A stretch of 61,793 bases of DNA, taken from a virus (taxonomy: Duplodnaviria > Caudoviricetes). Every line of letters begins with the position of its first letter. Position 1 is the first letter of the stretch. Below the pieces are notes generated by a model. It saw only the letters and a list, made by a program, of their open reading frames with translations. It did no database searches and had not been told where the DNA came from. The position numbers were made by a program, and so were the translations under genes. Shown piece by piece: positions 1-61,793 of the stretch. The DNA lies in the IMG/VR virus record IMGVR_UViG_3300042914_004341, positions 1 to 61,793 of that record, one strand, 5' to 3'.

Positions 1-66
1 CGGGTTGCGCCCTTGTAAGGTGTGGGGTAGGGGTGTGCCCGGAAGGCGTGCCCAGGAGGCGCGAAA

Positions 67-570
67 ATGACGCAAAAGGATGCCGGTTTGACAGGGAAAT
101 ACATGGGCGGGGTTCTGGTGCTGGGCCGTGCTGTGCAGCAGGGCGGGACCAACGAACACAGGGCCGCATGGGCGTGCCGCTGCGAGTGCGGCAAAGAGAT
201 GGTGAGAGACACCAAACAACTGAAAAAGGCCGAAAAGGCTGGGAAAAGGCTGTTTTGTGGGCAGCATTGTGAGTCCTACAAGCTGTTCCGGAAGGCGATT
301 CTGGAGCATGCGAAGCTGGAGCCCGTGATGCGCAAGGAGTATGGCGAGGAAATTGGGGTACTTCAGACGCATGCCTGTTACTGGTGCGGGAAGGTGCCGC
401 ACTTCAGGCATCCGCACAAAATCCGCAGGATACACAGCAACGGGCCCTGGAAGATGTCCAATCTTTGCGCGACCTGTAACACCTGCGACCGGATGCGCGG
501 GGCCATGCCGCGGAAGGACTTTCTGATGCATCTGCGACTGATTGCGGAGAGGCATCTGGCGGAGGACTGA
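67..570 (+). CDS. HNH-like zinc-binding endonuclease homologue (possibly catalytically degenerate)
   Basis: RBS AGGAGG upstream; N-terminal WACRCECG motif and C-terminal CYWCG...IRRIHSNGPW..SNLCATCNTCDRMRG resemble the phage HNH pattern DRID...GY...N...C..CN..K. Confidence 0.6.
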   Translation: MTQKDAGLTGKYMGGVLVLGRAVQQGGTNEHRAAWACRCECGKEMVRDTKQLKKAEKAGKRLFCGQHCESYKLFRKAILEHAKLEPVMRKEYGEEIGVLQTHACYWCGKVPHFRHPHKIRRIHSNGPWKMSNLCATCNTCDRMRGAMPRKDFLMHLRLIAERHLAED

Positions 571-598
571 GGAGGCGTAAGCCTATGATTGGCTTAAC

Positions 599-655
599 TT
601 GGTAAGGATATACCTACTCCTCCCTGCGGTCGTCGTGTTCCTCCGGAACCTCCTC
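599..655. repeat. Long dispersed repeat copy 1 (palindrome plus hairpin module)
   Basis: TTGGTAAGGATATACCTACTCCTCCCTGCGGTCGTCGTGTTCCTCCGGAACCTCCTC; 55/57 identical to 21236-21292; inverted copy at 57179-57231. Confidence 0.95.
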
Positions 656-1113
656 CACAGCGGGAGCCGCAGGAGGCGAGCCCGGGACGCAGCCCCGCCG
701 TCGGGGCCGACCTCTGCCCGCCCTACAACCAGCCCCACACCCACACCTGCACACCCACAGCCCCCGACCCCCGCCGGCCCGTATGGCCCTGCCCGGATGG
801 CGCACGCCTGGGGCCGGCTTGGCCGGGCTGAATGTGGGCCTCGCGCTCCTTCCCCACGCCCGTCCCCTCCGGGTCCTGGGGCGCGGTCAGTCGCGCTGTG
901 GGTTCCCGTCCGCTGGGCACTCCGAAGGAGGGCCGCAGTCGCGCTGTGCCTGTGTACTGCGAGGCCCCTGCAGCACCGGCCAAAATAGTGCTTGACTTCA
1001 TGGCTGGTCTGTGCCAGCTTGGGCGCACCGCATGCACCCGCGGCCAGCCGGCCAAGGGCCCGCCAACCGGCCTGTCCCAACTCTGCTACTGTCAATCCTG
1101 CCCAATGCAAAAC

Positions 1114-1142
1114 GGGCCCCTGCAACGGGGGCCCACTTTTTT
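1114..1142 (+). terminator. Intrinsic terminator
   Basis: GGGCCCC-loop-GGGGCCC stem followed by ACTTTTTT. Confidence 0.6.
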
Positions 1143-1831
1143 GTCCTTGACTTGTGCGTAGGGCCGTGAGATATTGGAGTCTATCGCTGGGGACATTTGT
1201 GTGTCCGCGCAAGCGCCTTAACCCCGATGGCTGATTAGCAACCAGCCCGCCCGCCGGGGCGCCTGCAAGGATGCGGGGCCCGGCAACCCTCGCTCCGCTT
1301 CGGGCGGGGGAGGTCCCACCGACCCTTTCTTAGAGGCTGAGGGGTAGCGGAGGCCAATGTGCAGGTTCTGGCATGCGTGCGCAGAAGTCCGGCAGTAACC
1401 GTTGAGGCCCCCTCCCGGCGGCCCAACGGGACGCTTGAAGCTACCATAAGGCCGAGCGCACAGCCGCAAGCGATGCCCACTACCGTAGTGGTCACACGGA
1501 AGGAGTGTCTCGCTCCGCAGTTGGGCCGAACCCTTGCCGCTCGTCGTGGTAGATATCGACGAAGAGACGTTGCGCCGAGGACGTAAACCCAGGCACCACT
1601 AGCTGCCCGCCGCGTTTCTGTATAAGAACCCCGGCGGGCTCTTCTTATATCCCTGTCTGGAATATAAAGCAGAAATAAGCTGTTATATGCGCGTGGGGGA
1701 TATTGGGGCGTCGCCGCGGCTTGTCCTATGTGCCAAAACAAAAGGAACCAGCAGCACATGGCCGCTGGCTCCCCCCTGAAGGTGGAAAGTGTTCTTTTTA
1801 CTGGACCCAGTTGCATTTAGGCCCAAACTGT

Positions 1832-1860
1832 TTGACAGCCAAACACGTTCCGAGTACTGT
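1832..1860 (+). promoter_or_regulatory. sigma70-type promoter
   Basis: TTGACA-17 nt-TACTGT upstream of the RBS and ATG at 1906. Confidence 0.6.
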
Positions 1861-1905
1861 TGTAACACGCACCGTTGCATGGTGTCAACTATGAAGGAGC
1901 TTCAA

Positions 1906-2991
1906 ATGGCTGGATTCCTTGAAATCAAAACCCCCGATGGCAACGCCCTCAAGTTCAAAGGTTTCGCAGACTGCGGCGGCGAACTGCAATGGTTCCGCAC
2001 ACGCCTGACGCCCGGCCTCCTCGGCGCCCGCAGCAAAGAGCGGTGCCCCATCGTCGGCACCCTGACCGCCGGCCCCCAACGCCTCATCATCCTGGACCTC
2101 GACCCCAAGTGCGCCGCCGAGGCGGCCTGGGCCGAAGACCTTTGCCTGGCCCTGGCCGAGCGTCACGAGAACTGCCTGGCCTTCCAAAGCGTGTCTGGCA
2201 ACTGGAAGGCCGGGTTCTTGGTGACCACGGACTTCGTGCCGACAAGTGACGCGTGCGAAGCCTACCTTATGAGCATGCTGCCGGAGTCAGCCTGGGAACG
2301 CTTTGACCGCGCGGGCATGACTAGATTGTACCTGAACCAGAGGCTGGCGGACTTCCTCGCGAAGGCCCTCCCCGCGATGCCCGCGCCTTCTCTGCCCGAG
2401 CGCGTGAAGGTGGGGAGTAGGTATATCCTTACCAAACCAACGCAATCATGCACTTACCACATAGCGCAGGACCAATACTTGCCTACAGACGCCCTGCCCG
2501 CCGCTTTTCAGGACGGCCAGCGCAAGGCTCTTTTGAAGGTGCTTACAGCGGCCTGGGGCCTTGCCCAAGATGCGGGCTGGAACTTGCCCATCGAGCAGCT
2601 GGCCTTGAATATTGGCTCATCCCCTAGCCAAGTGTCTCGCATCCTTAAGGAACTCGTTCAAGAGGGCCTCATTGTCTGCATTGACCCCAGCTACCAAAAG
2701 GGCGTCAAAGCCAAAACCTACAAGGCTCGCGGGGCCCTTTTTCTGGCCATCCAACGCCACAAAGCTGACTACCTTCTTTCCGGTAAACCCACGAAATCTG
2801 TAAAGGAACTTCCGAACGCCATCCAGGATGGCCAGTTCCACCAGCTTTGCCTCCAGACCCTCAACCGTTTCCACTCCCAAGAGGCGTTCGCTGTCTATCT
2901 CCAGGGCCTACAGGGCCTGACTCCCAAGCGGCTCAAGGAAGGCATGCGGTACGCAAAATGCCATTTCCACAAACAGGGGCTCGCTGCATGA
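1906..2991 (+). CDS. AEP-family primase-polymerase-like domain fused to a winged-helix domain (putative replication protein)
   Basis: RBS AAGGAG at 1894; LIILDLD (DxD) and QSVSGNWK motifs resemble the BT4734/VirE_N-type AEP domain; IEQLALNIGSSPSQVSRILKELVQEGLI...KAKTY is a wHTH pattern. Confidence 0.6.
   Translation: MAGFLEIKTPDGNALKFKGFADCGGELQWFRTRLTPGLLGARSKERCPIVGTLTAGPQRLIILDLDPKCAAEAAWAEDLCLALAERHENCLAFQSVSGNWKAGFLVTTDFVPTSDACEAYLMSMLPESAWERFDRAGMTRLYLNQRLADFLAKALPAMPAPSLPERVKVGSRYILTKPTQSCTYHIAQDQYLPTDALPAAFQDGQRKALLKVLTAAWGLAQDAGWNLPIEQLALNIGSSPSQVSRILKELVQEGLIVCIDPSYQKGVKAKTYKARGALFLAIQRHKADYLLSGKPTKSVKELPNAIQDGQFHQLCLQTLNRFHSQEAFAVYLQGLQGLTPKRLKEGMRYAKCHFHKQGLAA
2414..2435 (+). repeat. 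Palindromic motif copy inside the prim-pol gene (interdomain linker)
   Basis: GGAGTAGGTATATCCTTACCAA, identical to 6739-6760 and to the reverse complement of 599-620. Confidence 0.9.
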
Positions 2992-3734
2992 ACGCGAAGG
3001 TATGCAGCAAGTGCGGGGTCGAGAAGGACAGGTCGGGGTTCAGTGCGGACAAGGGCAAGCCTGATGGGCTGTATGCACACTGTAAGACCTGCGCAAAGGG
3101 GGCGCACAAGGCTTACCGCGAAGCCAATCACGCCCAGGTGCTTGCGCAAGAGAAGGCCCGCTACGAGGCGAATCGTGCTAAGATGCTTGAGCGACACAAG
3201 GCTTACCGCGAGGCCAATCGGGGCAGGGTGCTTGCTCGCACGAAGGCACGCTACGAGGCCAATCAGGACAAGGAGCGTGCGCGAATGAAGGCACGCTACG
3301 AGGCCAATCGGGATAAGATACTTGCGCAAAAGAAGGCTTACCACGCAGAGTACTGCGCCAAGCACGGTGTAGCCCCCTCAACGGCCCTCCGCCGGCGTGC
3401 CCCCCAAGCCCGTCTCGCAGACATCCTGCGGAGCCGTTTGCGTGACGCCCTTAAGGGCAAATTCAAAACGGGCTCCGCCGTCCAGGACCTCGGTATGCCT
3501 ATTGATGACTTTCTCATGTATCTGAACCTGGGTGCACTAGACAAATACGGCATTCCGTACACCGGTAATGAATCGAAGTTCCACATCGACCACATCCGCC
3601 CCCTGTCTTCGTTTGATTTGGAAGACCCGGAGCAGTTGAGAATTGCGGTAAGATGGGATAACCTTCAAGTGCTCCGCGCTGAAGAAAATTTGAGAAAGGG
3701 AGCCAAGTGTCCAAGCCAATTGACCCAGAGTTGA
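2988..3734 (+). CDS. Free-standing HNH homing-type endonuclease 1
   Basis: N-terminal CSKC...CKTC zinc finger, helical repeats, C-terminal FHIDHIRPLSSF...NLQVL..EENL.K HNH motif; ATG overlaps upstream stop (ATGA). Confidence 0.85.
   Translation: MNAKVCSKCGVEKDRSGFSADKGKPDGLYAHCKTCAKGAHKAYREANHAQVLAQEKARYEANRAKMLERHKAYREANRGRVLARTKARYEANQDKERARMKARYEANRDKILAQKKAYHAEYCAKHGVAPSTALRRRAPQARLADILRSRLRDALKGKFKTGSAVQDLGMPIDDFLMYLNLGALDKYGIPYTGNESKFHIDHIRPLSSFDLEDPEQLRIAVRWDNLQVLRAEENLRKGAKCPSQLTQS
3108..3332 (+). repeat. Five tandem 45-bp (15-aa) repeats within HNH1
   Basis: KAYREANHAQVLAQE/KARYEANRAKMLERH/KAYREANRGRVLART/KARYEANQDKERARM/KARYEANRDKILAQK. Confidence 0.9.
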
Positions 3735-4273
3735 TAGACAGTAGGATGTTCAGAACCAAACACGTCGGACAACCTCCCAGCACGGTCGAGTACCGTCCGA
3801 CCGAAAGGCAGCGCAAGGCAAAGGCTCGCCTTCTCACTGCCTTACAAGAAGGCCGTGTCGCAGCAGGCTCTTTGTCACTACTCGATGTCAAGCAATTGGC
3901 CCAGTTGGCAAAGGCCCCTGATGTGTCCGGAGCCTGGGCAAAAGAACCCGGATTCCTTGCATGGCTAACTGATGATGCTGAAACACCTTCTAAAATCAAC
4001 TACTTGCGTTCCCTTGCACTGGATGCAGCCGAGAGTATCCTCAGCGATGTCGATGTGAAATCGGCTGGGGCTCGTGTGACTTTAATTAAGCTCCTTCTGG
4101 ACCAGCCCGAAATGCGCAAGGAAAAGGAACAGTTGACTATGGAAGGCTTGAAAGCTCTGGTACTTGAGCACAAACACGTGCTGCTGCCCCTACTTCAGTC
4201 TGATATCTCCTCGCCTCCTTCCTCCCAGTCTGCTACACTCCCCCAAGCCAAGGAGGGAGGCCGAAATGAGTGA
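3707..4273 (+). CDS. Hypothetical protein, candidate terminase small subunit
   Basis: 188-aa helical ORF upstream of TerL; assignment by position and size only; start uncertain. Confidence 0.4.
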   Translation: MSKPIDPELIDSRMFRTKHVGQPPSTVEYRPTERQRKAKARLLTALQEGRVAAGSLSLLDVKQLAQLAKAPDVSGAWAKEPGFLAWLTDDAETPSKINYLRSLALDAAESILSDVDVKSAGARVTLIKLLLDQPEMRKEKEQLTMEGLKALVLEHKHVLLPLLQSDISSPPSSQSATLPQAKEGGRNE

Positions 4274-4574
4274 GCCACGTATCCTGCCGCTAGCAGGCGG
4301 CAAACGTCCTGGACAGAAAGCCCTGAAAAAGTTTGCACTTGTCTTCCAGGACAAGAAGACGGTCTTCCATTTGGAGGCCGAAGACTACTTCCTCGCCACA
4401 ATCTCCAGCGAGGAGGCGGAGGAGCCCCTTGCCTACCACTTCAAGGTGGGCGGCAAAACCGTGCTGGAAATGCAGGCCAATGAAATCCTCCACGTCGTGG
4501 ACACGGACGCCGTGGACCTGCAGGCGCTCCTACACGCCATCAAACCCAAGCCCCAACGCAAGAAAAAGGAGTAA
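4266..4574 (+). CDS. Hypothetical protein
   Basis: RBS GGAGG, ATG overlapping the end of the upstream gene, GC3-biased codons. Confidence 0.6.
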   Translation: MSEPRILPLAGGKRPGQKALKKFALVFQDKKTVFHLEAEDYFLATISSEEAEEPLAYHFKVGGKTVLEMQANEILHVVDTDAVDLQALLHAIKPKPQRKKKE

Positions 4575-4579
4575 CTTCT

Positions 4580-5209
4580 GTGGCAAGTTCAAATTTTGTA
4601 TACAAAGCATACGTGGGCCGGGAAATCCCCCAGTCCCAAACTGACGTGGTCTGCCACAACCAGCCTGCCCTCCCGGTCAACGCCGATGGGTCCCGCTGGC
4701 GCTTTTCTGTCATCCTCGGGCGCGTTGCGGGCACGCCAGGCTTCCAGGTGCAGCACGGCACGCTGCCCGGCATTTTCGCCGACACCAAGGCCATGACGGA
4801 CGCGGTGGCCTCCGCAGGCTCCACCTGCACTTTCACCGCGGGCTCCAATGTGGTCAGCTGTACGTCGCACGGCTTCTCCGAGGGCCAGCACATTGCGTTC
4901 GCCACCTCGGGCGTGCTGCCTCCAGAGTACCTGCCCTCTCACCTCTACAGGGTGGCCCGTGTCATAGACTCCGACTCTTTCATTGCAGAGGTTGTGCAGC
5001 AGGCGGGATATTCTAATAACGTTGCCTCTGCCGTCGGGTCAGGTACGCATAAGGCCGTGGCCGCGCAGGAAGTCAGCATTACGTTCAACCCTGAGGTAGT
5101 GGCCGATGTTGCATACCTCCCGCTGAAGCAAGCCCTCCGCGTGGTCTGCACCACGGACGTGTCCGAGACGGCGCAGATTCTCGCCATCCACGTCATGAAT
5201 GGCATTTGA
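4580..5209 (+). CDS. Putative virion-associated beta-rich protein
   Basis: RBS AAGGAG; HGFSEGQHIAF...GVLP...YRV..IDSDSF pattern seen in FCCH-like domains of phage structural proteins. Confidence 0.5.
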   Translation: MASSNFVYKAYVGREIPQSQTDVVCHNQPALPVNADGSRWRFSVILGRVAGTPGFQVQHGTLPGIFADTKAMTDAVASAGSTCTFTAGSNVVSCTSHGFSEGQHIAFATSGVLPPEYLPSHLYRVARVIDSDSFIAEVVQQAGYSNNVASAVGSGTHKAVAAQEVSITFNPEVVADVAYLPLKQALRVVCTTDVSETAQILAIHVMNGI

Positions 5210-5233
5210 TTTCAGATGCTGCCGTGTTAGACT
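5206..5233 (+). promoter_or_regulatory. sigma70-type promoter for TerL
   Basis: TTGATT-16 nt-TAGACT with extended -10 TG. Confidence 0.4.
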
Positions 5234-5266
5234 GCCCCTGTTGTAACCCAACGGGGGCTTTGTTTT

Positions 5267-6733
5267 ATGTCCAATCTCCAAGACGCCATTCTCCAACTAG
5301 CGCACAAAGAGAAGCTCCAACGCCATGACGGCCTGAAAGCGGGCTCCAGGGCCACTCCGGCCCAGCAGGAGTTCATCAATGCCGCCTTGAATAGGGAGGC
5401 CCTGGTCCTGGACTGTCGGTCGGGAAACCGGGCCGGCAAATCCCTCACGCTGATGAAAATCTTTGCAGTCATGTTCCGCGAAGACCCCGCTGACGACTGG
5501 AAACGGCCGAAGCACTGGGTGGGGCCGCTGCAGCTGCTACTCCTGTCGCGTCAGCTCAAACAGGCTGAGGAATCCCTACTGCCAAAACTCCTGGCCCACC
5601 TGGAGCCGGATACCTACAGAGTAGTGCGCTCCGGGAATGCCCTGAACAAAATCGTGAACCTCAAGAATGGCAATACCATCCTGGTTTTCTCCCATCACGC
5701 CGTGGAACAGGCCCGAGCGGCGGTCCAGAGCTTCGATGCCCACTTCGGTGCAATAGATGAACTGCCTTCGGACCCCAAGCTCATCGAGGAACTCATGCAG
5801 CGCGTGTTCGTCCAGAAAGGATGCATCGCACTGACCTACACGCCCAAGGTTCCAGCGCCGCGGGTGAAAGAGTTCGTAGACAACATTCCGGCAGACCGCG
5901 TGAAACGGCTTCGGCTGTCCGTTCTTGATAACCCAGCAATTGATGAAGAGACCCGCGAGACCATACTCTCCACAGCACGCGCCCAGGGCGAAGCACACTT
6001 GGCCACGGTGTTATATGGCGAGTGGGCCCGTGGCGAAAATTCCGTTTTCGTATACGACCCCGACCGCCACAAAGCCTCACTTCCGGAGCACTACAACCCA
6101 CAGGCGTGGCGCCATGTCCTCAGCGCGGACCCCGCGTCATCATCAGAAACCGGCCTTGTGGTAGCCGCGGAGGACCCCCTGAGCCCAGGGCAGTGGTACC
6201 TAGTCTATGCCTCCTATGTCCAGCAAGGTCTGGAGGGCCAGGAGCTGGTGCGGGAGATAGAACGGCGGGTGGCCAGTATGCGCATAGTCCGGCGCATCTA
6301 CGACAGCGCCGCGTCGTGGTTTGAGCTTTCGGCCCGCGCAGTGGGCCTGACCTACATGCCCATCATGCACAAATCCAACCGCAAGCTGGAACTCATTGCC
6401 AATCTGAACTCCGCCCTGGGGCGCGTGGAGAAGGCTGGCCAGCGCCGCGTGCTGCTGACCCCCGCGTGTGCGGACCTTGAGGAGGAGCTTTTCAGCGCAA
6501 GCTGGAGTGCGGTCTCCGCCGAGAAGATTGCCCACGCCCACGAGTATCACACAGCGGATGCCGCGCAGTACCTTGTGGACCTCCTGCCACCCCCAGAGGC
6601 CAACTCTGGCCGGCCCGTGGCCAGTACGCCGCACGCCCGCATGATGGAGAACGCCAGAGTCCAGGCCGGGGTTGTGGAGAAGCCCAGACAGAAGATGTCC
6701 GTTGTCTGCAGGGCCAGGGCCTGGCTGCGGTGA
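5267..6733 (+). CDS. terL: Terminase large subunit
   Basis: Walker A RSGNRAGKS, Walker B GAIDE, TYTP coupling motif, RNase H-like SADP...YDSA...DAAQY acidic residues; upstream of portal. Confidence 0.92.
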   Translation: MSNLQDAILQLAHKEKLQRHDGLKAGSRATPAQQEFINAALNREALVLDCRSGNRAGKSLTLMKIFAVMFREDPADDWKRPKHWVGPLQLLLLSRQLKQAEESLLPKLLAHLEPDTYRVVRSGNALNKIVNLKNGNTILVFSHHAVEQARAAVQSFDAHFGAIDELPSDPKLIEELMQRVFVQKGCIALTYTPKVPAPRVKEFVDNIPADRVKRLRLSVLDNPAIDEETRETILSTARAQGEAHLATVLYGEWARGENSVFVYDPDRHKASLPEHYNPQAWRHVLSADPASSSETGLVVAAEDPLSPGQWYLVYASYVQQGLEGQELVREIERRVASMRIVRRIYDSAASWFELSARAVGLTYMPIMHKSNRKLELIANLNSALGRVEKAGQRRVLLTPACADLEEELFSASWSAVSAEKIAHAHEYHTADAAQYLVDLLPPPEANSGRPVASTPHARMMENARVQAGVVEKPRQKMSVVCRARAWLR

Positions 6734-6738
6734 TGGGT

Positions 6739-6760
6739 GGAGTAGGTATATCCTTACCAA
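6739..6760 (+). repeat. Palindromic motif copy between terL and the next gene
   Basis: GGAGTAGGTATATCCTTACCAA. Confidence 0.9.
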
Positions 6761-6786
6761 TGCTTTAACAACAAGGAGTTAGACCA

Positions 6787-7035
6787 ATGCTGCTTGCCAC
6801 CCTCCTCCCCGCCTGGCCCCCCGTCCAGCTCCACCTGGCCTCGCGCCTTTTTATGGCCTATCTTATCCCTGTCTGGTACTATGTGGCCCAGGCCCAACGG
6901 TGGCTCAAGAAACGGAGATGGCTCAATGGACTACGGAAACTCCAAACCCAAAATGCTCAAAATCAAGTTCGGCCCGGCCAAAGGAGCATCACAGGACTCC
7001 GGATGCGCCAAGTGCAAAGACGCTGGCTCCGCTGA
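6787..7035 (+). CDS. Small hydrophobic/basic hypothetical protein
   Basis: Strong RBS AAGGAG; hydrophobic N-half, Arg-rich C-half; overlaps the alternative ORF 6926-7105. Confidence 0.4.
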   Translation: MLLATLLPAWPPVQLHLASRLFMAYLIPVWYYVAQAQRWLKKRRWLNGLRKLQTQNAQNQVRPGQRSITGLRMRQVQRRWLR

Positions 7036-7105
7036 GTGCAAGTGTGCAAAGGAACCCGAGGGCAAACGCAAACGCTTCAGCATCGCCAAGGGGGCCTCTA
7101 AGTGA
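6926..7105 (+). CDS. Small Cys/Lys-rich hypothetical protein
   Basis: GGAG upstream; CAKC...CKC motif; stop overlaps the portal start. Confidence 0.45.
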   Translation: MDYGNSKPKMLKIKFGPAKGASQDSGCAKCKDAGSAECKCAKEPEGKRKRFSIAKGASK

Positions 7106-9090
7106 AACTCAGCATCTGGGACGCCGAGCAGGCGCCCAAAGAACTGGCCCGCCGGCTTGAGGCGGCCAAGAAAGCGCGTGCCCCGCTGGAGTACCACTGG
7201 AGCCAGACCGAACGTGTGTGCTACCAGACCTCCAGCAATGGGGGCTTCTTCACCGACGAGTCAAGCTGGGGCCTCCTGGGCAACAACGGCACGGACGAGG
7301 GCGGCGTAAACCCAACCCTGTCCGTGTCCTATTGCATGAAGAATATCAGGTTCTTACACAGCCAGATGTCCGCCAACCCACCCTCGGCCCTCGCACGCCC
7401 AAACTCTTCGGACCAGAAGGACAAGCGTGCAGCGGACGCGGCCAACCGCATTCTGGATTTCGGCAAGCGTAAGTACAAGTTCCAGAACCGTCAGGACATC
7501 GTGAACCTACACACCCTGGTCTATGGCACTGGCATCGGGAAAACGGAGTTTGACCCCGACGCAGGGCTGCCCATTGCATTCAATCCCGAAGACGACACCG
7601 TGGAGTTCGAAGGCGACTTTGCCTATACGCAGCCCCATCCGCGCAACATGTACCTGGACCCTGACGCCACGGACACTGATAGCATCCGCTGGGTATTCGA
7701 GCGCGTCTACATGCCCTACGAGGAGGCGCTGCGCCGCTTCCCCGAGTCGCACGATAAAATCAAGTCCCTGATGGAGCAGGCCGAAAACCAGCGTTTCTAC
7801 CATGGCGATGCCTCGGAGTCCTACTTCCAGTTTCAGCGTTTCCAGCGCCTGCCCATTTTCCAGTACTGGGAAAATGGCACGCCCGAGAATGGGCTGCAGG
7901 GACGGTTCGCATGGTGTCTCGAAGACGGTACAGTCCTGACGCGCAGCGAGGATGGCCGTGCCGTTCCTGTGGCCTCTCCCTATGCCTTCCCCGTGTACGC
8001 CGATGTCAGCGAGGAAAAGATTGGCACGTATGCCAGACTGCCCTACCACTTCCTGACAGACATCGACATCCCCGGCACCGCCTGGGGAATGCCAGTTGTG
8101 GCCTATGCGGTCCAGCTCCAGGACCTTCTGAATCACCTGGACATCGCCGCCGCGGACATCATCCAGGCCCACGGGGTTGCCCGCGTGCTCGTACCCGACT
8201 CTGCTGAACTGGCACAGGACGCAATCAACAACAACTCCTGGGACGTGGTGGTTTACGCAGGACAGCAGCCGCCCAAGTTCATGGAGCCCCTGCCATTCCC
8301 CCAAGCACTACCGGTGCTGCGCCAGCAGGTCAAGCAGGCTATTGATGACATCTTCGGCGTCACAGAACTGGCCATGGGACAACAGGCACGCGAGACGTCC
8401 GGCAACTCCATGCAGTTCGCCGTGGAGCAGTCCAACGTTGTCCGCCGCCGCCTGTTCAACAAACTGACCATGTATGTCGAGTCAGTCTACCAGGATTATC
8501 TCAGCCTGTGCGCCACAAACTGGACCACGCCCCGCACCATTAAAACCATCGGGCGCGAGCAGGCCATGGAAACCCTGGACATCAAGGGTTCTGACATACG
8601 CGCCGGCTACGACCTGCATGTGGAGTTCGGGACGCAGTTCAGCCTGGACCCAATCCAGCGTCGCATGGAAATTATGCAGCTTGCGCCTTTCTTCAAAGAA
8701 GCCGGCATCCCGATGCGCCAGATTCTCAGCATGATGAAGCTGTCGGACTTGTCGAGCCTGTATGACGCGGCCCAGCTCGCAGAGAGTAGACAGCGTGAGT
8801 ACTTCGACGAAATCATCAACACAGGGAAGCAGGTGCCCCCGGGGGCGAAAGAAGACCATGTTAACATGCTAAATTATGCCCTCCACTGGCGCATGACTTC
8901 AGAATTCTTCGACTTGCCCACGGACCTCCAGCAACTGTGTCTTGAGCACATCACGTTGCGCGAGGAACTCATGGCCACGGAAACCAAGCCCGCAGCCCCC
9001 GCAGGCCAGCCACCCGCGGCGGGGACCCCCCAGTCGGGCGTGGCGCCCGCAGAAAACCCACTGGCAGCTCTGGCTGGTCTACCTATGTAA
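7102..9090 (+). CDS. Portal protein (podovirus type)
   Basis: 662 aa between TerL and scaffold/capsid; VYGTGIGK, YLDPDA, LQDLLN, IFGVTE..MG...ETSG segments typical of P22-like portals. Confidence 0.88.
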   Translation: MKLSIWDAEQAPKELARRLEAAKKARAPLEYHWSQTERVCYQTSSNGGFFTDESSWGLLGNNGTDEGGVNPTLSVSYCMKNIRFLHSQMSANPPSALARPNSSDQKDKRAADAANRILDFGKRKYKFQNRQDIVNLHTLVYGTGIGKTEFDPDAGLPIAFNPEDDTVEFEGDFAYTQPHPRNMYLDPDATDTDSIRWVFERVYMPYEEALRRFPESHDKIKSLMEQAENQRFYHGDASESYFQFQRFQRLPIFQYWENGTPENGLQGRFAWCLEDGTVLTRSEDGRAVPVASPYAFPVYADVSEEKIGTYARLPYHFLTDIDIPGTAWGMPVVAYAVQLQDLLNHLDIAAADIIQAHGVARVLVPDSAELAQDAINNNSWDVVVYAGQQPPKFMEPLPFPQALPVLRQQVKQAIDDIFGVTELAMGQQARETSGNSMQFAVEQSNVVRRRLFNKLTMYVESVYQDYLSLCATNWTTPRTIKTIGREQAMETLDIKGSDIRAGYDLHVEFGTQFSLDPIQRRMEIMQLAPFFKEAGIPMRQILSMMKLSDLSSLYDAAQLAESRQREYFDEIINTGKQVPPGAKEDHVNMLNYALHWRMTSEFFDLPTDLQQLCLEHITLREELMATETKPAAPAGQPPAAGTPQSGVAPAENPLAALAGLPM

Positions 9091-9094
9091 CGGC

Positions 9095-9123
9095 TTGACT
9101 TCCCATCCCAACAACCCTAAACT
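9095..9123 (+). promoter_or_regulatory. sigma70-type promoter
   Basis: TTGACT-17 nt-TAAACT just after the portal stop. Confidence 0.65.
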
Positions 9124-9169
9124 ACACGGGCTGGCAGTTCCGCCGGCCCGTTTGTCATAGGTGTTGTTC

Positions 9170-10279
9170 ATGACCATCACGTCCGTTCCATCCGCCCCCA
9201 TCCCCCAGTCCTCGGGCAAGTCTCTCGCCGAGGAGATTGCATCCATCACGCCCGAGTCTGTCCAACAGTTTGAGGCCGAGCAAAACGCCTTCAACAGCGA
9301 GGCAGGAGGCAAGGACCTTGAGTTTCTGCCCACAGATGGCTCCGACCCGGAGGCTGCGCCCGAGAGTCAGGAAGCCCCCCAGGAGGAGCAAGGAGCGCAG
9401 GCCAACCAGGAAGCCAAGCCCGTGGAGGCTGTGAAGTCCCTGGTCATCGAGGGCCCGGACGGCAAGAAGATGAAGGTGAAGCTGGACCTCAGCAACGAGG
9501 AGAAGCTCGGCCAAGTGGTGAAAACTGCCATGCAGGCCAAGGAACTCCACGCCAAGGTTCAGTCGCTGGAGTCCAAGGCCAAAGAGGCCGAGGAGATGGC
9601 AGGCGAGCTTGCCGAAATCCAAGGCATCGTGGAGTCGGGCGGAATCGCCGCGCTGGTGGACTACTTCATGGACGAAGAAGGCCACTTTGAGAAGTACATC
9701 GAGAATGAGCGGGCCAAGAGAAACCTGCTGGACTCTGCGGACCCGGAGGAGCGCGAGGCTGCCAAGAAGCTTGCCGACATCGAGGCCCGCGAACGCAAGC
9801 TGACCATCCAGGAGCGCAAGCAGCAGGAGGCCGCCAAGAAGGCCCAGGAGCAACTCACGCAGGCCGAGCAGGCCCAGGTACAAACGCGCTTCGAAGCAGC
9901 CTTCGGGAAACACAGCCTGGCTGGCAAGCTCGGGGACCCTGAGCTGGAAGAGACCCTCAATGAAGCCGCCTTCAATGCCATCAACAAGGAAGTGCAGGAA
10001 CGCATCGGCAAGGGCGAGAAAATCACCCAGGCCAATATGCACGCCATCGTGGAGCGCCGCTTCTCCATCATCCAGCGGGGTTACAAGGGCGCCGCGGATG
10101 CCCAATCCAAGCAGGACACCCAGGCGGCCAAAGCCAAGGCAGCCGGCGCCATCTCGGCCCGCTCCGCATCGGCGCCCCAAGCGCAGCCCTCGTCCGTACA
10201 GCAGGCGGCGAATGACTACGGGGCCGGCAAGGGAAGTGTGTTCGACTTCGTGAAGGCCGCACTCGCCGGGCGCCGCTGA
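9170..10279 (+). CDS. Capsid scaffolding protein
   Basis: Acidic, E/A/Q/K-rich coiled-coil protein between portal and capsid genes. Confidence 0.75.
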   Translation: MTITSVPSAPIPQSSGKSLAEEIASITPESVQQFEAEQNAFNSEAGGKDLEFLPTDGSDPEAAPESQEAPQEEQGAQANQEAKPVEAVKSLVIEGPDGKKMKVKLDLSNEEKLGQVVKTAMQAKELHAKVQSLESKAKEAEEMAGELAEIQGIVESGGIAALVDYFMDEEGHFEKYIENERAKRNLLDSADPEEREAAKKLADIEARERKLTIQERKQQEAAKKAQEQLTQAEQAQVQTRFEAAFGKHSLAGKLGDPELEETLNEAAFNAINKEVQERIGKGEKITQANMHAIVERRFSIIQRGYKGAADAQSKQDTQAAKAKAAGAISARSASAPQAQPSSVQQAANDYGAGKGSVFDFVKAALAGRR

Positions 10280-10295
10280 TACCCGCCCCGCTGTA

Positions 10296-10324
10296 TTGCT
10301 AACATCATTACGCAAGTGTAAGTT
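10296..10324 (+). promoter_or_regulatory. sigma70-type promoter for the major capsid gene
   Basis: TTGCTA-17 nt-TAAGTT with extended -10 TG. Confidence 0.55.
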
Positions 10325-10383
10325 GTAAGTGCCCGAGGGTCCCCATGGTTGAGGGGCCCTGTTGTTAACGAAAGGAAGGCAAA

Positions 10384-11769
10384 ATGCCTACGAGTCCGAT
10401 TACTTCTTTGCCCAATGGTATTGGTTACTTGCCCCAAATTGCCTTCCAGAAGGGCATCTGGCGCCAAATCAGCGAAGATATGCGCGACTTCGAGCTGGTC
10501 AAAGCTCTGCGCGTTGCAGACCCGCAAGGCCGAGAACTTCGGTTCATGCTCCAAACCGGCAACGGTGCGGGTGCAGTCCAAGCTGTGGGCATCTCAGATG
10601 CTGCTGGTTCCTTCCCTTCTTCGCAACGTTCCTCGGTGCAGGAATTCTCGACCGCGTGGAAGCAGTACGCAACCACTATCGAAATCTCTGAAGCACTCGC
10701 TTCCCGCCTCCGCATGTCCGGCGCCGGCCTCCGCTACGCCGAGGAGCTTGCTTATGAGCTTCAAGACAAGATGAACGTCTCGCGCCGCCGGCTCGGCGTG
10801 GACCTCCATCTTGACGGCACGGGCGTGCAGGCTACTGCAAGCTCCGCCGCGGACACTACGGGCGCGGACGGTTCCGTGCTTGTGACCCTGAGCACCTCGG
10901 TCTCGGCCAAGGGATTTGTGAACGCCATCCAGTGGGACGACCTCCTCCTGGTCAAGACCTCGGCTGGTGCCGCGGTCACGCCCACCCTCGGTTCCGGTAC
11001 GTTCTATGCCTACAAGGTCATAGACGTGCTCCGTGACACCGACCAAATCCGTATCGCCCCTGTGAACTCCAGCTACTCGCGCCTGAACCTCACGTCCTCT
11101 GGTATCTCCAGCGGACACCTGTTCTACCGCGTGGGGCAGAGCGTCATTCCCGACTTCACGGGCTCCATCGCAGACTACGCCACCGCGTCCGAGTCCATGG
11201 TGGGCCTTGAGTCCCTTGTGTCCGCTGACGGCCGCGTGGTCAATGGTATGACGATGAGCGGCCTGCTCGCATCCATCGTCAAGGACAAGTCCGGCGAAGT
11301 CGCAGACATCCGCCACCTGCTCCAGCTCGTGGACGCACTGCGCAACCGTAACGGCGGCGGATACCGCTACAACAAGGTGCTGTGCTCCTCCGAGTACGTG
11401 CAGGCCATTCAGGAAGCCCGCCGGCAAGACGTGCGCTTCCAAGCACTGGAAGGCCGTCATGGATATCCGAAGCTGGTTGCAGTTGTTGGCGACGTTACGC
11501 TGGAGTTCGCAACCTCCGAGTTCTGCCGCAAGGATAGGCAATGGCTCATTCCCGAGTCTGGCCCTGGTGGAAAAGCTCCTGTGCAAGTCGTCCTCTCTGA
11601 CTACCGCGCCGCAATGGACCCGGACGGTGGCGCGAAATGGGTACGTAAGGCTGACTCCAGCGGCGCATACCTCCAAGCATGGCAGCAATTTTTGACAAGC
11701 TTTGTCGGTAGTTACAATTGTGCCCCCTCGGCGTCGGGGGTGATTAAGGGAGCCACTGTGGGTATCTGA
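10384..11769 (+). CDS. Major capsid protein
   Basis: 461 aa after scaffold, strong codon bias, LHLDGTG segment typical of HK97-fold phage capsids, followed by a terminator. Confidence 0.85.
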   Translation: MPTSPITSLPNGIGYLPQIAFQKGIWRQISEDMRDFELVKALRVADPQGRELRFMLQTGNGAGAVQAVGISDAAGSFPSSQRSSVQEFSTAWKQYATTIEISEALASRLRMSGAGLRYAEELAYELQDKMNVSRRRLGVDLHLDGTGVQATASSAADTTGADGSVLVTLSTSVSAKGFVNAIQWDDLLLVKTSAGAAVTPTLGSGTFYAYKVIDVLRDTDQIRIAPVNSSYSRLNLTSSGISSGHLFYRVGQSVIPDFTGSIADYATASESMVGLESLVSADGRVVNGMTMSGLLASIVKDKSGEVADIRHLLQLVDALRNRNGGGYRYNKVLCSSEYVQAIQEARRQDVRFQALEGRHGYPKLVAVVGDVTLEFATSEFCRKDRQWLIPESGPGGKAPVQVVLSDYRAAMDPDGGAKWVRKADSSGAYLQAWQQFLTSFVGSYNCAPSASGVIKGATVGI

Positions 11770-11792
11770 CCCAAGGTTCCATTTGACAACAG

Positions 11793-11831
11793 GGAAAGCC
11801 CTCCGTAGGTTTGCTTACGGGGGGTTTCTTT
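11793..11831 (+). terminator. Terminator-like hairpin after MCP covering the HNH2 ribosome-binding region
   Basis: GAAAGCCCTCCGTAGG-TTTG-CTTACGGGGGGTTTCT then TTATG. Confidence 0.75.
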
Positions 11832-12509
11832 ATGCAAAAGATTTGCGGCGGATGTAATCAAGCTTTGCTATTGGAAGCCTTTTCTAAAAACAGCAAACGT
11901 GAAGATGGTTTGCAAACCCAATGTAAAATTTGCATGAGGTCCAAAGCTTTAAAATGGTATCAAGAAAACAAACAACAAGCCGCAAAAGTGGGAAAAATAT
12001 GGAGAGAAAAAAACGCGGACAGAAAAAGGTCCGCAAATAAAGAATGGCTAGTTAAAAACAAGGAACGTAAACAGGAAATAAATAAAGTGTGGAGAGGACA
12101 AAATAAAGAGCGAGTTCGAGAGATATCTCGCTTGTATTATCAAAATAACAAAACCATTATTAATGCAAGAAAGCAAAAAAGAAAAACGCAAGATACAAAG
12201 TACTATTTATCTGAGCTACTCCGTGACCGATTGAAAAAGGCCCTCAAGGGTAAATACAAAACGGGCTCAGCCGTCCGTGACCTGGGTATGCCCATTGACG
12301 CTTTCCTCGTGTACCTGAACCTGGATGCCCTAGACAAATATGGCATCCCATACACCGGCAATGAAAGTAGGTTCCACATTGACCATGTACGCCCCCTTGC
12401 CAGCTTCAACCTCGAAGATGCGGAGCAACTCAAGCAGGCGGTGCATTGGTCAAACCTACAAATTCTGCGAGCCGAGGAGAATCTTGCCAAGGGGGCACGC
12501 ACCCCCTAA
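11832..12509 (+). CDS. Free-standing HNH homing-type endonuclease 2
   Basis: CGGC...CKIC zinc finger; FHIDHVRPLASF...NLQIL..EENL.K; C-terminal domain closely paralogous to HNH1. Confidence 0.88.
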   Translation: MQKICGGCNQALLLEAFSKNSKREDGLQTQCKICMRSKALKWYQENKQQAAKVGKIWREKNADRKRSANKEWLVKNKERKQEINKVWRGQNKERVREISRLYYQNNKTIINARKQKRKTQDTKYYLSELLRDRLKKALKGKYKTGSAVRDLGMPIDAFLVYLNLDALDKYGIPYTGNESRFHIDHVRPLASFNLEDAEQLKQAVHWSNLQILRAEENLAKGARTP

Positions 12510-12533
12510 GCTGGCCCTCAGGAGGCCCGCCCA

Positions 12534-13322
12534 ATGAGACTTGACCAGTTCGCCCGCCAAGACCTTTCCCGCACCGGCTCTATTCAAGATGAGTTGCTGG
12601 GCATGTTCCTTGACCCCGATGTGCGCCTCATACACCGCTCAGGAACCAATGTGGATGTCGATACCAGCACCACACCCGAGGACATTTGGGGCAACGCCGG
12701 CCTGTACACAGGATTCCCCGCTGCCGCCGAGGCGGTGCGAGTGACATCGAGCAGTGCGGATGATACCGCGGCCGGGACAGGCGCACGCACCGTAATCCTG
12801 AATGGGCTGGATGCAAACGGGAACTTCCTTGCCGAAACAGTCACACTCAACGGAACCACACCTGTAGTAACGGTGAACTCTTTCTTGCGACTAAACCGGG
12901 CCTACGTAGCAACCTCCGGCAGTGGGAATACCGCCTTCAATGCCGGCACCATTACAATCCAGCACAATGTGACCACAGCAAATGTGTTTGCCACCATAGA
13001 CATAGGGATAGGTGCAGCACGAACTACGGCCTATACCATACCGGCAAACACTACAGGAGTGCTTACACAACTTTCGGCTTCCGGGGTGCGGGCCTCGTCC
13101 ACCTTTAACGGGGTGGTAGCCTTGTATATGCGTCTACCCTCCTCCGCTCCTATCCTGTCCGAGCAAATGGACATCTCTGACTCCTTGAGCGTTAGTCACA
13201 GCATACGCGGCGGGATTTATCTCCCTGCTGGCACGGACGTCATTCTAAGAGTACTGACTACTTCCGCGAATAATATAGTTGTGTCAGGCTCCCTTGAGAT
13301 TACCCTCATCCGCAACTCATAG
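12534..13322 (+). CDS. Putative structural protein
   Basis: RBS AGGAGG; T/G/S-rich beta protein with GARTVILNGLD motif, within the head module. Confidence 0.55.
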   Translation: MRLDQFARQDLSRTGSIQDELLGMFLDPDVRLIHRSGTNVDVDTSTTPEDIWGNAGLYTGFPAAAEAVRVTSSSADDTAAGTGARTVILNGLDANGNFLAETVTLNGTTPVVTVNSFLRLNRAYVATSGSGNTAFNAGTITIQHNVTTANVFATIDIGIGAARTTAYTIPANTTGVLTQLSASGVRASSTFNGVVALYMRLPSSAPILSEQMDISDSLSVSHSIRGGIYLPAGTDVILRVLTTSANNIVVSGSLEITLIRNS

Positions 13323-13330
13323 TGGGAGCC

Positions 13331-13359
13331 TTGCCCCCGCAAGGCCCCCACGGCATACT
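13331..13359 (+). promoter_or_regulatory. sigma70-type promoter
   Basis: TTGCCC-17 nt-CATACT in an intergenic gap. Confidence 0.4.
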
Positions 13360-13426
13360 CTTCCCATGGCCCCCGAAACCGACAGCTGGTGTCCGGGTGG
13401 AATTGGGGCTATAGAGGTTTACCATC

Positions 13427-13849
13427 ATGGCATTTGTAGTACCTGGCCTTGCGGCCGAAGTTGCCCAGCTCCCCGCCAACGGCGGAAAAGCCGGCGATGC
13501 ATTCAGCTATCGCGAACGCGCCTTGCTCAAGTCCGTCAAGGACTACGTGGACGCCCTCCCGGCGGGCTCTATCACCCTGGCAGAACTGGCTTCCGGAATT
13601 GCCCCCAGCCACGTCGTCAAGTATGCCGGCAAGCGTACGGCCGCAGGGGCCTCAGCCACACAGGCAGTTACGGTCACGGGCGTGGCCGCCACGGACATCG
13701 TGCTGGCCACGGTGGAGTCCCGCGCAGGCGCAGGCGTTGCCTATATCCTCCGGGCCACCCCCTCCACCAACACCGTGACCATCGTGGGCTCCGCGGCGTT
13801 TGACAACGGTGACATCATCAGCTACGTGGTCCTCCGCGCTGCTTCCTGA
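13427..13849 (+). CDS. Putative head decoration or minor structural protein
   Basis: 140 aa, strong codon bias, own promoter and downstream hairpin. Confidence 0.55.
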   Translation: MAFVVPGLAAEVAQLPANGGKAGDAFSYRERALLKSVKDYVDALPAGSITLAELASGIAPSHVVKYAGKRTAAGASATQAVTVTGVAATDIVLATVESRAGAGVAYILRATPSTNTVTIVGSAAFDNGDIISYVVLRAAS

Positions 13850-13967
13850 TGGGTTACCAGACTCAATAGCGCACGCCCCGCGGGCCCTGCCCCGGGGCTT
13901 TTGCATGTGCGCCATACATGCCATAGTAGCAGGGCCGCGCACATGCGTGCGCCAGGAGGCTTGAACC

Positions 13968-15923
13968 ATGGGAAGACGAGTTACGCCCAATCTGGGCTTG
14001 GTAAAAGAAGCCGGCATCACCCGCACGGCCTCGGACAACCTTGACCGCCTGGACCTTCTGGGCGGGACCACAAATCTACTGAACGATGAGAGCGTGCAGT
14101 TCCGGGCCGTGCAGGACATCATACTGCAGCCCGCGGATGCCTCCATAGGGGGAACCCCTGGGCAGGGCAACTTCAGCATCGGCTCGGCGGACAACAAGGC
14201 CCTGACTTGGAAAGCCTACTCCGTGGGCCCCGCGCTGTTCTATGCCCCCTCGGTGGGCGTGCAGGACCCAAGCTCGGGCTACTTTGCCAAGCTGACCTAC
14301 GCTCCCGCTTCGGCGCCCTCCGCGGACAGGAACTTCCAGCTGGACCTAGCGAACGGCAACCGCACGCTGACCCTCCAGCGGGACCTCTCGGTGCTTGCCG
14401 GCATCGCCGGGGCTACGGGGGTAGGTATATCCCTACCAAGTGAAGGATTCACCACACTTACAGCCCCAGCCACAGGCACCCTTGTCCTAACCACACTGGC
14501 CCAGACCCTGACCAGTAAGTCCCTGGACGCGTACCAGAACACCATCACCAATCTGGCCAATGCCAACATCAAGGCCGCCGCTGCCATCGACGCCTCCAAG
14601 ATTGCCGACGGCTCGGTGTCCAGCACCGAGTTCCAGTACCTCAATGGCGTCACCTCCTCCATCCAGGCCCAGCTCGACTCCAAGCAGGCTACTGGGGCCT
14701 ACATCACGGCCCTTTCCGGGGACGTCGTGGCAGCAGGCCCTGGCTCCGCGGCTGCGACTATCCAGGCTAACGCCATCACCACGGCAAAGATTCTGGATGG
14801 GGCCGTCACCTATGCCAAGGTCAACCTTGCTGGCAGCATCCAAGGCTCTGACATTGCAGCTTTGGCAGGGATAGCCTACTCCAAGCTCACGCTCACAGGC
14901 TCGGTCGTTAACGCAGACGTCTCCGCCTCCGCCGCCATCGCCGGGACCAAGGTCAGCCCGGACTTCGGAAGCCAGGTTGTACAAACCTCGGCATCCTTCC
15001 GCGTCACCAACGGGGCCTTCTATGTAGGCTTTCAGGCGCCGAGCCTTTCGGCCTCGCAGCTCTGGACCCTGCCTCCCGCGGACGGCACAGTAGGCCAGGT
15101 CCTAACCACCGACGGCGCTGGTGTGCTCACCTGGTCTACAGTTACAGGTACAGGCACGGTCACATCCGTGGCCCTCTCGCTGCCGGCCATCTTCTCTGTC
15201 TCGGGAAGCCCTGTCACCACCTCTGGCACGCTTTCTGCCACCCTGGCGACCCAGGTGGCAAACAGAGTCTGGGCCGGCCCTTCGACCGGCGCCGACGCGG
15301 CCCCCACATTCCGGGCGCTGGTCTCTGATGACCTGCCTTCGTCTATTCCGCTGTCCAAACTGGCAGCACTCACCACAGCCCGCGCCCTGGTATCCGATGG
15401 CTCCGGATTTGTCTCAGCCTCAGCCACCACGGCCACTGAGGTCGGGTACCTCTCGGGCGTGACCTCCGCCATCCAGACCCAGCTCAATAGTAAGCAACCG
15501 ACAGGCAACTACATCACGGCACTCACAGGTGATATCTCCGCGGCCGGCCCCGGCTCCGCGGCTGCTACCATCCAGTCCACGGCCATCACAGGCCAGACCC
15601 TGGTGTCCGCCGCCGCGGCCGACCAGCTTCTCATCTCTGATGCCTCGGATGCCGGCCTCCTCAAGCGGGCCACGGTGGCCACCATCACCGCAACCCTGGC
15701 CACCACAGCCAAAGCCACCTGGGCGACGGTGGACGGTACCAGCAAGGTTGTGGCGCACGGCCTAGGCACCACGGATGTCCTGGTGCAGATATTTGACATC
15801 GCTACCGGGGAATCCATCTTCGTGGACCAAGTGGTGCGTACGGATGCCAACACAGTCACGCTCACCGCATCCGAGGCCCCGCCCGCGGGCTCCTGGCGTG
15901 TGCTTATCCTGGCCCTGGCGTGA
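13968..15923 (+). CDS. Fibre protein (tail or head fibre)
   Basis: A/T/S/G-rich; QTLT.K, AITTAKI.DGAVT, GQVLTTDG.G.L.W fibre motifs; internal duplication. Confidence 0.8.
   Translation: MGRRVTPNLGLVKEAGITRTASDNLDRLDLLGGTTNLLNDESVQFRAVQDIILQPADASIGGTPGQGNFSIGSADNKALTWKAYSVGPALFYAPSVGVQDPSSGYFAKLTYAPASAPSADRNFQLDLANGNRTLTLQRDLSVLAGIAGATGVGISLPSEGFTTLTAPATGTLVLTTLAQTLTSKSLDAYQNTITNLANANIKAAAAIDASKIADGSVSSTEFQYLNGVTSSIQAQLDSKQATGAYITALSGDVVAAGPGSAAATIQANAITTAKILDGAVTYAKVNLAGSIQGSDIAALAGIAYSKLTLTGSVVNADVSASAAIAGTKVSPDFGSQVVQTSASFRVTNGAFYVGFQAPSLSASQLWTLPPADGTVGQVLTTDGAGVLTWSTVTGTGTVTSVALSLPAIFSVSGSPVTTSGTLSATLATQVANRVWAGPSTGADAAPTFRALVSDDLPSSIPLSKLAALTTARALVSDGSGFVSASATTATEVGYLSGVTSAIQTQLNSKQPTGNYITALTGDISAAGPGSAAATIQSTAITGQTLVSAAAADQLLISDASDAGLLKRATVATITATLATTAKATWATVDGTSKVVAHGLGTTDVLVQIFDIATGESIFVDQVVRTDANTVTLTASEAPPAGSWRVLILALA
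14418..14439 (+). repeat. Palindromic motif copy inside the fibre gene
   Basis: GGGGTAGGTATATCCCTACCAA (perfect GGTAGG/CCTACC arms). Confidence 0.8.
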
Positions 15924-15984
15924 CGCCCACACTCATGCTATTTTACCCCATAATTGCGGGCATACCCGCCTAGGAGTGTAACTT

Positions 15985-17268
15985 ATGGATGTTTTTGGAA
16001 GTCTCCGCAAACTAACCAAAATTGTGTTCCCCACCAACTCTGGGGCCAAAAACGTTGAACTCCAGGCCGCCAACCAGACGGGCGCCGGCACCATCGTGGT
16101 GTCCATTCCGGACGTGGGCGACACCGCGGGCACCCTTGTGGAAATCGACGCCACCCAGACCCTGACCAACAAGACCATCGACGGCGACGTCAACACTGTC
16201 CAGGACCTGCCGGTCACGGCCATCAAGACCGTTCTTGGCGACGCCAACAAAGCCCTGGTGCGCGATGCCGCTGGCATCCCCACGTCCGCCCTTATCGTGA
16301 ACGCCAACGTGGACGCTGCCGCAGCACTTGCCCGCTCCAAACTCGCCTCCGGTACAGCTTCCCATGTCATCATCAATGATGGTTCCGGCGTGCTCTCCTC
16401 TGAGGCCCAACTTGCCATCTCCCGCGGCGGCACTAACATTTCGACCTATACCACGGGCGATTTCCTGTATGCCTCCGCATCCAACGTACTTTCCAAGCTC
16501 CCCATCGGCACCACCGGCCAGCTCCTTCGCGTAAGCGCGGGAGGTGTACCAGAGTGGTTCACAGGGGCGGGCACGGGAGATGTGGTTGGCCCTGCGTCTT
16601 CCACCAACGGCGCGGTGGCAGTTTACAATGGCACCACGGGCAAACTCCTCCAGAACGGCACGAAACTTGAGGCTGACCTCGTTACAGGCCCCGCGGCTTC
16701 GGTTGACTCCGAGTTCGCCATCTACAACAGCACCACCGGCAAGATAATCAAGCGTGCGTCAGGCACAGGCTACGCCTACGGAACTTCGGGCGTAGCTAGC
16801 TTCCTGTCTACCATCCCGGCGGCGGATGTGGCCGGCAGAACCTCGGGAAGCCCCGCCGCAGGGCGCATCGGTGAGTTCAAACAAACGCGAACCACTGCAT
16901 CTACGTCTTACACAGTGGCTTCGGCTACATACGGCGATGCTGACTCCATCAGCCTTGAGGCGGGTGTCTGGGACATCTCTGTGGTGTTTCAGCTTGCACG
17001 TGGCACATCAACCTTCTCCTCCACGCTTTTTATTGTGGGTATTGGAACCGCATCAGGCACTTCCACCACTGGGCTGCAAGACGGAGACAACATGGATGTC
17101 CAGTCGGCCGTTGTTCCCACTACATTCAATACAGTAACCCTCACCATCCCCAGCTACCGCGTAGCCCCGTCCGGCACCACCACGTACTACCTCAAGGTTT
17201 ATGTAGGTAGCTTCTCAGGTGCCAACCCTACCTACCGAAGCCGCATCTCCGCAGTGCGTGTCGGATAA
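15985..17268 (+). CDS. Tail fibre protein
   Basis: QTLTNKT, GGTN...YTTGD.LYAS, GDVVGPASST...TTGKL motifs; C-terminal beta-sandwich. Confidence 0.8.
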   Translation: MDVFGSLRKLTKIVFPTNSGAKNVELQAANQTGAGTIVVSIPDVGDTAGTLVEIDATQTLTNKTIDGDVNTVQDLPVTAIKTVLGDANKALVRDAAGIPTSALIVNANVDAAAALARSKLASGTASHVIINDGSGVLSSEAQLAISRGGTNISTYTTGDFLYASASNVLSKLPIGTTGQLLRVSAGGVPEWFTGAGTGDVVGPASSTNGAVAVYNGTTGKLLQNGTKLEADLVTGPAASVDSEFAIYNSTTGKIIKRASGTGYAYGTSGVASFLSTIPAADVAGRTSGSPAAGRIGEFKQTRTTASTSYTVASATYGDADSISLEAGVWDISVVFQLARGTSTFSSTLFIVGIGTASGTSTTGLQDGDNMDVQSAVVPTTFNTVTLTIPSYRVAPSGTTTYYLKVYVGSFSGANPTYRSRISAVRVG

Positions 17269-17288
17269 TCACTAAGGAGCCCTTGCAC

Positions 17289-17678
17289 ATGAGCCTTACA
17301 TCCACAGCCGTTGCCTCCTGGCTCAAAGCCCTATTCCTAGCTGGCCTGGCCATCCTGGCGCCCATCCATACCTTGCTTGGCGCCGTGGGGTTCTTAATCG
17401 CCGCCGACTTTGTGACAGGCATCTTAGCCGCCCGCAAGCGTGGCGAGCCTCTCACGAGTAAAGCCATGGGGCGTACAATCTTCAAGGCGCTTGGCTATCA
17501 ACTTGCAGTCATTTCAGGCTTTGCACTAGAAAGCTTAATGCCCGGCGGGCTCCCCGTGGCCAAACTTTGTGCCGGCGCCATAGGGCTCGTGGAGTTCACC
17601 TCCGTGGCCGAGAACGTCAAGACCCTTACCGGCGTGGACCTTGGGTCCATCCTCAAGAAGCTGCGGGCCGACAAGTAA
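17289..17678 (+). CDS. Holin (phage holin family 4-like)
   Basis: Multiple hydrophobic segments; ADFVTGILAA.K.GE..TSK and EFTSVAEN motifs. Confidence 0.8.
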   Translation: MSLTSTAVASWLKALFLAGLAILAPIHTLLGAVGFLIAADFVTGILAARKRGEPLTSKAMGRTIFKALGYQLAVISGFALESLMPGGLPVAKLCAGAIGLVEFTSVAENVKTLTGVDLGSILKKLRADK

Positions 17679-17689
17679 GCAGCTACTGC

Positions 17690-17718
17690 TTGCCAAAGCC
17701 CCTGCCCACCGCTAAGAT
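17690..17718 (+). promoter_or_regulatory. sigma70-type promoter
   Basis: TTGCCA-17 nt-TAAGAT. Confidence 0.6.
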
Positions 17719-17761
17719 TACCTCGTAACCGCCCGCACGAAGCAGGCAAAGGAGAACACGT

Positions 17762-17974
17762 ATGCTCAAGATGCCCGGAAAGATGCCGCCCAAGGAGATG
17801 GAAAAGGAAGAACCCAGCTTTGAGCTTGGCCTGGAGGTTGAACCGGCAGAGGAAGAGGAGCCACGGATGCTCGCCGAGTTCAGCCTTGAAGAACTTGAAG
17901 CTGAATTGGCTAAACGCAAAAAAGAAGCACCTGCGGCGGGCAAAGAGGCTGTGGCCGAAGAAGAGTCCGTCTAA
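17762..17974 (+). CDS. Small acidic hypothetical protein
   Basis: RBS AAGGAG; Glu-rich 70 aa. Confidence 0.7.
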   Translation: MLKMPGKMPPKEMEKEEPSFELGLEVEPAEEEEPRMLAEFSLEELEAELAKRKKEAPAAGKEAVAEEESV

Positions 17975-17977
17975 TTC

Positions 17978-18015
17978 CTCACTTCGTTCGTCATGGTTTC
18001 CGTTCCACAGGAACG
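17978..18015 (-). repeat. Hairpin module (variant)
   Basis: Minus strand CGA-AC-GAA-GT-GAG mini-hairpin plus CGTTCC/GGAACG hairpin; shares TCACTTCGTTC...GTCATGGTTT with 36755-36794. Confidence 0.7.
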
Positions 18016-18059
18016 CGAAGGCGGAAACGACCCGCTCTGGAAACCCACGCACACAAAGT

Positions 18060-18091
18060 GCCCGCCCCAACCCGGGCGGGCCTTTTCTTTT
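18060..18091 (+). terminator. Intrinsic terminator
   Basis: GCCCGCCC/GGGCGGGC stem followed by CTTTTCTTTT. Confidence 0.75.
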
Positions 18092-18103
18092 GGAGACACT
18101 ACC

Positions 18104-18310
18104 ATGCCGCGCCGCACCAAGGCCAAAGCCCAGCTGGAGGGATGCCTACTTAGTATGTCCCGTGCGGTGGTACTGGAGCAGGTGGACTGTTGCTTGCGGT
18201 GCATCCGCCGATACAGGAGCCGCTGGGGCAAGCATCCTGCCAAAAAGCCAGAGTACAAGAACCACCGCCGAAAGGGAGCCAAGCCATCATGGCCTTCACA
18301 AGACGCCTGA
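18104..18310 (+). CDS. Small basic hypothetical protein
   Basis: RBS GGAG, ATG at 18104. Confidence 0.5.
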   Translation: MPRRTKAKAQLEGCLLSMSRAVVLEQVDCCLRCIRRYRSRWGKHPAKKPEYKNHRRKGAKPSWPSQDA

Positions 18311-18909
18311 CCACTGATGGGTGTGAGGCAGGATTCAAAAGATGCTCCACTTGCAAAGAAGCAAAGCCTTTTGAAGCATTTTGTAAATGCTCCTCTACCC
18401 GGGATGGTTATCAATTTTCTTGTAAAAAATGTAAAGCACAGATGCTGTCTAAGTGGGAAAAAGCCAATCCCGACAACGTAGTTCGCAACCGGAAAAGACA
18501 CAGAAGCTCTGACGATTACAAAACAAAACGTAGAGAATATAATAGGGATTACGAGAAAAAGAAAAAAGAAACTAGCATCAACTATCGTATTTCTAGGAAT
18601 TTGCGAATACGATTTGTTCAAGCACTGAAGGGTAATGCTAAAACTGGTTCTGCTGTTAGGGATTTAGGGTGTACTATTGAACAGTTTAAAGACTATATTT
18701 CGGCATTGTTTCAACCCGGCATGAGTTGGGATAATTGGGGAAAAACAGGATGGCACCTAGACCATAAGATTCCTCTAAGCGCGTTTGACTTAACCAAAGA
18801 GGACCAAGTCAGATTGGCTTGCCATTTTAGTAATCTACAACCTATGTGGGCTAAGGAAAATCTCCAGAAAGGAGCTAAGTATGGTGTTCCAGCGAAGGCT
18901 AACGACTAA
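18289..18909 (+). CDS. Free-standing HNH homing-type endonuclease 3
   Basis: CSTC...CKKC zinc finger; GMSWDNWG..WHLDHKIPLSAF...HFSNLQPMWAKENL.K; AT-rich. Confidence 0.88.
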   Translation: MAFTRRLTTDGCEAGFKRCSTCKEAKPFEAFCKCSSTRDGYQFSCKKCKAQMLSKWEKANPDNVVRNRKRHRSSDDYKTKRREYNRDYEKKKKETSINYRISRNLRIRFVQALKGNAKTGSAVRDLGCTIEQFKDYISALFQPGMSWDNWGKTGWHLDHKIPLSAFDLTKEDQVRLACHFSNLQPMWAKENLQKGAKYGVPAKAND

Positions 18910-19858
18910 CAGCCTAATTCAAGAAGTTCGCGAATTAATAGATGAAAGTAATACAGCTGACGTCCAGGATTCCGAAATTCTCGCTTCGCTCAATAGGGCA
19001 AGCGATAGAGTCGCCAGCGTCCTTGCCCGCCACTACAACCCCCCGCTGCTGACCTCCGCGGATGTGACCATCGTGGCCGGCCAGACTGACTATGATATTC
19101 CGGACCAAGCCTTCGAGGGCCGGCTCCTGAAGGTGGAGTTCAGCGCCACAGAGGGTATCTACCAGCGCCTGGAGCCCATCGGCATCTCCGACATCGACCT
19201 GTACGAAGACACCAGCGCCACGGGCACCGCACCCTACTATTTCTGCCAGATTGGGAACCAGTATCGCCTCATTCCCGCGGCGCCCAACTTTGGCTCCCTG
19301 CGCATCTGGTATTGCCGCGACGTGGAGCCGCTTGTGCAGGAGCAGGGCCGCATCACCCTTGTGAACGCAGGCTCCAGATACGTGATGCTGGACGAGCCCG
19401 GCGACGAACTGTCCACCTCCGTGGATGACCTGGAGTCCTATGTCAATCTCGTGGACAAGGACACGGGCGCCATCAAGGCCACCATGCAAATCCAGTCCAT
19501 CGTGGACCGCAAGGTGACTTTCCGTGGGACACCCACACGCAGCACCGTGCAGGGGCGCACCGTGACGGGCACGCTCCCGTCCACTGTGGAGGCCGATGAT
19601 TACATCGCCCCCATCGCCGGCACCTGCGTGCCCTTCATGCGCAAACCCGCGGCCAACTACATCCTGCAATATGCCGCCGCCGACATCGCCGTGACGAAGC
19701 TGGGCGCGGAGCCCGGCATCCTGATGTCCCAGGTCTCGAAGATGGAAGAGGACGTGCAGCGGAGTTGGTCTGGAAGGCCAAACACCATCCGCGTCCGCAA
19801 CAGGTCCAACAACTGGCGTAGGAACCCCCGTTCGGGCGTCCTAGTGCTACGGAGGTAA
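18881..19858 (+). CDS. Head-tail adaptor / tail tubular protein A-like
   Basis: LIQEVRELIDE...EILASLNRA, VAGQTDYDIP, GTAPYYF...RLIPA...LRIWY pattern of podoviral adaptor proteins; position in the tail module. Confidence 0.7.
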   Translation: MVFQRRLTTNSLIQEVRELIDESNTADVQDSEILASLNRASDRVASVLARHYNPPLLTSADVTIVAGQTDYDIPDQAFEGRLLKVEFSATEGIYQRLEPIGISDIDLYEDTSATGTAPYYFCQIGNQYRLIPAAPNFGSLRIWYCRDVEPLVQEQGRITLVNAGSRYVMLDEPGDELSTSVDDLESYVNLVDKDTGAIKATMQIQSIVDRKVTFRGTPTRSTVQGRTVTGTLPSTVEADDYIAPIAGTCVPFMRKPAANYILQYAAADIAVTKLGAEPGILMSQVSKMEEDVQRSWSGRPNTIRVRNRSNNWRRNPRSGVLVLRR

Positions 19859-19863
19859 TACAT

Positions 19864-20019
19864 ATGCCGCTCATGAAGGGAAGTGGGAAAAAGGCCATCT
19901 CGGCCAATATACGCGAACTCAAGAAAGCAAACGAAGATAAGCCTGAGGGCAAAAAACGGCCCATGCGGCAAATACTGGCCATCGCACTGAGCACGGCCCG
20001 CAAAGAGAAAAAGGACTGA
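19864..20019 (+). CDS. Small basic phage protein (MPLxKG...ISxNIREL...AIALS type)
   Basis: Not in the ORF track (51 aa); RBS GGAGG; MPLMKGSGKKAISANIRELKKANEDKPEGKKRPMRQILAIALSTARKEKKD. Confidence 0.75.
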   Translation: MPLMKGSGKKAISANIRELKKANEDKPEGKKRPMRQILAIALSTARKEKKD

Positions 20020-20023
20020 CCAC

Positions 20024-20443
20024 ATGGCAGAACAAGAAGGCGTCTTCCCCAAGCTCAAGCGTTTCAAGGCCCGCACACAGGCCGCGGTGGATTCCAAGAT
20101 GCAGGAAATTGCGAACCGCGCCAATGAAGCGGGCTACCCAAATCTCGGTGCAGGCGTGGCCGCCGCCGGCTCCACGCTTGCCGGCGAGGCCCTGGACTAC
20201 GTGCCGGAGAATCCCGCAGACGCAGCAATGTCTGCCGCAGGGCCCCTGGGTCGCAAGCTCAAGGGCATGGGTCGGATAATCCCGGACTCCATGAGCAAGC
20301 AGTTGGAAGCTCTGGCGAAGGAGAAGGGCATCCCCCTCCAGGAGCTGGAGAAGAAGGTGAAGCAGCTGTTCCCCGAGAAGATGGAGAAGCCTGGACCTTT
20401 CGACCGCGGCGGCTACCGCCGGCCACTGGAAAAAGGTGAGTGA
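20024..20443 (+). CDS. Hypothetical protein
   Basis: 139-aa ORF in a tight operon with typical codon usage. Confidence 0.65.
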   Translation: MAEQEGVFPKLKRFKARTQAAVDSKMQEIANRANEAGYPNLGAGVAAAGSTLAGEALDYVPENPADAAMSAAGPLGRKLKGMGRIIPDSMSKQLEALAKEKGIPLQELEKKVKQLFPEKMEKPGPFDRGGYRRPLEKGE

Positions 20444-20687
20444 TATGGAAAAGGACAAACTCCCAAAACACTGGCGTGGCCTGCTGAAACGGAAGCAGCA
20501 GGAGCTTGAGGAAAGCCTGGGCAAAGGTCTGGACAAAGCCATTCAGACACTGGTGCCCAAGCCCGAGAATTACAACCCAGAAACGGACAGCTACGACATG
20601 GACTACCTGGAAGAAGGTGTCTACGCCCAGCCAAAGCGCACCCCGGCCCGCCCCCTGCGTGGCCTTGCCAAGGAACCTAGAGCATGA
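20436..20687 (+). CDS. Hypothetical protein
   Basis: Overlaps both neighbours in operon fashion. Confidence 0.6.
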   Translation: MSDMEKDKLPKHWRGLLKRKQQELEESLGKGLDKAIQTLVPKPENYNPETDSYDMDYLEEGVYAQPKRTPARPLRGLAKEPRA

Positions 20688-21211
20688 GCGAGAAGACCAC
20701 AGACACCGAAGTACGCCGGGCGAGTGAAAGGGCCTGGGGCCCACGCGGGCGCATCCAGCGCATCCTCCGCGATGCCGGGCTGGCCCACAAGGGCAAGGCC
20801 GGCATGGTGGACCCGCGGGACCCGGAGGGCACAGTGCGCGTGGCGGAGTCCCCCGACCTGGAGGGCCCCGAGGCAGTGCCAAGGCTCCGCGACCTGACGC
20901 TGCTCCATGAGGCGGGCCACATGGTGGAGCGCGACGATTTGCACAGCCTCGGCGGCAAGGTGCAGGCAGCCCGCAAGAGTTTCCTCGGCCTTGGTCCGAA
21001 GGTCCAGAAGGCAGAAATGGAACGCATGCGGAGGGAGCCGAGCTTCGCAGACCGCGCCTTCGAGGAGGCCGTGAAGCAGGCCGAGGAGTACCGGCGGGAC
21101 AGAACCGGCGCCCTGGGGGCCATACGGAAGGCCCTGGATAGGGTCTCGGGTACGCCGCGGGATGACGAATCCCTCTCAGACTTCGTGATGCGGAGGACGG
21201 GGAAGAAGTAG
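20684..21211 (+). CDS. Putative zincin-like metallopeptidase-domain protein
   Basis: TLLHEAGH (HExxH) motif. Confidence 0.55.
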   Translation: MSEKTTDTEVRRASERAWGPRGRIQRILRDAGLAHKGKAGMVDPRDPEGTVRVAESPDLEGPEAVPRLRDLTLLHEAGHMVERDDLHSLGGKVQAARKSFLGLGPKVQKAEMERMRREPSFADRAFEEAVKQAEEYRRDRTGALGAIRKALDRVSGTPRDDESLSDFVMRRTGKK

Positions 21212-21235
21212 GGCTAAGCCCCCAGCTTTGTTAGT

Positions 21236-21292
21236 TTGGTAAGGATACCCCTACTCCTCCCTGCGGTCGTCGTGTTCCTCCGGAACCTCCTC
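21236..21292. repeat. Long dispersed repeat copy 2
   Basis: 55/57 identical to 599-655; intergenic, upstream of the large tail gene. Confidence 0.95.
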
Positions 21293-21418
21293 TCTGCGGC
21301 CGGAAGGCCCGCTCCTGTCCTGCCTGGCCCTCCCCTGTCTGGCGTGCTACAGTCTCCGCAATGCAGTGCCGGACATGCCCGGCCTGCCTCCGCGCACACG
21401 CCTGGGAGACGCATAGTC

Positions 21419-24400
21419 ATGGCCATTCAGTACCAAAGCATTGTCGAAAAAGCATTCACCCGTGGCATCAACCAACTCGCAGCCGAAGCCGCCATCCCGG
21501 CCGGGCATATCGAAGACTGCCTCAACGCGGACGCAGCCCCCGAGGGCCAGCTTGAGAAACGTAAAGGTTTCGAGACCCATGGCTGGCTCCCGCTGCGCGT
21601 CGTGAGTGTGGAGCAGACCGCCGGTGCCCTTGGTCCCATCTGCTTCACTCTTGATGGCTCCATCGACGTAAGCCAACTCAAGCCAGCCCCTATCATTGTG
21701 CAAGGTCGCGCCAACTTCGGTACCAGTGGTTACGACTTCGACACCACCGCTGGTTATCGCTACTACTCCACATTCTCTGTGGACGTTAGGAAAACCTTTA
21801 CGGCACTGTCTACCACGTCCCAAACCCTCACTGCAGATGAACACGGGATTGGGAATGCTACCGTGATGCTCGGCATTGCAGAGTCCACGTCCGAGACGGC
21901 ACGCTCTAACTCGGTCATCATCCCCAACGCACAAAGTATCGACACGGGGACCTTCGACGTCACCACGGAAATTATCAACCCAGACCCAGACGACCTGAAG
22001 GCGTATATCTACGCCATTGACAACAGCAGCCTGGCGGGAGAGCGGTACACCACAACTTTTACTTCCCCCTATTCGCCAGGCATTGGCTACAACTACGTGG
22101 ACATCCTGGCAGCCACGCACGGTCTCACTGGCACGGACATCATGGTGCAGTGTTTCGGTATCTCCGGCACCACTGCCACCCTGTTTACTCCCGATGCCAT
22201 CCGAAACACAGGCGGTAACATCCAAATCCGTTGGACCACAGACCCCGCCACCACGGTCCGCGTGTGTCTTCGCAACATAGGCATGGCTCAAGTCGCCACG
22301 GGCACAGCCGTAGCAGGTGAAACTATCACGGTCACCTTCAGTGACCTCGAAACCCCCTTTGTCCTTGTGCAGCCCTACTTGGATGACAACGCAGGACTAC
22401 TCACTGCAGTAATCCCCGACAGCATCGTCGTGGATGCCGTGGCAAATACGGCTACGGTTACCTTCCAAAACAACACGGCATCGTCGGCCAGCTTCCGCGT
22501 ACTCCTGGAGTACGCCACTGCGCGTACGAACATTATTTGCGTCGAGCCGCATACTATTGCTGGTGTGGACGGGTCCGCCGGAGTCGGCTCCACTGCACTC
22601 ACACTCTGGGGCCTGGACCACGCCAGCATCTATGCCGAACCCCGCACAGGTAAACCGGGCTGGGTCACAAGCACCGACAGCTACAAATCCGAGGGTGATG
22701 CATATCTTTGTGCCACCCTGGGGTGGAACCTCTTCCGCGAGGCATCCCGCGTAGCCGAAGGTACTACCTACGGCATGCCCCGCAGGTACCCATACCTCCG
22801 GCATTTCGTGGCCCTGGACAGTACAATTGCCCCGTTGTTCCACGGCACAGGCGACACCGTGCTGCGGACACGTGGGGGGTACACTATTGACGGCGGGGCG
22901 GAGGGCTGGGCCGAAGTCACAAACTTCGCCTACAACGGCACAGCAGGACAAGCACAGGTCACGGTGTCCACCCCAAACCGAGTCACCACACTCAACTCGT
23001 CAGGCTCGGAGTCGGACCTGTATTACCCCGAAGATACCTCAGCCTGTGCTGACCTCCTCTCTCTGCGCTTCTCTGTGTACAGCCAGTTCGATGGGGCCTG
23101 GCCCGTCCTCTCCGTGAACTTCAGCTCGGCAAGCCAAATTGTATTCACCATCAGGATGCCCGACCTCGACAGCTCCGACTGGGATTTCACCAACCAAGGA
23201 CAGGCCGGGGTGTTTACAGACCGTATCCGCGTGGACAACGCATCTGTAGGAAACGGATACTGGCCTGCAGTCGGGGACACGCTATTCTCGCAGTCCTTGC
23301 CGTCTGGCGGCAGCTTGCAGGTGCAGGGTACTATCTCGGCCTATATTTTCGTGGGCCCCGTAACTGGCACCACTGAAATCCCCTACGGACAGACATGCCT
23401 CCTGCAGCACACTGGACGTGTCATTTCCTTGCGGGACAGCACTTCCACCATCACAGAAAACATAGACGATGTGGTGCCGGGGGACGTGCTCACCATCGAA
23501 GACCAGCCTACGCGGTATACCGTGCGGCGCATTTACAGGAACCCAGACCTAGTTGCGACAAGGTTGGACATAAACGCGGATGGTACGGCGGCCACATTCT
23601 ACGCGACTGCGGCGGACTTCACTCAGTACTTCTCGCCGGGGGACACCATCTTTGTGAGTCGCGCCGGGAGACTGTCCGGTGAGTGGATTGTGTCGGCAAT
23701 CGCAACCTCGCGCTCCATGACAGTCTACCCCCCAGCAGGCTCGACCCTGGCCGCGCTTCTCCCGACTTACGCAGGAGAGGCGGAAATCTTCTGCCGCTTG
23801 TACCCTCGCCACATGGAGCTGTCCCTGGAGGGCACTTTCATCGACTCTTACACGTCCAGCATCACCGTGGATGTGGCGTCCAGATTTGTCCCGGGCGAGG
23901 CAGCGGGTTCCACTTCGGACACGCTCCCAGCAAGCCTGCAGTACCAGCCAAGGCAATTCCGCGTGGACCCGTACTCTGACCAGGAACTGGTCCACAGCAC
24001 CATGGCCAACAACAACCTGTTCCTGACGAACTATCAGGACCCTATGCAGAAATGGGACGGCAACTACATCCTGCGTGCGGGCCTGCCCCGCTGGAATCCC
24101 GCCCTGTTCCTGGTGACCAGCACCACAGGCGGGGGGACCATTGCACTCCCATCAGGGACGGCCATTGCCGGCACCACAACCTCCGGGGTTTTCACCGCAA
24201 CTACGGCCAACCAGACGGAAGTCTTGCAGCCGGGACAAAAGGTCACGGCCACAAGCGGCGGCACACTGAGGGTCGTCACTGTGGCCACGGTAAACGCCAC
24301 CACAGGCGTAGTAACGTTCGTGGAACCGCAGAGCTTGAATGGCATCCCTGCGGGCACTACGAGTCTGACCACGCAGTCCCAAGCCACCTACAAGTACTAC

Positions 24401-26902
24401 TTCCGGGCCCACGCTGTGGATGCCAATGGCTTCGTCCTGGCCACAGCCTCCGCAGCCTCCGAGGACGTGCAGGTCCAAATCACGGGCACCACGGGCATCC
24501 TCCTGCGACTCCTAGGTATGCCAGTGTTCCCCGGCCTGGACTACGACCGCATCCGCGTGCGTATATATCGCACGGCCGGCACAGGGGTCCCGCCCTACTA
24601 CTTCATCGCCGAGCAAGACATGTACTTTGGCGCGGGGCACCGGTACAGCCAGGCAGAGGGCCGCTGCACCGGCAGCTACCTCGACATCCGTGACGCGGTG
24701 CCGGACCTGCTTCTGCAGCAAACACAGACCGACGCCCTGGCTCCCATCCTGTCGCAATCCGGGGCGGCCGGGGTCAGTTTCCCCACAGTGGAGCCCGTGC
24801 CCCGGGCCAAGTACATCACCACCATCGGGAACCAGGCGGCCTATGCCAACCTGAAAAGCAACCCGCGCATCCTGCTTCAACTCGTGGCACAGCCTTCCCA
24901 GACCTTCAACCTGTCTGAGTCCTGGCTCTACCGCGTGTCCTCTGCGTATGCGGGCACGTACACCGCGGACAATGCCAACGTATTCGGATTTCGGTTTGTG
25001 GAGTCCGCGGGGGTAGGCGGAAAGGTACAGACCATAAGCACTATCACCGTGGGTTCTGGCTACTTTGACGTATCCATCAGCGGTGTGGATGGGTCCATGA
25101 CCGCGGGACAATGGGTGTACCTGTGCCGCACTACAGCATCTACCGTCTCCCGCACCACGTTCATGGGCTGGTGGCAAGTGGCATCGACGCAGCAAGCCGG
25201 CAACACGGGCACGGCCACGCCCATGATTGTCCGTATCAACCTGTCTGGCATCTCGTCCTATACCTACAACGCAGGCAGTGATGTGACTACCGCGGTACTG
25301 GCGGGCGACCCCAACGTCCCCGCAGACATTAACTCCCACATTCCTGTGTACCTGGGGGCTGATTTCAACTACGACCGGCAGGAGTCTCGTCGCTCTGGTT
25401 CAAACAACTTGGATACCTTCCCATCCAATACGCTGTACTCGGTGACCACTCGGTTTGCCATGGCCTTCAATGTTGCCATGCGTGCGAGCACAGGCATCCC
25501 ATTTGCCACAGCCCAGGCTGGCGACACGTTCCCCACGGACGGTGCATCCGTGCTTCTGGAAATGGTGGACAACGCCTCCTTGACGGCGGAGGAGCAGCTT
25601 TATCCCACCCTAGAACTGGGATACACAGAGGACGTGGCCAACCGTGGTGGGTTCATCCTGTTTGCAAACGACGTGAGTCGCAGCCAGGATGCCACCATAA
25701 CTTCCGTGGAACTCCTGCGCCCGTCGCGCCTCCTTCTGGCCCTCCCCAACTACCCCGAGCTTGTGGATAATCCCTTCAGCGCGGACCCCGCCCGCACGCT
25801 CTCATGTGTGGACGTGAACCCCGCGGACGGGCAGGAAATCACCGGAATCATCCCGTTCTTCGGAGAGGCCGCTTTCGGTGGTGCCGTGACATCCGGGCAG
25901 CTTGTGGTGTTCAAAACCGACAGCATCTACTTGGTGGACCCCGCCACGCGGCAACTCGCCAAAGTGGAAAGCCAGGGCGTGGGCTGCGCGGCCCCGGGTT
26001 CCATCGCCGTGACACGCCAGGGCATCATCTTCGCCCACACCTCGGGCATCTTCCGCCTCACACGTGCACAGACTATCGAGCCTCTCGGGGCGAACCTGGA
26101 TAGGCTCTGGAGCCTGGTGACAGATACTTCCGCGGAGGCCCTGGCTGTGATGCAGGCCCACAACTACGCCGCCACGCGCCGCTATCGCCTATTCTTCCCG
26201 GCGCAGACGGATGCTGGTGACGAGGGTGACACCCCCCGGAACTCCGGCGCCTTCAGCTACGACTACACGGCGGAAGCCAAGGGCGAGCTGGGCGGCTGGT
26301 CTCGCTACGACAACCACGCAGTGACCAACGCCTGCAACCTTCTCAATGAAGCCTTTGCGGGAACCTGGACAGGCAAGGTGCTTCGGTTCCTGCAAGTGGA
26401 AGAGCCCGAGTCCTACCGCGATGACAACGCCCCCGTGGGCATGGTGCGGGCGTTCGACAGTGGTTCCGAGACCATCGAAGTCACGGGCTCCGGGATGCAA
26501 GTCACCACGCGGGCCCTGGACTTCGGCGACCCCTCCATACGTAAGAAGGTCCTCCACATCCTGCTCGGGTTCCGTCTGCCCGTGTCCTCGGATGGCACGG
26601 GGGTCAGTCTGACGGGCACCGTGGTATCCCAGGCCGTGGACCTCCAGGACAGCTTCACCACGCTGGACGCGGCCACCGTCGAGGCCAGCACCGTGCGTGA
26701 CGGGCTGTCATCTGAAGTCGGCGTAAAACAAAGGACAATTAGATACTCGCCAGCCACCAGCAAGGCGGTGTATCATCAGGTGCGTCTGGAGGACTTCCAG
26801 TTGAACGCGCCCGTAGTGTTGGTATCCTTGAGCTACCGCGTAACGGGTCTCTCCTCCAAGGGAACCACACAGGCGGCGAATACCTCCACCGCCCGGACGT
26901 AA
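21419..26902 (+). CDS. Very large tail nozzle/stabilisation-like protein (~1827 aa)
   Basis: N-terminal FTRGIN...CLNAD...GQLEKRKG and C-terminal LVVFKTDSIY, GVGCAAPGSIA, GGWSRY, TRALDFGDP..RKK resemble P22 gp10/T7 gp12-type propeller proteins; ATG 21419 preferred to the track's TTG inside the repeat. Confidence 0.7.
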   Translation: MAIQYQSIVEKAFTRGINQLAAEAAIPAGHIEDCLNADAAPEGQLEKRKGFETHGWLPLRVVSVEQTAGALGPICFTLDGSIDVSQLKPAPIIVQGRANFGTSGYDFDTTAGYRYYSTFSVDVRKTFTALSTTSQTLTADEHGIGNATVMLGIAESTSETARSNSVIIPNAQSIDTGTFDVTTEIINPDPDDLKAYIYAIDNSSLAGERYTTTFTSPYSPGIGYNYVDILAATHGLTGTDIMVQCFGISGTTATLFTPDAIRNTGGNIQIRWTTDPATTVRVCLRNIGMAQVATGTAVAGETITVTFSDLETPFVLVQPYLDDNAGLLTAVIPDSIVVDAVANTATVTFQNNTASSASFRVLLEYATARTNIICVEPHTIAGVDGSAGVGSTALTLWGLDHASIYAEPRTGKPGWVTSTDSYKSEGDAYLCATLGWNLFREASRVAEGTTYGMPRRYPYLRHFVALDSTIAPLFHGTGDTVLRTRGGYTIDGGAEGWAEVTNFAYNGTAGQAQVTVSTPNRVTTLNSSGSESDLYYPEDTSACADLLSLRFSVYSQFDGAWPVLSVNFSSASQIVFTIRMPDLDSSDWDFTNQGQAGVFTDRIRVDNASVGNGYWPAVGDTLFSQSLPSGGSLQVQGTISAYIFVGPVTGTTEIPYGQTCLLQHTGRVISLRDSTSTITENIDDVVPGDVLTIEDQPTRYTVRRIYRNPDLVATRLDINADGTAATFYATAADFTQYFSPGDTIFVSRAGRLSGEWIVSAIATSRSMTVYPPAGSTLAALLPTYAGEAEIFCRLYPRHMELSLEGTFIDSYTSSITVDVASRFVPGEAAGSTSDTLPASLQYQPRQFRVDPYSDQELVHSTMANNNLFLTNYQDPMQKWDGNYILRAGLPRWNPALFLVTSTTGGGTIALPSGTAIAGTTTSGVFTATTANQTEVLQPGQKVTATSGGTLRVVTVATVNATTGVVTFVEPQSLNGIPAGTTSLTTQSQATYKYYFRAHAVDANGFVLATASAASEDVQVQITGTTGILLRLLGMPVFPGLDYDRIRVRIYRTAGTGVPPYYFIAEQDMYFGAGHRYSQAEGRCTGSYLDIRDAVPDLLLQQTQTDALAPILSQSGAAGVSFPTVEPVPRAKYITTIGNQAAYANLKSNPRILLQLVAQPSQTFNLSESWLYRVSSAYAGTYTADNANVFGFRFVESAGVGGKVQTISTITVGSGYFDVSISGVDGSMTAGQWVYLCRTTASTVSRTTFMGWWQVASTQQAGNTGTATPMIVRINLSGISSYTYNAGSDVTTAVLAGDPNVPADINSHIPVYLGADFNYDRQESRRSGSNNLDTFPSNTLYSVTTRFAMAFNVAMRASTGIPFATAQAGDTFPTDGASVLLEMVDNASLTAEEQLYPTLELGYTEDVANRGGFILFANDVSRSQDATITSVELLRPSRLLLALPNYPELVDNPFSADPARTLSCVDVNPADGQEITGIIPFFGEAAFGGAVTSGQLVVFKTDSIYLVDPATRQLAKVESQGVGCAAPGSIAVTRQGIIFAHTSGIFRLTRAQTIEPLGANLDRLWSLVTDTSAEALAVMQAHNYAATRRYRLFFPAQTDAGDEGDTPRNSGAFSYDYTAEAKGELGGWSRYDNHAVTNACNLLNEAFAGTWTGKVLRFLQVEEPESYRDDNAPVGMVRAFDSGSETIEVTGSGMQVTTRALDFGDPSIRKKVLHILLGFRLPVSSDGTGVSLTGTVVSQAVDLQDSFTTLDAATVEASTVRDGLSSEVGVKQRTIRYSPATSKAVYHQVRLEDFQLNAPVVLVSLSYRVTGLSSKGTTQAANTSTART

Positions 26903-26915
26903 GAGGGTAAGCGAC

Positions 26916-29345
26916 ATGGGCTTCCGCAGCACAATCAAGAACGCCCTGGGTGGCGGCCTCCAGCAGACCACACTGGATGAGGCTGCGGCCCAGACGGGCA
27001 CCATCCCGCAGCAATCACAGGTCCTGGCGAGCGCCGCCGGGGCCGGCCCCGATGCAGTCAAAATGATAGGCACCCCGCAACAGACAGCCGGCGCCATCCA
27101 GCGCACCGTGCGCGCCGCGGCCCAGCCCACGGTGCAGGATACCCGCACGGCCATCGCCACAAGCCAGCAGCAGGGCGCACGCCCCGAGCAGTCCGCGCAG
27201 ATGACCCAGCCCCTGTCTGGCCTGCCCGCGGCCATGCAGCGCGTCTCCGAGCTTGTCAGAGAGCAGGCCCTGGGGGCCCAGGCCAAATCCGCCACAGACA
27301 CCATGTCCTTTGACCAGACAGCCCTGGCCCAGAAGGTCGGACAGGCCAACGTGGCACGCACCGAGGAACTTACCCGCAAAGCCCTGACCGGCAGTCTGTC
27401 CACGGTGGAGGCCGCCGAACTCACGGGCCTGCTCAAGCCCGGGGCCAAGGCCGGCGAAACTTTCAGCCTTGATGACCTCAAGTCCTTCGTCCGGGATGCC
27501 TCCACGGGCGCCCCGCTGGACGTGGCCCGCCAACTGCTGGGAAGCCTGGACCCCCAGGCCACTGCGATGTCCGTGCTGTCGGACGCGGACGCCAAGACGC
27601 TGGGCTTCGCGGGCGGGCTCGCGGACCTGCAGGCCGCCGTGCAGACCATCACAGGCAAGGACCTGTCGCAGGTCAAAGTGGCAGACCTTCCGGCAGCAGT
27701 GCAGGCATACAACATGCGCACGTTCCAAGACGTGGGCACCATGCAGGCCACACTCGCAAACCCTGCGTCGTCCCCTGCAGCCAAGGCCGCAGCCCTAGAC
27801 AGGCTCAAGCTCCTCGGCTACCAGAACGTCCTGACGGAACAGGGGCGGGCCGGGGACCTGCAGAAGCAAATCGAGGCTGGCACCACGGTACGCATCGGCG
27901 GCCTGCAAGTTCCCGTGGCCGAAATCACCACGAACCCGGAGCTGCTTGCCAAACTCGCGCCGGCCCTGCAGGACACGCCCGAGGGCAGGCTCGCCCTGGA
28001 CAAGCTCCGCGAGGCCGACCCCGCCCTGGCCGCCTGGGCCGAGAAAAACAAGCCGGCCCTGAAGCCCGTGGTACAGAACGCGCAGGACGAAATCGACGCG
28101 CTGGTGGACCTGAACAGACAAAACAGGGCCGCACTGGGTGGCGAGACCTTCCTGCAAAACCCTCTGGCTGCACGCCTTCTGGAAGAGGCCGGCATTGACC
28201 CGTCCGCTATGACAGGCAAGCCCTTCGACGTGGCGAAGTTCCCGGAGCCCGCGCGGACAATCATCCGCGCCCAGGTCGCCGCGCAGAATCTGGGGGACCC
28301 CCGGGCGCGTCCCGTGGCCGAGGCAAAAGTGGCGCGACTCCTTGAGGTCTATGACGGCCTTGCTTCAAACCCTCTGACCAAATCATATGCCCAGGACCCC
28401 AAAGTCCTGGACGCCATCGCGAGCCTCCCGGGGAACCCGGCGGACAACGTGAAGGCATACTCCGAACTGGCCTCGACCTCCGGCCGCTTCCGCACCGCGG
28501 CAAACGGCGGCCTGGCGGCACCGCAGACCATGGCCCCGGTGCTGGGCCTGGATGCCTCCGGCGTGAAAGCCGGCATCGCAGGTCTGACAAGCCCTGCCCT
28601 GAGTGTGACCCGTGCAAACCTGCAAGACACGCTCAAGCTCAAGGGAGACCCAGCCCTGGCAAACATGGCGACCCTGAACACGGAGATGAAACGCCTGTCC
28701 ACCCTGGCCGGGAATCCGAAAGCTCCTCTGGCAGACCGCCTCGCCGCGCAGGCCAAACTCAAAACCTACGGCGCCTACCTCAAGGGCCTGGACATCCGGA
28801 GCCCCGAGGCCCAGGCATCCCTGGCTGCCAAGAAAGTTCAGGACCGAAAGGTTGCCCTCAAGGAGCCCGCGAAGTTCAAGGCCATGCCACCCGAAGAAAA
28901 GAAGCTCACGCTGCTGCAGGCCCTCGACCCGTCCAACCCCGATGGCGCCAAACAATTGCCCGGAGTCTGGGGCAAAACTGACGCCGCTGGCCGCAAGTTC
29001 CTCTACGATGCCATACAGGCGGGCAAGGCCGACGTGGACCAGCTGGGCAAAGTCCTTACAGGCGAGGGCGACGCAAAAGACAAAGCCAAAATTGGTGCGC
29101 TCCTCCTCACAGGGCCCGCCGGGTTCCTTGCCTCTGCCACTGCAAAGTCTCTCATACAGAACCTTAAGGACGGCTCTGCCAAGGAGTGGGCGAAACATGT
29201 TGGCGGCGCTGCTGCCTCCGTGTACGAGAACATCATTGCCCCTGGCGGGCGTAAAGTTGTCGAGGGCGGGAAGGAACTCCTCAAGTCTAAAGTTGTCGAG
29301 GGCGGGAAGGAACTCCTCAAGTCCACGCTAGGAAAGGTACTCTGA
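26916..29345 (+). CDS. Putative internal virion (ejection) protein
   Basis: 809 aa, A/Q/L-rich helical, no Cys, follows the nozzle gene. Confidence 0.6.
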   Translation: MGFRSTIKNALGGGLQQTTLDEAAAQTGTIPQQSQVLASAAGAGPDAVKMIGTPQQTAGAIQRTVRAAAQPTVQDTRTAIATSQQQGARPEQSAQMTQPLSGLPAAMQRVSELVREQALGAQAKSATDTMSFDQTALAQKVGQANVARTEELTRKALTGSLSTVEAAELTGLLKPGAKAGETFSLDDLKSFVRDASTGAPLDVARQLLGSLDPQATAMSVLSDADAKTLGFAGGLADLQAAVQTITGKDLSQVKVADLPAAVQAYNMRTFQDVGTMQATLANPASSPAAKAAALDRLKLLGYQNVLTEQGRAGDLQKQIEAGTTVRIGGLQVPVAEITTNPELLAKLAPALQDTPEGRLALDKLREADPALAAWAEKNKPALKPVVQNAQDEIDALVDLNRQNRAALGGETFLQNPLAARLLEEAGIDPSAMTGKPFDVAKFPEPARTIIRAQVAAQNLGDPRARPVAEAKVARLLEVYDGLASNPLTKSYAQDPKVLDAIASLPGNPADNVKAYSELASTSGRFRTAANGGLAAPQTMAPVLGLDASGVKAGIAGLTSPALSVTRANLQDTLKLKGDPALANMATLNTEMKRLSTLAGNPKAPLADRLAAQAKLKTYGAYLKGLDIRSPEAQASLAAKKVQDRKVALKEPAKFKAMPPEEKKLTLLQALDPSNPDGAKQLPGVWGKTDAAGRKFLYDAIQAGKADVDQLGKVLTGEGDAKDKAKIGALLLTGPAGFLASATAKSLIQNLKDGSAKEWAKHVGGAAASVYENIIAPGGRKVVEGGKELLKSKVVEGGKELLKSTLGKVL
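29252..29323 (+). repeat. Perfect 36-bp tandem duplication
   Basis: TAAAGTTGTCGAGGGCGGGAAGGAACTCCTCAAGTC twice (KVVEGGKELLKS twice). Confidence 0.95.
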
Positions 29346-30286
29346 TGGCATCCGCAGCACTCACGCGCATCAAGCAAAACCTCCAGGGTCTGGGACAGAC
29401 TCCGCAGCAAGCCGCAGCCGCGGGCACTCCCCTGGCCTCGCAGCCTGTTCCGCTTGCGCCCGCAGGCGCGGCCACAGGCGGTCAGACCGGGGCCCTGACC
29501 CGCGCCGCCGTCGCCGCCACCGGCCGCGAGGCCGACACCCTGGCGCCCGCCCCCGCGGCCGACCTGGAGACCGCGGCCACATTCGCAGCCCAGCAGGAGA
29601 CCGAGGCAGCGCAGAGGGCAGCCGGCGCCGCCGCGGGCCGCGTGCAGCAGGCCGAAAGTCAGCTGACTCGCGGCATGCAGGCCGAGCTGGACGCACTCTC
29701 CGAGCAACAACTCAATCAGACCCACGAGTACCGCAAGCGTGCTACCGACATTGCCCGTGGCCTACAGCAAGGCCGGGCAAAGATGTCCTTTGCCAAGCAG
29801 AAGCTGGCTGCGGAGCAAGTGGGCTTCCTGACACGCATGTCCTCCAAGAAGTACATCGACGAGCTGCAGGCCGCGGGCAGGCGCAAACGTCTGGACTCCC
29901 AGGCAGGCTTCAAGAACGCCGTACTGGAAACCACCTTCGCGGACCAGGAGGACCTGCTCAAGTCAGACCTGCAGTTCCGCAGGGCCCTGGGCGCAGACGA
30001 CCGCGAGTTCAAAAAGTACCTGGCCAACATGGACCTCAACATGGCCCTGAATATGGCTGCAGGGCAGGTGGCCACGCAGGCCGCGGCAAACCAGTACACC
30101 GGCCTGAGTGGACTGGCGTCCGCAGGCGCGCAGACCTACGCAGCCCTAGGCAAGACGGACTCCGTGGGCAGTACCACGCCCGCCGCCTCCTCCGCGGACG
30201 TGGGCGAAAGCCCATTCGCCTACGAGGAAACCCCGGAGCCCGGTGTCGGGGATGGCTTCGACACCACAGCCCTCCCCAACGCCTGA
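29345..30286 (+). CDS. Putative internal virion protein
   Basis: A/Q-rich coiled coil, translationally coupled (TGATG). Confidence 0.6.
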   Translation: MASAALTRIKQNLQGLGQTPQQAAAAGTPLASQPVPLAPAGAATGGQTGALTRAAVAATGREADTLAPAPAADLETAATFAAQQETEAAQRAAGAAAGRVQQAESQLTRGMQAELDALSEQQLNQTHEYRKRATDIARGLQQGRAKMSFAKQKLAAEQVGFLTRMSSKKYIDELQAAGRRKRLDSQAGFKNAVLETTFADQEDLLKSDLQFRRALGADDREFKKYLANMDLNMALNMAAGQVATQAAANQYTGLSGLASAGAQTYAALGKTDSVGSTTPAASSADVGESPFAYEETPEPGVGDGFDTTALPNA

Positions 30287-30298
30287 CAGGAGTAACAC

Positions 30299-31156
30299 AT
30301 GGGCCTCAGAACACCCGCACAGACAGCCCTCGAATTCCCCGCCACGCAGCAGCGGCGCACGCAGGCCGCCCAGGGCCTGCAAACCATGACCGCGCCCTTG
30401 GGGCTCGCACAGCAGCCAGGCGGCCTCGCGCAGGCGGGCCCCCGCACCCTGGCTCAGGCGGGCGCACAGGCAGGCGCGGCCCAGCAGCAGGCCGTGACAC
30501 AGGCCGTGCAGCAGGGCGCACAGGAGCAACAGCAGGCTGCCCAGGACGAGCTATCAATCCAGCAGGCCCAGCAGCAGGACAGCCTGCGTATGCTCAAACG
30601 CCAGGTGGCGGCACAGGGGCGTGAGCTTGCCGGCATCCTGCAGACCGATGCCAACCTCGCCGAGGACGAGCTGTTCACACAGCAACTCAGGTTCCAGCAG
30701 GATGAGCTTGGGCAAACCATGCTGAACGAAAGACAGCTGGCTGACTACGCGCTGAACCACGCGCGGACGCAAGAGGAGCTTGCAAACTACGAGCAGGAAG
30801 TAAGCCAGGCCCTGGAGCGCAAGCAACTTCTGCTGCAGCGGAGTTTCGCCATCCTGAAGCAGGCCGAGGAGCAGCTGTTCCAGGCTGAGCAGACCGACGC
30901 CAACCAGGAGCTGACCCTGAAGATTGCCCAGGCCAGACAAAAGCTGGAAGAAGACATGCAGAAACTGGCCAAGGATGCGGCGAACAAGGCCGCCATCTGG
31001 TCCGCCGTGAGTACCGTGGGCGCCGCCGTGACGCCCATCTACCCGCCGGCAGGGCTCGCTATCGCGGGGGCCGGCGCCGTGGGCGGCGCAATGCAGGCCA
31101 AGGAGTCCCAGAGGGCCGCAGAGGAACGCCGGGCCCAGGGAGCCGGGGTTCAGTAG
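30299..31156 (+). CDS. Putative internal virion protein with a C-terminal hydrophobic Gly/Ala segment
   Basis: Q-rich coiled coil plus AIWSAVSTVGAAV...GLAIAGAGAVGGA. Confidence 0.6.
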   Translation: MGLRTPAQTALEFPATQQRRTQAAQGLQTMTAPLGLAQQPGGLAQAGPRTLAQAGAQAGAAQQQAVTQAVQQGAQEQQQAAQDELSIQQAQQQDSLRMLKRQVAAQGRELAGILQTDANLAEDELFTQQLRFQQDELGQTMLNERQLADYALNHARTQEELANYEQEVSQALERKQLLLQRSFAILKQAEEQLFQAEQTDANQELTLKIAQARQKLEEDMQKLAKDAANKAAIWSAVSTVGAAVTPIYPPAGLAIAGAGAVGGAMQAKESQRAAEERRAQGAGVQ

Positions 31157-31171
31157 TAGCCCACCCCCGCA

Positions 31172-31247
31172 GGCCCATGGTAGGATGCCCGAGGATGGGG
31201 GGTAGGTATATCCTTACCAAACTAGTTAAACCAAGCACTTAAGGCCA
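31172..31247 (+). repeat. ~75-bp direct repeat A (extended -10 plus palindrome)
   Basis: GGCCCATGGTAGGATGCC...GGGGTAGGTATATCCTTACCAAACTAGTTAAACCAAGCACTTAAGGCCA; near-identical to 32686-32760. Confidence 0.92.
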
Positions 31248-31263
31248 ACCAGGAGCGCACACA

Positions 31264-32658
31264 ATGGCAACCAAACCGGCAGGCAAAAAGAAACTCCTCA
31301 AGGGCATCGGCGCCGCGGCAGGCGTGGGCGGCCTGGGCTACGCCCTCCTGGGCGGGGACTCCAAGCCCGAGGAAATGCCCCCGGCGGAACAATCCCTGGC
31401 CCCGGAGGCTGGAGGCGCGGGCACGGTGCCCACCTCCAAGGAAAGCCAGTCCAGGTCCGCCACGACCCAGACAACCACCACATCCACGGGCTACACGCCC
31501 AAGGACATCAAAGCCCCCCAGCTGCCGGCCCTCCAGGAGCTTGGCATCGTGGAACCCCGCGACCTCGAAGAAAGGCAGAAGGAGCTGGCGGCCGCCCGAC
31601 GCACGCCCGAGGAGAAAGCCCTCTTCAAGAACCAGATGAAACTTCTGGACTCGGAAATCAAACAACTCAATGAGACCTACGCAGCCCGCCGTGCGGAGGC
31701 CAAGGATGCATCCGAGGCGGAGGCCCTCCGCGCACGCTGGGCAGGCGTGGCAGAAGCCCTGGCCAATGCGGCCATCACCATCGCCGCGGCCCAGCAGGGC
31801 CTGGCCCGTGGTCAGAACATCGTGGGTGGCGTGACCCTCACACGCTCAGACTGGCAGCAGGCCGTGGATGCCGCCCTGTCCCGCGGGCAGAAAGAACGCC
31901 AGCTCCTGTCAGGCGAGCAGCAGGACCTCACGGGCGTCCTGGAGCGCAAGCAGGCACAGCTGGAGCGCGAGGAGTCCCGTGAGTTCGGGGCCGAAGAACA
32001 ACGGGCGCGGGACGTCACGCAGGCCCAGCAGCAGGAGCTTACGGACGTGCGCCGGGAGAACCTGCGCCGCGAGGCCGCCAAGCCTGAACAGGAAGCCTCC
32101 AGGGCCAAGACCCAGGCGCAGCTTGAACTGGAGGCCGCCAGGGCCACGGAGCAGGCCCGTGCAGGTGCCGCACCCCGCACTTCAACCACAACAACCGTCA
32201 CAGAACGGAGCGGCGAAGAAGAAGGCATCGCAGCGGCGGGAACCCGTGCAGCAGCCTCCGAAAGGGCCCGCAAGGAGAAGGCTTACAGCAACCTGGAAGG
32301 CGCCGTCGAGGGCCTGAAGGCCAAGGATAATGACCTCAACAGACAGGAGGTAAGGAAGTACGCCGCGGAGCTTGGCGTCCCGGCGGCCAAGATTGACCAG
32401 CTCATGGACGAGACCACGGGCGAGGGCTTGTGGAACCTGGCAGAGGGCTCCAAGGTGCGGGCCATCCTGGATGCCTACAATCCACGGCGGGCCGCCGCGG
32501 CGGCCGCCGCCCCCGGAGGCCAGCCTGCACAGGCCCCGGCACCCGTAGCCCCCGCGCAGGTGAAAGTCCGCCGCAAGGGGACAGACCTCATAGTGCCCAT
32601 GACCCCAGAGCGGGCCAAGGTGGTGCTGAGCAATCCAGCTTACGAGGAGGTGCCCTAA
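31264..32658 (+). CDS. Putative internal virion protein
   Basis: RBS AGGAG; N-terminal Gly/Ala hydrophobic helix, long coiled coil. Confidence 0.6.
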   Translation: MATKPAGKKKLLKGIGAAAGVGGLGYALLGGDSKPEEMPPAEQSLAPEAGGAGTVPTSKESQSRSATTQTTTTSTGYTPKDIKAPQLPALQELGIVEPRDLEERQKELAAARRTPEEKALFKNQMKLLDSEIKQLNETYAARRAEAKDASEAEALRARWAGVAEALANAAITIAAAQQGLARGQNIVGGVTLTRSDWQQAVDAALSRGQKERQLLSGEQQDLTGVLERKQAQLEREESREFGAEEQRARDVTQAQQQELTDVRRENLRREAAKPEQEASRAKTQAQLELEAARATEQARAGAAPRTSTTTTVTERSGEEEGIAAAGTRAAASERARKEKAYSNLEGAVEGLKAKDNDLNRQEVRKYAAELGVPAAKIDQLMDETTGEGLWNLAEGSKVRAILDAYNPRRAAAAAAAPGGQPAQAPAPVAPAQVKVRRKGTDLIVPMTPERAKVVLSNPAYEEVP

Positions 32659-32685
32659 GCAAGGTTCCCCTGGCCCGCCGCGGCG

Positions 32686-32760
32686 GGCCCATGCTAGGAT
32701 GCCAGGAGGTAGGGGTAGGTATATCCTTACCAAACTAGTTAAACCAAGCACTTGAGGCCA
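32686..32760 (+). repeat. ~75-bp direct repeat B
   Basis: GGCCCATGCTAGGATGCC...GGGGTAGGTATATCCTTACCAAACTAGTTAAACCAAGCACTTGAGGCCA. Confidence 0.92.
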
Positions 32761-32765
32761 CCAGC

Positions 32766-35700
32766 ATGTCAGAGCAGACCGACGCGGATGCACTATTCGA
32801 GCAAGCCCTCCAGGAGGCCAAAGCCTCCCTACCCAGCGCCACCGAGACCACAGCAGCCGCCCCCGAACCATCCGCGGATGACCTCTTCAACCAAGCCCTG
32901 GCACAGGAAGAGGCGGACAAGGCCGGCCGCGCCCTCATCCCCCGCAAAGAAATCGACGCCATCGCCCAGAAATACGGCGCGGACCCTCAGGCCCTCTGGG
33001 AATCTTCTGCTTATCTAGGTAATACGCCCGAGTCCATCACCGCGGACCCGGCCCAGTCCGCCCGCGAGATTGCCGGCTTCGTGGGCCGCACTTTCGCCTT
33101 AAATGTGCCCCAATTCATCATGAAGAAAATGCAAGAGGAGCCCATGCGCAAAGCCCTGGATGAAGTCCAGGCGCTTGCACAGGAGCGCCAGCCCCTGGCC
33201 GACACCCTGGCTGAGACTGCCGGCGCCGTCGTGGGCTCCGTGGGCCTGGCCAAGGGCGCAGGCAAGCTGGCCGAAAGGGCCGGCATCAAAGCCGCCCCAG
33301 CCCTGAAGGAAGCCTACGAGGCAGCATCTGCCGTGGGAGGCGCGGCCACGCAGGCGGCGGCGACGTCCAAGGAAGGCGAGGAGCTTGAGGAGGCCGCCAA
33401 GGGGGCCGCCCTGGGCGGCGTGTTCTACGGGGCAGCCCGGGCCATAGGTGCGCTGCTCCCGCCGCGCGTAACCTCCAAAGTGGGTGATGACGCCATGCAG
33501 CAAGTGGAAGCCCGCGTAGCCCAGCAGGCCGAACAGGAGACAGCCGAGGAGGCCGCGGAGCGTGCTTTTAAACTGGCGGAATTGGACGAGCGCATCGCAG
33601 TCCGGGCCGCCGACGAAGTAGGCACCTCCCGCGCACTGGAGGAGGCCCTCCCAGACGCGCTCCTAAACACCCTGCCCGACGATGTGCCAGCAGACTCGGC
33701 CAGACTCGCGAGACTTATTCTGAAGGACGACGCCGGCATCCGGAAGCTCGCCGTGGAGGCAGAAGAGCGCCTCCAGAAGTTGGGACTCCAGGAAACCCTG
33801 GACAACCTACCAGAGGACCCCATCCTCCGGGCCAATACCCTAGCTGCCACGGAAGTTACCGAGGACCTCAAAGCCGCAGCACGTTTTATCTCAGACAGAT
33901 ACTCCGCCGGCAAACGTTTCTCGGGCTCCGCCGCGGATGCCTTCAAGGTCCTGCAAGATGTGGCCGCCGTAGAGGGCGACGAGTTCGTACGCAACGCCGT
34001 CCAGCGCGGGCGTACACTCCGCAGGGCCGAACAGATTGCCCTGTCCGAAGCCTACGTGCCTATCAAGCAGGCTCTACAAATAGAGGGCGAAGCTACCACG
34101 CTCGGCGACTTCGGAAAGAATTTCCTGGACGGCCGTGCCGTGGCATCAGGCTTCGACTCCAAATACGGGACCAACCTGACCCGGGCTATGGATGAGTTTG
34201 CCACGATGCATAACTATATGACCCAGCATGTGGCATCTCTGACACCTGACCTGGAACAGCTTATCAAGCGCACAAATGAACTGGGCGTAGAAGACCAGGT
34301 ACTTTACGCCGCCCTAGACAAGGGTACGGATTTACCCCTACCAAAAGACACAGAGGAATCCCTCAAGCCTATTGCAAATAAACTTCTCCAGGACTGGCGT
34401 AAGTTTTTTGAGACCGTTCGGCAGGAAGCCAACTCGCTTGGCGTCAATATCACCAAGCGGGACAACTATGTCCCGCACAAGGTGCTCCCAATGCGGGACC
34501 TAATCCCACGCCTCCAGGGGGCCATCGACACAGTGCGCAAGGAAACAGGCGTAGACCTTACGCGCTACACCCAGTCGCAGTACGAGCAAGTCAGGAACAA
34601 TGACACCTTCCGCCAGCTCAAGGAAAGCATGGAGTATCTGACAGGCGAGAAGATGACCACGCCGGAGGCCATGCGCGGGGCCGTCCTGGACGCCATGAGC
34701 CCGAGCCGGGCCATGACCAAGCTCCGCAGCCGTGCCTCCTCCGCCCTGGAGCGTGTGGAGGACCAAGTGCCCCCGCTCATCCGGGAGTCCCGCGTGGGCG
34801 AACTCGCAGCCCGCTGGCTGTCAAACACCTTCAAGCACGCTTACCTCCGGGAGGCCGTCGAGGACCTGCGCCTGACACGTGACCTGCTTGCAGAGGCCGG
34901 AGACAAGAAGGCATCCACCTATGTCCACAACCTCCTGACAGACGTCGTGGGCGGCACAAGGCAAGGCACAGTCAAGGCAGCCATGGAACAGGCAAGCATC
35001 CGCTGGCAGGTAGCCCTTGATGACGTGGCCAAGAAATCCACAGACTGGCTGGTACAGAGGGGTGCCAAGGTCCTGGCCGAGATGCCCGAGGCCCTGCAAT
35101 GGATGAACTCCCAGGTCTACCCCGTGGTCCTGGGCCTCAATCCGCGGGCCGTAATCCAGAACCTTACGCAGCCCCTACTTATGACTGTGCCAGAACTCGG
35201 CTACGCCTACGGGGGCTCCAGGATGCTTGCGGCCACGGCCCAGCTCGCAAGTGACCTTCGCAACGGCAAGGAGGTAAAGGTCACGAGCCAGCAGATGGCG
35301 AACGTGTTCCAGCGTGCCCTGGGAACCCCTGTGAAGCCCGGACAAGTCGTAAAGGTCCCCGGCACGCCACAAGGCATCCAGCTGCTTCTAGACTCCCAGG
35401 GCCTGCTCGGAAGGCAGTGGGACAAGGCAAGCCAGGAAATCATGCGCTCTGGCATAGAGCAGGGCGTGGTGGGAAGCGTGCCGAAACAGATGCTGGAGAA
35501 ATTTAACGAAGCAAGTATGTACCTTTACGAGCGCGCTGAACGGATGAACCGCCTCACAACGTCCTATCTCGGCGAGGCCGTAGCACGCGACCTCATGCAG
35601 CCCGGCTCCTCTGCCGGCGCCGAGGAATTCCTCGGGGGCATGCAGGATTCCTACCGCCGCGCTATCACCCGGGCACGAGAGGCCGGCAACGCAGAGGCAG

Positions 35701-36266
35701 TACAAAAGCTGGTGACAGACTACCTCGTGGGTAAAACTATCTTCAACTACAGCCGTTCCAGCATGTCGGCTTTCGGTCGCTTCATGGGCCCGCTTTTCTC
35801 CACGTTCACCAAATGGCCGACGTCGATTGCCGGCGACATCGTGGACACGCTGCAACGCCAGGGCTGGGCGGATGGTGCCCTCGACCTGGGCGCACGCTAT
35901 ATGGCACCCCTGGCCGCCCTGCTGGCCGTGGAACGCATTGTGTTCGACGAGGATAGGGAAAACCCTGTGTACAAGACTCTCATCGGAAGCAAGGGTCTCC
36001 CAGGCTGGGCCCCCGTGGGGGCGCTCGCATCTCTGGGTGACGGCAGCCTGATGCAGCCGCCCGTGGTGTCCGCCGTGTCCGGCGCATTGTCCTCCGTGGC
36101 CAAGGGTGACCCGGAGGCATTCGTCAAATGGGCGGACAATGTGGCCCGTACCTACACCCCTGGCGCGGGCCTTCTCCGCTTCCTCGCCACAGACCTCCAG
36201 GCTATTCTGGGCGAGCAGCCAGCGGAGCGGAACCTGCCCGCACAGATAGAGAAGCTGTCAGAGTAA
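32766..36266 (+). CDS. Large internal virion / DNA ejection protein (1166 aa)
   Basis: Helical; RDNYVPH, GLNP.AVIQNLTQ, FNYS...FSTFTKWP segments typical of large podoviral ejection proteins; last structural gene. Confidence 0.65.
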   Translation: MSEQTDADALFEQALQEAKASLPSATETTAAAPEPSADDLFNQALAQEEADKAGRALIPRKEIDAIAQKYGADPQALWESSAYLGNTPESITADPAQSAREIAGFVGRTFALNVPQFIMKKMQEEPMRKALDEVQALAQERQPLADTLAETAGAVVGSVGLAKGAGKLAERAGIKAAPALKEAYEAASAVGGAATQAAATSKEGEELEEAAKGAALGGVFYGAARAIGALLPPRVTSKVGDDAMQQVEARVAQQAEQETAEEAAERAFKLAELDERIAVRAADEVGTSRALEEALPDALLNTLPDDVPADSARLARLILKDDAGIRKLAVEAEERLQKLGLQETLDNLPEDPILRANTLAATEVTEDLKAAARFISDRYSAGKRFSGSAADAFKVLQDVAAVEGDEFVRNAVQRGRTLRRAEQIALSEAYVPIKQALQIEGEATTLGDFGKNFLDGRAVASGFDSKYGTNLTRAMDEFATMHNYMTQHVASLTPDLEQLIKRTNELGVEDQVLYAALDKGTDLPLPKDTEESLKPIANKLLQDWRKFFETVRQEANSLGVNITKRDNYVPHKVLPMRDLIPRLQGAIDTVRKETGVDLTRYTQSQYEQVRNNDTFRQLKESMEYLTGEKMTTPEAMRGAVLDAMSPSRAMTKLRSRASSALERVEDQVPPLIRESRVGELAARWLSNTFKHAYLREAVEDLRLTRDLLAEAGDKKASTYVHNLLTDVVGGTRQGTVKAAMEQASIRWQVALDDVAKKSTDWLVQRGAKVLAEMPEALQWMNSQVYPVVLGLNPRAVIQNLTQPLLMTVPELGYAYGGSRMLAATAQLASDLRNGKEVKVTSQQMANVFQRALGTPVKPGQVVKVPGTPQGIQLLLDSQGLLGRQWDKASQEIMRSGIEQGVVGSVPKQMLEKFNEASMYLYERAERMNRLTTSYLGEAVARDLMQPGSSAGAEEFLGGMQDSYRRAITRAREAGNAEAVQKLVTDYLVGKTIFNYSRSSMSAFGRFMGPLFSTFTKWPTSIAGDIVDTLQRQGWADGALDLGARYMAPLAALLAVERIVFDEDRENPVYKTLIGSKGLPGWAPVGALASLGDGSLMQPPVVSAVSGALSSVAKGDPEAFVKWADNVARTYTPGAGLLRFLATDLQAILGEQPAERNLPAQIEKLSE

Positions 36267-36290
36267 CACCCGGCCACAAGGAGAAGCACC

Positions 36291-36470
36291 ATGGAAGCCA
36301 CGCAACGCAAACGCCTGTCCCAGGCCATCCGCACCATCACCCGCGTGCAGGCCCAGGCCGAACGTCAGGAAGCACGTAAAAGGACTGCGGCGGGGTCCGC
36401 TGGGGACCGCCGCCGCATGCTCCGGGAGTATGCCAAGGCCATGCAGGCCCTGGAGGCTTTCTTCAGCTGA
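36291..36470 (+). CDS. Small basic hypothetical protein (59 aa)
   Basis: Not in the track; RBS AAGGAG; MEATQRKRLSQAIRTITRV...EAFFS. Confidence 0.6.
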   Translation: MEATQRKRLSQAIRTITRVQAQAERQEARKRTAAGSAGDRRRMLREYAKAMQALEAFFS

Positions 36471-36759
36471 CCACAGCCACTATCCGATACCGTAGTGCCC
36501 CCGCTGGACCTACACCAATTGGTCTTTCCAGCGGCACAAACAAGTACACCGAGCCCGCTTCACTTTCGACGATATACATCTTTGCTCGGGTCAACCTTTT
36601 TGCGGATGGGTAGTTTGCCTTAATTTCCCTGGCAGTGAACCCCCGGTCCCAGGCATCTGCCGCCATGGTGTCGTGGTCACTACTGAGTTCCAGCCCCCAA
36701 GCCAAGTCTTCTTTGAATGCCCGCTGAGACCTTGCTGCTTCCATTATTCCGTCAGTCAC
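36463..36759 (-). CDS. Hypothetical protein (last gene of the leftward arm)
   Basis: ORF converging with the rightward arm; true start may be the ATG at 36744. Confidence 0.5.
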   Translation of the reverse strand: MTDGIMEAARSQRAFKEDLAWGLELSSDHDTMAADAWDRGFTAREIKANYPSAKRLTRAKMYIVESEAGSVYLFVPLERPIGVGPAGALRYRIVAVVS

Positions 36760-36794
36760 TTCGTTCCCTCCGTCATGGTTTTCCTTCGGAAAAC
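36755..36794 (-). repeat. Hairpin module
   Basis: Minus strand GTTTTCC-GAA-GGAAAAC then GGA-AC-GAA-GT-GAC. Confidence 0.8.
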
Positions 36795-36799
36795 GTCCG

Positions 36800-36976
36800 T
36801 CACTTTTGTGCTCGCTGAAAGTAAACCTGGAACTTCCCGCAATCCGGGCATCGCCGCCACATCGCCCGGTCCTTTTCCCTGTGCGCCTGGGCGCGGGCCG
36901 CCGCGGCCGATGCCTCCGCGGCGGACTCGTACGGTGTGTGACTGCACTTCTTTGGGCCTTTTGGGCGTGCGCTCAT
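36800..36976 (-). CDS. Small zinc-binding hypothetical protein (58 aa)
   Basis: Not in the track; MSARPKGPKKCSHTPYESAAEA...RCPDCGKFQVYF; GGGAG RBS adjoining the upstream hairpin module. Confidence 0.65.
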   Translation of the reverse strand: MSARPKGPKKCSHTPYESAAEASAAAARAQAHREKDRAMWRRCPDCGKFQVYFQRAQK

Positions 36977-36985
36977 AGTTACTCC

Positions 36986-37016
36986 CTCGCTCCGCTCGGT
37001 CGCGTTCCTTCGGAAC
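36986..37016 (-). repeat. Hairpin module
   Basis: Minus strand GTTCC-GAA-GGAAC then CGA-GC-GGA-GC-GAG. Confidence 0.8.
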
Positions 37017-37027
37017 CTCCCACACCA

Positions 37028-37465
37028 TCATTCAGGTGCCCCGACGGATACGAGCCACTCAAACTTCCCGAAGTCCACTTCCTTCACCGCCGTCACAGCA
37101 ATCACCAAGTCGGCCGGCGGCTCCGGCGCACGTGCCGCGGAAATCCACCCTGGATGCGTCACCTGTGCGATGCCGGCCAGTGCCGGGTTGACCCCAATCA
37201 GCAGGTCACTCTGTGGACGCAGGCCCCTGTAGAACGTAATCACAGCAGTCTGCCCAGGCTTCAACTTCTGTCCTGCCCCCTCGGCTTCCTCGGCGCCCGG
37301 CGTCACAGTGTTCGCAGGCTTCCTGCTTTGCAACTCCACCTCGCCCCCGCCGATGAAGGCGAGTCTGGAGCCAAGCTTTGCCTGGTACGTGGTGCCCTCA
37401 ACGGCTGTACCTTGGGATGCGCCGATGTTGCGCAAGAACGTCATCTTGTTCGACAGTGTAATCAT
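37028..37465 (-). CDS. Hypothetical protein, possibly degenerate dUTPase/dCTP-deaminase fold
   Basis: RBS AAGGAG; LKPGQTAVI and HPGWI weakly recall the fold; catalytic motifs not recognisable. Confidence 0.35.
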   Translation of the reverse strand: MITLSNKMTFLRNIGASQGTAVEGTTYQAKLGSRLAFIGGGEVELQSRKPANTVTPGAEEAEGAGQKLKPGQTAVITFYRGLRPQSDLLIGVNPALAGIAQVTHPGWISAARAPEPPADLVIAVTAVKEVDFGKFEWLVSVGAPE

Positions 37466-37477
37466 ACTGCTTCTCCT

Positions 37478-37939
37478 TCAGTCGAGTTGCCGCCAACCGG
37501 CCAACTCAAAATGGACCAACTCCTTGAACTTGCCTTTCCAGTTCCCCGCCCAGGCAAGCCCAGCTGCATCGAGACCGGCAGCCTGCGCCGCCGCCCACAG
37601 CTTCTCGTACAATGACGGGCTCCAGTCTGCCTTGTAACCTCCGCGTGCATCCTTTACACGCACGAACACATCCACTGCAAGGCCAAAGTTGTGGGCCGAC
37701 TCCCCGAACCGCGCATTGGTCACAATCTTGCCGGGTTTGGTGCGGCCGATTGCGTACAGCGTCTCCTGCTCCACACGGCTGCGACGCCCTGACGACACCT
37801 GTACATCCAGTCCAACGGCCTGCCCGCATAGGCAGAGACCGTAGGCCAGCGTGCGGAAACGTTCATCAAGTCCCTTCAGTCGCTCCCTTGTTGTGGCTGT
37901 CAGTCTCGCCTCAAGCTCTTCCTGGTTCACACTTACCAT
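37478..37939 (-). CDS. Endolysin, M15 L-Ala-D-Glu peptidase
   Basis: RSRVEQETLYAIGRT.PG.IVTNA, SAHNFGLAVD, WAGNW...ELVHFE motifs. Confidence 0.92.
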   Translation of the reverse strand: MVSVNQEELEARLTATTRERLKGLDERFRTLAYGLCLCGQAVGLDVQVSSGRRSRVEQETLYAIGRTKPGKIVTNARFGESAHNFGLAVDVFVRVKDARGGYKADWSPSLYEKLWAAAQAAGLDAAGLAWAGNWKGKFKELVHFELAGWRQLD

Positions 37940-38487
37940 TCCAGCTGCCCTCCCAAGTACCCAGTGACCTTACCGCCGACTACCGAACCATGCGCGGTAA
38001 GCCAGAAAGGGGTTCGGCCAAGGCGGACTCCACCACCGACAAGAAATCCGGCATCCGCCGCGCCATCGAGGTCAAGACCCAGCCCACGAGCATAAGCGCC
38101 AGAAACGAAATAAGCAGGAAGCTGATGAGACTTATCCACTGAAACCGTCTGTTTCTTCTCTGTTCGTAGTCCCACCTCTGAAGACTGCTCGGCTGTAACT
38201 GTATCACTCCGTCCTCCCTCTTTTTCCACTGTTTCCACCTCTCGTGTCGTGCCATCAGGCTTGGTCTCCTTCTCTTTGCGGACCACCACGCGGTCACGCC
38301 ACTGTGTCTTCACGACTTCCCGGTCCCGCCACACAACCTTCTCCACTTCGACCTGGACCTGCTCCGTGCGCACTACCTCGCGCACCTCTGGCGCGGTGGG
38401 GCCGCGCACGAGCCAGCCGGCAAAGCCGCAGGACAGTCCAAAAACCAAAAGCCTAATCCAAATCTGGGGGTCGCTTGTCCCTATCAT
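37933..38487 (-). CDS. Membrane-anchored protein, candidate spanin
   Basis: N-terminal TM helix, E/V/K/T-rich extended linker, C-terminal amphipathic beta strands ending in Trp; adjacent to endolysin. Confidence 0.5.
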   Translation of the reverse strand: MIGTSDPQIWIRLLVFGLSCGFAGWLVRGPTAPEVREVVRTEQVQVEVEKVVWRDREVVKTQWRDRVVVRKEKETKPDGTTREVETVEKEGGRSDTVTAEQSSEVGLRTEKKQTVSVDKSHQLPAYFVSGAYARGLGLDLDGAADAGFLVGGGVRLGRTPFWLTAHGSVVGGKVTGYLGGQLEW

Positions 38488-38833
38488 AGTATTCTCCGTA
38501 GGCATAGACTCCGCCTTCAAAGTTCCTGGAGTCGAAAAGGGTCAGGGTGCGCGTGATACTGCACCAGAGGAAGCACAGGTACTTCACATTGGGCCCATCT
38601 AGCACAGAAAAGTGCTTCTGGAAGTCCAGGAACTCCTTCTTCCACCTCTGCCCTTTTGCCAGGACCAGACTTAGGCCCCAGGGTGGCAGTTCCTCCACGG
38701 AACTGGGCAGCCAGGAAATACCCGCACACCTTTCTTCTTCCAAATCTTCCATGGTTTTGTGCCCTCTGGCCCGGATTCCTGCCTCCACGTGCAGCCGGGC
38801 GCGTTCCTGCAAAGTTTCCTGGCTGAATCCCAT
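38453..38833 (-). CDS. Hypothetical protein
   Basis: RBS GGAG; operon context. Confidence 0.6.
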   Translation of the reverse strand: MGFSQETLQERARLHVEAGIRARGHKTMEDLEEERCAGISWLPSSVEELPPWGLSLVLAKGQRWKKEFLDFQKHFSVLDGPNVKYLCFLWCSITRTLTLFDSRNFEGGVYAYGEYYDRDKRPPDLD

Positions 38834-38851
38834 GGCTATTTCTCCGGTGTG

Positions 38852-39172
38852 TTAGTCGGCGACGGTGCCGCCCTGTTTTTTTACAGCAGCCTTGGTGAGG
38901 GAGTCTATCTCTTTCTGGATGACCGGCCGTTCGGATGGCTTTGTGGACCACAACTTGGACTGCAGGGCCATGCTTCTGCGGAGCAGCATCTGGTCCTCCG
39001 GCGACTTGGCCGCATCCGCCATGGCCACACCCATAATCTTGGGTGCGGACAACAGGCGCGTGGTCTCGGTAGCGCCACACTCCTGGCAGGCCGGGTTCGC
39101 CTCCTCCGGACGCACAAGGTCCTCGAAAATGTGCTCACATGACTTGCACTGGAAGTCATACATCTTAAACAT
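38852..39172 (-). CDS. FmdB-family zinc-ribbon protein
   Basis: MYDFQCKSCEHIFE...CQECG...RLLSAP. Confidence 0.8.
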   Translation of the reverse strand: MFKMYDFQCKSCEHIFEDLVRPEEANPACQECGATETTRLLSAPKIMGVAMADAAKSPEDQMLLRRSMALQSKLWSTKPSERPVIQKEIDSLTKAAVKKQGGTVAD

Positions 39173-39668
39173 TCTTGCGTACTCCTATGCCATTTTCCAC
39201 CTGGTAGACTTCGGCAATACCCTCACAGGCATCCAGGAGGTCCGCCCTTGGGATAATCCAGCCCGCGCCTTCCCAGCCTCTGTTCCTAATCACTTTCAAC
39301 TCGGTGCCCGTGCGTGTCGCCCACTCCTGCACAAGCCGGCACAAGTGAAGCACGTTCGTGAACACGAAATAGACCCCATCCTTAGGGAACCAAATCACAA
39401 AGTGGTGTACCCCATGCTGTGCCGCCTGCCAGGGTCCACCCGGTTTCTTCGGTGGTCCCATGGAAGACCAGCGTTCGATGAACACATTGGGCGTGTCCGA
39501 AAGGCTTCGACTATCGGTCTTGACTTCGATGCGCATCCCATGGTTGTCGATGAAATCCCACTCACGTCCCACGTAAGTGACCACTTCCCTGTGGTATATC
39601 TTCTTCAAGCTGGCCTCGCCGGCCTCGCCTATGCGCAGCTGCTTCTGGAATCCAAACACCTGTGTCAC
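39165..39668 (-). CDS. PD-(D/E)xK-family nuclease-like protein
   Basis: GEAGE helix, WDFID...IEVKTD motif. Confidence 0.65.
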   Translation of the reverse strand: MTQVFGFQKQLRIGEAGEASLKKIYHREVVTYVGREWDFIDNHGMRIEVKTDSRSLSDTPNVFIERWSSMGPPKKPGGPWQAAQHGVHHFVIWFPKDGVYFVFTNVLHLCRLVQEWATRTGTELKVIRNRGWEGAGWIIPRADLLDACEGIAEVYQVENGIGVRKNV

Positions 39669-41191
39669 ACAACCCCCGCCTGCGCTTCACGGAACCACTG
39701 CGGAAACAACTCTGTATGTGTAGCATAAAACTTCTTGAAGGCTCCATCCAAAATGTAAGTTTCGCCGTAGTCCTCTGGCCCTCTGCAGATGCGCCCGTAT
39801 GCCTGGAGCAGCTTCTGCGCGGTGAGCCACGCGTACCGCTCCGGTTCCTGCTCGGCTAGCCACTGCATCGCAGGCTCCTCCAGGCTCGGGAACTGCACCT
39901 TGGCAATCGCCTGCCATTGGTACTGCAGCCCAAGCAGGTTGAGACCCTCCTCCATGCCGGAGCCAACCAGAACTGCATCGCCCTCATAGGCCATCCAGGC
40001 ATCGAGCTGGGCCTGCTTGTCCCCAGCGTCGTGCATGAACACCCTGGCCTTGCCTAGCAGTCCCGCCCGCAGGAGGGGGCCAATCTGTGTGGCCAGATTG
40101 TAGGGGGCATGGACCAGTCCCTTGCGCCACGGTGCCCCCGCCGCGGCCCCTGGCCTGGTGGCAAGGGCAATTTCCGTCAGGGCCTGTACACACCGGGCCA
40201 GATTCTGCTTCTGCATGGCGGCAGACATACTGCCCACCCGGGCCCCCAGGTAGTGCCACGGACGTCTGTCTGCCGGGATGGCAGAAGGGGCCTCGTAGAA
40301 CTTCACACGCCTGCGCCCGAGGCCCAGCTGCTCCACGTCCTGCCGGTGTACGGTGGCCGACATCAGCACAATCTTCTGCGTCTTCTTCGCAGGCCAGAGG
40401 TGCTGGGCTTTCTGTGAGTGGCTCGTGTCCAGGGGCAACAGGGACAGGCACTCCTTGTGCTGCCCTCTGTAGAGCCTGTCGTCGCGGGAGACCAGCCATT
40501 TGACCCCGCCCAGGGAAAGCTGCTCTCGAAGGTCCTGCAGGGGCTTGGAGCGGGCAATGGCAGCCTGGCTGTCTGGGGCCTCAAGCCACTCCGCGAGGTC
40601 CTTGTAGGTTTGCACCCTGCGGAGTGCCGATGCCGCGCGGGCCTCCAGGGATGTAAGCCAGATGTGGCTGGCCTCCATTTCCCGGACCATGGGGACAAGC
40701 AGCTGGGCCTCGTCCGCAATGAGTACGCCCTTGTTGAGTTTGTGGGCCAGCATGGTGTGGAAGTTGGAGGCAGAGGAAGGCATACCATGGGCAGCCCGCA
40801 CCGTACGCGTGTACGGGCAGTCCGCGCAGTGCCGTCCCTCGGCGTTGTAATGGGAGGCGCACGAGGCATCCGGCATCACGGCCTCCTCCCGGTAGGACTT
40901 GCAGCGGTATGCCTCCTTTTTGAAAAGAACGCAGGCGCGGGGATTCTCCGCACGCAACTGCTCAAGCAGCACATTGTTGGGCACCGCGTAGTGGGCCTTC
41001 CCTCTGCCCGTCCCCGCGGCCCACGCCTGTATCGTGCGGGCTATTTTGGTCTTCCCTGCCGCCACAGGGAGCCCTAGCACATGGACATCCGCCTCATCCC
41101 AGGCGGCCTCCAGGGCCAGGAGGACATCCCGCTGCCCGGGACGCGGCGTGCCTGGGAAGTAGGACAGGATGCTCCTGGCCTTTGTGTTCAT
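39665..41191 (-). CDS. DinG/XPD-like SF2 helicase
   Basis: Q motif PRPGQ, LPVAAGKT, IADEAQ, MSAT, EEGLNL, QAYGRICR..EDYG.TYILD; four Cys at the Fe-S position. Confidence 0.9.
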   Translation of the reverse strand: MNTKARSILSYFPGTPRPGQRDVLLALEAAWDEADVHVLGLPVAAGKTKIARTIQAWAAGTGRGKAHYAVPNNVLLEQLRAENPRACVLFKKEAYRCKSYREEAVMPDASCASHYNAEGRHCADCPYTRTVRAAHGMPSSASNFHTMLAHKLNKGVLIADEAQLLVPMVREMEASHIWLTSLEARAASALRRVQTYKDLAEWLEAPDSQAAIARSKPLQDLREQLSLGGVKWLVSRDDRLYRGQHKECLSLLPLDTSHSQKAQHLWPAKKTQKIVLMSATVHRQDVEQLGLGRRRVKFYEAPSAIPADRRPWHYLGARVGSMSAAMQKQNLARCVQALTEIALATRPGAAAGAPWRKGLVHAPYNLATQIGPLLRAGLLGKARVFMHDAGDKQAQLDAWMAYEGDAVLVGSGMEEGLNLLGLQYQWQAIAKVQFPSLEEPAMQWLAEQEPERYAWLTAQKLLQAYGRICRGPEDYGETYILDGAFKKFYATHTELFPQWFREAQAGVV

Positions 41192-41195
41192 GTGG

Positions 41196-41732
41196 TCAGT
41201 CTCCCTTCAGCTTCAGCATCTCAAGGTCAAACCCTGATGGTAGGCCCCCCGTAAGAACCTCGAACGGGCACATCAGAATACTGGTGGCGTCATTGGCATC
41301 GGACTTGGCATAGGTCTCATCCGTGAGTCCATGCCGGCGATGCCAGCTGTGCCAGCTCTGGGGCATCACCTTCAGTACGTGCGGCCAGGGATTGGCTGCA
41401 ATCACCGTCCCACAGGCCCAGTGTAGCATGACCACGCCACGTGTAATCATGCCCCTGCCGCCGGCCTTCTGTTTACCCTTGTGCCCGCCACCGAACGCAG
41501 GGGCGATGTCCTCAAGCACTAGGAGGTCAAAGCCGCCATGGTGCTCCCACAAGTTTTGCAGGGCGCAGAGGAGCGTGTGCAGCCGGTGCGTGATGAGCCC
41601 GCCCTTGGAGAGCTTGATGACGCCGGACTGCACAAATCGTCCCTCGATGGAGATGGCAAAGCCCGGCTGGGAGGAACCCCCCGAGGCCGGGTCGATGGCC
41701 AGCACCTTACCGCTTCGGAGAAGACGGTCCAT
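41196..41732 (-). CDS. RuvC-like Holliday junction resolvase
   Basis: VLAIDP, LVLED and DANDA acidic motifs; start placed at ATG 41732 (ORF is open to 41843). Confidence 0.75.
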   Translation of the reverse strand: MDRLLRSGKVLAIDPASGGSSQPGFAISIEGRFVQSGVIKLSKGGLITHRLHTLLCALQNLWEHHGGFDLLVLEDIAPAFGGGHKGKQKAGGRGMITRGVVMLHWACGTVIAANPWPHVLKVMPQSWHSWHRRHGLTDETYAKSDANDATSILMCPFEVLTGGLPSGFDLEMLKLKGD

Positions 41733-42015
41733 CAGTTGTTTTTCCCCGGCCCCATCCCTGGCTTCTGTTAAGGTTAGAACTGACACGGCGCGCGTCCTCG
41801 ATTTTTTGCTGGGCCACGCGGAGGGCCGCGGCACTCTGTTCAAAGGCAGCCTTGCGCTGGTTTACTACAGCGAGGCCGAGGAATCCAATAATCACCTGCC
41901 AGCCGCCGGGTACGGCCTTGGCGTGGAGCTTCCAGTCAAAAGTCTGTACCTGCAGGACAATCACTATAGTCCACATCGTCAGCGTCAATTTCAAACTGAT
42001 ACCCTGCTTGCCCAT
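41707..42015 (-). CDS. Hypothetical protein
   Basis: Fills the gap upstream of the RuvC-like gene; purine-rich RBS region. Confidence 0.45.
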   Translation of the reverse strand: MGKQGISLKLTLTMWTIVIVLQVQTFDWKLHAKAVPGGWQVIIGFLGLAVVNQRKAAFEQSAAALRVAQQKIEDARRVSSNLNRSQGWGRGKTTDGPSSPKR

Positions 42016-42250
42016 CTTCTTCCTCGGCCTCCTCTGAATCCCACCCTGGCACAGGTGGTGGGTCGTCTTGTCCTACAAAAAGTTCGTGGTGCGGGCCAGG
42101 TCGAAACTGGCACCCCTCCGCGTGCACCGACATCCCATTCATCCCTGGCACCGTGCCCGGGGTAAACAGGAGGCTTGTCTGCCCGCATCCGGGGCAGTCT
42201 ACCCATTCCAGTTTTCCGACTCCGATGAGGTATCCGATGTACATTCCCAC
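41936..42250 (-). CDS. Hypothetical CxxC protein with acidic tail
   Basis: CPGC...H...C; AAGGAG upstream. Confidence 0.5.
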   Translation of the reverse strand: MGMYIGYLIGVGKLEWVDCPGCGQTSLLFTPGTVPGMNGMSVHAEGCQFRPGPHHELFVGQDDPPPVPGWDSEEAEEEDGQAGYQFEIDADDVDYSDCPAGTDF

Positions 42251-42407
42251 TCCTTTGCAAAAATAGCCAGGCTGTCGTAGCTAAACTGGTACAGCCGAAT
42301 TCTCCACAAACTTTTACGGCCACCCTTAGAGATTCTCGGCAGGCTGCTAAGGTGGAAGAATGTGTCCAGTACACGCCTGTTTTGTTTGCGCCGTCTGGTA
42401 AGTGCCT

Positions 42408-43022
42408 TCATACCTTCCAGCCCTCCTTCTTCATGCTCTGCACCAGAATCAGTGCCGACGTCACAACGTGGTGGATGTGGGCCTGCCCGCTTTCAGCGTC
42501 AAGCAAGAGTCCCGCAGAGCCATCCTTGTCATCCGCTTCCACGGCGGCCTGTACTGCGGCCACATGGCGCATCAGGGAGTGCAGTGCCTCGACCGGCGGA
42601 AATCCCTTCCGGTAGTTCCCGGGGCTGTACTTACCTGCGCCGTACTCCATCACAGCGGCGGCGCCCTCTACGAGGTCCAGCGGAAAGTAGCCAAGCGGTG
42701 CTTTGCCTACGGAGTTACGCTTGGCTCCCGTGGGGCTAACGTACTCGGCTGGGGTCTGAGCAGCGCGGGTTACAGTGGGTGCTTCTGCTGGTTTTTTTAG
42801 TATTTGTACGATATCATCCGCATACTCCCCGTGAACGATGAAATTCCCATCGTTGGTAAACCACTTGCCGAAAGGGCTCCTGGTCGGGTCCCATAAAGCT
42901 ATTACTCTGTAAGGGTATGTGCTTGGTGATGGGGCGAGTTCAACTCCAAGAACCTCAACAATTCGCCCGTTCCGCAAAACGACACTATCACCGGCTTCCA
43001 GCGTGCTCAAATCAACTGTCAT
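42408..43022 (-). CDS. dATP/dGTP diphosphohydrolase-like (DUF5664-type) domain with an N-terminal SH3-like module
   Basis: K.PLGYFP...VMEYGAGKY..GNYRKG...SLMRH...DAESG..HIHH. Confidence 0.8.
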   Translation of the reverse strand: MTVDLSTLEAGDSVVLRNGRIVEVLGVELAPSPSTYPYRVIALWDPTRSPFGKWFTNDGNFIVHGEYADDIVQILKKPAEAPTVTRAAQTPAEYVSPTGAKRNSVGKAPLGYFPLDLVEGAAAVMEYGAGKYSPGNYRKGFPPVEALHSLMRHVAAVQAAVEADDKDGSAGLLLDAESGQAHIHHVVTSALILVQSMKKEGWKV

Positions 43023-43276
43023 CTTACAGCTCCTTCACCTTTGGCGTATACAATATCTATGACATCTACATCGTTTTCCGCGCCCGCGAAAAACAATCCA
43101 TCTTTCGTGTACTCGTAGCCGCGGCCAGTTTCGACAAACACCAGTTTGATGGCCTGGCTTTTTTCTCGCACTACCTTTGCGAGTTTTGCAGGCTTGACGT
43201 GCTTTACTGTATTCACAGACAAGTCCCTAAGAATCACTATGTCCCCAGGTTGTACCGAAAGAAGGTTGACCGTCAC
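43019..43276 (-). CDS. Small SH3/KOW-like paralog-family protein
   Basis: MTVNLLSVQPGDIVILRD...YTKDG...DVIDI, similar to the N-terminus of 42408-43022. Confidence 0.6.
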   Translation of the reverse strand: MTVNLLSVQPGDIVILRDLSVNTVKHVKPAKLAKVVREKSQAIKLVFVETGRGYEYTKDGLFFAGAENDVDVIDIVYAKGEGAVR

Positions 43277-46200
43277 AGCTTTACTCCTAGTTCATCAATG
43301 GACGGGGATTCGGTCTTGTCCTCCGCCCAGCATTTCACAAAGTTTGCTTCCCATTTCAGGCGTACGACTCCGCCCAGCAGTGCGTTTACCTTGTCCGGGA
43401 CCACCTTGTCCACAACTTCCCGCACCTCGTCCACGTCCCGCTCGTCAATCTCCAGGGCGGTACAGTCATGGATGTCATAGTTCCAGGGCTGGTACACTAT
43501 CCCGCGCTTGCTCAACTCCTCGGCAAGCACCTTGGTAAACAGTAGGAAGATGTCGTGCCCACCACTCTGGCAATCTACGTTGCACAGGTCCTTGAGCTTG
43601 CGCTCATCTGCGCACACCGGCCGCCCGATGGGGTTCAGCCACCAGCCCCCGTTGCGTTCCCACTGCGCCTTAAGCCACTTCTCATACTTCTTGACCTGCG
43701 CGAATAAGCCCCAGTACGCGGAGTGCAGCCGCTTTGCCTCTCCAAGACTGACCTCGATGCCCTGCCCTGAGAGTCCCATACGAATCTTGCCGGGCCCCGC
43801 TGAGTACCCGGCACTCAGGTGCAACAGCTTAGCAATATTACGTTCTTTCTTTGCCTCCTTCTTGGCCTTGGCAACGGCTTCGGCTGTGGGGTTTCTGGGG
43901 TCAAAGCCTGTTGCCCGAATCTTCGCCCCCAGTTCCCCGCCCAGGTTCGCTGCCACGGCCAGATAGATGCAGTTGGGTTTAGCATCCGGTCCATAAATTG
44001 ACATGTAAGTAGGGTCCTGGCTGCGTTGGGCCAATGTAGTAGGCTCAAGGGCACAATTACCGGAGACAAATGTTTGCCCTTTGCTACGTACCAGCACAAA
44101 CCCAGTCGAGACTGTCACACATCCTACCTTCCCCTGGAAATGCTCCCTTTTGTAATCATAAGTTGGACGAAGCCTTATACTAGATTTTCTGGTAATACGT
44201 ACACGGTAGAATAACTTCCCAGAACCAAGCAAACTAGGCTCTTCCCATTTTAAAGAAATGCCACACCTTGCCAAATACACAGACACTTCATCCGCGGATT
44301 TCTTATCAGTGGTACCCCAGACAATTGCATTTTTATCTGTTGACCCATCCCAAAAATGCAATGCTGCTAGAAATTCATCGCACTGATTAGAGCCTAATGT
44401 ACTTAAATCCAAAGACTTACCGTCTAATAGAGCACTCCTAAATTGAGAGATATACCAAGATTGGGTATCAAAATTCTGACCAGGACGAGCTTTTGTACTT
44501 CTGGAGCTGTCCCCGAATAACTCTTTGAGTCTTGTTATTTTACGAGGCTTACCAACTTCTATTCGATAGCAGGCTTTAGTGCCTTGGTACAGACTGCCAT
44601 CCGCCTGCAATGCACAAACTTTCCATATTTCCTCTGCAGTGTAATGGGAGTAACTTTCTTCGTGTGCTACACATAGCATATCTTGCGTACCCTTGGGTAC
44701 GCCGTCTTCTGCTCTTGTGACTTTTCTTAATCCCATTTTGCGTGGCACTGTTTGCTGCCCTGCCCACAGCATTCTATGCCCATCCGTTACAGAAAGAGTA
44801 CCCCTTCTATTTCCGAAAGTATGTAAAGTGCCATCGTAATCTTTCCATATTACACGCTGTGGGTGTTCCCATTGTAGCTTCTTGGAAATGGGATTTACAG
44901 CCGCCACTAAATCATCCTGTGTCACATGCTCAAATGTTTTCCATCCGGCTTTTGTCAAAATCTCTGTCCAAGGCGCAAAGCACACATCTGCAAACATCAG
45001 CACCTTTCCCTCCGGCGCCCTGAATATTTCCAGGTACTCCTTGCGCTTTGCCACGTTCTGCCAGTTGAATCCCCCGCTCCCCGACAACCGTCCTGTCTGC
45101 GTCCCGGGGACACGCAGTTCAGGGTGGTAACGACCCTCGCTGTCCAGCTTTTCCTGGAGGCTCTCGATTGTGGAGCGCAACTTCTCCACCGTGGCGTAGG
45201 TCATGAGCACCTTGCCTGCTTCGCCCCAGCCCTTCATGGCCTCCTCGTCTGTGCCCGGTTGAGGCTCCGAGTTTGGGTTGTCCGGTTCCGTCCAGACAAG
45301 GACCTCAAGGCCCATGCGGTCATAAAACAGCTGCCGTTTCTGCTCCGAGGAACGCAGGTTGAAATGACGCGCGGCCTTCGCCCGCTGGAGCTTCTCATGC
45401 CAGCCCGTCCAGTGGCTGGACTGGAACTCGACCGCGGTCCCTACGGCCTGCCCATCGTCCCGGGCCTCGGATGCCTGGATGTCCGCCAAGAGCTGCCGCG
45501 CCCTGGCCTGCTTCTCGTGCCAGGCCAGCCAGGACTTTGACACAGCCCCCGACTTGGTATACTGTGGAGGCACCCCCCCACCATCACCTGGCAGTTTCTT
45601 CCAGCGCGATGGTTCCCTATTGGCAATTTCCTGCACAACCTCGGCCTCCATGGCCTGGACGTGCGCGGCCACGTCCAGGTGCGCACGGAACTCGTCCTCA
45701 AGCTCCGCCAGCCGGGCCTCCAGGGCCGCCCGCAGGGTCTCCGCCCGGCCCGTGTCGATTGCCACGCCGCGCAGTTTCTGCCACACAAGATGGCGCTGAT
45801 TCCCATGCTCGCCGTGCATCCAATCCTGATGCATCTCGCGGTAAGCCCCGAAGGTATCCCACACCGGACGCAGGACCTTGTCCCACAGCAGCCAAGTTGA
45901 CTCGGCGTCAAGGGCAGCGTAGCGGCCAAGGATGGCTGCCGGTGCCCGCCACATCTCTGCCTTGTTGGGCTTGGGCACCAGGGCCTTGCTGCCGTCTGGC
46001 TGCTTCTTATTCGCCCACTCGCCCCAGCCGTTGTTGCAGAGCCACTCGTCAAGCTCCTTCTCATTGGACTCAGGCCATCCAAGCAGGTCCTTCTGTAAGA
46101 ACTTAAGACCATGCTGCTGCCCGATGAAGCTCTCCGAGGCAAAGTGTTTTGCCATGGCCAGCGTGCAGCCAAACCAGTTGTGCCACACCACGCCCGTATC

Positions 46201-46605
46201 CCAGAACTTCGCAGCCACGGGCACGCCCGGTGCAATGCCCCACACTGTCAGGGTCAGGTCGCGGGACAACCACGCCGCATCGAATGCCACGTTATGAGCC
46301 AACAGCGGTGTGTACTCCTCCAGCCACAACCTAAGCAGGTGGCGCCAACGCAACTGGCCTTCCAGGCTCGTGCCGATGTGCACGGCCAGGGAACCCGACG
46401 CATCGGCCACCGAGAACATGACCACGAGTCGCGTGCAGTCCCACACCTGCGTGCCCTGGGTCTCAAGGTCCAGCACCAGGACGCCGCCCTCGGGGCGGCA
46501 CAGCTGGGCCATTGCGGCCTCGTCCAGGTCCATGATGTCCAGCACGGGGAAATCCGCGGCGCGTGGTGGGTGCTGGCCCGGCTGAAGTAGTGCGTAATTT
46601 CCCAT
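43273..46605 (-). CDS. polA: Family A DNA polymerase with 3'-5' exonuclease, intein-containing
   Basis: Exo LDLET, HNVAFD, YAALDA; TGRLSGS..NWQN; motif A ADV^CALE; motif B RNIAKLLHLSAGY; motif C IHD; RBS AGGAG before ATG 46605. Confidence 0.93.
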   Translation of the reverse strand: MGNYALLQPGQHPPRAADFPVLDIMDLDEAAMAQLCRPEGGVLVLDLETQGTQVWDCTRLVVMFSVADASGSLAVHIGTSLEGQLRWRHLLRLWLEEYTPLLAHNVAFDAAWLSRDLTLTVWGIAPGVPVAAKFWDTGVVWHNWFGCTLAMAKHFASESFIGQQHGLKFLQKDLLGWPESNEKELDEWLCNNGWGEWANKKQPDGSKALVPKPNKAEMWRAPAAILGRYAALDAESTWLLWDKVLRPVWDTFGAYREMHQDWMHGEHGNQRHLVWQKLRGVAIDTGRAETLRAALEARLAELEDEFRAHLDVAAHVQAMEAEVVQEIANREPSRWKKLPGDGGGVPPQYTKSGAVSKSWLAWHEKQARARQLLADIQASEARDDGQAVGTAVEFQSSHWTGWHEKLQRAKAARHFNLRSSEQKRQLFYDRMGLEVLVWTEPDNPNSEPQPGTDEEAMKGWGEAGKVLMTYATVEKLRSTIESLQEKLDSEGRYHPELRVPGTQTGRLSGSGGFNWQNVAKRKEYLEIFRAPEGKVLMFADVCFAPWTEILTKAGWKTFEHVTQDDLVAAVNPISKKLQWEHPQRVIWKDYDGTLHTFGNRRGTLSVTDGHRMLWAGQQTVPRKMGLRKVTRAEDGVPKGTQDMLCVAHEESYSHYTAEEIWKVCALQADGSLYQGTKACYRIEVGKPRKITRLKELFGDSSRSTKARPGQNFDTQSWYISQFRSALLDGKSLDLSTLGSNQCDEFLAALHFWDGSTDKNAIVWGTTDKKSADEVSVYLARCGISLKWEEPSLLGSGKLFYRVRITRKSSIRLRPTYDYKREHFQGKVGCVTVSTGFVLVRSKGQTFVSGNCALEPTTLAQRSQDPTYMSIYGPDAKPNCIYLAVAANLGGELGAKIRATGFDPRNPTAEAVAKAKKEAKKERNIAKLLHLSAGYSAGPGKIRMGLSGQGIEVSLGEAKRLHSAYWGLFAQVKKYEKWLKAQWERNGGWWLNPIGRPVCADERKLKDLCNVDCQSGGHDIFLLFTKVLAEELSKRGIVYQPWNYDIHDCTALEIDERDVDEVREVVDKVVPDKVNALLGGVVRLKWEANFVKCWAEDKTESPSIDELGVKL
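44056..44982 (-). mobile_element. Intein (309 aa) with LAGLIDADG-type endonuclease domain in PolA motif A
   Basis: Starts CFAPWTEILT, block B VTDGHRM, ALQADGS and ALHFWDGS helices, ends VGCVTVSTGFVLVR...VSGN followed by Cys; AT-rich island. Confidence 0.93.
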
Positions 46606-46785
46606 GCCATTTCTCCTAGTACAAATAAGCGTCTTTTTTAAGGCATCCAGCCCGAGTAGCCATGCCCCCTTTTTTGTGGCATTGGTATATCCCGATTGCA
46701 ACTTTAACGCTTGCGGCTAGGGCTGCCACAATAATAAGCCAGTGAATTAAATTTGCTATCTGTCTACCCGTCATTTTGAATTTCT

Positions 46786-47082
46786 TCAATTCAATACCTC
46801 GTCTGTCAAGTCATCGGCGTCTTCCGCTTCCGCATCCGGGGCGCTGTGTCCCAGATTCTCCAGGCACACCTTGTACATGACATTCGGGTCAATGCCAATG
46901 TTAATGCAGTTCTTGATGATAGTGCGCATGGACGCACCCATCACGTGCCGCACATCCATGCCCCCGTCCGCGTACTCCTGCAGCAGCGCGGCCAAGTCCA
47001 TGGACAGATTGGTCAGGTTTTCAATTTCCTTTGCCCTGTTGCGCCGCTTTCCGCCGCCGTCAATTTTTGTGAGTTTGGTCAT
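46786..47082 (-). CDS. Hypothetical protein
   Basis: 98-aa ORF with acidic tail. Confidence 0.6.
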   Translation of the reverse strand: MTKLTKIDGGGKRRNRAKEIENLTNLSMDLAALLQEYADGGMDVRHVMGASMRTIIKNCINIGIDPNVMYKVCLENLGHSAPDAEAEDADDLTDEVLN

Positions 47083-47293
47083 CTGTGTTTGCCTTTCCTG
47101 TTTTCGTGGCCGTCACAACTTCGGGCCACGTTGCATAGTCTGTTTCGTCATCCAGGAACAGTCTTACTTGGTCCCGGAACACTGCCCAGCCCATCTCGCC
47201 GGCCAACCCTGGCGAGCCCTCGTGGTACAGGAGCAGGAGATTCTCGGCCTCTTCGAGCCGGCGTTTCATGCGAATCAGCGGATGCTCTTTCAT
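47060..47293 (-). CDS. Hypothetical protein
   Basis: Overlapping operon arrangement. Confidence 0.55.
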   Translation of the reverse strand: MKEHPLIRMKRRLEEAENLLLLYHEGSPGLAGEMGWAVFRDQVRLFLDDETDYATWPEVVTATKTGKANTDDQTHKN

Positions 47294-47486
47294 GGCTTAC
47301 TTCCTATCATGCAGGCCGCAACCCGGTGGTCAGTCACGTGGCCAGGGTAATCTCGGCTCACCTTTTCAACACACTGCAAGCCCTTCTGTACACAAGCGTT
47401 TCGTTTATCTTCCCAGATGCCATACTGTGTGTTCGGTTGGGAAGGGAAAGACGTCGCACAGTAAAGCATTATCCATCCGACTACAC

Positions 47487-47858
47487 TCATGGGTTCCAAT
47501 CCTCCGGCGGCTTGCTGTCGAGGTGGTCGCAGACCGCTTGCCATACTATTACTTGTCCACCAGTTTCTGAAAACACATTTTCAGCAAGCTCTGATGTGTC
47601 CCTAAGCCAAGCCAAATCCCGCTCAAGCTCGGCGATGCGCTTCGCCATGGCACACACATCATCCGTTGCGCACTCACAGCGGTAAGGTGCGGATGCAAGA
47701 ATGTGTTCAAGCCGCCCAATCCTAGATTGGGCTGTGAGAAGTTCCACTTCGAGCTGGCGGGCGAATCCTGTGATTGATTTATGATGTGGGGACTCAACGT
47801 CATCATACAAATCAATGCAAATAGCATCCGTCCGCGGCGTTGGTATTTGGTCCGTCAT
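47487..47858 (-). CDS. Hypothetical phage protein
   Basis: TPRTDA...ARQLE.EL pattern; RBS GGAGG. Confidence 0.6.
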   Translation of the reverse strand: MTDQIPTPRTDAICIDLYDDVESPHHKSITGFARQLEVELLTAQSRIGRLEHILASAPYRCECATDDVCAMAKRIAELERDLAWLRDTSELAENVFSETGGQVIVWQAVCDHLDSKPPEDWNP

Positions 47859-48238
47859 GCTTGCCTCCCTTTCAGTATGCATTTCACATGCGGCACCCTA
47901 CTGGTGGGCTCGTAGTGTGTCAACCCATTGTCTTTGTAGTCCGCCACCGTCGCGCCGCTCCGCAAAGGCTTGACGAAGGATACCCGCCAGTATTTGGCAG
48001 TGACCGTGCCATGCTGGCTCCCATAACTAGGCCATCCGCCGTACAGCCCTGTGTTATGTCCGCTACTATACTCGTATTCCCTTGTGCAGCTTACTACCTC
48101 CACAAGCTGACCATCCTCCAGTAGTAGGCTGTCGCCGGCTGCTACTAAGGACATATCCACCGTGGCCGGCGGGAGGGTAGCGCGGTCTTTTGCCTGCACC
48201 GAACTCCAGCCCTTTGGGGTTTCACGCACTTCGGTCAT
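47855..48238 (-). CDS. SH3/KOW-like paralog-family protein
   Basis: TVDMSLVAAGDSLLLEDGQLVEVV. Confidence 0.6.
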   Translation of the reverse strand: MTEVRETPKGWSSVQAKDRATLPPATVDMSLVAAGDSLLLEDGQLVEVVSCTREYEYSSGHNTGLYGGWPSYGSQHGTVTAKYWRVSFVKPLRSGATVADYKDNGLTHYEPTSRVPHVKCILKGRQA

Positions 48239-48240
48239 AA

Positions 48241-48477
48241 TTAGTCCCCCCAGCGCACGTACGTGCCGTCTACTTCGTACCCTAACCCTTCTAAATAATC
48301 CTTATTCTCCCTATACATCGTCTCCGCAATAAACCAAGTTTCCCCTTTTGATGCTTGGTTACGAATACCTTCTAGAATCCTGGCCCTTGTGAAAGGAACC
48401 CTTACTTGTATCCTTTCCTGCTCAGCTGCTTCTTTTGCTTTTGCAGTCAGACTAGCTGCTTCTTTCGCACTCAACAT
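48241..48477 (-). CDS. Hypothetical protein
   Basis: RBS GGAGG; operon context. Confidence 0.6.
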   Translation of the reverse strand: MLSAKEAASLTAKAKEAAEQERIQVRVPFTRARILEGIRNQASKGETWFIAETMYRENKDYLEGLGYEVDGTYVRWGD

Positions 48478-48854
48478 ACTTCTGCCTCCAGGTCTTCAAA
48501 GTCCATGGCATCTTCTTCCCATGGGCAAATCTCTACTATTTCGCCAGTGTGTAAATTCCTGGCCGCGGCGTACGGGCCCCCGAGACTTTCCCACCACTGG
48601 CCATCCCACAAGGCAACCATGCTGCGTTCGCCCCATTGCAGCCGGCCCTCCACAATTTGCTGCGCGTGGAGAATTTCGTGCTGACCGTGTAAGTCCAGTG
48701 CCAACAGGTCCCCGCGGATTGCCGTCAGGGGTACGCGGACCCTGCCTTCACATACGATGTACGCCAGAGGGACATCTGCCCCTTCAACCCAGTCTACGCC
48801 AGTGAAGCCGCGGCGGCGTGCCATATCTTCCAGTGCTTCCTTTGGGCTAAGCAT
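48471..48854 (-). CDS. Hypothetical protein
   Basis: RBS GGAGG; ARNLHTGEIVEI resembles an HU-like arm segment. Confidence 0.55.
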   Translation of the reverse strand: MLSPKEALEDMARRRGFTGVDWVEGADVPLAYIVCEGRVRVPLTAIRGDLLALDLHGQHEILHAQQIVEGRLQWGERSMVALWDGQWWESLGGPYAAARNLHTGEIVEICPWEEDAMDFEDLEAEVC

Positions 48855-49170
48855 CGCGGCCTCCGTCTTTGTTCCCCGAGGGGAAGCGTGCGTCGTACTC
48901 AGCTACTAGCTTAAGCAGTTCACTACCGAGCGCACTATATCGGGCTGTTTCGACTATTCGTCGCGCCAACGCCACCTCATCTCGCAGCTCAATCAACTTC
49001 TGTCCTTCGTCGATAGCGACAACCAGAGCGGCATCACGTTCCTCGCGCACGCGGGCGAGTTCGTCTTCTAGGGTACGAATTCGCGCCATTGCCTTGTCAA
49101 ATGGCGTTGGGGTTTCGTCCGCATAAAAGTCAGTCTCTTTGGGTAGGGTATTTAGCTTCAGTTCAGTCAT
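48847..49170 (-). CDS. Coiled-coil hypothetical protein
   Basis: ATG at 49170 after GGAG. Confidence 0.55.
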   Translation of the reverse strand: MTELKLNTLPKETDFYADETPTPFDKAMARIRTLEDELARVREERDAALVVAIDEGQKLIELRDEVALARRIVETARYSALGSELLKLVAEYDARFPSGNKDGGRDA

Positions 49171-49359
49171 TGTGCAGCTCTCCCTCTTTAGGGGCAAGTT
49201 GGAGGTGTCTTTGGTTATGAATAGTAGTTTCACGAGTCGGAAATAGTACATCTAAAATCCAGCGCGGCGTCCCCAAAAGCATATTCTCAGCTATTTCCTT
49301 GGAATTTTTATCATGCTCTTGTTCCGCCGCATCCGGCCTGTCAAGCGCGGCGTCGGTGT

Positions 49360-49692
49360 TCATGCTTTCTCCTTTGTTTCCGAGTGCACGTCCACTCGTC
49401 CTTGTGCCCTCGTCGATGCATGTGCATCAAGGGCCGCTTGTGCTCGGCGGGCTTCGTCCCATGCCGCGGCCCAAGCCGATGTCCACGCAAGGTCAACCAC
49501 TGGCGCCATTGAGAGATGGATGAGTTGTCGATGAGCCGCCAATACGTCCGCCTCCAGGATGGCCGTTTGCGGGTCGTGGAAGTCTGTGAAGTCGTACCAA
49601 CGCCCGTCCGCACCCCAGCCAACAGCTTGGTTTTCTGCGTACGAGACGGCAGCCTTCAGCGCCAACTCCCGCTTTCTTTCCTCGTGTCTCAT
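49360..49692 (-). CDS. Hypothetical protein
   Basis: ATG 49692 immediately after a hairpin module that supplies GGAGAGG. Confidence 0.55.
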   Translation of the reverse strand: MRHEERKRELALKAAVSYAENQAVGWGADGRWYDFTDFHDPQTAILEADVLAAHRQLIHLSMAPVVDLAWTSAWAAAWDEARRAQAALDAHASTRAQGRVDVHSETKEKA

Positions 49693-49937
49693 CCACCTCT
49701 CCCTTCGGTCGTGTTTCCTTCGGAAACCCCTCCCATATCGCGCAGTTGTTGCAGGGCTGCCCATATCTCGTTTTCTTCCTTTTTTGTGAAAGGTGAGTTT
49801 GCGTATCGCTCCGCAGCACGGGCCACACGGATGAGGGCGGGGAGTGCTTTCTGTGCGAGCTGGGCGTGTCGGTCTCCCCATGGGTCCTCGTCGTCGCTTG
49901 TGTACTGTTCCAACTCGTCCAGGATTTTCATGGTCAC
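49689..49937 (-). CDS. Hypothetical protein
   Basis: 82 aa; C-terminus runs through a hairpin module. Confidence 0.55.
   Translation of the reverse strand: MTMKILDELEQYTSDDEDPWGDRHAQLAQKALPALIRVARAAERYANSPFTKKEENEIWAALQQLRDMGGVSEGNTTEGRGG
49699..49727 (-). repeat. Hairpin module
   Basis: Minus strand GTTTCC-GAA-GGAAAC then CGA-CC-GAA-GG-GAG. Confidence 0.8.
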
Positions 49938-50092
49938 TCAATCACCACCCTTTCTTCGACTGCATACCACTGCGGTTCGTCAGGTTCTGTGTATGCCGCC
50001 GCCATATTTTCAGCCTGTTCTCTGTTCGCGTATACGCCCATGAGATAGAGCGGCTCGTACTGCTCGTGACACCAAACAAGGTAGACTTTCAC
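49934..50092 (-). CDS. Small phage protein (52 aa)
   Basis: Not in the track; MKVYLV...GVYANREQAE...; RBS GGAGG; GTGA overlaps at both ends. Confidence 0.65.
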   Translation of the reverse strand: MKVYLVWCHEQYEPLYLMGVYANREQAENMAAAYTEPDEPQWYAVEERVVIE

Positions 50093-50439
50093 CCCTCCTC
50101 CCTTTCCGTGCCCGGCACCATCACAGAGCCTTCGGGTTGGCTGCCTACTCTGTGGGTTTCTTTGAAGTACCTATTAGTGCTAGACGGCCTGACCCACCAG
50201 CCGATAGATGCCGCCCATTCCGGCGTCCCATCCGGCACAAGATAATCGGCTACGCGCTTGGGTTCCTGGACAATTTCCCAGTCGTCAGTTATCAAAAGGT
50301 AACCGCCGAATGTGACTCTGCGGCCTGTAGATAGCCATGCATCCCCACCGACAAAAGATACCCACTTAGCAGAGTCCCACGCTACGCGCCTTACCTTTTT
50401 GCCTTCGCGCAACGCTGGTAAAACTTCCTCGAATTTCAT
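50089..50439 (-). CDS. Tad2/DUF2829-like protein with a C-terminal extension
   Basis: MKFEEVLPALREGKKVRRVAW...LLITDDWEIV matches the family pattern. Confidence 0.7.
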   Translation of the reverse strand: MKFEEVLPALREGKKVRRVAWDSAKWVSFVGGDAWLSTGRRVTFGGYLLITDDWEIVQEPKRVADYLVPDGTPEWAASIGWWVRPSSTNRYFKETHRVGSQPEGSVMVPGTEREEG

Positions 50440-50657
50440 TCATCCCTCCACACTCTGACAAAGAACTTGATGAGTTCAACAACTAGGATGACCGGTAACA
50501 CAATGTAAAGAAAGCTGAAGACAATGAAGGCGGCTATAAATGCTTTCAAACTTTCCCTCGCAGAGGCTTGCTCTCCTGCCGCAGAGACCCCGACTATGAA
50601 CCCAACGATGCTACACAAAATTTGCATGCCTAAGTAAAATAGAAGCGCACCGTGCAT
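50436..50657 (-). CDS. Small two-TM membrane protein
   Basis: Two hydrophobic helices. Confidence 0.65.
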   Translation of the reverse strand: MHGALLFYLGMQILCSIVGFIVGVSAAGEQASARESLKAFIAAFIVFSFLYIVLPVILVVELIKFFVRVWRDE

Positions 50658-50660
50658 GGC

Positions 50661-51032
50661 TTACTCCTCCTTCCGGCCCGCCGATGCCGCTGTGCTGAAC
50701 CCGTCAGGGTATCGTGCTGCCAGCTTGTCCCGAAGCACGCCCACGACTTCGGGCAGCGTCGTGTCCAGGGCCATGGCCGCGAGCTGTACATAATAAAGCA
50801 CGTCGCCGAGTTCTTTGATGGCCTTGTCCCTATCAAACACGCGCCCTTGCTCGTACGTCTTCTTGACCAAGTCCACAAACTCGCCGGCTTCGCCGGCCAG
50901 TCCCAGGGCACTGGACATGCGCATGCGCTCGCGGTCCGCCTCCAGGGGCCCATTCACGAGTGTGGAGTGGGTGCGGAGGACGACATCATGCAACTCGTAC
51001 AGTGCTGTGGAGAGGGGTAGTGCTGCTGTCAT
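50661..51032 (-). CDS. MazG-like nucleotide pyrophosphohydrolase
   Basis: LGLAGEAGE..D.VKK...KELGDVLYY...KL.ARYPDGF. Confidence 0.9.
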   Translation of the reverse strand: MTAALPLSTALYELHDVVLRTHSTLVNGPLEADRERMRMSSALGLAGEAGEFVDLVKKTYEQGRVFDRDKAIKELGDVLYYVQLAAMALDTTLPEVVGVLRDKLAARYPDGFSTAASAGRKEE

Positions 51033-51215
51033 TTGGGTTTCTCCTGCTTGGGTTTGAGGAAGGCGTCCATCTCATCGCGCATAGTCTGTTGCATGTCAAG
51101 TCTGTCTTGCCGTGCCTCGCGCGTTTCCAGTTCCCGGTCCTGGAACACTTCGGCCATGTCCGGGAAAAGTCCCAGGGCCTCCATTTCCACATGCCATTTC
51201 CAGAATCCTCGGAAG

Positions 51216-51869
51216 TCAAACACCTTCTTCCACCTCCTCTTCAACTTCATAGGACCCGCGCAATTCCACACAGGCGATGCGGTCGGACCCATAATCTGCT
51301 GCCCACTCATCCGCTTTTTCCTTGGTGGGGAAGTACAGATGACCCGTCGAGGGGCCCACGTTCACCCACCGCACAACCTCGACCGTCCGCTTCACTTTGC
51401 GCTTGGGTTTTTCGGTGCCTAGGTAAGTGATGAGGTCGTTGGGTCTGTCCCCATACATGTAGTGTTTCCCTTCTGCCGTCCAACCAGTATCCTTGGTCTT
51501 ATCTATGTGGTTTAGGAAACCCCAGACAGTATATCCCCAGCCTAGTCTAGGTGGGATAATCGCAATTATTTCCGCCAGCCCCCCCTCCCGCGTGCGGTAC
51601 CAGCCCAGTTTGCCTTCTGCTAGGGCTTGTGCTGCGGGGACCTCGGTTGCTTGCTGTTCCATGGGTTTCTCCTTTTTGTGGATGGATACGATGTCAAAAT
51701 ATGCATGATTTAGGTTCAACACTTTTTGAAAAAGTGAGCCATTTTTATCAACAAATGACAGTGCGTGGGTTCCATCATCAAGCGACGAGCATTCCACAAC
51801 TACAAGTAAATTTCCATCCTGTGTTTTAACCATATCGCCGACTTCCAGCTTGCTGAGGTCTACTGTCAT
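51216..51869 (-). CDS. Two-module SH3-like paralog-family protein
   Basis: MTVDLSKLEVGDMV..QDG...DIVSI, then internal AAGGAG-ATG and a YRTREG...WTAEG...DLI module. Confidence 0.6.
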   Translation of the reverse strand: MTVDLSKLEVGDMVKTQDGNLLVVVECSSLDDGTHALSFVDKNGSLFQKVLNLNHAYFDIVSIHKKEKPMEQQATEVPAAQALAEGKLGWYRTREGGLAEIIAIIPPRLGWGYTVWGFLNHIDKTKDTGWTAEGKHYMYGDRPNDLITYLGTEKPKRKVKRTVEVVRWVNVGPSTGHLYFPTKEKADEWAADYGSDRIACVELRGSYEVEEEVEEGV

Positions 51870-52267
51870 TGCTTCACCTCCATTGTGTCTTCCTTACGAG
51901 GAAAAAGGGACATCACGTATTCCCGCAAAGCCCCTTTGAACAGGAACTTGTCCAGCACAAACACAACCACAAGGAAGAAAACAACCTGTGTAGGCGAGGG
52001 GAGAAAGGACTTCACATCTTCGGCAAACGACTTGATATTCATATCGGATTTCCCTTCTAGTGCTTTTGTGAGTGCATCCATCTCTGCGTCTCTGTCCGCA
52101 GCCGTTTTGAACTGCAAAATGAACTTAGAATCAGCGAATTCTATGTGGTAAGGTGTTTTGGTTGTTGCTGCATCCGAAGTGCTTGGCCAAAAATGTGTCA
52201 CACTGTCTAGTATGACTACCTCGTTTGGTATTGAGAACTGTGTTTTGTAAACTTTCCTTGCTGTCAT
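51866..52267 (-). CDS. Hypothetical protein with a C-terminal TM segment
   Basis: VVFFLVVVFVL segment; AT-rich. Confidence 0.55.
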   Translation of the reverse strand: MTARKVYKTQFSIPNEVVILDSVTHFWPSTSDAATTKTPYHIEFADSKFILQFKTAADRDAEMDALTKALEGKSDMNIKSFAEDVKSFLPSPTQVVFFLVVVFVLDKFLFKGALREYVMSLFPRKEDTMEVKQ

Positions 52268-52339
52268 TTGGTTCCCTAAAATAGAAGGGCACGCCTAGCT
52301 AGCGTGCCCCGTGGGGGTTATGTACTGTCCCGCAAGGGC

Positions 52340-52783
52340 TTACTTGGCCTTGGGCTTCCACTTGTTCACGAAGTAAGCCTTGCCCTCGTGCTCGCCCACG
52401 AAGTCTACAATCTCTCCGCCCTTCTTCTCAAGGAAGCTGACGGTCTCGAACTTGCCCTTCTCATCTTCCTCGCTGGCCTTGACGCGCTTCTTGAGGACGT
52501 TCTTGCCGTCTCGGTCAACTGTGACAAAGAACTTCACCAGTGGGTTCTTCTTAATCTCGGTGTCGTCTTCCTCGCGTGGCAGCATCTCGGCACCGCCCAG
52601 GGCATTGGCATCCGTGCCGAAGCTGGTTGGGAACAGGAATGCAAGCGTCTGGTACACGCGCTTGGACTTGTCTTCTTCCTGTGGGTTGATGCACACGGAC
52701 AGCGTGTGCGTGGGGGTCTTGCCGGGTTTGTACTTCTTGGTGGAAGAAGAAGGGTTGGACTTAGAGACTGATGCGATGGCCAT
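52340..52783 (-). CDS. Hypothetical protein (possible ssDNA-binding/recombination accessory)
   Basis: RBS AAGGAG; strong codon bias; follows the exonuclease; function by context only. Confidence 0.5.
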   Translation of the reverse strand: MAIASVSKSNPSSSTKKYKPGKTPTHTLSVCINPQEEDKSKRVYQTLAFLFPTSFGTDANALGGAEMLPREEDDTEIKKNPLVKFFVTVDRDGKNVLKKRVKASEEDEKGKFETVSFLEKKGGEIVDFVGEHEGKAYFVNKWKPKAK

Positions 52784-52864
52784 TCGGAGGCTCCTTGTTT
52801 GGGGTACGCCCATGCTGGACGCACCAGTGATGTAACTCGTGTCGGTGTGCGAAGTCAAGCGGGA

Positions 52865-53974
52865 TTATTCCTGCGCCTTCTCTTTGGCCCAGGCATTTAC
52901 CATGCCAAGCCACTTTTGCGTGGAAGTTTCGCCCTGCCCATGCGCACGCTCACACACGGCTTGCAACGCACAATACTGACATTCGCGCCACTTTGCTTCA
53001 TTGCCAAACACATCGAGCGTGGCGGGTTCCGGCGGGAGTACGTCGGTTTCCACCGCATTGGCTGCGGTCTCGTAGTACTCCTCGATACCTTCATCCGTCA
53101 CCAGCGTTTTCCGCGCAGCCTCCTCGAAGTTCAGGTCCGAGGGGGCAATCCACAAACGCTTGGTCCCGTCTTCCTCGTCCTCCCAGCTGAGCGTGAAGGT
53201 GTGGACGAACGGAAGCACGCGGAAGATTTGCTGGCTCGGTGGCTGGGCCGGCCTCCCCGGCTTCACGTTTCCGTTCTTGTACACCTTCTCAGGCGTGGCC
53301 TCTTTACCGTCATCCAACTTGTAGTCGCACTTGTCCGAGTGCCTTTCCCCGTAACGTGGGAAGTGACGCTGGACCCAGGAGAACTGGTCCTGGTTGCCCA
53401 TCACATGAAAGTTGACACGGTTTGTGTACGCAAGTGTGAAAGGTACTCCTAGAACCATGCTGTAGTGCGCGGCCTGACAAACGTGTGCAGTTTTGGGCTT
53501 GTCCTGGAGGACGTCGCGGGCCGTCCACATGCTACTCACTTGCTTGAGTTCCAAGCCGTGCTGCGGCAAGCCATCCGCGCCCGCCAGCACAATGTCTGGC
53601 CTGCCCGTCACGGGCGTGCCGTTGCGCGTGGCCCAGTACGTGGGCACATCCTCCTCACGCAGGAGCACGCCCTTACCCTGCCCTGTCCAGCTGCGTTCAA
53701 GCCATGTCGCCCAGCTGTCCTCGTTCGACAGCCCGAGTTGGAACATAAGTGACTTGGAGCCATAGTCCTCGTCGTCGGGGACTTCCGTGCCGAGCATACG
53801 GAGCAGGGCCTTACGTGCGCATCCGCCGATACTACGCAGGCCCTCGTCCGTCTGCACCAGACTGCCGGAGTTACCCCCGCGCAGCACTCCCACTTTCTCC
53901 GCTTCCTTGCCGTCCTTCTCCGCCTTTTCCAGCAGGGCCCCCTCCAGTAGGAGCCCCTTCACGTCGATTTGCAT
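52865..53974 (-). CDS. Cas4-like PD-(D/E)xK exonuclease
   Basis: GGCARK, GRPDIV, LELK, QAAHY, CQYC.....C (1+3 Cys Fe-S pattern). Confidence 0.82.
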   Translation of the reverse strand: MQIDVKGLLLEGALLEKAEKDGKEAEKVGVLRGGNSGSLVQTDEGLRSIGGCARKALLRMLGTEVPDDEDYGSKSLMFQLGLSNEDSWATWLERSWTGQGKGVLLREEDVPTYWATRNGTPVTGRPDIVLAGADGLPQHGLELKQVSSMWTARDVLQDKPKTAHVCQAAHYSMVLGVPFTLAYTNRVNFHVMGNQDQFSWVQRHFPRYGERHSDKCDYKLDDGKEATPEKVYKNGNVKPGRPAQPPSQQIFRVLPFVHTFTLSWEDEEDGTKRLWIAPSDLNFEEAARKTLVTDEGIEEYYETAANAVETDVLPPEPATLDVFGNEAKWRECQYCALQAVCERAHGQGETSTQKWLGMVNAWAKEKAQE

Positions 53975-54260
53975 TGCCCTGTTCCCTTTTGCGTTTGCGG
54001 TACTCCCGCATGTGTTCGTTACACTTGTCCCTGTTGGCAGTCCACCACGCCCGCTTGTTCGCTAGGCGTTCCTCGTCCCTGCCATCCACAAAGCGGGCCT
54101 GCTTTTGCCTGGCTGCCTCGCAAGTCTTGCAACGCGGCTTGCGCCCGTTGCACCCTTGTTGTTGCACGTGGAAGGCTTCCCAGGGCAGGTAACCCTGGCA
54201 ACCTTTGCACACTCTGCCCCAGGGGTCATCTTTTATCTGCAAGGATTGTTTCCTCCGCAA
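53871..54260 (-). CDS. Zinc-finger/helical protein resembling an HNH endonuclease N-terminus without a nuclease domain
   Basis: VCKGC...AF...G....CKTC plus WWTANRDK.NE.MREYR, as in the HNH1-3 N-termini. Confidence 0.6.
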   Translation of the reverse strand: MRRKQSLQIKDDPWGRVCKGCQGYLPWEAFHVQQQGCNGRKPRCKTCEAARQKQARFVDGRDEERLANKRAWWTANRDKCNEHMREYRKRKREQGNANRREGAPTGGGPAGKGGEGRQGSGESGSAARG

Positions 54261-54876
54261 TTTGCATCACCGTGGGCAGGGCCCGGCGGAGTACATCCCG
54301 CACGGCCTCTGCTACCAGTCTGTGTTCAAGCTGTGTACCATTGCCCAGACGTGTCTGGAGGTAGTGCAGCCAACTCCGGACCGAGCCGGTCATGTACAGC
54401 CTAGACTGGACCATGCCTTCTGGGAGCACTGCCCGGGCACACTCCTTGGCAATCCCCTTGCGTAGTGCCTCCCTGTAAGTGTTCATGGCAGCGTCGTATG
54501 CCCGCATCTGGGCCATGCTGAACCAGTCCTGGGTGTCCTTCGGCATGTCTGCCACGCTGTTTTGTCTGTTCTTGGTGTCCTGTCTGCGGGCCTGGACCTT
54601 GATGGGCTCATCCCTAACTTGTTCGTAACGCTGGCTGAACTCCGAGAAAGTAAAGCTACGGTGCCTAAGCAGCTGCCTCGCGATGGCCCTCGAAGTCTCA
54701 ATTTCGAGGGTGGCATAGCCGTGCTCAAACACGGACCAGTGGCCATGCTTTAAACAGTAGGTGAGCAGCTTCTTAAACTCGGGGTTGGTTTGGTTGGGAC
54801 TGGAAACGCGTGCCACGTAGGCCATGGTCTTTTCTGCATCGGGCGTAATGGCAATCAGGGTCGCCTTCGGTTCCAT
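54226..54876 (-). CDS. thyX: Flavin-dependent thymidylate synthase
   Basis: HWSVFEH, RHRSFTFSEFSQRY, KECARAVLP, TQLEHR motifs. Confidence 0.96.
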   Translation of the reverse strand: MEPKATLIAITPDAEKTMAYVARVSSPNQTNPEFKKLLTYCLKHGHWSVFEHGYATLEIETSRAIARQLLRHRSFTFSEFSQRYEQVRDEPIKVQARRQDTKNRQNSVADMPKDTQDWFSMAQMRAYDAAMNTYREALRKGIAKECARAVLPEGMVQSRLYMTGSVRSWLHYLQTRLGNGTQLEHRLVAEAVRDVLRRALPTVMQIAEETILADKR

Positions 54877-54885
54877 CGGGCCTCC

Positions 54886-55260
54886 TCATTCGTGAATAAG
54901 ATTCCCCCGCACATAGAGTAGGAACACGCGCTTGCCTCGCTCCTCGCCGATGATAATGAAGTGCGGGATGTCACGCTTGCGTGCGGGGCGCAGGAAAATC
55001 TCAAGGTCGGACAACTTGTACGCCTCTGCGGATACGTAGTGTGGCTGCATGCCCGTCCTGGGGGGCCACTCCTCTGCTCGGTGAGCGAAGATGCATGCCC
55101 CCACGGCCCTAGAATCCGGGGTCACGGGCAGGATTCTTTCCGCCTTCGGCATCTTGTGCCGGCTCTTGGGGGCTGACTTTGGTCTGGCCATAGGCAGGTC
55201 CAGGCAGCCAGTGCAATCAGTATCAGGGCAATCGCAGGAAGCAGGGGGACGACGAGCCAT
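54886..55260 (-). CDS. Hypothetical protein with an N-terminal Cys cluster
   Basis: CDCPDTDCTGC; RBS GGGAG. Confidence 0.55.
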   Translation of the reverse strand: MARRPPASCDCPDTDCTGCLDLPMARPKSAPKSRHKMPKAERILPVTPDSRAVGACIFAHRAEEWPPRTGMQPHYVSAEAYKLSDLEIFLRPARKRDIPHFIIIGEERGKRVFLLYVRGNLIHE

Positions 55261-55317
55261 GGTGGAAACTCCCTTCGAGTTCGCACCATAGCACGCGTCG
55301 GCCCTGCCTGTCTCGGG

Positions 55318-55944
55318 CTATTTCCCATTGAAGTCAAAGTCCTTGGGCAGGAAAGACTTGCGGGTCTGGGTCAGCGTGACCCTGCCTACCGTGGCGGGAA
55401 AAAGTGTGGTGAACTTGTCCCCTGTGAAGCGGGTTTCCTCGAACATGTGGAGGACCTCACAAGAGGGCTTCGGGAGTTGGGCCCACTTTGTACGCAACGG
55501 GACGCAGGACGTAGGCTGCATGGGCCCCAAGCCCTGTCGCACATCTGCCGCCATGTCCTCTGAAGTCTGCATGGCCCGCTGCGTTAGTTGGTAAAAGTCC
55601 GCCCCAGAAAACAGCATGTCCGCAGGGAGCCTTGCGGCAGCCGAGTGAAAAATGAACTCACTGTCCCGGGCCACTACGATGCGGTGGCACCCAGGGAGCA
55701 CAGACTGCAAGGCCGCGGAGTATGCCCTCGAAACCATACACGTAGCCTGGACGTTCTGGAGGGCCTGCCCAATAAGCCTGCCGAGGTCGATAACACCGCC
55801 CCGAGAGTGTACCACGGCGACGACGTGCACGCGTTCGCCCGCCCGTTTGGCGGCCTCGGCCTGGGCCAATGCGAGCAGGAATTCTTGCAGGCCGGGGGCC
55901 CCCGGTTCAATAGCCATGGTCAGGTGGAGAAGAAAGAACTTCAT
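55318..55944 (-). CDS. ClpP-like serine protease homologue
   Basis: VHSRGGVI, AYSAA (catalytic Ser), FIFH motifs. Confidence 0.65.
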   Translation of the reverse strand: MKFFLLHLTMAIEPGAPGLQEFLLALAQAEAAKRAGERVHVVAVVHSRGGVIDLGRLIGQALQNVQATCMVSRAYSAALQSVLPGCHRIVVARDSEFIFHSAAARLPADMLFSGADFYQLTQRAMQTSEDMAADVRQGLGPMQPTSCVPLRTKWAQLPKPSCEVLHMFEETRFTGDKFTTLFPATVGRVTLTQTRKSFLPKDFDFNGK

Positions 55945-55946
55945 AC

Positions 55947-56318
55947 TTAGCACCTCTCTAGTTTGGGAAGGGAGGACCACGGTCTGGCCTTGCTTCCGGT
56001 TAAAGCCTCAAACGCGCCGGGCGTCAAGTCCAAACCACGCTTGCCATGGTAGCGTGGGTTTCCCTTGTCATTGACCCATATGGCCACACAAGGGCCCTCG
56101 CCCGCCCTAAGGAAAAGCCAGTGCGGCCTGACCCTATACCGCGCGGGCATAAACACCGCCGCCGTGGGCCGGCGCGGGTCAAACGTCTCGCCCGATGCAG
56201 TCTGTGCACCATACGCACACGGGCGCGGCGCGTGGGTGTCCCCACACGCCACCTCGCCCAGGCCGTACACAGAAGCGGGCAGTGTGATGGCCTGCGCGGC
56301 AAAGATGAAAAAGCCCAT
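55947..56318 (-). CDS. RlpA-like double-psi beta-barrel protein
   Basis: TASGETFDP...TAA, VNDKG, LDLTPGAFEAL. Confidence 0.82.
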   Translation of the reverse strand: MGFFIFAAQAITLPASVYGLGEVACGDTHAPRPCAYGAQTASGETFDPRRPTAAVFMPARYRVRPHWLFLRAGEGPCVAIWVNDKGNPRYHGKRGLDLTPGAFEALTGSKARPWSSLPKLERC

Positions 56319-56410
56319 AAGGTTCCTCCAGAAATGGGCGCGCACAACCGGGCACACAAACACGGAACCCTCTACTGAGCGGCCCCGCGGCCGGTGCCTG
56401 CGTGCTTTGC

Positions 56411-57232
56411 TTAGTTTCTAGGTACAACGTACAGCGTGGCCGTAATGGCCGTGCCGCCCGCCTGCAACGTGCTGTCGAGCCCGCCGCCTGCCACACTCAC
56501 GGTCACGTTTGCCTCCTGCGCCAAGACAACATCACCCAGCACGGGGACCAGGGAACCAAGGTCGCAAGCGTACATACCAACACGGGCACCTTTGAGGGTG
56601 AACCCCGTACCGGGCATTGTGGCGTTGTCCCCGTTGCCTTGGTAGCAGTAGCGAACCGAACCAAGCTGGATGTATGCCCACCCCGTTCCCGCCGCGCCCG
56701 ATGCTAACGGGAGGGTCTGCGGCAACGTCCACAGCCCGGCCACGGCGGGGCCAACGTAGCTGTCCCAGTACGACGGGCCGTAGGTGCGGGATGCCGCGAG
56801 CACGAGTGTCTGAGGCGCACCCCAAGGTGCGGCTCCGTCCTGTCCGTCCACTCCGTCCTGCCCTGCCGGGCCCGCTACCCCGGGCAACCCCTGCGGACCA
56901 GCTGGGCCGGCCTCGCCTGTCGCGCCCGTCTCGCCGGGCACGCCCGTTGACCCTGGCAACCCTTGCGGGCCCGCTTCCCCTGCCTGCCCGTCCTTGCCGA
57001 GCTGTCCCGGTGAGCCATCTGTCCCAGGCACACCCTGCGGGCCGGGTGTTCCCCGGGGGCCGGCCACACCGGGCCGGCCGTCCTTGCCGTCGCTGCCGTC
57101 GTCGGGGTCCGCGGCGTCACGCAGGAATCCGCACCCGCCAGCGGCCAGCGTGAGCAAAGAGAAAGTTACGAAGCGGGTGAGGTTCCGGAGGAACACGACG
57201 ACCGCAGGGAGGAGTAGGTGTATCCTTACCAT
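56411..57232 (-). CDS. Collagen-like lipoprotein
   Basis: RBS AGGAG; lipobox-like LAAGGC; about 30 Gly-X-Y triplets; C-terminal beta domain. Confidence 0.8.
57179..57231. repeat. Long dispersed repeat copy 3 (inverted), in frame after the ATG of the collagen-like gene
   Basis: Reverse complement is 52/53 identical to 600-652. Confidence 0.95.
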
Positions 57233-57250
57233 ATCTGTAATCTCCTAGTG

Positions 57251-57658
57251 TTAGGTGTTCTGAGATGTCGTGTTGGCTTGCTGCGATGCCTCGTACTCTT
57301 CCCTGGCCCGGGCGTGAATCTCCTCCTTGCTGGCCGGGCCGTACTTGGGACGCCGCCCTGGCCCTGTCCGCTTCCGCACTACCAAATTTGTGAAGTGGAA
57401 GGCTTCGCCAAGCGGAACCACGGCGGGCCATCCGGGTGGGGTCTCGCGGAATTCCACCACATACTTGCCCCGCTTCGGCCCGATGAATCCCTCCCCGTAA
57501 TCCCGCCGGCACTGGGCGTCTAGCGCAAGCACGAGCCCGCGCAAAGGGATGCCGAGGTAGCCCACAGGACTGCGACCGCCCCAACGGTAACGCAGCATGT
57601 TGAACACACTGTGGCGGGCGAGTTGGAATTCCCTTTCCGTGAAAGCCGGGTTATTCAT
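57251..57658 (-). CDS. Hypothetical protein
   Basis: RBS GGAGG before ATG 57658. Confidence 0.55.
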   Translation of the reverse strand: MNNPAFTEREFQLARHSVFNMLRYRWGGRSPVGYLGIPLRGLVLALDAQCRRDYGEGFIGPKRGKYVVEFRETPPGWPAVVPLGEAFHFTNLVVRKRTGPGRRPKYGPASKEEIHARAREEYEASQQANTTSQNT

Positions 57659-57952
57659 TGTGCCTCCCATTTCTTGGCAATGCTTGCAAACCACTTGATG
57701 GAACGCCAGTCCATTACATAGGTGTCCCCGCGCCGTTGCAGGTAGACCACGGCTGCGTTGTACTGGGTATCATCCATAGCTTACTCCTTTCCTTTCAGCT
57801 ATTTAACCAGTGCTTTAACCCTGCTAATTGATTCCTGGATGCGCCGTTGGCGTAGCTCAAAGGAATCCCGCGCAGCCTCATCCTGCGCAGGCATCCCCTC
57901 GCGCCTTCCCCGTGCACGTTTCCAAGTCTCGTAATCGAAAACTTTGGCACCT

Positions 57953-58501
57953 TCAAAATCCTTGGAGTCTTTCGTCCCGCTCATGTGCTTCCTTTCTGGC
58001 CCGCGCAAACAGGCTCGGAGTTGGGTCCGTTACGGCCACGGGATGCATAAGCCGTTCCGCATTGGCGGGGGTTTCTGCCTCGTGCCGCTGGAATCTCACG
58101 CAGTGTTGCAACTCATGCTCGAACACCCACGCATGTGTTGCAGGGTCCATGCCAGTCTGCAGCGTGATGGTCCGCCAAAGCTGCGAACCCTCCCATTGGA
58201 TGCTGCAGGTACCAAGAGCCAGCCTTTCTTCAGCAAGTGTCTCGGAGTAGCGCACGTGGAGAGGAGACAAGACGTCACACGGCTCCCGGCATGTGTCAAA
58301 AAACTGTTCAATTTGTGGCATCAGCTCGACAGGGGCACGCACGCTGTGGCTCACCTCCGTGCCGCACGCGGTTACGGCCAGCGCCGCAGCCAAGCACACC
58401 AGGGTGGCAGCGCGGCCCGGACGTGTGGGCGTGCCACTGCCGGGCGTGCCCTTGCCCTTGAGGGCGGCCAGAATCGCGGCCAAGTCTGGTAAGTCCTGCA
58501 T
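57953..58501 (-). CDS. Metzincin-like metallopeptidase lipoprotein
   Basis: Lipobox LAVTAC; HELQHC....H plus LMHP Met-turn. Confidence 0.7.
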   Translation of the reverse strand: MQDLPDLAAILAALKGKGTPGSGTPTRPGRAATLVCLAAALAVTACGTEVSHSVRAPVELMPQIEQFFDTCREPCDVLSPLHVRYSETLAEERLALGTCSIQWEGSQLWRTITLQTGMDPATHAWVFEHELQHCVRFQRHEAETPANAERLMHPVAVTDPTPSLFARARKEAHERDERLQGF

Positions 58502-60235
58502 GTTTGCCTCCTTCATTCCAGGCCGCGACACTGGCGAACTTCCTCAGCGTGCTTGACGCACGATGCGTAACGGTCCGCGTCCAGTGTCTCGCTGTGCTTG
58601 TACACTTCGACGACCTTGTTTGTGGCGAACGCGCCCGCAATGGCAATCACTACGTAGGTGATGAGAATTTCCATGGCGTGATTCCTCAGTGCTTGGTTTT
58701 GCGGAACACAACACGGGCCGCAATGTAGCTTCCCACAAAGACGCCCACGGCCAGGGCCACGGGAAGAAAGCCGAGAAACATCACGGTGAATCCAGGTTCG
58801 TTCATGTTAGGCTCCAATTTGAAAAGCTGGTTTGTTTGTGAACAGGTAGATGCAAAGGCCCTGGGAATTGAGTGCAGATTCTTCCGCGCCGATATCCCAG
58901 GTCTCGCGGATGCAGGCCACAATTGCCTCAATGCCTGCGTGCCCAATCAAGTCCACGGGCATACGGACGTGCTCCCGTCCGTCTATGAAAATCACAACTT
59001 GTGAAACTCGCATGGTCCCCTCACACATATATGTAGATAGTCTCGAACCCCTACGCCTCGGCCCGCTCAATTGCCCGGTCCAGTTCCCACTGTTCCGGTG
59101 CAAGGAGGTGGATGCCGACGTGGCGGGTCGTCTCGGGACTGCCAAGCCGGAACGTGATGGCCGTGTGAGCTTCGCAGAGGCGACGCAGGTAGAGTTCGCG
59201 AATGTACTTTGCAAAGGAGAATTTATTCCGTGACATCGTGGGTTCCTCCTCAGAATGTTTGTGTGCCCCCAAAGAAAGGGCCCCGCGCATCGACAGACAC
59301 GCGGGGCCAACATATTGGAGGATTACAATGCCCCCTGCCGCTGGGCTCTGGTGTTTCGTCCTGCAAAGGACTCGTCAGCGCCCCAACGGCAGGGGCGGAC
59401 ACCTGTATGCGACAAAAGACACAAGTCAGGAAACCCAGTCAAGGAAACGTATTGTCCAGCTTCTGGAATCTTTCCAGGTGCGCCGTGTGTTCCACTCCAT
59501 CATCGCCTACAAAAACACAAAGCGGAGACATGGGCAGGATTCGGGGAATTATCATCACCGTGTAGGTTTTCCCTGCCGTCAAGCAATCCGTCATGTTATG
59601 AGGTGACACGCATTGTGTCTTAAATTTTTGACCTACTGCAAGGGTTTCTGAAATGGTCCAAGTGCCGTGTAAAGAAAGAGTGTACATACATCCCCCCAAG
59701 GTGTTTCAGCCTAATTACTCTCGCTCCGATTCGGCCGCATCTTCCGCTTCCGAACCAAAGCCCAACTCCCGCGCAAGTTCGATAGTGCGCTCCAGTGCTT
59801 GTTCATACTTCAGCGCGTCCTGGATTCTCCCTGCAAGCCGTGCCTCTGTGGCAGCACGCGCGTACGCGCGGATATTTAGCATACACAAAGTCTCGGGTGA
59901 CGCATCACGTCTCACACATGCCTCCTTAGTGTTTCGGCCTTCGATTAGGCCCTCGTCAGCACAGGAACAAATCCCGTGGACACCATCGCTGCCTCTTCCA
60001 GATGGTAAGCGCGTCCCGGTCACCACAATTGGCTGGCGGGCGGCGGGGGTCGGGAGGTGCCGCCTCGTGCTTGCGCATGGGCAGGGCTTTCCGGTCCGCT
60101 TGCCTTTGGATGGATTCCCGTCCGCTGGCTCTTACTTACTCTTCGGCTGATTCGGTGCGGAACTTTAGTCCGCTGGTCTCCTCAGTGCCGGCCTCACCGG
60201 CAGACGCCCATCTGCGAGGGCGTTTCGACCTTGCG

Positions 60236-60469
60236 TCACTTCCGAAGGTGCTCATCCCCGCGAAACTTTTGCCGCCCACCAAACTTCACCGTAGTGAAAA
60301 GCTCGTCCGCACTCATCCCGGCGAAAGCCTCCCGTGTCCAGGCGCGGGCCCAGCGTTTCCACCGCTCGGAGGCCGGGCCCTGAAGCACTGCCACGGTCAG
60401 GCTGCCCACTTGAACACAATGCATCTCGCCGAACCGTCCCTCATCTGTCGTCTTAATGGTCACTCTCAT
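60236..60469 (-). CDS. Small early hypothetical protein
   Basis: RBS GGAGG before ATG 60469. Confidence 0.55.
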   Translation of the reverse strand: MRVTIKTTDEGRFGEMHCVQVGSLTVAVLQGPASERWKRWARAWTREAFAGMSADELFTTVKFGGRQKFRGDEHLRK

Positions 60470-60516
60470 GGTGTGTTCCTCCGTGCGGGCTGTGCCCGCG
60501 AGGGTTGGTCTCGACC

Positions 60517-60720
60517 TCACCTGTACCAGCACTCGAACACAGGGTTGCCGCAAGGGTGCGGGGTCAGTTCCAGGGCCCGCAGGCACCAGCGCACCGCGCC
60601 GCCCAGCCCATCGTCCATGTTCCCAAAATCCCCCCAGAGGGCGGCCAGGGCCCGCACGTCCGCGGGTTCCAGGTCAGTCTTGCAGGCCAGGGCAGCGTGG
60701 AGCGTCGTGGTCTTGAACAT
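60517..60720 (-). CDS. Small early hypothetical protein
   Basis: AAGGAG RBS, downstream of a sigma28-type promoter. Confidence 0.65.
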   Translation of the reverse strand: MFKTTTLHAALACKTDLEPADVRALAALWGDFGNMDDGLGGAVRWCLRALELTPHPCGNPVFECWYR

Positions 60721-60754
60721 CTCGGTCTCCTTTGTTCGCATCAGGTTCTCTTCT

Positions 60755-60782
60755 TTATCGGAGCCTGGGGGAGGAACTTGAG
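60755..60782 (-). promoter_or_regulatory. sigma28 (FliA)-type promoter
   Basis: CTCAAG-14 nt-TCCGATAA. Confidence 0.75.
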
Positions 60783-60789
60783 CACTTTT

Positions 60790-60975
60790 TTATTCCAACC
60801 CCACCAGCTCAATGGCCGTGTACCAGTGCTCGTTCGATTCCCCATCCAGCTCCACCCCAGCCTCCACCGCCAGCCCTCTCGCCACCTCCACCACCATCCT
60901 GTACTGCTCCATCGTGGCCACCACCCCAAAGTACCGCTGGAACCGGGCCAGCTCGGTCTGTTCTTTCCTGTTCAT
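60790..60975 (-). CDS. Small early hypothetical protein
   Basis: GAGGAG RBS, downstream of a sigma28-type promoter. Confidence 0.65.
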   Translation of the reverse strand: MNRKEQTELARFQRYFGVVATMEQYRMVVEVARGLAVEAGVELDGESNEHWYTAIELVGLE

Positions 60976-61009
60976 CCTGGTCTCCTCTGTTTGCATCGGG
61001 GTCTCTTTC

Positions 61010-61037
61010 TTATCGGAGCCTGGGAGGGAAACTTGAG
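61010..61037 (-). promoter_or_regulatory. sigma28 (FliA)-type promoter
   Basis: CTCAAG-14 nt-TCCGATAA; direct repeat of the 60755-60782 region. Confidence 0.75.
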
Positions 61038-61075
61038 AGTTTTTTTTTCGGCTCCGGTCATTTCCTTCATAAAAC

Positions 61076-61103
61076 TTATCGACGGGTGCAAGAAAAACCT
61101 TAG
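61076..61103 (-). promoter_or_regulatory. sigma28 (FliA)-type promoter
   Basis: CTAAGG-14 nt-GTCGATAA. Confidence 0.65.
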
Positions 61104-61280
61104 CTCGGGGGGGCATCTTTTTTTGCAACGTGTTGGAATCTGGCCTGGAAAAGTTTCGAGGGAGGGCGGACGGGGGGCGGCAGGCCGGGTTTTGGCACTT
61201 TGTCAGATATGCGTGCGTGTGCGCGCGCGTTGCACGGAGCGTGCCGGTGCAGCAGGGCAGCATGGGTCAGCATGAAAGAG

Positions 61281-61308
61281 CTAAAGGCATGGGCAGGCGT
61301 GCCGATAA
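61281..61308 (+). promoter_or_regulatory. sigma28 (FliA)-type promoter, consensus match
   Basis: CTAAAG-14 nt-GCCGATAA (= TAAA-N15-GCCGATAA). Confidence 0.85.
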
Positions 61309-61336
61309 AGGAAAGCATAAGGACAAGGAGGCGACG

Positions 61337-61501
61337 ATGGACAAGGCACTTTTGGTAATGCTGGTGTGTGCGTTTGGGTTCGGCGCGGCTGCGGCGGGAG
61401 GGCATGGGACGCTTGCGTTCTGGCTGTTCCTGGGGGCGTGCTCGGGTCTGATGGTGTACACGGAGAAGGCGGCGGAAGAAAAGGCTAAGAGAAAAGAGTG
61501 A
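61337..61501 (+). CDS. Small two-TM membrane protein
   Basis: RBS AAGGAGG; MDKALLVMLVCAFGFG...LAFWLFLGACSGLMVY. Confidence 0.7.
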   Translation: MDKALLVMLVCAFGFGAAAAGGHGTLAFWLFLGACSGLMVYTEKAAEEKAKRKE

Positions 61502-61515
61502 GTTGCAAGAAAGTG

Positions 61516-61543
61516 CTCAAGGGATTCGACAGGGCGCCGATGA
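61516..61543 (+). promoter_or_regulatory. sigma28 (FliA)-type promoter
   Basis: CTCAAG-14 nt-GCCGATGA, followed by AAGGAGG-ATG at 61570. Confidence 0.75.
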
Positions 61544-61793
61544 GAAGGGGAAGGGAAAAGGAGGCGAAGATGAAGGGAAGGCAAAGGCGACGACGGGTCA
61601 GGCGGCGAAGGTCGGGCGGGATGGGCCGGCGAGATGGGGTTGGGTCAGCCTCTCGCCTGCGCGTGCCCACGGCGTGCGAATCGCGCGGGCCCAAGTGTGG
61701 GCGGGCGGGGGGGCAAGCGCGGGAACTTGCCCCTAAACAACCGGGGCCGTTTTTCTAAAAATGACCCCCCCTTATGGCAGGCCCAGGAAGCCC

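Follow-up and report, generated by a model that had tools for sequence, protein, structure and literature searches.

The window, meaning the whole 61,793-nt stretch of DNA that was analysed, belongs to a lake-water phage. A small cassette that does not code for protein occurs in it seven times, dispersed at spacings of 0.2-17 kb. Each cassette consists of two stacked hairpins and has the shape typical of folded single-stranded DNA. Hairpin A has a 5-7-bp stem and a GNA triloop closed by C:G, and lies 0-1 nt from hairpin B. Hairpin B is 21-31 nt long and alternates 1-2 Watson-Crick pairs with tandem G.A layers (two, and once three). Two tandem layers within 21-23 nt were found in hairpin B of 6/7 copies, and the 49713 copy has one layer. 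The modules, the 19-mers fused to three of them and the gene of a possible partner protein are as follows.

599-617, minus strand: 19-mer GTAGGTATATCCTTACCAA, fused 3' of module 1
616-636, minus strand: module 1 hairpin B, AC GA C GA CC GCA GG GA G GA GT, two tandem G.A layers
637-649, minus strand: module 1 hairpin A, GTTCC-GGA-GGAAC, 5-bp stem, GGA loop on the minus strand
1906-2991, plus strand: gene for a 361-aa primase-like/winged-helix protein
17974-17994, minus strand: module 2 hairpin B, AT GA C GA AC GAA GT GA G GA AT
17996-18028, minus strand: module 2 hairpin A, outer GTTTCC/GGAAAC stem around a 21-nt insert
18002-18014, minus strand: module 2 insert, second hairpin GTTCC-TGT-GGAAC
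21236-21254, minus strand: 19-mer variant GTAGGGGTATCCTTACCAA, fused 3' of module 3
21253-21273, minus strand: module 3 hairpin B, identical in sequence to module 1 hairpin B
21274-21286, minus strand: module 3 hairpin A, GTTCC-GGA-GGAAC
36750-36772, minus strand: module 4 hairpin B, CG GA GG GA AC GAA GT GA CT GA CG
36778-36794, minus strand: module 4 hairpin A, GTTTTCC-GAA-GGAAAAC, 7-bp stem
36981-37003, minus strand: module 5 hairpin B, GC GA CC GA GC GGA GC GA GG GA GT
37004-37016, minus strand: module 5 hairpin A, GTTCC-GAA-GGAAC
49699-49711, minus strand: module 6 hairpin B, single layer, C GA CC GAA GG GA G
49713-49727, minus strand: module 6 hairpin A, GTTTCC-GAA-GGAAAC, 6-bp stem
57182-57194, plus strand: module 7 hairpin A, GTTCC-GGA-GGAAC
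57195-57215, plus strand: module 7 hairpin B, identical in sequence to module 1 hairpin B
57214-57232, plus strand: 19-mer variant GTAGGTGTATCCTTACCAT, fused 3' of module 7

All seven loci lie where the original prediction had placed them, six on the minus strand and one on the plus strand. In module 1 hairpin B abuts hairpin A with a spacer of 0 nt. By eye, hairpin B of module 4 may have a third layer, AT GA ... GA AT, at ~36746-36776. Module 7 is the only copy in the window with its purine face on the plus strand. An eighth palindrome (38689-38703) has a 5-nt loop and is without a G.A hairpin.

The pattern TTCC-N3-GGAA-N(1-14)-GA-NN-GNA-NN-GA, which was picked after the data had been seen and counts three copies of one repeat as separate loci, has seven matches in the window, 6 on the minus strand and 1 on the plus strand. 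Dinucleotide-preserving shuffles (100) averaged 0.01 matches, and 0/100 reached 7. GTTCC-N3-GGAAC by itself gave 5 matches vs 0.07 in shuffles, and a hairpin with two G.A layers occurred 6 times vs 0.01 (200 shuffles). The segments 600-652 (minus), 21237-21289 (minus) and 57179-57231 (plus) are a single 53-62-nt repeat with 94-98% identity. The seven loci therefore represent about five independent sequence types (four to five). The copies at 620 (minus) and 57182 (plus) form an inverted pair on opposite strands.

The stems covary as the fold requires. The inner pair of hairpin B is C-G, G-C or A-T, and its outer pairs vary among A-T/C-G, G.T/C-G, C-G/G-C and A-T/T-A. Neither the C:G that closes the loop nor any GA/GA position changes. 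A GNA triloop with 5'C:G3' closure was found in 15/16 loops of the seven modules. Thus structure rather than sequence is kept, as had been proposed. The proposed 13-nt mini-hairpin is in fact a hairpin of 21-31 nt with stacked G.A layers. A partial copy suggested at ~1289-1302 is weak, as it shares a 13-nt stretch by eye only; an 18-mer search allowing up to three mismatches returned 36982-36999 only. Both arms read NN-GA 5' to 3' and are not complementary at GA/GA, which favors a single-strand fold over a double-stranded protein site.

The cassette was found only in the window phage and in a fragment of a close relative, G002, that is 93-95% identical. Each module difference between the two is an indel or a replacement by the variant of another copy. 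In G002 module 2 is missing entirely, and hairpin B of module 3 is replaced by a 37004-type hairpin B that is 2 nt longer, which would break any reading frame. A new copy, co-oriented with the adjacent late gene, is present on the plus strand at the 31202 site. Copies are thus absent, swapped or new on the opposite strand within 5-7% divergence, so no single copy looks essential and any strand rule is loose. The strand specificity that had been proposed is thus not strict, with 6/7 copies of the window on the minus strand and plus-strand copies at 57182 and, in G002, 31202. The G-rich strand carries 6/7 copies, and GC skew has one sign over the whole genome. The coding strand of the structural gene arm is C-rich, in relatives too, and the skew could stem from opposite coding-strand bias of the two gene arms.

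The search in related phages was negative beyond G002: the pattern is absent from 10/10 more distant related records searched, and a structural-rule scan did not find the cassette in 5/5 complete relatives or the other loci scanned. This distribution, with presence or absence and variant swaps between 93-95% identical genomes, would suit a mini-repeat, selfish or neutral, that is of no use to the phage and is propagated by gene conversion. We felt that this was quite improbable, since a particular non-canonical fold is maintained by compensatory changes across four to five sequence types, which argues for selection on structure.

The 19-mer has eight copies in the window, three of which are fused to cassettes (3/7 cassette copies). 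The 19-mer comes downstream of its module in 3/3 composites of the window and 2/2 of G002, so the order is fixed in 5/9 copies seen. The 19-mer is kept in more distant relatives (portal identity 47-49%), and stands 26-43 nt ahead of start codons at 6742, 31202 and 32715. One free-standing copy (2417-2435) lies inside the linker-coding part of gene 1906-2991. Exchange between copies is visible in the comparison with G002, in agreement with a suggested recombination role. About 90 nt separate module 17978 from the beginning of an ORF leading into an endonuclease VII-like gene, 590 nt of which are missing in G002, and G002 has another endonuclease VII-like gene in place of the 6742 19-mer.

Fixed composites, indels, variant replacements and the neighboring endonuclease genes are what a recombining regulatory cassette of the PeSL kind would produce. 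Such a cassette would join stem-loops to a protein-recognition site (the 19-mer, as promoter or activator site) and mark transcription-unit borders; its repeats would be homologous exchange points that shuffle neighboring genes, and the G.A fold would be secondary. PeSLs are composite terminator/promoter motifs that mediate indels, according to portions of PMC4122927. We regard this reading as unlikely. The hairpins are without a T-run and their 5-7-bp stems would make poor intrinsic terminators, the 19-mer as judged by eye is unlike a sigma-70 promoter, all three window composites are oriented against neighboring genes, and retention of GA/GA and C:G-closed GNA through compensatory change is left unexplained.

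The description of GNA triloops and tandem G.A pairs as features of folded DNA agrees with passages of published papers. Passages of PMC13037366 state that DNA mini-hairpins are formed by GNA loops only and that the RNA counterpart melts at 39 C vs 76.5 C for DNA. Stable DNA hairpins from repeating G:C and sheared G:A blocks are described in part of PMC10085684. Copies 17978, 21274 and 57182 (3/7) have the purine face opposite the flanking conserved genes, so mRNA of these genes would be unable to form the fold, and the 620 copy is on the opposite strand to the sole nearby ORF with a positive coding score. These points tip the balance slightly toward a fold that forms in DNA, not RNA. Stability was not greater than in shuffles (z -1.65 to +0.91 for DNA, -0.79 to +0.56 for RNA). 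The parameter sets behind these values are not known to give credit for the stability of GNA loops or sheared G.A pairs in DNA.

Three of the seven copies (36778, 37004 and 49713) are co-oriented with a start codon 0-10 nt away, and their 3' arm is the ribosome-binding site, with GGGAG/GGAGG inside the hairpin. For the 93-98-aa ORF at module 4, hairpin B overlaps GTG 36759 and lies ahead of ATG 36744. The 3' arm of hairpin B in module 5 is the GGGAG of ATG 36976 (58-aa ORF), and hairpin B of module 6 is followed 3' by AGGTGG and then ATG 49692 (110-aa ORF). The cassette is possibly an RNA leader, though we hold this to be somewhat doubtful. Hairpin A would protect or mark the 5' region of transcripts with the purine face, the G.A hairpin would hold GGGAG in a weak fold opened by a protein or the ribosome and in this way tune translation or processing of the next gene, and oppositely oriented copies would be inactive recombination leftovers. 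The G.A-layer fold is the ViennaRNA minimum free energy structure in 5/7 copies (-8.6 to -11.5 kcal/mol), the extra G002 copy faces the same way as its late gene, and tandem G.A pairs are common in RNA too. However, mRNA of the opposed copies would bear a U/C face, and in composites the module is upstream of the promoter-like 19-mer. All loops except one are GNA triloops, not the tetraloops usual in selected RNA hairpins, and the mini-hairpin is far less stable as RNA. No Rfam family was matched at gathering score (one chance-level match near 36956), and the RNA z-scores were not significant. Action as an RNA leader only, which would have counted against the original prediction, thus agrees with the placement of 3/7 copies and disagrees with the 3/7 that face against flanking genes.

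In the 1906-2991 protein a primase-like (AEP-like) domain at the N-terminus is joined through a disordered linker to a MarR-like winged helix at the C-terminus. The N-terminal domain has a confident predicted fold (pLDDT 96). D64, D66 and D134 are invariant among 38 aligned homologues, and S97 and K101 nearly so. Among the 50 BFVD rows listed, 11 carry VirE N-terminal, primase or Prim-Pol names, the best structural match having E 5.5e-3 and prob 0.97. Weak PDB structure matches include Prim-Pol entries (TM up to 0.42), and Pfam and PHROGs gave no match in this domain. A prim-pol had been named as possible reader; VirE_N/Prim-Pol primase domains are indeed the best, though weak, structural neighbors, and the assignment is a weak one, resting on matches with E of at least 5e-3. 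Neither DnaB nor DnaG was found among the phage proteins scanned, as predicted. The protein is a candidate reader of the cassette.

We tentatively prefer to read the cassette as a DNA-level initiation signal, a folded-DNA element that may serve as priming site for this protein. The purine-rich strand would fold as single-stranded or extruded DNA, with hairpin A stacked end to end on hairpin B. The folded cassette would keep off the coating of single-strand binding protein and mark the primer start for the 1906-2991 protein, in the manner of RSF1010 ssiA and its primase RepB'. In composites the adjacent 19-mer might be a double-stranded docking site for the winged helix, and recombination between repeats would spread and exchange copies. 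The non-random count, the covariation that keeps GA/GA, the C:G-closed GNA loops and the ssiA and telomere precedents favor the initiation reading, as do the opposed orientation, the fixed module/19-mer order, the candidate enzyme and the G-rich strand bias. It is opposed by the leader-like ribosome-binding arm in 3/7 copies, and by the lack of the cassette in distant relatives, at least some of which have a homologue of the 1906-2991 gene. The weak primase assignment, the failure of any fold to beat shuffles and the G.A fold being also an RNA minimum weigh against it as well. Use in priming, taken alone, is doubtful. Seven sites are too few for ordinary lagging-strand priming.

Two known kinds of folded-DNA signal were compared directly. 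One is the site at which host PriA assembles a primosome, as in phiX174 and ColE1/pBR322, both strand-specific folded DNA. The one-base difference from ColE1 given in the original prediction is correct: hairpin B of module 5 has 16/17 bases of ColE1 1327-1343, with the mismatch at the loop center, and shuffles of ColE1 gave any match with up to three mismatches in 2/200. The ColE1 segment presumably lies in the mapped PriA site. The match is limited to one mini-hairpin with different flanks, and the remaining six copies differ in sequence. Excerpts of PMC5778457 describe the known sites as hairpins that are larger and fork-like, a size and architecture that the cassette does not reproduce. Membership of the PriA assembly-site family is not supported by a likeness confined to 17 nt, and a PriA-type site is very improbable.

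The other is the early promoter of phage N4, which acts as extruded single-stranded DNA. Its virion polymerase target has a 5-7-bp stem, a 3-nt GGA/GAA loop with a purine center and C:G closure (parts of PMC13037366 and PMC4496689), and 6/7 A hairpins fit this description. A supercoil-extruded hairpin A on the template strand would then be bound by a virion-carried single-subunit RNA polymerase, which we consider highly unlikely. N4 requires +1C and an A run 5' of the template-strand hairpin, whereas the same flank of hairpin A is GGAG or GGAC. Under the template-strand rule 36778, 37004 and 49713 (3/7) would fire against their own genes. None of the 1827-, 809- and 1166-aa virion proteins matched a polymerase in PHROGs, and a PDB sequence comparison gave no match for the 1827-aa protein. 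N4 promoters are not known to include a second G.A hairpin, and the cassettes are in mixed orientations. Membership of the N4-promoter family is not supported, the initiation flank being absent and a virion polymerase not detected.

The PeSLs of T4-like phages resemble the cassette as small intergenic composites of stem-loop and conserved site, repeated and located at indels or replacements, as described in PMC4122927. They differ in having sigma-70-like promoters and terminator-like hairpins, whereas the cassette stem is held by non-canonical G.A pairs and its composites run against neighboring genes. C:G-closed GNA triloops and alternating G:C/sheared G:A pairs also occur in d(GCGNAGC), 'CGAG blocks' and Streptomyces telomere palindromes, and GNA-loop hairpins of Streptomyces telomere overhangs are used in primed end patching, as far as the cited passages go. 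These examples come from overhangs at chromosome ends, from a repeat in a human promoter or from synthetic oligonucleotides, unlike cassettes dispersed in a double-stranded phage genome. RSF1010 has two signals, ssiA and ssiB, at one origin, whereas seven dispersed copies with fast turnover are found here, with a second hairpin of stacked tandem G.A layers and a putative priming role. In both cases, going by passages of PMC13037366 on the CCGAAGG mini-hairpin that the plasmid primase RepB' reads at ssiA, a short hairpin with a C-GAA-G cap, formed in single-stranded DNA in the plasmid and putatively also in the phage, accompanies a replicon-borne non-DnaG primase, in the phage the weakly assigned primase-like/winged-helix protein. 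CCGAAGG itself occurs in hairpin B of the 49713 copy and at the tip of three A hairpins, and the inverted copies at 620 and 57182 likewise recall the plasmid arrangement.

All seven double-hairpin loci of the original prediction were found in the window. Each is a module of 34–56 nt made of two small stacked hairpins, hairpin A and an adjoining hairpin B:

620, - strand, module 1
17978, - strand, module 2
21274, - strand, module 3
36778, - strand, module 4
37004, - strand, module 5
49713, - strand, module 6
57182, + strand, module 7

A count no higher than in a shuffled genome had been named as the result that would speak against the modules; the pattern matched 7 times versus a mean of 0.01 in 100 shuffles. 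The A palindrome GTTCC-N3-GGAAC matched 5 times versus 0.07 in shuffles. An eighth palindrome (38689-38703) lacks a second hairpin, and the partial copy proposed near 1289 turned out to be just a 13-nt resemblance. Three loci, 600-652 (-), 21237-21289 (-) and 57179-57231 (+), are copies of one 53-62-nt repeat, therefore the modules represent ~5 independent sequence types. In hairpin A a stem of 5, 6 or 7 bp (GTTCC, GTTTCC or GTTTTCC) carries a loop of GGA or GAA. At 17978 a 21-nt insert with another small hairpin (inner loop TGT) sits inside the retained outer stem.

Hairpin B had been described as a 13-nt mini-hairpin. The GNA hairpin with its GA/GA positions is there; the real fold is longer, with two G.A layers in 6 copies. 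It was first indicated by an RNA energy model, then confirmed by a rule-based scan (outer 2 bp, GA, 1-2 bp, GA, 2 bp, GNA loop, 2 bp, GA, 1-2 bp, GA, 2 bp). A MAFFT alignment of nine copies ignored structure, so this scripted structural rule was used in place of a covariance model. The two-layer G.A hairpin was found 6 times in the window and twice in G002, a related fragment, while 200 shuffled versions of the window averaged 0.01. It is always 3' of hairpin A and separated from it by 0-6 nt; in four copies the two abut directly. The five complete relatives and the other loci scanned contained none (~2.1 Mb scanned in all).

Conservation of structure rather than sequence, as first proposed, was borne out by a structure-aligned table, in which the paired positions vary on both sides. 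The modules fall into four to five sequence types. These use C-G, G-C or A-T as the inner pair and A-T/C-G, G.T/C-G, C-G/G-C or A-T/T-A as the outer pairs; no change was seen at any GA/GA position or in the C:G pair that closes the loop. Both arms of hairpin B read NN-GA 5'→3' and are non-complementary at GA/GA, as expected of a single-strand fold with sheared G.A pairs but not of a double-stranded protein site. A double-stranded operator palindrome was ruled out for hairpin B on the same grounds. Folding energies of the modules did not differ significantly from those of shuffles (z from -1.65 to +0.91 with DNA parameters, -0.79 to +0.56 with RNA parameters); DNA energy parameters are not known to credit the special GNA and sheared G.A motifs.

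The 61,793-bp window is the whole IMG/VR virus record, complete by CheckV estimate, with a GC fraction of ~0.6; no end repeats were found in it. Translated comparison with the five complete relatives placed coding on the + strand at 1915-36221 and on the - strand at 38864-57106. The arm with replication, nucleotide and lysis genes is the - strand one. Landmarks are:

about 1906 to 36470, + strand, large virion proteins
7102-9090, + strand, P22/SU10-like portal
37478-37939, - strand, M15 peptidase
39665-41191, - strand, Rad3/DinG-like helicase
43273-46605, - strand, family A DNA polymerase (1110 aa) with a LAGLIDADG-like stretch at residues 744-811, which suggests an intein or inserted homing endonuclease
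50661-51032, - strand, MazG
52865-53974, - strand, Cas4/RecE-like nuclease
54226-54876, - strand, ThyX

The 24 runs listed for the sequence are all water metagenomes, from lakes and other freshwater, with no RNA run among those listed. The phage collection gave no match to the window by DNA or by portal protein. Contigs of four runs compared with 17500-37400 yielded short window-identical pieces only, with no ends and no informative variants.

Several other repeats were noted. Two 81-nt repeats (60711-60791 and 60966-61046, 79% identity), whose - strand carries the ribosome-binding site and ATG of small ORFs, probably represent repeated sequence upstream of early genes. Within the gene for the 809-aa virion protein, 36 nt are duplicated perfectly in tandem (29252-29323). 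Distant relatives carry dense, iteron-like 12-/18-nt direct repeats near their record ends, at about 1700-5500 in G004 (L094) and at about 1-4500 and 59000-59352 in G008 (L103/L105); the window has no counterpart.

Three modules are co-oriented with - strand genes and lie directly upstream of start codons, where GGGAG or GGAGG of hairpin B is the ribosome-binding site:

36778, - strand, before GTG 36759/ATG 36744 of an ORF of 93-98 aa
37004, - strand, before ATG 36976 of an ORF of 58 aa
49713, - strand, before ATG 49692 of an ORF of 110 aa

At 17978, 21274 and 57182 the purine face, the strand carrying the GNA/GA fold, is opposite to the strand of the flanking conserved genes. Module 620 follows closely on ORF 67-570 (+) and borders the 570-1789 interval. 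All seven modules start no more than ~30 nt from the stop codon of the preceding gene, as would be expected of any intergenic element, whichever reading holds.

The 570-1789 interval itself contains ~1.2 kb without an ORF of positive coding score. Sigma-70-like promoters were seen by eye near 1148-1180 (TTGACT-17-GATATT) and 1832-1860 (TTGACA-17-TACTGT), with terminator-like hairpins at about 1114-1143 and 1606-1650. It may encode a structured RNA of ~460 nt, or be a control or origin region; Rfam gave a chance-level match only.

The fold could act in DNA or in RNA. Among the loops of the seven modules, 15/16 are GNA triloops closed by 5'C:G3'. According to the mini-hairpin review PMC13037366, only GNA loops form the DNA mini-hairpin, and d(GCGAAGC)-type hairpins melt at ~76 C versus 39 C for an RNA counterpart; repeating blocks of G:C and sheared G:A likewise give stable DNA hairpins in the portion of PMC10085684 that treats them. 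These loops and this literature, together with the mixed orientation to transcription and the placement of the module upstream of a partner 19-mer in composites, lead us to lean somewhat toward a fold at the DNA level. An RNA-level role, such as an RNA leader, is a serious alternative that we rate as possible rather than probable: three copies make up translation initiation regions and tandem G.A pairs are also stable in RNA, but the same mixed orientation and composite order count against it. Action solely as an RNA leader, which had been set down as contrary to the original prediction, agrees with those three copies; 17978, 21274 and 57182, which face against genes, count against it. Rfam 15 gave no match at gathering score in the whole window, and near the modules a single weak match to a snoRNA model (E 0.027) on the other strand. 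A promoter/terminator scan of 36300-50300 did not rise above shuffles, and the RNA fold of 21212-21425 gave z = 0.34.

The partner repeat, GTAGGTATATCCTTACCAA, has 8 copies in the window (≤3 mismatches) and none in shuffles:

2417-2435, + strand, unfused, + arm
6742-6760, + strand, unfused, + arm
14421-14439, + strand, unfused, + arm
31202-31220, + strand, unfused, + arm
32715-32733, + strand, unfused, + arm
599-617, - strand, fused to a module
21236-21254, - strand, fused to a module
57214-57232, + strand, fused to a module

In composites the order is always hairpin A, hairpin B, 19-mer (3/7 modules in the window and 2/2 in G002). A conserved xCTTAx box was also seen ~17 nt after TTACCA of the 19-mer. 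Relatives with 47-49% portal identity conserve a variant, GTAGGACTATCCTTAACA, that has GGAGGAG in front of it; one of its positions there corresponds to 2417, inside the homologue of gene 1906-2991. With start codons 26-43 nt downstream, the 6742, 31202 and 32715 copies look like promoter or activator sites. The three window composites are oriented against neighboring genes, so the 19-mer is described here in general terms as a conserved protein-recognition site, which may be promoter-like or bind an initiator. It is unlike the sigma-70 consensus; a possible role as a nick site was also considered, given a resemblance to those of other podoviruses.

G002 (31.8 kb) aligns with window 4963-36264; identity is 93-95% in most of the overlap and 81-85% at the 4963-6561 end. 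The 17978 module is missing there, a stretch of ~50 nt being replaced by 11 nt. At the 21274 site hairpin B has been replaced by the variant found at 37004 in the window, and the A loop is GAA, not GGA. Where the window has the bare 31202 19-mer, G002 carries a complete module plus 19-mer on the + strand. Over a divergence of a few per cent, cassettes have therefore swapped between loci, appeared and disappeared. The + strand copy at the 31202 site also shows that the minus-strand rule for modules is not strict. None of 10 more distant related records contained the cassette pattern, and in viral contigs a degenerate 23-mer matched G002 only. The cassette is real, structured and lineage-specific.

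Just after module 2, a GC-rich hairpin followed by TTTTCTTTT (18050-18093, +) appears by eye to be an intrinsic terminator; it is retained in G002 though the module is absent. Three endonuclease VII/HNH-like paralogues (2988-3734, 11811-12509 and 18190-18909, +; phrog_1035, E about 1e-19 to 1e-20) are AT-richer than their surroundings, the third lacking 590 nt in G002. By eye, a similar AT-rich gene occupies G002 28760-29600, exactly at the position of the 6742 19-mer. These genes look like free-standing homing-type nucleases.

Two other identities were tried. A host REP-like element was rejected: when one genome per species was scanned with the degenerate 23-mer, 5 single matches turned up in unrelated taxa, and no G.A hairpin followed any of them. 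The idea that the three long repeats code a shared N-terminal peptide (ORFs 599, 21236 and 57232(-)) was rejected for 21236: the G002 stretch differs in sequence and has 2 nt more, so the long frame starting with TTG cannot apply, and conservation with relatives starts only at 21413. The gene at 56411-57232 (-) encodes a collagen-repeat protein. If translation begins at ATG 57232, which is uncertain, the 19-mer plus module 7, read in reverse complement, supplies codons 1-17; a lipoprotein-like signal (…LTLAAGGC) comes next.

The turnover and the composites also bear on another serious alternative, a recombining regulatory cassette like the PeSL elements presented in part of PMC4122927. A stem-loop is fused to a promoter-type site, the 19-mer, in one order; the borders are those of indels and replacements (17978 lost, 21274 swapped and a new copy at 31202 in G002); and a nuclease gene stands in for the 6742 19-mer in G002. 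However, the stems lack a T-run, the terminator plus sigma-70 promoter of that description is not found, and the three window composites point against flanking genes.

For priming, the candidate reader is the 361-aa protein of gene 1906-2991 (+). At E ≤ 1e-3 there are 104 homologues, many of which align over the full length. Five homologues of 83-90% identity (P0124-P0128), known only as proteins, are encoded on contigs up to 30.8 kb. In the model (pLDDT 91) a disordered linker, residues 168-182, connects two domains, and the C-terminal half forms a MarR-like winged helix. In the N-terminal domain (pLDDT 96), D64, D66 and D134 (DxD + D134) are invariant and S97 and K101 nearly so. Its best BFVD neighbor, a weak one, is a VirE N-terminal protein (E 5.5e-3, probability 0.97), and 11 of the 50 rows listed were named VirE, primase or Prim-Pol. 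PDB neighbors included Prim-Pol, LigD polymerase and NrS-1 entries (TM ≤ 0.42, E ≥ 0.09), with no PDB structural match at E 1e-3 and no Pfam or PHROGs match for this domain. The modeled domain's neighbors are weak yet thematically consistent with a primase. As originally noted, no DnaB or DnaG gene was found among the proteins scanned, nor any other primase.

The 2417 19-mer falls exactly in the DNA coding for the linker (residues 168-182), in relatives too, and recalls origins located inside initiator genes. GC skew has one sign along the genome and purine faces are mostly on the G-rich strand; the skew can also be explained by the differing coding-strand biases of the two arms, so little weight was given to it. 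With a candidate enzyme at hand, the cassettes may be start sites for the 1906-2991 protein. Against priming, the cassette is absent from relatives that retain the primase-like gene, individual copies look dispensable, and seven sites at irregular spacing would not suffice for ordinary lagging-strand synthesis.

The preferred reading of the cassette is a folded-DNA signal that may take part in initiating DNA synthesis. In the fullest version, which we consider rather unlikely, a dsDNA podovirus would encode its own primase-winged helix fusion, of archaeo-eukaryotic type, that starts specifically at self-folding and strand-biased DNA cassettes scattered over the genome. Each cassette would be a GNA mini-hairpin coaxially stacked on a helix of stacked tandem G.A pairs. 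The 19-mer would serve as a double-stranded docking site, the copy in the linker-coding part of the primase gene included. If true, the cassettes would parallel, in a phage, the ssi signals of plasmids and would represent a new DNA fold. No description of such a two-hairpin phage cassette was found in the open-access library searched. As folded DNA, the cassettes would be rare sequence-specific single-strand initiation signals within a tailed dsDNA phage, a natural multi-layer tandem-G.A DNA helix preserved by compensatory change, and a direct handle on priming in phages without DnaG/DnaB-type enzymes. As RNA leaders or recombination cassettes, they would be a small structured repeat moving within a phage lineage and aiding its reshuffling. 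Either way the element is short, well defined and cheaply tested with oligonucleotides.

Among known systems, the N4 virion polymerase recognizes a GGA or GAA loop on a 5-bp stem (outlined in PMC13037366, with details in PMC4496689). The hairpin criteria in the promoter section of PMC4496689 are a 5-7-bp stem, a 3-nt loop with 5'G/3'A and a purine center, and C:G closure. A hairpins of this form occur in 6/7 modules, the exception being 17978 with its inner loop TGT. The N4 initiation flank (+1C after an A run, template strand) is lacking; the 5' flank is GGAG, GGGG, GGAC or GGTC. None of the 1827-, 809- and 1166-aa virion proteins matched a polymerase in PHROGs. The 1827-aa protein had no polymerase match in PDB sequences or Atlas; a very divergent enzyme may have escaped these searches. 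Membership among N4-type promoters is not supported, failing on initiation flank, orientation and the lack of a detectable virion polymerase.

The predicted likeness to ColE1 holds, as the 17-mer of hairpin B in module 5 matches ColE1 1327-1343 at 16/17 bases. The sole mismatch is the loop center (GTA for GGA), and the flanks are unrelated. This ColE1 stretch probably belongs to the mapped PriA site. The modules show two small stacked hairpins rather than any evident fork-like form, the form that PMC5778457 ascribes, in its general account, to the single-stranded DNA hairpins of PriA assembly sites. The RSF1010 ssiA signal, as sketched in PMC13037366, contains a CCGAAGG mini-hairpin read by the primase RepB'; CCGAAGG also caps three A hairpins and is present in hairpin B of 49713. 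Signals of the ssi type lie on opposite strands at one origin, beside initiator-binding repeats. In the window, 620(-) and 57182(+) are inverted copies, each beside a 19-mer, ~5.2 kb apart across the record ends, with five further copies elsewhere. GNA-loop palindromes in Streptomyces telomere overhangs serve primed end patching. The known uses of such DNA hairpins are priming, in RSF1010 and Streptomyces telomeres, and single-strand transcription, in N4.

What the first reader, a model, noticed from the sequence alone, without database searches (positions are those of the whole stretch)
599..57231. Eight copies of an imperfect palindrome GTAGGTATATCCTTACCAA across the genome
Seen: copies at 599-620, 2414-2435, 6739-6760, 14418-14439, 21236-21257, 31199-31220, 32712-32733 and 57210-57231, in both orientations, five intergenic and three inside genes. 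Copies at 599 and 2414 also share a downstream CAATCAT at the same spacing. Three copies are fused to the hairpin module as a 53-57 bp near-identical unit; two lie just 3' of a TGnTAGGAT extended -10. Inference: a binding site for a dimeric phage protein, the best candidate being the wHTH of the prim-pol gene that contains a copy, acting as operator or replication/packaging site. Alternatively it is the end or footprint of a miniature mobile element.
Basis: partly seen in the sequence, partly recalled or inferred. Interest (0 to 1): 0.75.

Follow-up and report, generated by a model that had tools for sequence, protein, structure and literature searches.

The report
Dispersed binding sites for phage primase-wHTH protein
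A 61.8-kb freshwater phage carries eight copies of a two-part DNA signal that is also kept, letter for letter, inside the gene of its own primase-like DNA-binding protein in distant relatives, so the signal is most likely where that replication protein lands on the genome.

Summary
There are 8 copies of GTAGGTATATCCTTACCAA with at most 2 mismatches, against 0 in 100 shuffles. The next-best PWM score in the window falls below 8 bits, against 35-40 bits for the eight sites.

The site is larger than reported. It has a G-rich 5' flank, the 19-mer, a 17-bp AT-rich spacer, and an invariant [C/G]TT[A/G] box.

A distant relative, G003 (portal 46-47% identical), has the same bipartite signal 4 times. 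All 10 close orthologues of gene g2 (1906-2991) carry it at the same place in the gene. There, third-codon identity is 100% (gene mean 37%) while amino-acid identity is 50%. That place encodes the disordered linker of g2.

g2 folds as an AEP prim-pol-like domain plus a MarR-like winged helix. Nine relatives without g2 lack the motif.

My best reading is that these are recognition sites of the g2 replication initiator: origin-like sites, one ancestral inside its own gene and the others dispersed. An operator role remains a serious rival. Binding itself is untested.

The parts
578..620 (-). Bipartite site 1: G-rich flank, 19-mer 599-617, 17-nt spacer, box CTTA at 578-581. Antisense to neighbouring + strand genes and fused to a module.
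   Evidence: (I3: 44-nt inverted repeat with the 2417 site)
2414..2456 (+). Bipartite site 2, inside g2 in the DNA that encodes its disordered interdomain linker (residues ~170-184). This copy is conserved in all close g2 orthologues.
6739..6781 (+). Bipartite site 3, intergenic between g7 and ORF 6787. Its box GTTA overlaps an AAGGAG Shine-Dalgarno-like sequence. In relative G001 an HNH endonuclease gene takes its place.
14418..14460 (+). Bipartite site 4, inside g15 (virion structural protein). It is identical in G001.
21215..21257 (-). Bipartite site 5, between g23 and g24, antisense and fused to a module. G001 has it at the same place, with a different module variant.
31199..31241 (+). Bipartite site 6, 15 nt after the extended -10 TGGTAGGAT (31178-31186) and 43 nt before the g28 start.
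32712..32754 (+). Bipartite site 7, 14 nt after the extended -10 TGCTAGGAT (32692-32700) and 32 nt before the g29 start. Its box is CTTG.
57211..57253 (+). Bipartite site 8, antisense in the - strand arm. Its reverse complement supplies the ATG and first codons of the collagen-like g65. Its box GTTA covers the stop codon of g66.
618..655 (-). Module copy (type A), 5' of site 1.
   Evidence: (D11, I1)
21255..21292 (-). Module copy (type A), 5' of site 5.
57176..57213 (+). Module copy (type A), 5' of site 8.
36980..37023 (-). Module copy (type B, the variant found in G001) with no 19-mer attached. It lies directly before a Shine-Dalgarno-like sequence and the ATG at 36976(-).
1906..2991 (+). g2 (361 aa), the proposed binder. 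Residues 1-169 form an AEP prim-pol-like domain, 169-180 a disordered linker, ~190-293 a MarR/Crp-like winged helix, followed by a C-terminal helical part.

Best explanation
The eight sites are the cis-acting recognition sites of the phage's own g2 protein. g2 is a replication-initiator-type protein: an AEP prim-pol-like catalytic domain tethered by a disordered linker to a winged-helix DNA-binding domain.

Proposed mechanism, step by step:
- The winged helix reads the double-stranded 19-bp imperfect palindrome (arms GTAGG and CCTTAC). This step is inferred.
- The adjoining 17-bp AT-rich spacer is the part that opens. This step is inferred.
- The fixed [C/G]TTA box, which repeats the CTTAC arm, is either a third contact or the place where synthesis starts. 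This step is speculative.

The copy inside g2's own linker-coding DNA is the ancestral, conserved origin-like site. [quoted passage not shown] The other copies are lineage-specific additions and are individually dispensable. They would recruit the initiator or primase at further places on the genome.

The ~35-bp module joined to three sites is a separate repeat of unknown role. It is exchanged among copies.

What is shown: the anatomy of the site, its conservation, its co-occurrence with g2, and the fold of g2. What is inferred: binding and the link to replication.
For: 1. The site is bipartite and asymmetric. All 8 window copies, and 3 of 4 G003 copies, carry a [C/G]TT box at the same offset across unrelated spacers. 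The spacer is 59% A+T against a genome value of 40%; 1 of 20,000 random draws reached this.

2. The signal is old. G003 has a portal only 46-47% identical and 51% GC, yet carries GGAGTAGGACTATCCTTAACA plus the box 4 times.

3. The signal sits in the g2 gene of every close orthologue. The count is 8 of 8 loci and 2 of 2 further loci, which makes 6 distinct sequence variants.

4. Selection there acts on the DNA, not the protein. In 8-codon windows starting at residues 169-170, third-position identity is 1.00 (gene mean 0.37, sd 0.17) with amino-acid identity of 0.50. This is the highest peak in the gene. The residue before the conserved Tyr varies (Thr or Pro) while CTTAC is kept.

5. That stretch is the only disordered segment of g2. 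Residues 169-180 have pLDDT below 50 in a model with mean pLDDT 92.7.

6. The fold of g2 fits an initiator.
- Residues 1-169 align to Prim-PolC 6sa0 (Z 6.9, 154 residues), 5dmu (Z 6.6), CAPP prim-pol 7nqd (Z 6.4) and LigD-pol 2fao (Z 6.4). These are the only rows among the 50 listed that cover the N-domain.
- K44, D64, D66 and D134 are invariant in 56 family members.
- Residues 190-293 match MarR/Crp-type winged helices.
- Of the 56 members scanned against PHROGs, the matches are mostly to replication initiation, O-like and DnaD-like families: 14 of 18 member-family matches.

7. Gene and motif co-occur. Both are present in G000 and G003. Both are absent from 5 complete relatives (G004-G007, G014) and 4 partial ones. 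The window's HNH genes have no G003 homologue, so they are not the binder.

8. A 25%-identical family member in G013 repeats 140 bp of its linker-coding DNA, at 94% identity, in the intergenic region upstream of the gene.

9. There is precedent in the literature. [quoted passage not shown] Winged-helix domains C-terminal to AEP primases of mobile elements are predicted to recognise origins (PMC5862659, passages).
Against: - No binding or replication data exist. The host is unknown, since this is a metagenomic phage.
- The AEP assignment rests on mid-range Z scores (6.4-6.9). No Pfam or PDB sequence match reaches significance for the N-domain.
- Relatives without g2 evidently replicate, and no recognisable primase was found in G004 or G005 either. 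g2 therefore need not be the replicative primase.
- Two sites sit 14-15 nt after extended -10 promoters, which is a typical operator position.
- One site is replaced by an HNH gene in G001, so single sites are dispensable.
- The G003 lineage has only 4 sites. Five g2-bearing fragments of 9.5-17.6 kb show only the in-gene copy.
- The - strand arm of the window has no site over 24.5 kb.
- Unlike classical origins, there is no cluster of iterons.
- Site orientation (6 on +, 2 on -) is not significantly biased.
Confidence: 0.45

Rival explanations
1. The sites are operators. The winged helix of g2, or another phage regulator, binds them to repress or block transcription, including autoregulation through the in-gene site. 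The prim-pol-like domain would be irrelevant to the sites. This is a stoperator-like or MarR-like model.
For: - Sites 31202 and 32715 start 15 and 14 nt after the extended -10 elements of g28 and g29.
- The DNA-binding domain is MarR/Crp-like.
- Dispersed repressor sites that stop elongation are known in Cluster A mycobacteriophages (PMC9283540, abstract seen in the listing).
- Several sites lie in short gaps between genes.
Against: - Only 2 of 7 intergenic extended -10 promoters on the + strand carry a site.
- In G001 a 37-bp module separates the g28 promoter from the site, and the locus is otherwise kept.
- Orientation relative to transcription is mixed: 5 sense and 3 antisense in the window, 3 and 1 in G003.
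- 3 of 4 G003 sites and 2 window sites lie deep inside genes.
- The AT-rich spacer and the fixed distal box have no role in a simple operator.
- PHROG matches of family members are mostly to replication initiators.
Confidence: 0.25
2. The sites are copies or footprints of a miniature mobile element, possibly linked to the homing-endonuclease traffic in this lineage. They would have no function of their own.
For: - Presence varies between 92-96% identical genomes. The module is present at g28 in G001 and absent in the window. Site 6742 is replaced by an HNH gene in G001.
- Module variants are homogenised within each genome: type A on all three window sites, type B on both G001 sites.
- The HNH gene g1 ends 29 nt before site 599.
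Against: - The in-gene copy is fixed at one position in all 10 close g2 orthologues, with perfect third-position conservation.
- The core is conserved between phages whose portals are 46-47% identical.
- No transposase was found.
- The exact 19-mer is at chance level in 596 Gb of prokaryote genomes: 4 hits.
- Target-site duplications were not seen at the one indel examined. This check was not exhaustive.
Confidence: 0.1
3. The sites act at the RNA level, as a 5'-leader hairpin, processing site or translational switch. Alternatively, they are promoters for an unrecognised phage sigma factor or RNA polymerase.
For: - Sites 6, 7 and 3 lie in leaders 26-43 nt before start codons.
- In window site 3 and G003 site 51526 the distal box adjoins an AAGGAG Shine-Dalgarno-like sequence.
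- The two-box layout with a 17-nt spacer resembles a -35/-10 promoter arrangement.
Against: - 3 of 8 window sites and 1 of 4 G003 sites are antisense to local genes, and 5 of 12 lie inside genes.
- Folding of RNA and ssDNA is weak. ssDNA z scores run from -1.66 to +1.01, and 9 of 10 are above -1. The only shared structure is a 5-bp stem with a bulge.
- There is no Rfam match.
- No sigma factor or RNA polymerase was detected among 79 proteins.
Confidence: 0.1
4. The sites are specific nick, packaging or termination sites on the DNA.
For: - The copies are dispersed and found on both strands.
- The cumulative GC skew of the window peaks at 607, inside site 1.
- Several HNH endonucleases are encoded.
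Against: - G003 has the sites but no homologue of the window's HNH genes.
- The skew pattern is not seen in G003.
- Only assembled contigs were available, so ends and nicks could not be read.
- A headful pac site is normally single.
Confidence: 0.05

Closest known systems
Lambdoid ori inside the O gene (iterons plus AT-rich tract bound by initiator O)
   Same: The initiator's recognition DNA lies in the middle of the initiator's own gene, in the part that joins two domains. An AT-rich tract sits next to it (PMC7466680 passages; here). Some family members match PHROG 'replication initiation O-like' families.
   Different: The gene here holds one bipartite site, not 4-6 adjacent iterons. Seven further single sites are dispersed over the genome. 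The protein carries an AEP prim-pol-like domain instead of recruiting a host helicase loader.
RSF1010 RepB' primase and its ssiA/ssiB signals
   Same: The protein has an AEP-type catalytic domain with three catalytic aspartates, tethered to a second domain. Its long, complex, asymmetric recognition signal has a palindromic part and a start point at a fixed distance. Two copies lie on opposite strands (PMC8567376 passages). Here sites 599(-) and 2417(+) form a 44-nt inverted pair.
   Different: The palindrome here does not fold into a stable hairpin as ssDNA. The distal box lies 20 nt from the palindrome, against a few nt in ssiA. The second domain is a winged helix rather than a helix bundle. 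There are eight sites rather than two.
Stoperators of Cluster A mycobacteriophages
   Same: Many copies of one asymmetric protein-binding site are spread over a phage genome, largely in short intergenic gaps (PMC9283540, abstract in the listing).
   Different: Stoperators keep one orientation relative to transcription (recalled, not seen in a call) and belong to an immunity repressor of temperate phages. Here orientation is mixed. No integrase or repressor was detected. The candidate binder is a primase-like protein.
Origin inside repA of linear plasmid-prophages such as N15
   Same: The origin is located within the gene of a multidomain primase-type replication protein. This is recalled knowledge; the search listed no paper on it.
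   Different: That protein also carries a helicase, the site is single, and the phages are unrelated.

Membership tests
Initiator-gene-embedded origin (lambda O / ori type) | The recognition DNA lies within the initiator's own coding sequence, between two domains. | tested here: met
   The site at 2414-2456 encodes residues ~170-184. Residues 169-180 are the only segment with pLDDT below 50. The site is conserved in 10 of 10 close orthologues.
Initiator-gene-embedded origin (lambda O / ori type) | A cluster of several adjacent iterons. | tested here: not met
   The PWM scan finds one site in g2 and no weaker neighbours. Nothing scores between 8 and 35 bits in the window.
Initiator-gene-embedded origin (lambda O / ori type) | An AT-rich unwinding tract beside the binding sites. 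| tested here: inconclusive
   The 17-bp spacer is 59% A+T against 40% for the genome. It is much shorter than a classical tract, however.
Initiator-gene-embedded origin (lambda O / ori type) | The initiator binds the sites and replication starts there. | not testable with these tools
   This needs EMSA or footprinting and replication assays.
AEP (archaeo-eukaryotic primase / prim-pol) superfamily, for g2 | The prim-pol fold of the catalytic domain. | tested here: inconclusive
   VIA-align gives Z 6.4-6.9 over 145-154 of 169 residues to four AEP structures. Z below 8 can be a common arrangement. Foldseek gave no match at E <= 0.001.
AEP (archaeo-eukaryotic primase / prim-pol) superfamily, for g2 | Catalytic acidic residues: motif I DxD and the motif III Asp. 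| tested here: met
   D64, D66 and D134 are invariant in 56 sequences. Their placement in the active-site pocket was not checked.
AEP (archaeo-eukaryotic primase / prim-pol) superfamily, for g2 | A sequence-profile match to a curated AEP family. | tested here: not met
   No Pfam AEP family matches at E <= 1 in any of 6 members or at E <= 0.01 in any of 56 members. PDB profile hits to ORF904 have E 0.9.
RSF1010-type single-strand initiation signal | A stable hairpin in the single strand. | tested here: not met
   ssDNA folds of 10 sites give z from -1.66 to +1.01. In 9 of 10 the fold is no better than the shuffles.
Stoperator-type dispersed repressor sites | A single orientation relative to transcription. 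| tested here: not met
   5 sense and 3 antisense in the window; 3 and 1 in G003.
Miniature mobile element (MITE-like) | Terminal inverted repeats with target-site duplication, and empty sites in relatives. | tested here: inconclusive
   One module indel and one replaced site were found between the window and G001. No duplication was seen at the indel. Only one close relative was available.
Sigma-70-type or phage promoter | Sense orientation upstream of transcription units. | tested here: not met
   4 of 12 sites are antisense and 5 of 12 lie inside genes.

The most novel reading that the evidence does not exclude
This phage lineage may use a distributed origin system. A self-contained primase-polymerase would be guided by its own winged helix to about eight defined, oriented, bipartite loci: a palindrome, an AT-rich melt zone and a start box. 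One locus is written into the linker-coding DNA of the enzyme's own gene. Replication or re-priming would then start at programmed places across the genome rather than at one origin or at random short primase triplets. The same architecture, with linker-coding DNA reused as a cis site, may hold across this uncharacterised protein family, which has 238 clusters at 50% identity.
Probability: 0.25. Interest if true: 0.75.

Novelty: new variant of a known kind. Interest (0 to 1): 0.6.

Why it matters
If the reading is right, it pairs an uncharacterised and fairly large family of phage AEP-plus-winged-helix proteins (238 clusters at 50% identity) with a defined DNA target. That makes the biochemistry directly testable with a 45-bp oligonucleotide.

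It would also extend the "origin inside the initiator gene" design from lambdoid phages to primase-type initiators. It would show a phage genome carrying several programmed initiator sites.

On the practical side, the third-codon conservation peak is a simple computational signature. It could be used to find cis-acting sites hidden inside replication genes of uncultured phages.

Tried and rejected
- Close named relatives. megablast of 25 kb and tblastn of the portal against 50,697 phage records gave no match.
- Host repeat. The exact 19-mer gave 4 hits in genome contigs, which is about chance for 596 Gb. It gave 1 unrelated metagenome contig. tblastx in that script printed nothing and may not be installed.
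- Degenerate motif scan of viral contigs. Only the G001 contig had several.
- Coding reading of the module-plus-motif unit. All three fused units open an ORF. At the g24 locus, however, the window and G001 differ by a 2-nt indel that changes the frame, and two of the three translations look like off-frame junk. Only g65 plausibly starts there.
- Target of the HNH endonucleases. Rejected, because G001 and the window would cut themselves and G003 has no such HNH homologue.
- Small terminase or pac site. Rejected, because g2 is absent from relatives that keep the g4/g6/g7 packaging neighbours.
- Reads. No RNA holder was listed, and all 24 runs are kept as contigs. Laid contigs simply break at the repeats. 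No information on nicks, ends or expression was obtained.
- First structure model from 6 sequences. Mean pLDDT was 50.9, so it was not used.
- g2 self-association (residues 185-361, two copies). The complex predictor gave no verdict.
- Earlier findings of this scan. Nothing was on record.
- Rfam and tRNA scans. No hits.
- GC skew as evidence for an origin. The window's extremes at 607 and 60987 are suggestive, but G003 shows a transcription-coupled pattern instead. I do not use it as support.
- Alignment A4 was too diverse for the search for related loci.

Full report
**What the window is.** The window is a whole IMG/VR virus record of 61,793 bp, rated 100% complete and linear. It comes from freshwater metagenomes.

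I called 79 genes with a codon-usage script of my own. Genes at 67-36470 run on the + strand. They include a P22/SU10-type portal (g9), an SU10-type adaptor, a holin and very large virion proteins. Genes at 36463 to about 61000 run on the - strand. They include family A DNA polymerase, a helicase, ThyX and MazG. There is no close named phage.

**The observation.** All 100 shuffles gave none. A position matrix built from the sites scores them at 35-40 bits. Nothing else in the window exceeds 8 bits, so this is a sharply defined family with no tail of weak copies.

- The shared CAATCAT in sites 599 and 2417.
- Three copies fused to a ~35-bp module.
- Two copies just after TGnTAGGAT.

**The site is larger than reported.** I aligned the copies in motif orientation. 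Each has these parts:
- a G-rich 5' flank (GGRG);
- the 19-mer, with arms GTAGG and CCTTAC and a variable centre (TA, GG or TG in the window; AC in G003);
- a 17-nt spacer;
- then [C/G]TT[A/G] in 8 of 8 copies, often CTTAC, which repeats the right arm.

The box is present even where the spacers share no similarity (sites 6742, 14421, 57214). The spacer is 59% A+T, against 40% for the genome and 29% for the upstream flank. Only 1 of 20,000 random draws of eight 17-mers reached that value. Two caveats apply: two spacers are identical, and intergenic DNA is somewhat AT-richer in general.

**Orientation and placement.** Five sites read in the sense of the surrounding genes (2417, 6742, 14421, 31202, 32715). 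Three read antisense (599, 21236, 57214), and these are the three with the module.

Extended -10 elements (TGnTAnnnT) stand in seven + strand intergenic gaps. Only the two before g28 and g29 are followed by a site.

**The close relative G001.** G001 is 31.8 kb, 83-96% identical over its long aligned stretches, and covers window 4963-36267. It keeps the sites at the g15, g24, g28 and g29 loci. Three differences stand out:
- At the g7/g8 junction an HNH endonuclease gene of about 590 bp replaces the 19-mer and spacer, while the distal box is kept.
- At g28 a 37-bp module lies between the promoter and the site.
- At g24 the module is a different sequence variant with a 2-nt length difference. This rules out a conserved reading frame through it.

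Single sites are therefore dispensable, and the module is a separate element that gets exchanged.

**Distant relatives.** The portal defines a large group of 57-61-kb phages. I fetched five complete genomes. None has the window's 19-mer with up to 3 mismatches.

A k-mer count, however, showed that G003 (GC 51%; portal 46-47% identical) carries GGAGTAGGACTATCCTTAACA four times. Three of those copies have the same distal box at the same distance from CCTTA. Core and layout are thus conserved across a large evolutionary distance, which argues for function.

**The link to g2.** One G003 copy lies in the orthologue of g2 (40% identical) at the same residue position as the window's site 2417.

Every close g2 orthologue I could find has the site there. 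That is 8 of 8 loci and 2 of 2 more. Several are near-duplicates, leaving six distinct variants.

I built a codon alignment of the window against these six. The 8-codon windows starting at residues 169-170 have third-position identity of 1.00, against a gene mean of 0.37 (sd 0.17). Amino-acid identity there is only 0.50. This is the strongest peak in the gene. In one variant the residue before the conserved Tyr is Pro rather than Thr, yet CTTAC is kept. Selection is therefore acting on the DNA.

**What g2 is.** A profile search found 238 family clusters. With 56 of them, AlphaFold2 gave a confident model with mean pLDDT 92.7. Its only disordered segment, residues 169-180, is exactly the part encoded by the motif.

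Evidence on the domains:
- Residues 1-169 align over 145-154 residues to four AEP prim-pol structures: Prim-PolC, an archaeal NHEJ polymerase, CRISPR-associated Prim-Pol and LigD-pol, at Z 6.4-6.9. These are the only N-domain rows among the 50 shown.
- K44, D64, D66 and D134 are invariant. This fits the acidic motifs of AEPs.
- No sequence profile confirms the family, and the Z values are mid-range. I call the domain prim-pol-like.
- Residues 190-293 form a MarR/Crp-type winged helix.
- Where family members match PHROGs at all, the matches are mostly to replication-initiation, O-like or DnaD-like families: 14 of 18 member-family matches among 56 scanned.

**Co-occurrence.** The gene and the motif are both present in G000 and G003. 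Both are absent from five complete relatives (G004-G007, G014) and four partial ones. One 2-mismatch hit in G018 equals the rate of the reversed control.

Of the window proteins, only g2, g14, g34 (weakly) and part of g28 are shared with G003 but not with the motif-less genomes. g2 is the only one of these with a DNA-binding domain. The window's HNH genes have no G003 homologue.

**A hint of generality.** In G013, a 25%-identical family member has 140 bp of its linker-coding DNA repeated at 94% identity. The repeat lies in the divergent intergenic region upstream of the gene.

**How it probably works.** The single-stranded form does not fold better than shuffled sequence. For ssDNA, z runs from -1.66 to +1.01 and 9 of 10 values are above -1. 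RNA folds share only a 5-bp bulged stem. I therefore favour recognition of duplex DNA by the winged helix.

The known parallels are:
- the prediction that winged helices behind AEP primases of mobile elements recognise origins (PMC5862659, passages);
- RepB' of RSF1010, which needs two long asymmetric signals on opposite strands and starts at a fixed nucleotide (PMC8567376, passages).

On that basis I propose that g2 binds the palindrome, the AT-rich spacer opens, and the distal box is a further contact or the start point. These steps are inferred. Nothing here shows binding.

**What speaks against it, and the rivals.**
- The two promoter-proximal sites look like operators.
- The relatives lacking g2 replicate without it, and no recognisable primase was found in two of them either.
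- There is no iteron cluster.
- The early arm has a 24.5-kb stretch without a site.
- G003-type fragments show only the in-gene copy within 9.5-17.6 kb.

I put an operator or roadblock role at 0.25. It is weakened by the mixed orientation, the intragenic sites, the module insertion at g28 in G001, and the unexplained spacer and box. A purely mobile, functionless element cannot explain the conservation inside g2. RNA or promoter readings fail on orientation and folding. Nick or packaging readings could not be tested, because only contigs were available.

**Verdict.** The function is most likely that of origin-like initiator sites. This would be a new variant of the "origin inside the initiator gene" design, with dispersed extra copies, and it awaits a simple binding test.

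Noticed in passing
window 571-1905: 1.3 kb with no credible ORF; all translations look like off-frame junk. GC reaches 77% at 650-950. The region is flanked by the inverted site pair 599(-) and 2417(+), just upstream of g2. It could be part of a replication or control region.
   Followed up: partly
window 67-570, 2988-3734, 11934-12509; G001 28779-29456 and ~30874-31594: Several HNH/endonuclease VII-like genes that differ in presence between the window and the 92-96% identical G001. G001 has extra ones between g6/g7 and g7/g8. DNA next to the insertion is more diverged, as expected for homing endonuclease traffic (D2, 18, 29, 31).
   Followed up: partly
window, whole; extremes at 607 and 60987: Cumulative GC skew falls almost steadily from 607 to 60987 across both gene arms. 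Third-position skew keeps the same + strand sign in + and - strand genes, a strand effect independent of transcription. G003 does not show this.
   Followed up: partly
window 5225, 6874, 10297, 15936, 21345, 31178, 32692: Extended -10 elements (TGnTAnnnT) in + strand intergenic gaps with no obvious -35. These are likely the phage's middle or late promoters.
   Followed up: no
window 43273-46605 (-): The family A DNA polymerase is 1110 aa, against 742-771 aa in G004 and G005. Pfam matches only part of the polymerase domain. It probably holds a large insertion.
   Followed up: no
window 42408-43022, 50661-51032, 54226-54876, 50089-50439 (all -): A dATP/dGTP diphosphohydrolase-like domain, MazG and ThyX lie together, hinting at altered nucleotide metabolism. 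There is also a Tad2-like (Thoeris anti-defence) domain protein.
   Followed up: no
window 60711-60791 and 60966-61046: An 81-nt direct repeat (79% identical), each copy ending in a T-run, in front of two small early genes in or beside the divergent control region (D6, 28).
   Followed up: no
window 29252-29323: A perfect 36-bp tandem duplication at the 3' end of g25 (D9).
   Followed up: no
window 56411-57232 (-): The collagen-repeat protein g65 has its ATG and first ~19 codons supplied by the reverse complement of site 8 plus the module, behind a good Shine-Dalgarno sequence. A lipobox-like LAAGGC follows at residues 29-34.
   Followed up: partly
G005 346, 11527, 24423, 32001 (all +); G006 13101, 32198, 45637, 53139, 57744: g2-less relatives have their own dispersed 12-mers: TGACGTAGCTAA four times in G005 and CATCCCCCCCTA five times in G006. 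These may be analogous site systems for other proteins.
   Followed up: no
L261 (G013) 3026-3165 and 4550-4689: A 140-bp direct repeat (94% identical). One copy lies in the linker-coding part of a distant g2-family gene and the other in the upstream divergent intergenic region. It contains TATCCTTA.
   Followed up: partly

Follow-up and report, generated by a model that had tools for sequence, protein, structure and literature searches.

Known systems

Textbook phages start from promoters for the housekeeping sigma factor, or else bring a polymerase or sigma factor of their own. T7-like phages cluster early promoters for the host primary sigma at the genome end, lambdoid phages carry divergent early promoters, and SPO1 (gp28), T4 (gp55) and phiEco32 (gp36) encode sigma factors, each of which serves a promoter class of its own. 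Sigma-28 of the flagellar regulon, FliA, has counterparts in SigD of Bacillus and WhiG of Streptomyces.

Certain phages of Alphaproteobacteria bear CtrA boxes, and in them, too, phage genes appear to be placed under a host regulator tied to motility or cell-cycle state, perhaps in connection with adsorption to flagella or pili; the CtrA box differs in being the binding site of a response regulator, not an alternative-sigma promoter class, and in belonging to another host group (PMC9437464, as excerpted). In Bdellovibrio bacteriovorus a sigma-28-type motif likewise reaches beyond the flagellar genes to become the signal of a whole programme: of 140 promoters that were mapped, 92 show the FliA-type form TTAAG-N16-CCGATA, which belongs to the attack phase (PMC3627812, as excerpted). 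These are the bacterium's promoters, however, and no link was found between that host and the phage described here. The literature searched describes no phage whose early promoters are sigma-28-class.

The phage in question is uncultured and about 62 kb long (record IMGVR_UViG_3300042914_004341; ‘the window’ below is the whole 61,793-bp stretch, scanned on both strands). Five sites near its right end have the layout of T7-like and lambdoid early promoters—several strong, clustered, apparently host-read promoters, arranged in tandem and back-to-back with short leaders—but they belong to an alternative sigma class, sigma-28, rather than the housekeeping class. One relative, G002, retains the ordinary sigma-70 version in the same place, as in the T7-like and lambdoid phages. 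As with the promoters of SPO1 gp28, T4 gp55 and phiEco32 gp36, the class is unlike the housekeeping consensus; in contrast to those systems, no sigma gene was detected in the window, and the signal is not private to the phage but matches that of a conserved host sigma factor. On balance, and with modest confidence, we favor the view that these sites are genuine sigma-28-class promoters, read by host RNA polymerase in complex with the flagellar sigma factor.

Five promoter-like sites

The pattern CT(A/C)A(A/G)G-N14-(G/T)(C/T)CGAT(A/G)A matches the 61,793-bp record exactly five times, both strands counted, and the same pattern read backwards, as a control, matches it nowhere. The heptamer CCGATAA occurs three times in the entire window, each time within one of the five sites. 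A sequence-only reading of the region had claimed five such sites directed outward, four of them just before a ribosome-binding site and ATG, and this description proved correct. The sites at 60755, 61010 and 61076 (minus strand) face leftward and those at 61281 and 61516 (plus strand) rightward, away from 61104–61280, and they are the only matches in the record; orientation agrees with the downstream genes in all five, and in four the -10 box ends 26–34 nt before an ATG that is preceded by GGAG or GAGG.

To build a 34-column matrix, 26 sites were taken from relatives and none from the window. At a cut-off of 15 bits it finds six matches in the window, while 20 dinucleotide shuffles yield 0.00 on average and the reversed window sequence yields one. 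A two-block matrix that allows the spacing to vary by ±1 finds six at a cut-off of 16 bits (200 shuffles: mean 0.24, maximum 2), and all six are confined to 1.4 kb (60139–61544). The weaker sixth site of the sequence-only reading, at 60139–60168, is among them at 21.3 bits with the spacing increased by one. The sites at 60755 (P-L3) and 61010 (P-L2) are not mutually independent, because both lie inside an 81-nt direct repeat, 79% identical; the spacers of the remaining three are unrelated.

The general FliA consensus, as excerpted from PMC7286023, is TAAAGTTT-N11-GCCGATAA. The -35 boxes in the window are CTCAAG (three sites), CTAAAG (one) and CTAAGG (one), each no more than one mismatch from TAAA, and the -10 boxes are TCCGATAA (two), GCCGATAA, GTCGATAA and GCCGATGA (one each), no more than one mismatch from GCCGATAA and with the CGAT core in all five. 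The spacing TAAA-N15-GCCGATAA, which is equivalent to that of the consensus, is exact in every site, and the T-rich extension that follows the -35 box in TAAAGTTT appears as TT(C/T) in three of the five. In the relatives' matrix the majority base is the consensus base at 16 of 16 positions. Frequencies in the -35 box are T.95, A.62, A.91, A.95 and G.91, and the triplet after TAAAG, which was outside the seed pattern, has T at 0.62/0.80/0.70, matching the canonical extended -35.

Boxes, extension and spacing are thus those of the class 3 flagellar promoters served by FliA in E. coli, Salmonella and Pseudomonas. The phage promoters differ from these in preceding small genes of no family and replication genes, not flagellar or chemotaxis genes. 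They also differ from the quoted consensus in that the G right after the -10 box is conserved (0.80 in the relatives' matrix) and absent from the consensus, and in that the -35 box is often CTCAAG, as in three of the five here. The match to the FliA/sigma-28 consensus that had been claimed for the sites holds at the level of promoter class, both boxes and the spacing being in agreement and the sites being conserved in distant relatives.

Organization of the divergent region

The back-to-back promoters are separated by a divergence zone of 177 bp (61104–61280), from which they are predicted to fire outward. No sigma-70-like promoter is found in the zone, nor anywhere in 56000–61793, where 1.2±1.2 would be expected. 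The zone contains a 23-nt alternating purine–pyrimidine run at 61207–61229.

On the leftward side, P-L1 (61076–61103, minus strand; CTAAGG-N14-GTCGATAA, then G) scores 22.9 bits with the relatives-trained matrix and 23.2 bits with the two-block matrix. It lies 66 nt upstream of P-L2 (61010–61037, minus strand; CTCAAG-N14-TCCGATAA, then G; 30.4 bits, two-block), and so the two make a tandem pair. Together they would drive the first leftward gene (60790–60975, minus strand), which encodes a 61-aa protein of no family, has a strong GC3 coding signal, and in Pfam finds only DUF2934, at E 0.018; the -10 box of P-L2 ends 34 nt before its ATG at 60975, and the Shine–Dalgarno sequence is GAGGAG. P-L3 (60755–60782, minus strand; CTCAAG-N14-TCCGATAA; 25.3 bits, two-block) ends its -10 box 34 nt before the ATG at 60720, and would drive both the second leftward gene (60517–60720, minus strand; 67 aa, no family, no Pfam match; GC of 0.65/0.53/0.85 at codon positions 1/2/3) and the third (60236–60469, minus strand; 77 aa, no family), ahead of which stands a stable hairpin at 60478–60503 (-18.3 kcal/mol, z -2.98). 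A weaker, candidate fourth promoter, P-L4, may follow (60139–60168, minus strand; CTAAAGTTC...GCCGAAGAG, spacing one base longer; 21.3 bits); its -10 box is without the T of CGAT and it sits in a stretch of weak coding signal. The leftward unit would end, ahead of the replication module, at a terminator-like hairpin of 13 pairs, 10 of them G-C, followed by the T-tract CTTTCTTTGG (59308–59279, minus strand), which would terminate or attenuate this first unit.

On the rightward side, P-R1 (61281–61308, plus strand; CTAAAG-N14-GCCGATAA; 19.9 bits, two-block) ends its -10 box 28 nt before the ATG at 61337, with Shine–Dalgarno AAGGAGG, and would drive a gene of 54 codons (61337–61501, plus strand) with a moderate coding signal and no Pfam match, whose hydrophobic product is probably a membrane protein. 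P-R2 (61516–61543, plus strand; CTCAAG-N14-GCCGATGA; 16.4 bits, two-block) ends its -10 box 26 nt before the ATG at 61570, again with AAGGAGG, and would drive either an Arg-rich ORF of 62 codons or a non-coding transcript (61570–61758, plus strand): Shine–Dalgarno and ATG are present, and the codon-position GC signal is absent. The predicted leaders are some 19–27 nt long, each with a Shine–Dalgarno sequence. A hairpin and U-run at about 61729–61755, at the right end of the record, was considered as a terminator and rejected as weak (z -0.45). The P-R2 transcript probably crosses the record ends, into an HNH-like gene and on to a strong intrinsic terminator at 1114–1134 (plus strand; -20.8 kcal/mol, z -2.98, with none of 200 shuffles folding as well), which would close the rightward unit provided that the two ends of the record join. 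In one relative, G007, the homologue of window gene 67–570 adjoins the divergent promoter.

Far to the left lies a weak seventh candidate (52040–52068, minus strand; CAAAAG...TCCGATATG; 15.9 bits with the 34-column matrix, 14.4 with the two-block matrix), about 215 nt past a strong minus-strand terminator at 52310–52286. Three relatives have a promoter of this type just 3' of their exonuclease gene.

Relatives and other phages

Searches of 50,697 phage records for near-identical DNA, and by tblastn for the portal, gave no match, and searches for related loci with single proteins (a 182-aa early-arm protein; the terminase) confirmed nothing. The relatives' loci were retrieved with alignments as queries, and nine genomes share 16 core genes, present in all nine. 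Distant relatives of 38–57% GC retain the motif, CTAAAGTTT-N11-GCCGATAAG, on the strand of the replication arm. With the relatives-only matrix, sites of at least 18 bits number six in G008, four in G007, two each in G006, G005 and G001, and one in G003, against 0.00–0.05 in shuffles; the portals of these six are 42–47% identical to that of the window, and their GC contents are 49–57%. Two of eight complete relatives are without the motif and a third has only one site. Most sites lie 16–100 nt upstream of a Shine–Dalgarno sequence and start codon. In relatives they are dispersed over the whole replication arm, ahead of individual genes; the spacing is fixed and the spacers themselves are unconserved. 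An independent set of 80 metagenome loci, gathered by terminase homology, contained 23 distinct sites scoring 18 bits or more, and of these 19 had not been seen before; the reversed-sequence control gave six. The strand opposite the terminase carries 19 of the 23. A variant -10 box in G004 (TCGAGAAG) was rejected as an Ile-Glu-Lys codon pattern inside genes.

G002, which is without the motif, has instead a perfect (12/12) sigma-70 promoter with TG extension at the homologous divergent position, back-to-back with one of 10/12, and the replication strand holds six of its eight near-consensus sigma-70 sites, whereas among the relatives that bear the motif the proportion is three of 16 (Fisher p 0.021). 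Sigma-70 promoters at this position fit a swap of host sigma factor.

The exact canonical consensus is present in at least 120 IMG/VR stretches. Among the 80 of these listed, 11 hold two to four exact copies; the reversed consensus, as control, occurs in 40 stretches, none with more than one. Contigs mostly unrelated to the window's family, whose genomes are of roughly 60 kb, carry arrays of 4–10 sites when one mismatch is allowed. These lineages range from 28 to 60% GC and hold as many as 10 consensus sites within 5 kb; in one, G013, tblastn with an ATPase gives matches scattered over phages of Arthrobacter, Streptococcus and Flavobacterium, and so does not point to a host. Because the same signal is present in so many unrelated contigs, the result would generalize. 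We put forward tentatively, as a proposition whose chances are a little short of even, that the host flagellar sigma factor is a widespread and so far undescribed point of entry to the programme in uncultured phages, exchanged for sigma-70 on other hosts.

The factor that reads the sites

The best reading is a host sigma factor, since no phage sigma gene was found. Six-frame translations of the window gave no candidate at E≤10 with models for Sigma70_r2, r4 and r4_2 and for FliA_WhiG (PF04542, PF04545, PF08281, TIGR02479), and a Pfam scan of its 68 ORFs revealed no sigma domain. Unfiltered hmmsearch and phmmer runs on 1160 six-frame segments produced a best E of 1.5. The sigma factor of two relatives had no homologue in the window by tblastn, and all eight complete relatives hold nothing that matches the r2, r4 or FliA_WhiG models. 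Searches of the window were negative also for a FlgM-like anti-sigma factor, an integrase, tRNAs, and Rfam families at gathering thresholds.

The sequence-only reading had gone further, and had the phage start its programme with the host motility sigma factor. Promoter class, position at the heads of units, conservation, and the lack of a detectable phage sigma factor all speak for use of the host factor; ‘early’ timing and reading by FliA itself are predictions. The sigma-28 holoenzyme would be the reader, and the genes of the two divergent units would be the first to be expressed. One relative counsels caution over order: in G008 a perfect (12/12) sigma-70 promoter at 673 (minus strand) heads the replication arm, upstream of the sigma-28-type sites, and so the latter need not fire first there.

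The promoters might be of the sigma-28 sequence class and yet be read by something the phage supplies—a sigma factor, a sigma-like protein diverged past recognition, or a protein injected with the DNA—with host FliA taking no part. We hold this to be unlikely, while recognizing that the family can carry a sigma factor, since two MAG-binned relatives (G009:C138 and G010:C22) encode one: a compact protein of the sigma-70 family, 185 aa long in the first and 170 aa in the second, whose gene lies between the helicase and nuclease genes. Each has three to four sigma-28-like sites, and in G010:C22 three of these are downstream of the sigma gene on the same strand. The sigma-70 promoter of G008, upstream of its sigma-28-type sites, would allow a cascade. 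Against this, the relatives' protein obtains its best score with RpoH (101 and 86 bits), and FliA lags behind (60 and 54 bits). Moreover, in the window the sites are the sole promoter-like signals heading both divergent units, and so a factor made from those units could not start them.

Further afield, none of 13 array-bearing records has a Sigma70_r2 match. Weak region-4-like helix-turn-helix matches occur in five of these 13, and G015, an unrelated array-bearing phage, encodes a 212-aa protein with tandem domains of this kind, a point in favor of a phage-supplied reader. By phyletic pattern, the only gene to track the motif is PD-(D/E)XK nuclease-like (39165–39668), and with just two motif-less genomes for contrast we did not accept it as the reader. 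Nor does the 1888-aa virion-arm protein, whose homologues align from residue 62 onwards, qualify as a virion RNA polymerase, its 130 invariant columns being without a DxDGD-like motif; a T7-type RNA polymerase model had no match in the window, but the controls were equally silent. Finally, it seems improbable that an unrelated protein would have converged on 16 of 16 positions plus the spacing in several lineages of 28–60% GC.

Quite unlikely, in our estimation, is that the sites are read by sigma-28 and by another host holoenzyme as well, or that they serve a small accessory set of genes only, such that FliA modulates infection rather than gating it. The hairpin and T-tract at 59308–59279 do part the small promoter-proximal genes from the replication genes, beyond them there is no sigma-28-type site until 52040, and in G005 a sigma-70 site of 11/12 lies 72 nt upstream of a sigma-28-type one. 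Yet the window's replication arm displays no other promoter-like signal: sigma-70-like matches in 36501–56000 number five, compared with 6.6±2.3 expected, and the best of them is 10/12.

That the boxes are operators or activator sites, with a merely coincidental likeness to sigma-28 promoters, is very improbable, for although they cluster in a divergent control region, the usual place of phage operators, and two belong to the longer 81-nt repeat, the boxes are asymmetric, their orientation always follows that of the downstream gene, the spacing is fixed and the spacers unconserved, the relatives' sites are spread along the replication arm before individual genes, and all 16 positions of a known promoter class have the majority base.

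Host and consequences

If the host flagellar sigma factor is indeed the reader, productive infection would be tied to FliA-active cells, that is, to motile, flagellated ones, and infection would depend on the motility state of the host. This would bear on which members of a population can be infected productively and on how flagellotropic phages might match gene expression to adsorption, expression being limited to the motile cells that a flagellum-binding phage meets. Such a phage would also be free to shut down sigma-70-dependent transcription of its host without harm to itself, a form of selective silencing. Arrays of the sigma-28 type could, in addition, help to recognize phages of motile hosts from their sequence.

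That the host is Bdellovibrionota-like is a guess. The general FliA consensus describes the window motif no less well than does the Bdellovibrio form, as these are given in the excerpted sources (PMC7286023, PMC3627812). The relatives span 38–60% GC, and those binned with MAGs bear five labels that have nothing to do with one another, Oligoflexales being just one.

The structural arm

The late genes had been assigned to sigma-70-type promoters, and this part of the sequence-only reading fares less well in the window than in the family. Sigma-70-like matches, to TTGACA-16/18-TATAAT, number 13 in 1–20000, against 5.5±2.3 expected, and two in 20001–36500, at background (1.8±1.5 expected); none in the window reaches 11/12. 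The motif-bearing relatives have 16 sigma-70 sites of 11/12 or better, of which the structural strand holds 13 (binomial p 0.011), and this gives the dichotomy some support from the family. Over-represented 9-mers in the relatives exhibit no extended conservation as counterparts of GTAGGTATATCCTTAC, a different repeated motif of 16–22 nt that the sequence-only reading missed and that the structural arm of the window carries.

The divergent sites and their units

The five candidate promoters of the sigma-28 (FliA/SigD/WhiG, flagellar) type lie where the sequence-only reading had placed them: at 60755, 61010 and 61076 on the minus strand and at 61281 and 61516 on the plus strand. Their existence is confirmed, and far exceeds chance. 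They are the sole matches, on either strand, to the pattern claimed for them, CT(A/C)A(A/G)G-N14-(G/T)(C/T)CGAT(A/G)A; read backwards, as a control, this pattern finds none. A position matrix was trained on 26 sites from relatives alone, which kept it from learning the window's sites from the window itself. In the window this matrix has six matches of 15 bits or more, versus none in 20 dinucleotide shuffles. With a two-block matrix that allows the spacing to vary by ±1, six window matches reach 16 bits, versus a mean of 0.24 and a maximum of 2 in 200 shuffles, and all six fall in 60139–61544; the sixth, at 21.3 bits, is the weaker site that had been proposed in addition, at 60139.

The sites point outward, as claimed, from a 177-bp zone at 61104–61280, the three minus-strand sites leftward and the two plus-strand sites rightward. 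At four of the five, the –10 box ends 26–34 nt upstream of an ATG with a Shine–Dalgarno sequence; the fifth site forms a tandem with its neighbor, which lies 66 nt farther downstream. The sites at 60755 and 61010 sit inside an 81-nt direct repeat, 79% identical, and are thus copies of each other; the other three have unrelated spacers. Midway through the zone, at 61207–61229, is a 23-nt strictly alternating purine/pyrimidine run, ATATGCGTGCGTGTGCGCGCGCG, that could form Z-DNA and respond to supercoiling.

Leftward, the tandem sites at 61076 and 61010 precede a gene for 61 aa (60790–60975, minus strand), and 60755 precedes one for 67 aa (60517–60720, minus). Beyond come a stable hairpin, a 77-aa gene (60236–60469, minus), the weaker minus-strand site at 60139, where the codon-position signal is low, and a probable 82-aa gene (59439–59687, minus). 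The series ends in a 13-pair hairpin and T-tract (59308–59279, minus), with the next gene directly behind. Rightward, 61281 precedes the gene for a 54-aa hydrophobic protein, and 61516 precedes an arginine-rich 62-codon frame without coding signal that may represent an RNA. The hairpin near the right end of the record is weak. In G007, one of eight complete relatives, the homologue of window gene 67–570 adjoins the divergent promoter, so the window record is probably continuous across its ends; were they joined, the rightward unit would extend to the strong terminator at 1114–1134. The sigma-70 scan gave no site in 56000–61793 (0 versus 1.2 ± 1.2 expected).

Genome setting

The record is complete at 61,793 bp, and is classed as linear (CheckV completeness 100%; GC 59.6%). 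Structural genes occupy the plus strand from 1 to ~36.5 kb, and include a P22-type portal (7102–9090), a conserved putative terminase of 488 aa, and large virion proteins. The minus strand, from ~36.5 to 61 kb, carries three groups of genes: a lysis cassette, with an M15_4 endolysin (37478–37939) and a holin (E 1.3e-10); a replication and nucleotide module, with a family-A DNA polymerase, helicase, RuvC-like resolvase, Cas4/RecE-like exonuclease, ThyX, MazZ-like diphosphohydrolase and MazG; and small genes without a known family, which are those closest to the divergence point. No integrase was found in the window, and it has no tRNA genes; comparison with 50,697 deposited phage genomes gave no relative, whether by DNA or by tblastn with the portal. 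The control region is flanked by two stretches, 571–1789 and ~59300–60235, that lack the normal codon-position GC pattern in every frame; these may be non-coding and represent an origin, RNAs or what is left of terminal repeats.

Conservation of the motif

Alignment of portal homologues yielded 80 viral loci and five contigs binned in metagenome-assembled genomes (MAGs). One of the 80 is a 99%-identical fragment that ends short of the promoter region; no other has a portal more than 49% identical to that of the window. The window and the eight complete relatives, 58–63 kb in length, form our comparison set; gene order is kept, and 16 gene clusters are common to all nine genomes. Six of the eight relatives have the two-box motif, with six matches of at least 18 bits in G008, four in G007, two each in G006, G005 and G001, and one in G003 (shuffles, 0.00–0.05); it is absent from G002 and G004. 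At 15 bits or more these six contain 19 matches, 17 of them on the replication-arm strand, and 17 of the 19 lie 16–100 nt upstream of a start codon with a Shine–Dalgarno sequence. The structural-strand site in G003 is close to the divergent region and, in our reading, corresponds to the two rightward sites of the window; the one in G001 is 171 nt upstream of a large structural gene. G008, G007 and G005 each have one site downstream of the exonuclease gene, and in the same portion of the arm the window has a weak match, at 52040, ~215 nt past a strong terminator.

The consensus of the relatives' sites, CTAAAGTTT-N11-GCCGATAAG, is the published FliA consensus, TAAAGTTT-N11-GCCGATAA (PMC7286023). 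The TTT of this consensus was not part of the pattern by which the sites were collected; even so, each of the three positions has T in the majority. Among 80 metagenome contigs fetched independently, by terminase alignment, there are 23 distinct sites of at least 18 bits, 19 of them new (reversed-sequence control, 6); 19 of the 23 are on the strand opposite the terminase, and one contig, L350, has a divergent layout like that of the window.

The same consensus occurs outside the family. Its exact canonical form is found in at least 120 IMG/VR stretches, and two to four exact copies are present in 11 of the 80 stretches listed; the pattern read backwards is found in 40 stretches, never with two copies in one. 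If one mismatch is allowed, one-strand arrays appear in contigs mostly unrelated to the window's family: 10 sites in 5 kb of L149, eight in L164 and six in L154; L239:458–5037 (plus) is among the loci with dense arrays. The phage fragment to which L149 belongs is a real one, and encodes RecE/RecT and a ParB-methyltransferase. Sigma region 2 has no match in any of 13 array-bearing records; region-4-like helix-turn-helix matches, all weak, occur in five, one of them in a 212-aa protein with tandem region-4-like domains that is not a FliA.

Which factor reads the sites?

We think it somewhat more probable than all other outcomes combined that the sites are sigma-28-class promoters, at which host RNA polymerase starts the phage's divergent first units. 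The factor that reads them, the timing of expression and the host are all matters that we infer from sequence. A factor supplied by the phage itself might read them instead, and this we regard as unlikely. Six-frame searches of the window with Sigma70_r2, r4, r4_2 and FliA/WhiG models, which matched control genomes, gave no candidate at E ≤ 10; Pfam found no sigma domain in 68 window ORFs; and unfiltered HMM searches (seven sigma factors) and phmmer, over 1160 six-frame window segments, gave a best E of 1.5. The eight complete relatives were likewise negative for a sigma factor. A T7-type polymerase model had no match in the window, but its controls were equally silent and so the result is uninformative. 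A polymerase-like metal motif is absent from the conserved 1888-aa protein.

Two distant, MAG-binned relatives, G009:C138 and G010:C22, do encode a compact sigma-70-family protein with regions 2 and 4, of 185 aa (L362:11596–12153, plus) and 170 aa (L367:4451–4963, minus). This phage family is thus able to carry a sigma factor, a real complication for the host-sigma reading. The two proteins match RpoH models best, at 101 and 86 bits, versus 60 and 54 for the FliA model. Their gene has a helicase gene on one side and a PD-(D/E)XK nuclease gene on the other; in the window these two neighbors adjoin directly, with no gene between, and neither the window nor the eight complete relatives have a homologue. 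As far as such searches can tell, the window phage is without a sigma factor, and the one its relatives carry is not FliA-type.

G002 speaks against a core phage gene as the source of the reader, because it shares the core genes while its promoter class differs. At the homologous divergent position it has a perfect sigma-70 promoter, TTGACA-16-TG-TATAAT, directed into the replication arm and, back to back with this, a 10/12 sigma-70 promoter in the opposite direction. Six of its eight sigma-70 sites of at least 11/12 are on the replication strand, versus three of 16 in the motif-bearing relatives (Fisher p 0.021). The same core genes with different host-type promoters in the same places are the expected outcome of a change of host sigma. 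A caveat comes from G008, whose replication arm is also headed by a 12/12 sigma-70 promoter; there, the sigma-28-type promoters may not be the first to fire.

Less likely still is that the promoters are used by more than one holoenzyme, or serve accessory genes only. That the sites bind a regulator instead strikes us as very improbable.

Among the papers searched, none reports phage early promoters of the sigma-28 class. The Bdellovibrionota-like host that had been suggested is unsupported. The MAG-binned relatives carry labels of five unrelated groups: Proteobacteria, Nanoarchaeia, Saprospiraceae, Oligoflexales and Thiomargarita. Those with contigs of 47–59 kb seem to be entire phage genomes that came into their bins by chance. 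A full FliA gene (276 bits) is present in the Oligoflexales bin, which says little. The published FliA-type form in Bdellovibrio is TTAAG-N16-CCGATA (PMC3627812).

Proposed late promoters and a second motif

The proposal that late genes use sigma-70 promoters fares poorly in the window and better in the family. Loose matches are in excess only in 1–20000 (13 versus 5.5 ± 2.3 expected), with no excess in 20001–36500 (2 versus 1.8 ± 1.5), and no site in the window scores above 10/12. Of the 16 near-consensus sigma-70 sites in the motif-bearing relatives, 13 are on the structural strand (p 0.011), and so the proposed division of labor is visible there.

A second, different motif, GTAGGTATATCCTTAC, with CAA after most of its copies, is strongly over-represented on the structural arm of the window; the 9-mer GTAGGTATA occurs seven times versus 0.05 expected. 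Copies with 0–2 mismatches lie on the plus strand at 2417–2432, 6742–6757, 14421–14436, 31202–31217 and 32715–32730 and, inverted within a 53-nt repeat, at 602–617 (minus), 21239–21254 (minus) and 57214–57229 (plus). A (C/G)TTA(C/G)-like element is found ~22–24 nt downstream. Three intergenic copies start 45–62 nt, and end 29–46 nt, upstream of the start codons of structural genes; two are intragenic, in differing reading frames. The motif is absent from the relatives examined, and may be a late promoter, a regulator site or operator, or an RNA signal. The 53-nt element itself is present in three copies, 98% identical, at 600–652, 21237–21289 and 57179–57231. It overlaps the start annotated for the collagen-like gene (ATG 57232), and lies also in a gap of 208 nt ahead of the point that we take as the true start of the 1888-aa gene (~21419, because homologues align from residue 62).

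Other features

The collagen-repeat protein (56411–57232, minus; Pfam Collagen E 8e-17), encoded in the replication/early arm, has a lipoprotein-like signal sequence that ends in LAAGGC, and relatives have repeats with an 18-nt period at the equivalent place in their genomes. The polymerase ORF (43273–46701, minus; 1142 aa) matches family A in two separate stretches; residues 776–843 match LAGLIDADG weakly, below cut-off (E 0.0013), and this may reflect an intein or a homing-endonuclease insertion. A MazZ-like dATP/dGTP diphosphohydrolase domain, ThyX and a MazG domain occur together (42408–43022 and 54226–54876, both minus, and one further ORF), a hint that the phage edits its nucleotide pool or has a modified base. 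The window further encodes a domain like that of Tad2 (Thoeris anti-defence 2; E 2.2e-6) and a zinc-ribbon protein. In the 41%-GC genome of G002, GGGGGCGAT occurs 16 times, on both strands, versus 0.08 expected, with flanks that are not conserved. Two HNH/endonuclease VII-like genes of the window have in common a 270-nt segment, 72% identical (3434–3703 and 12227–12496), and one of them contains four tandem repeats with a 45-nt phase (3105–3329).
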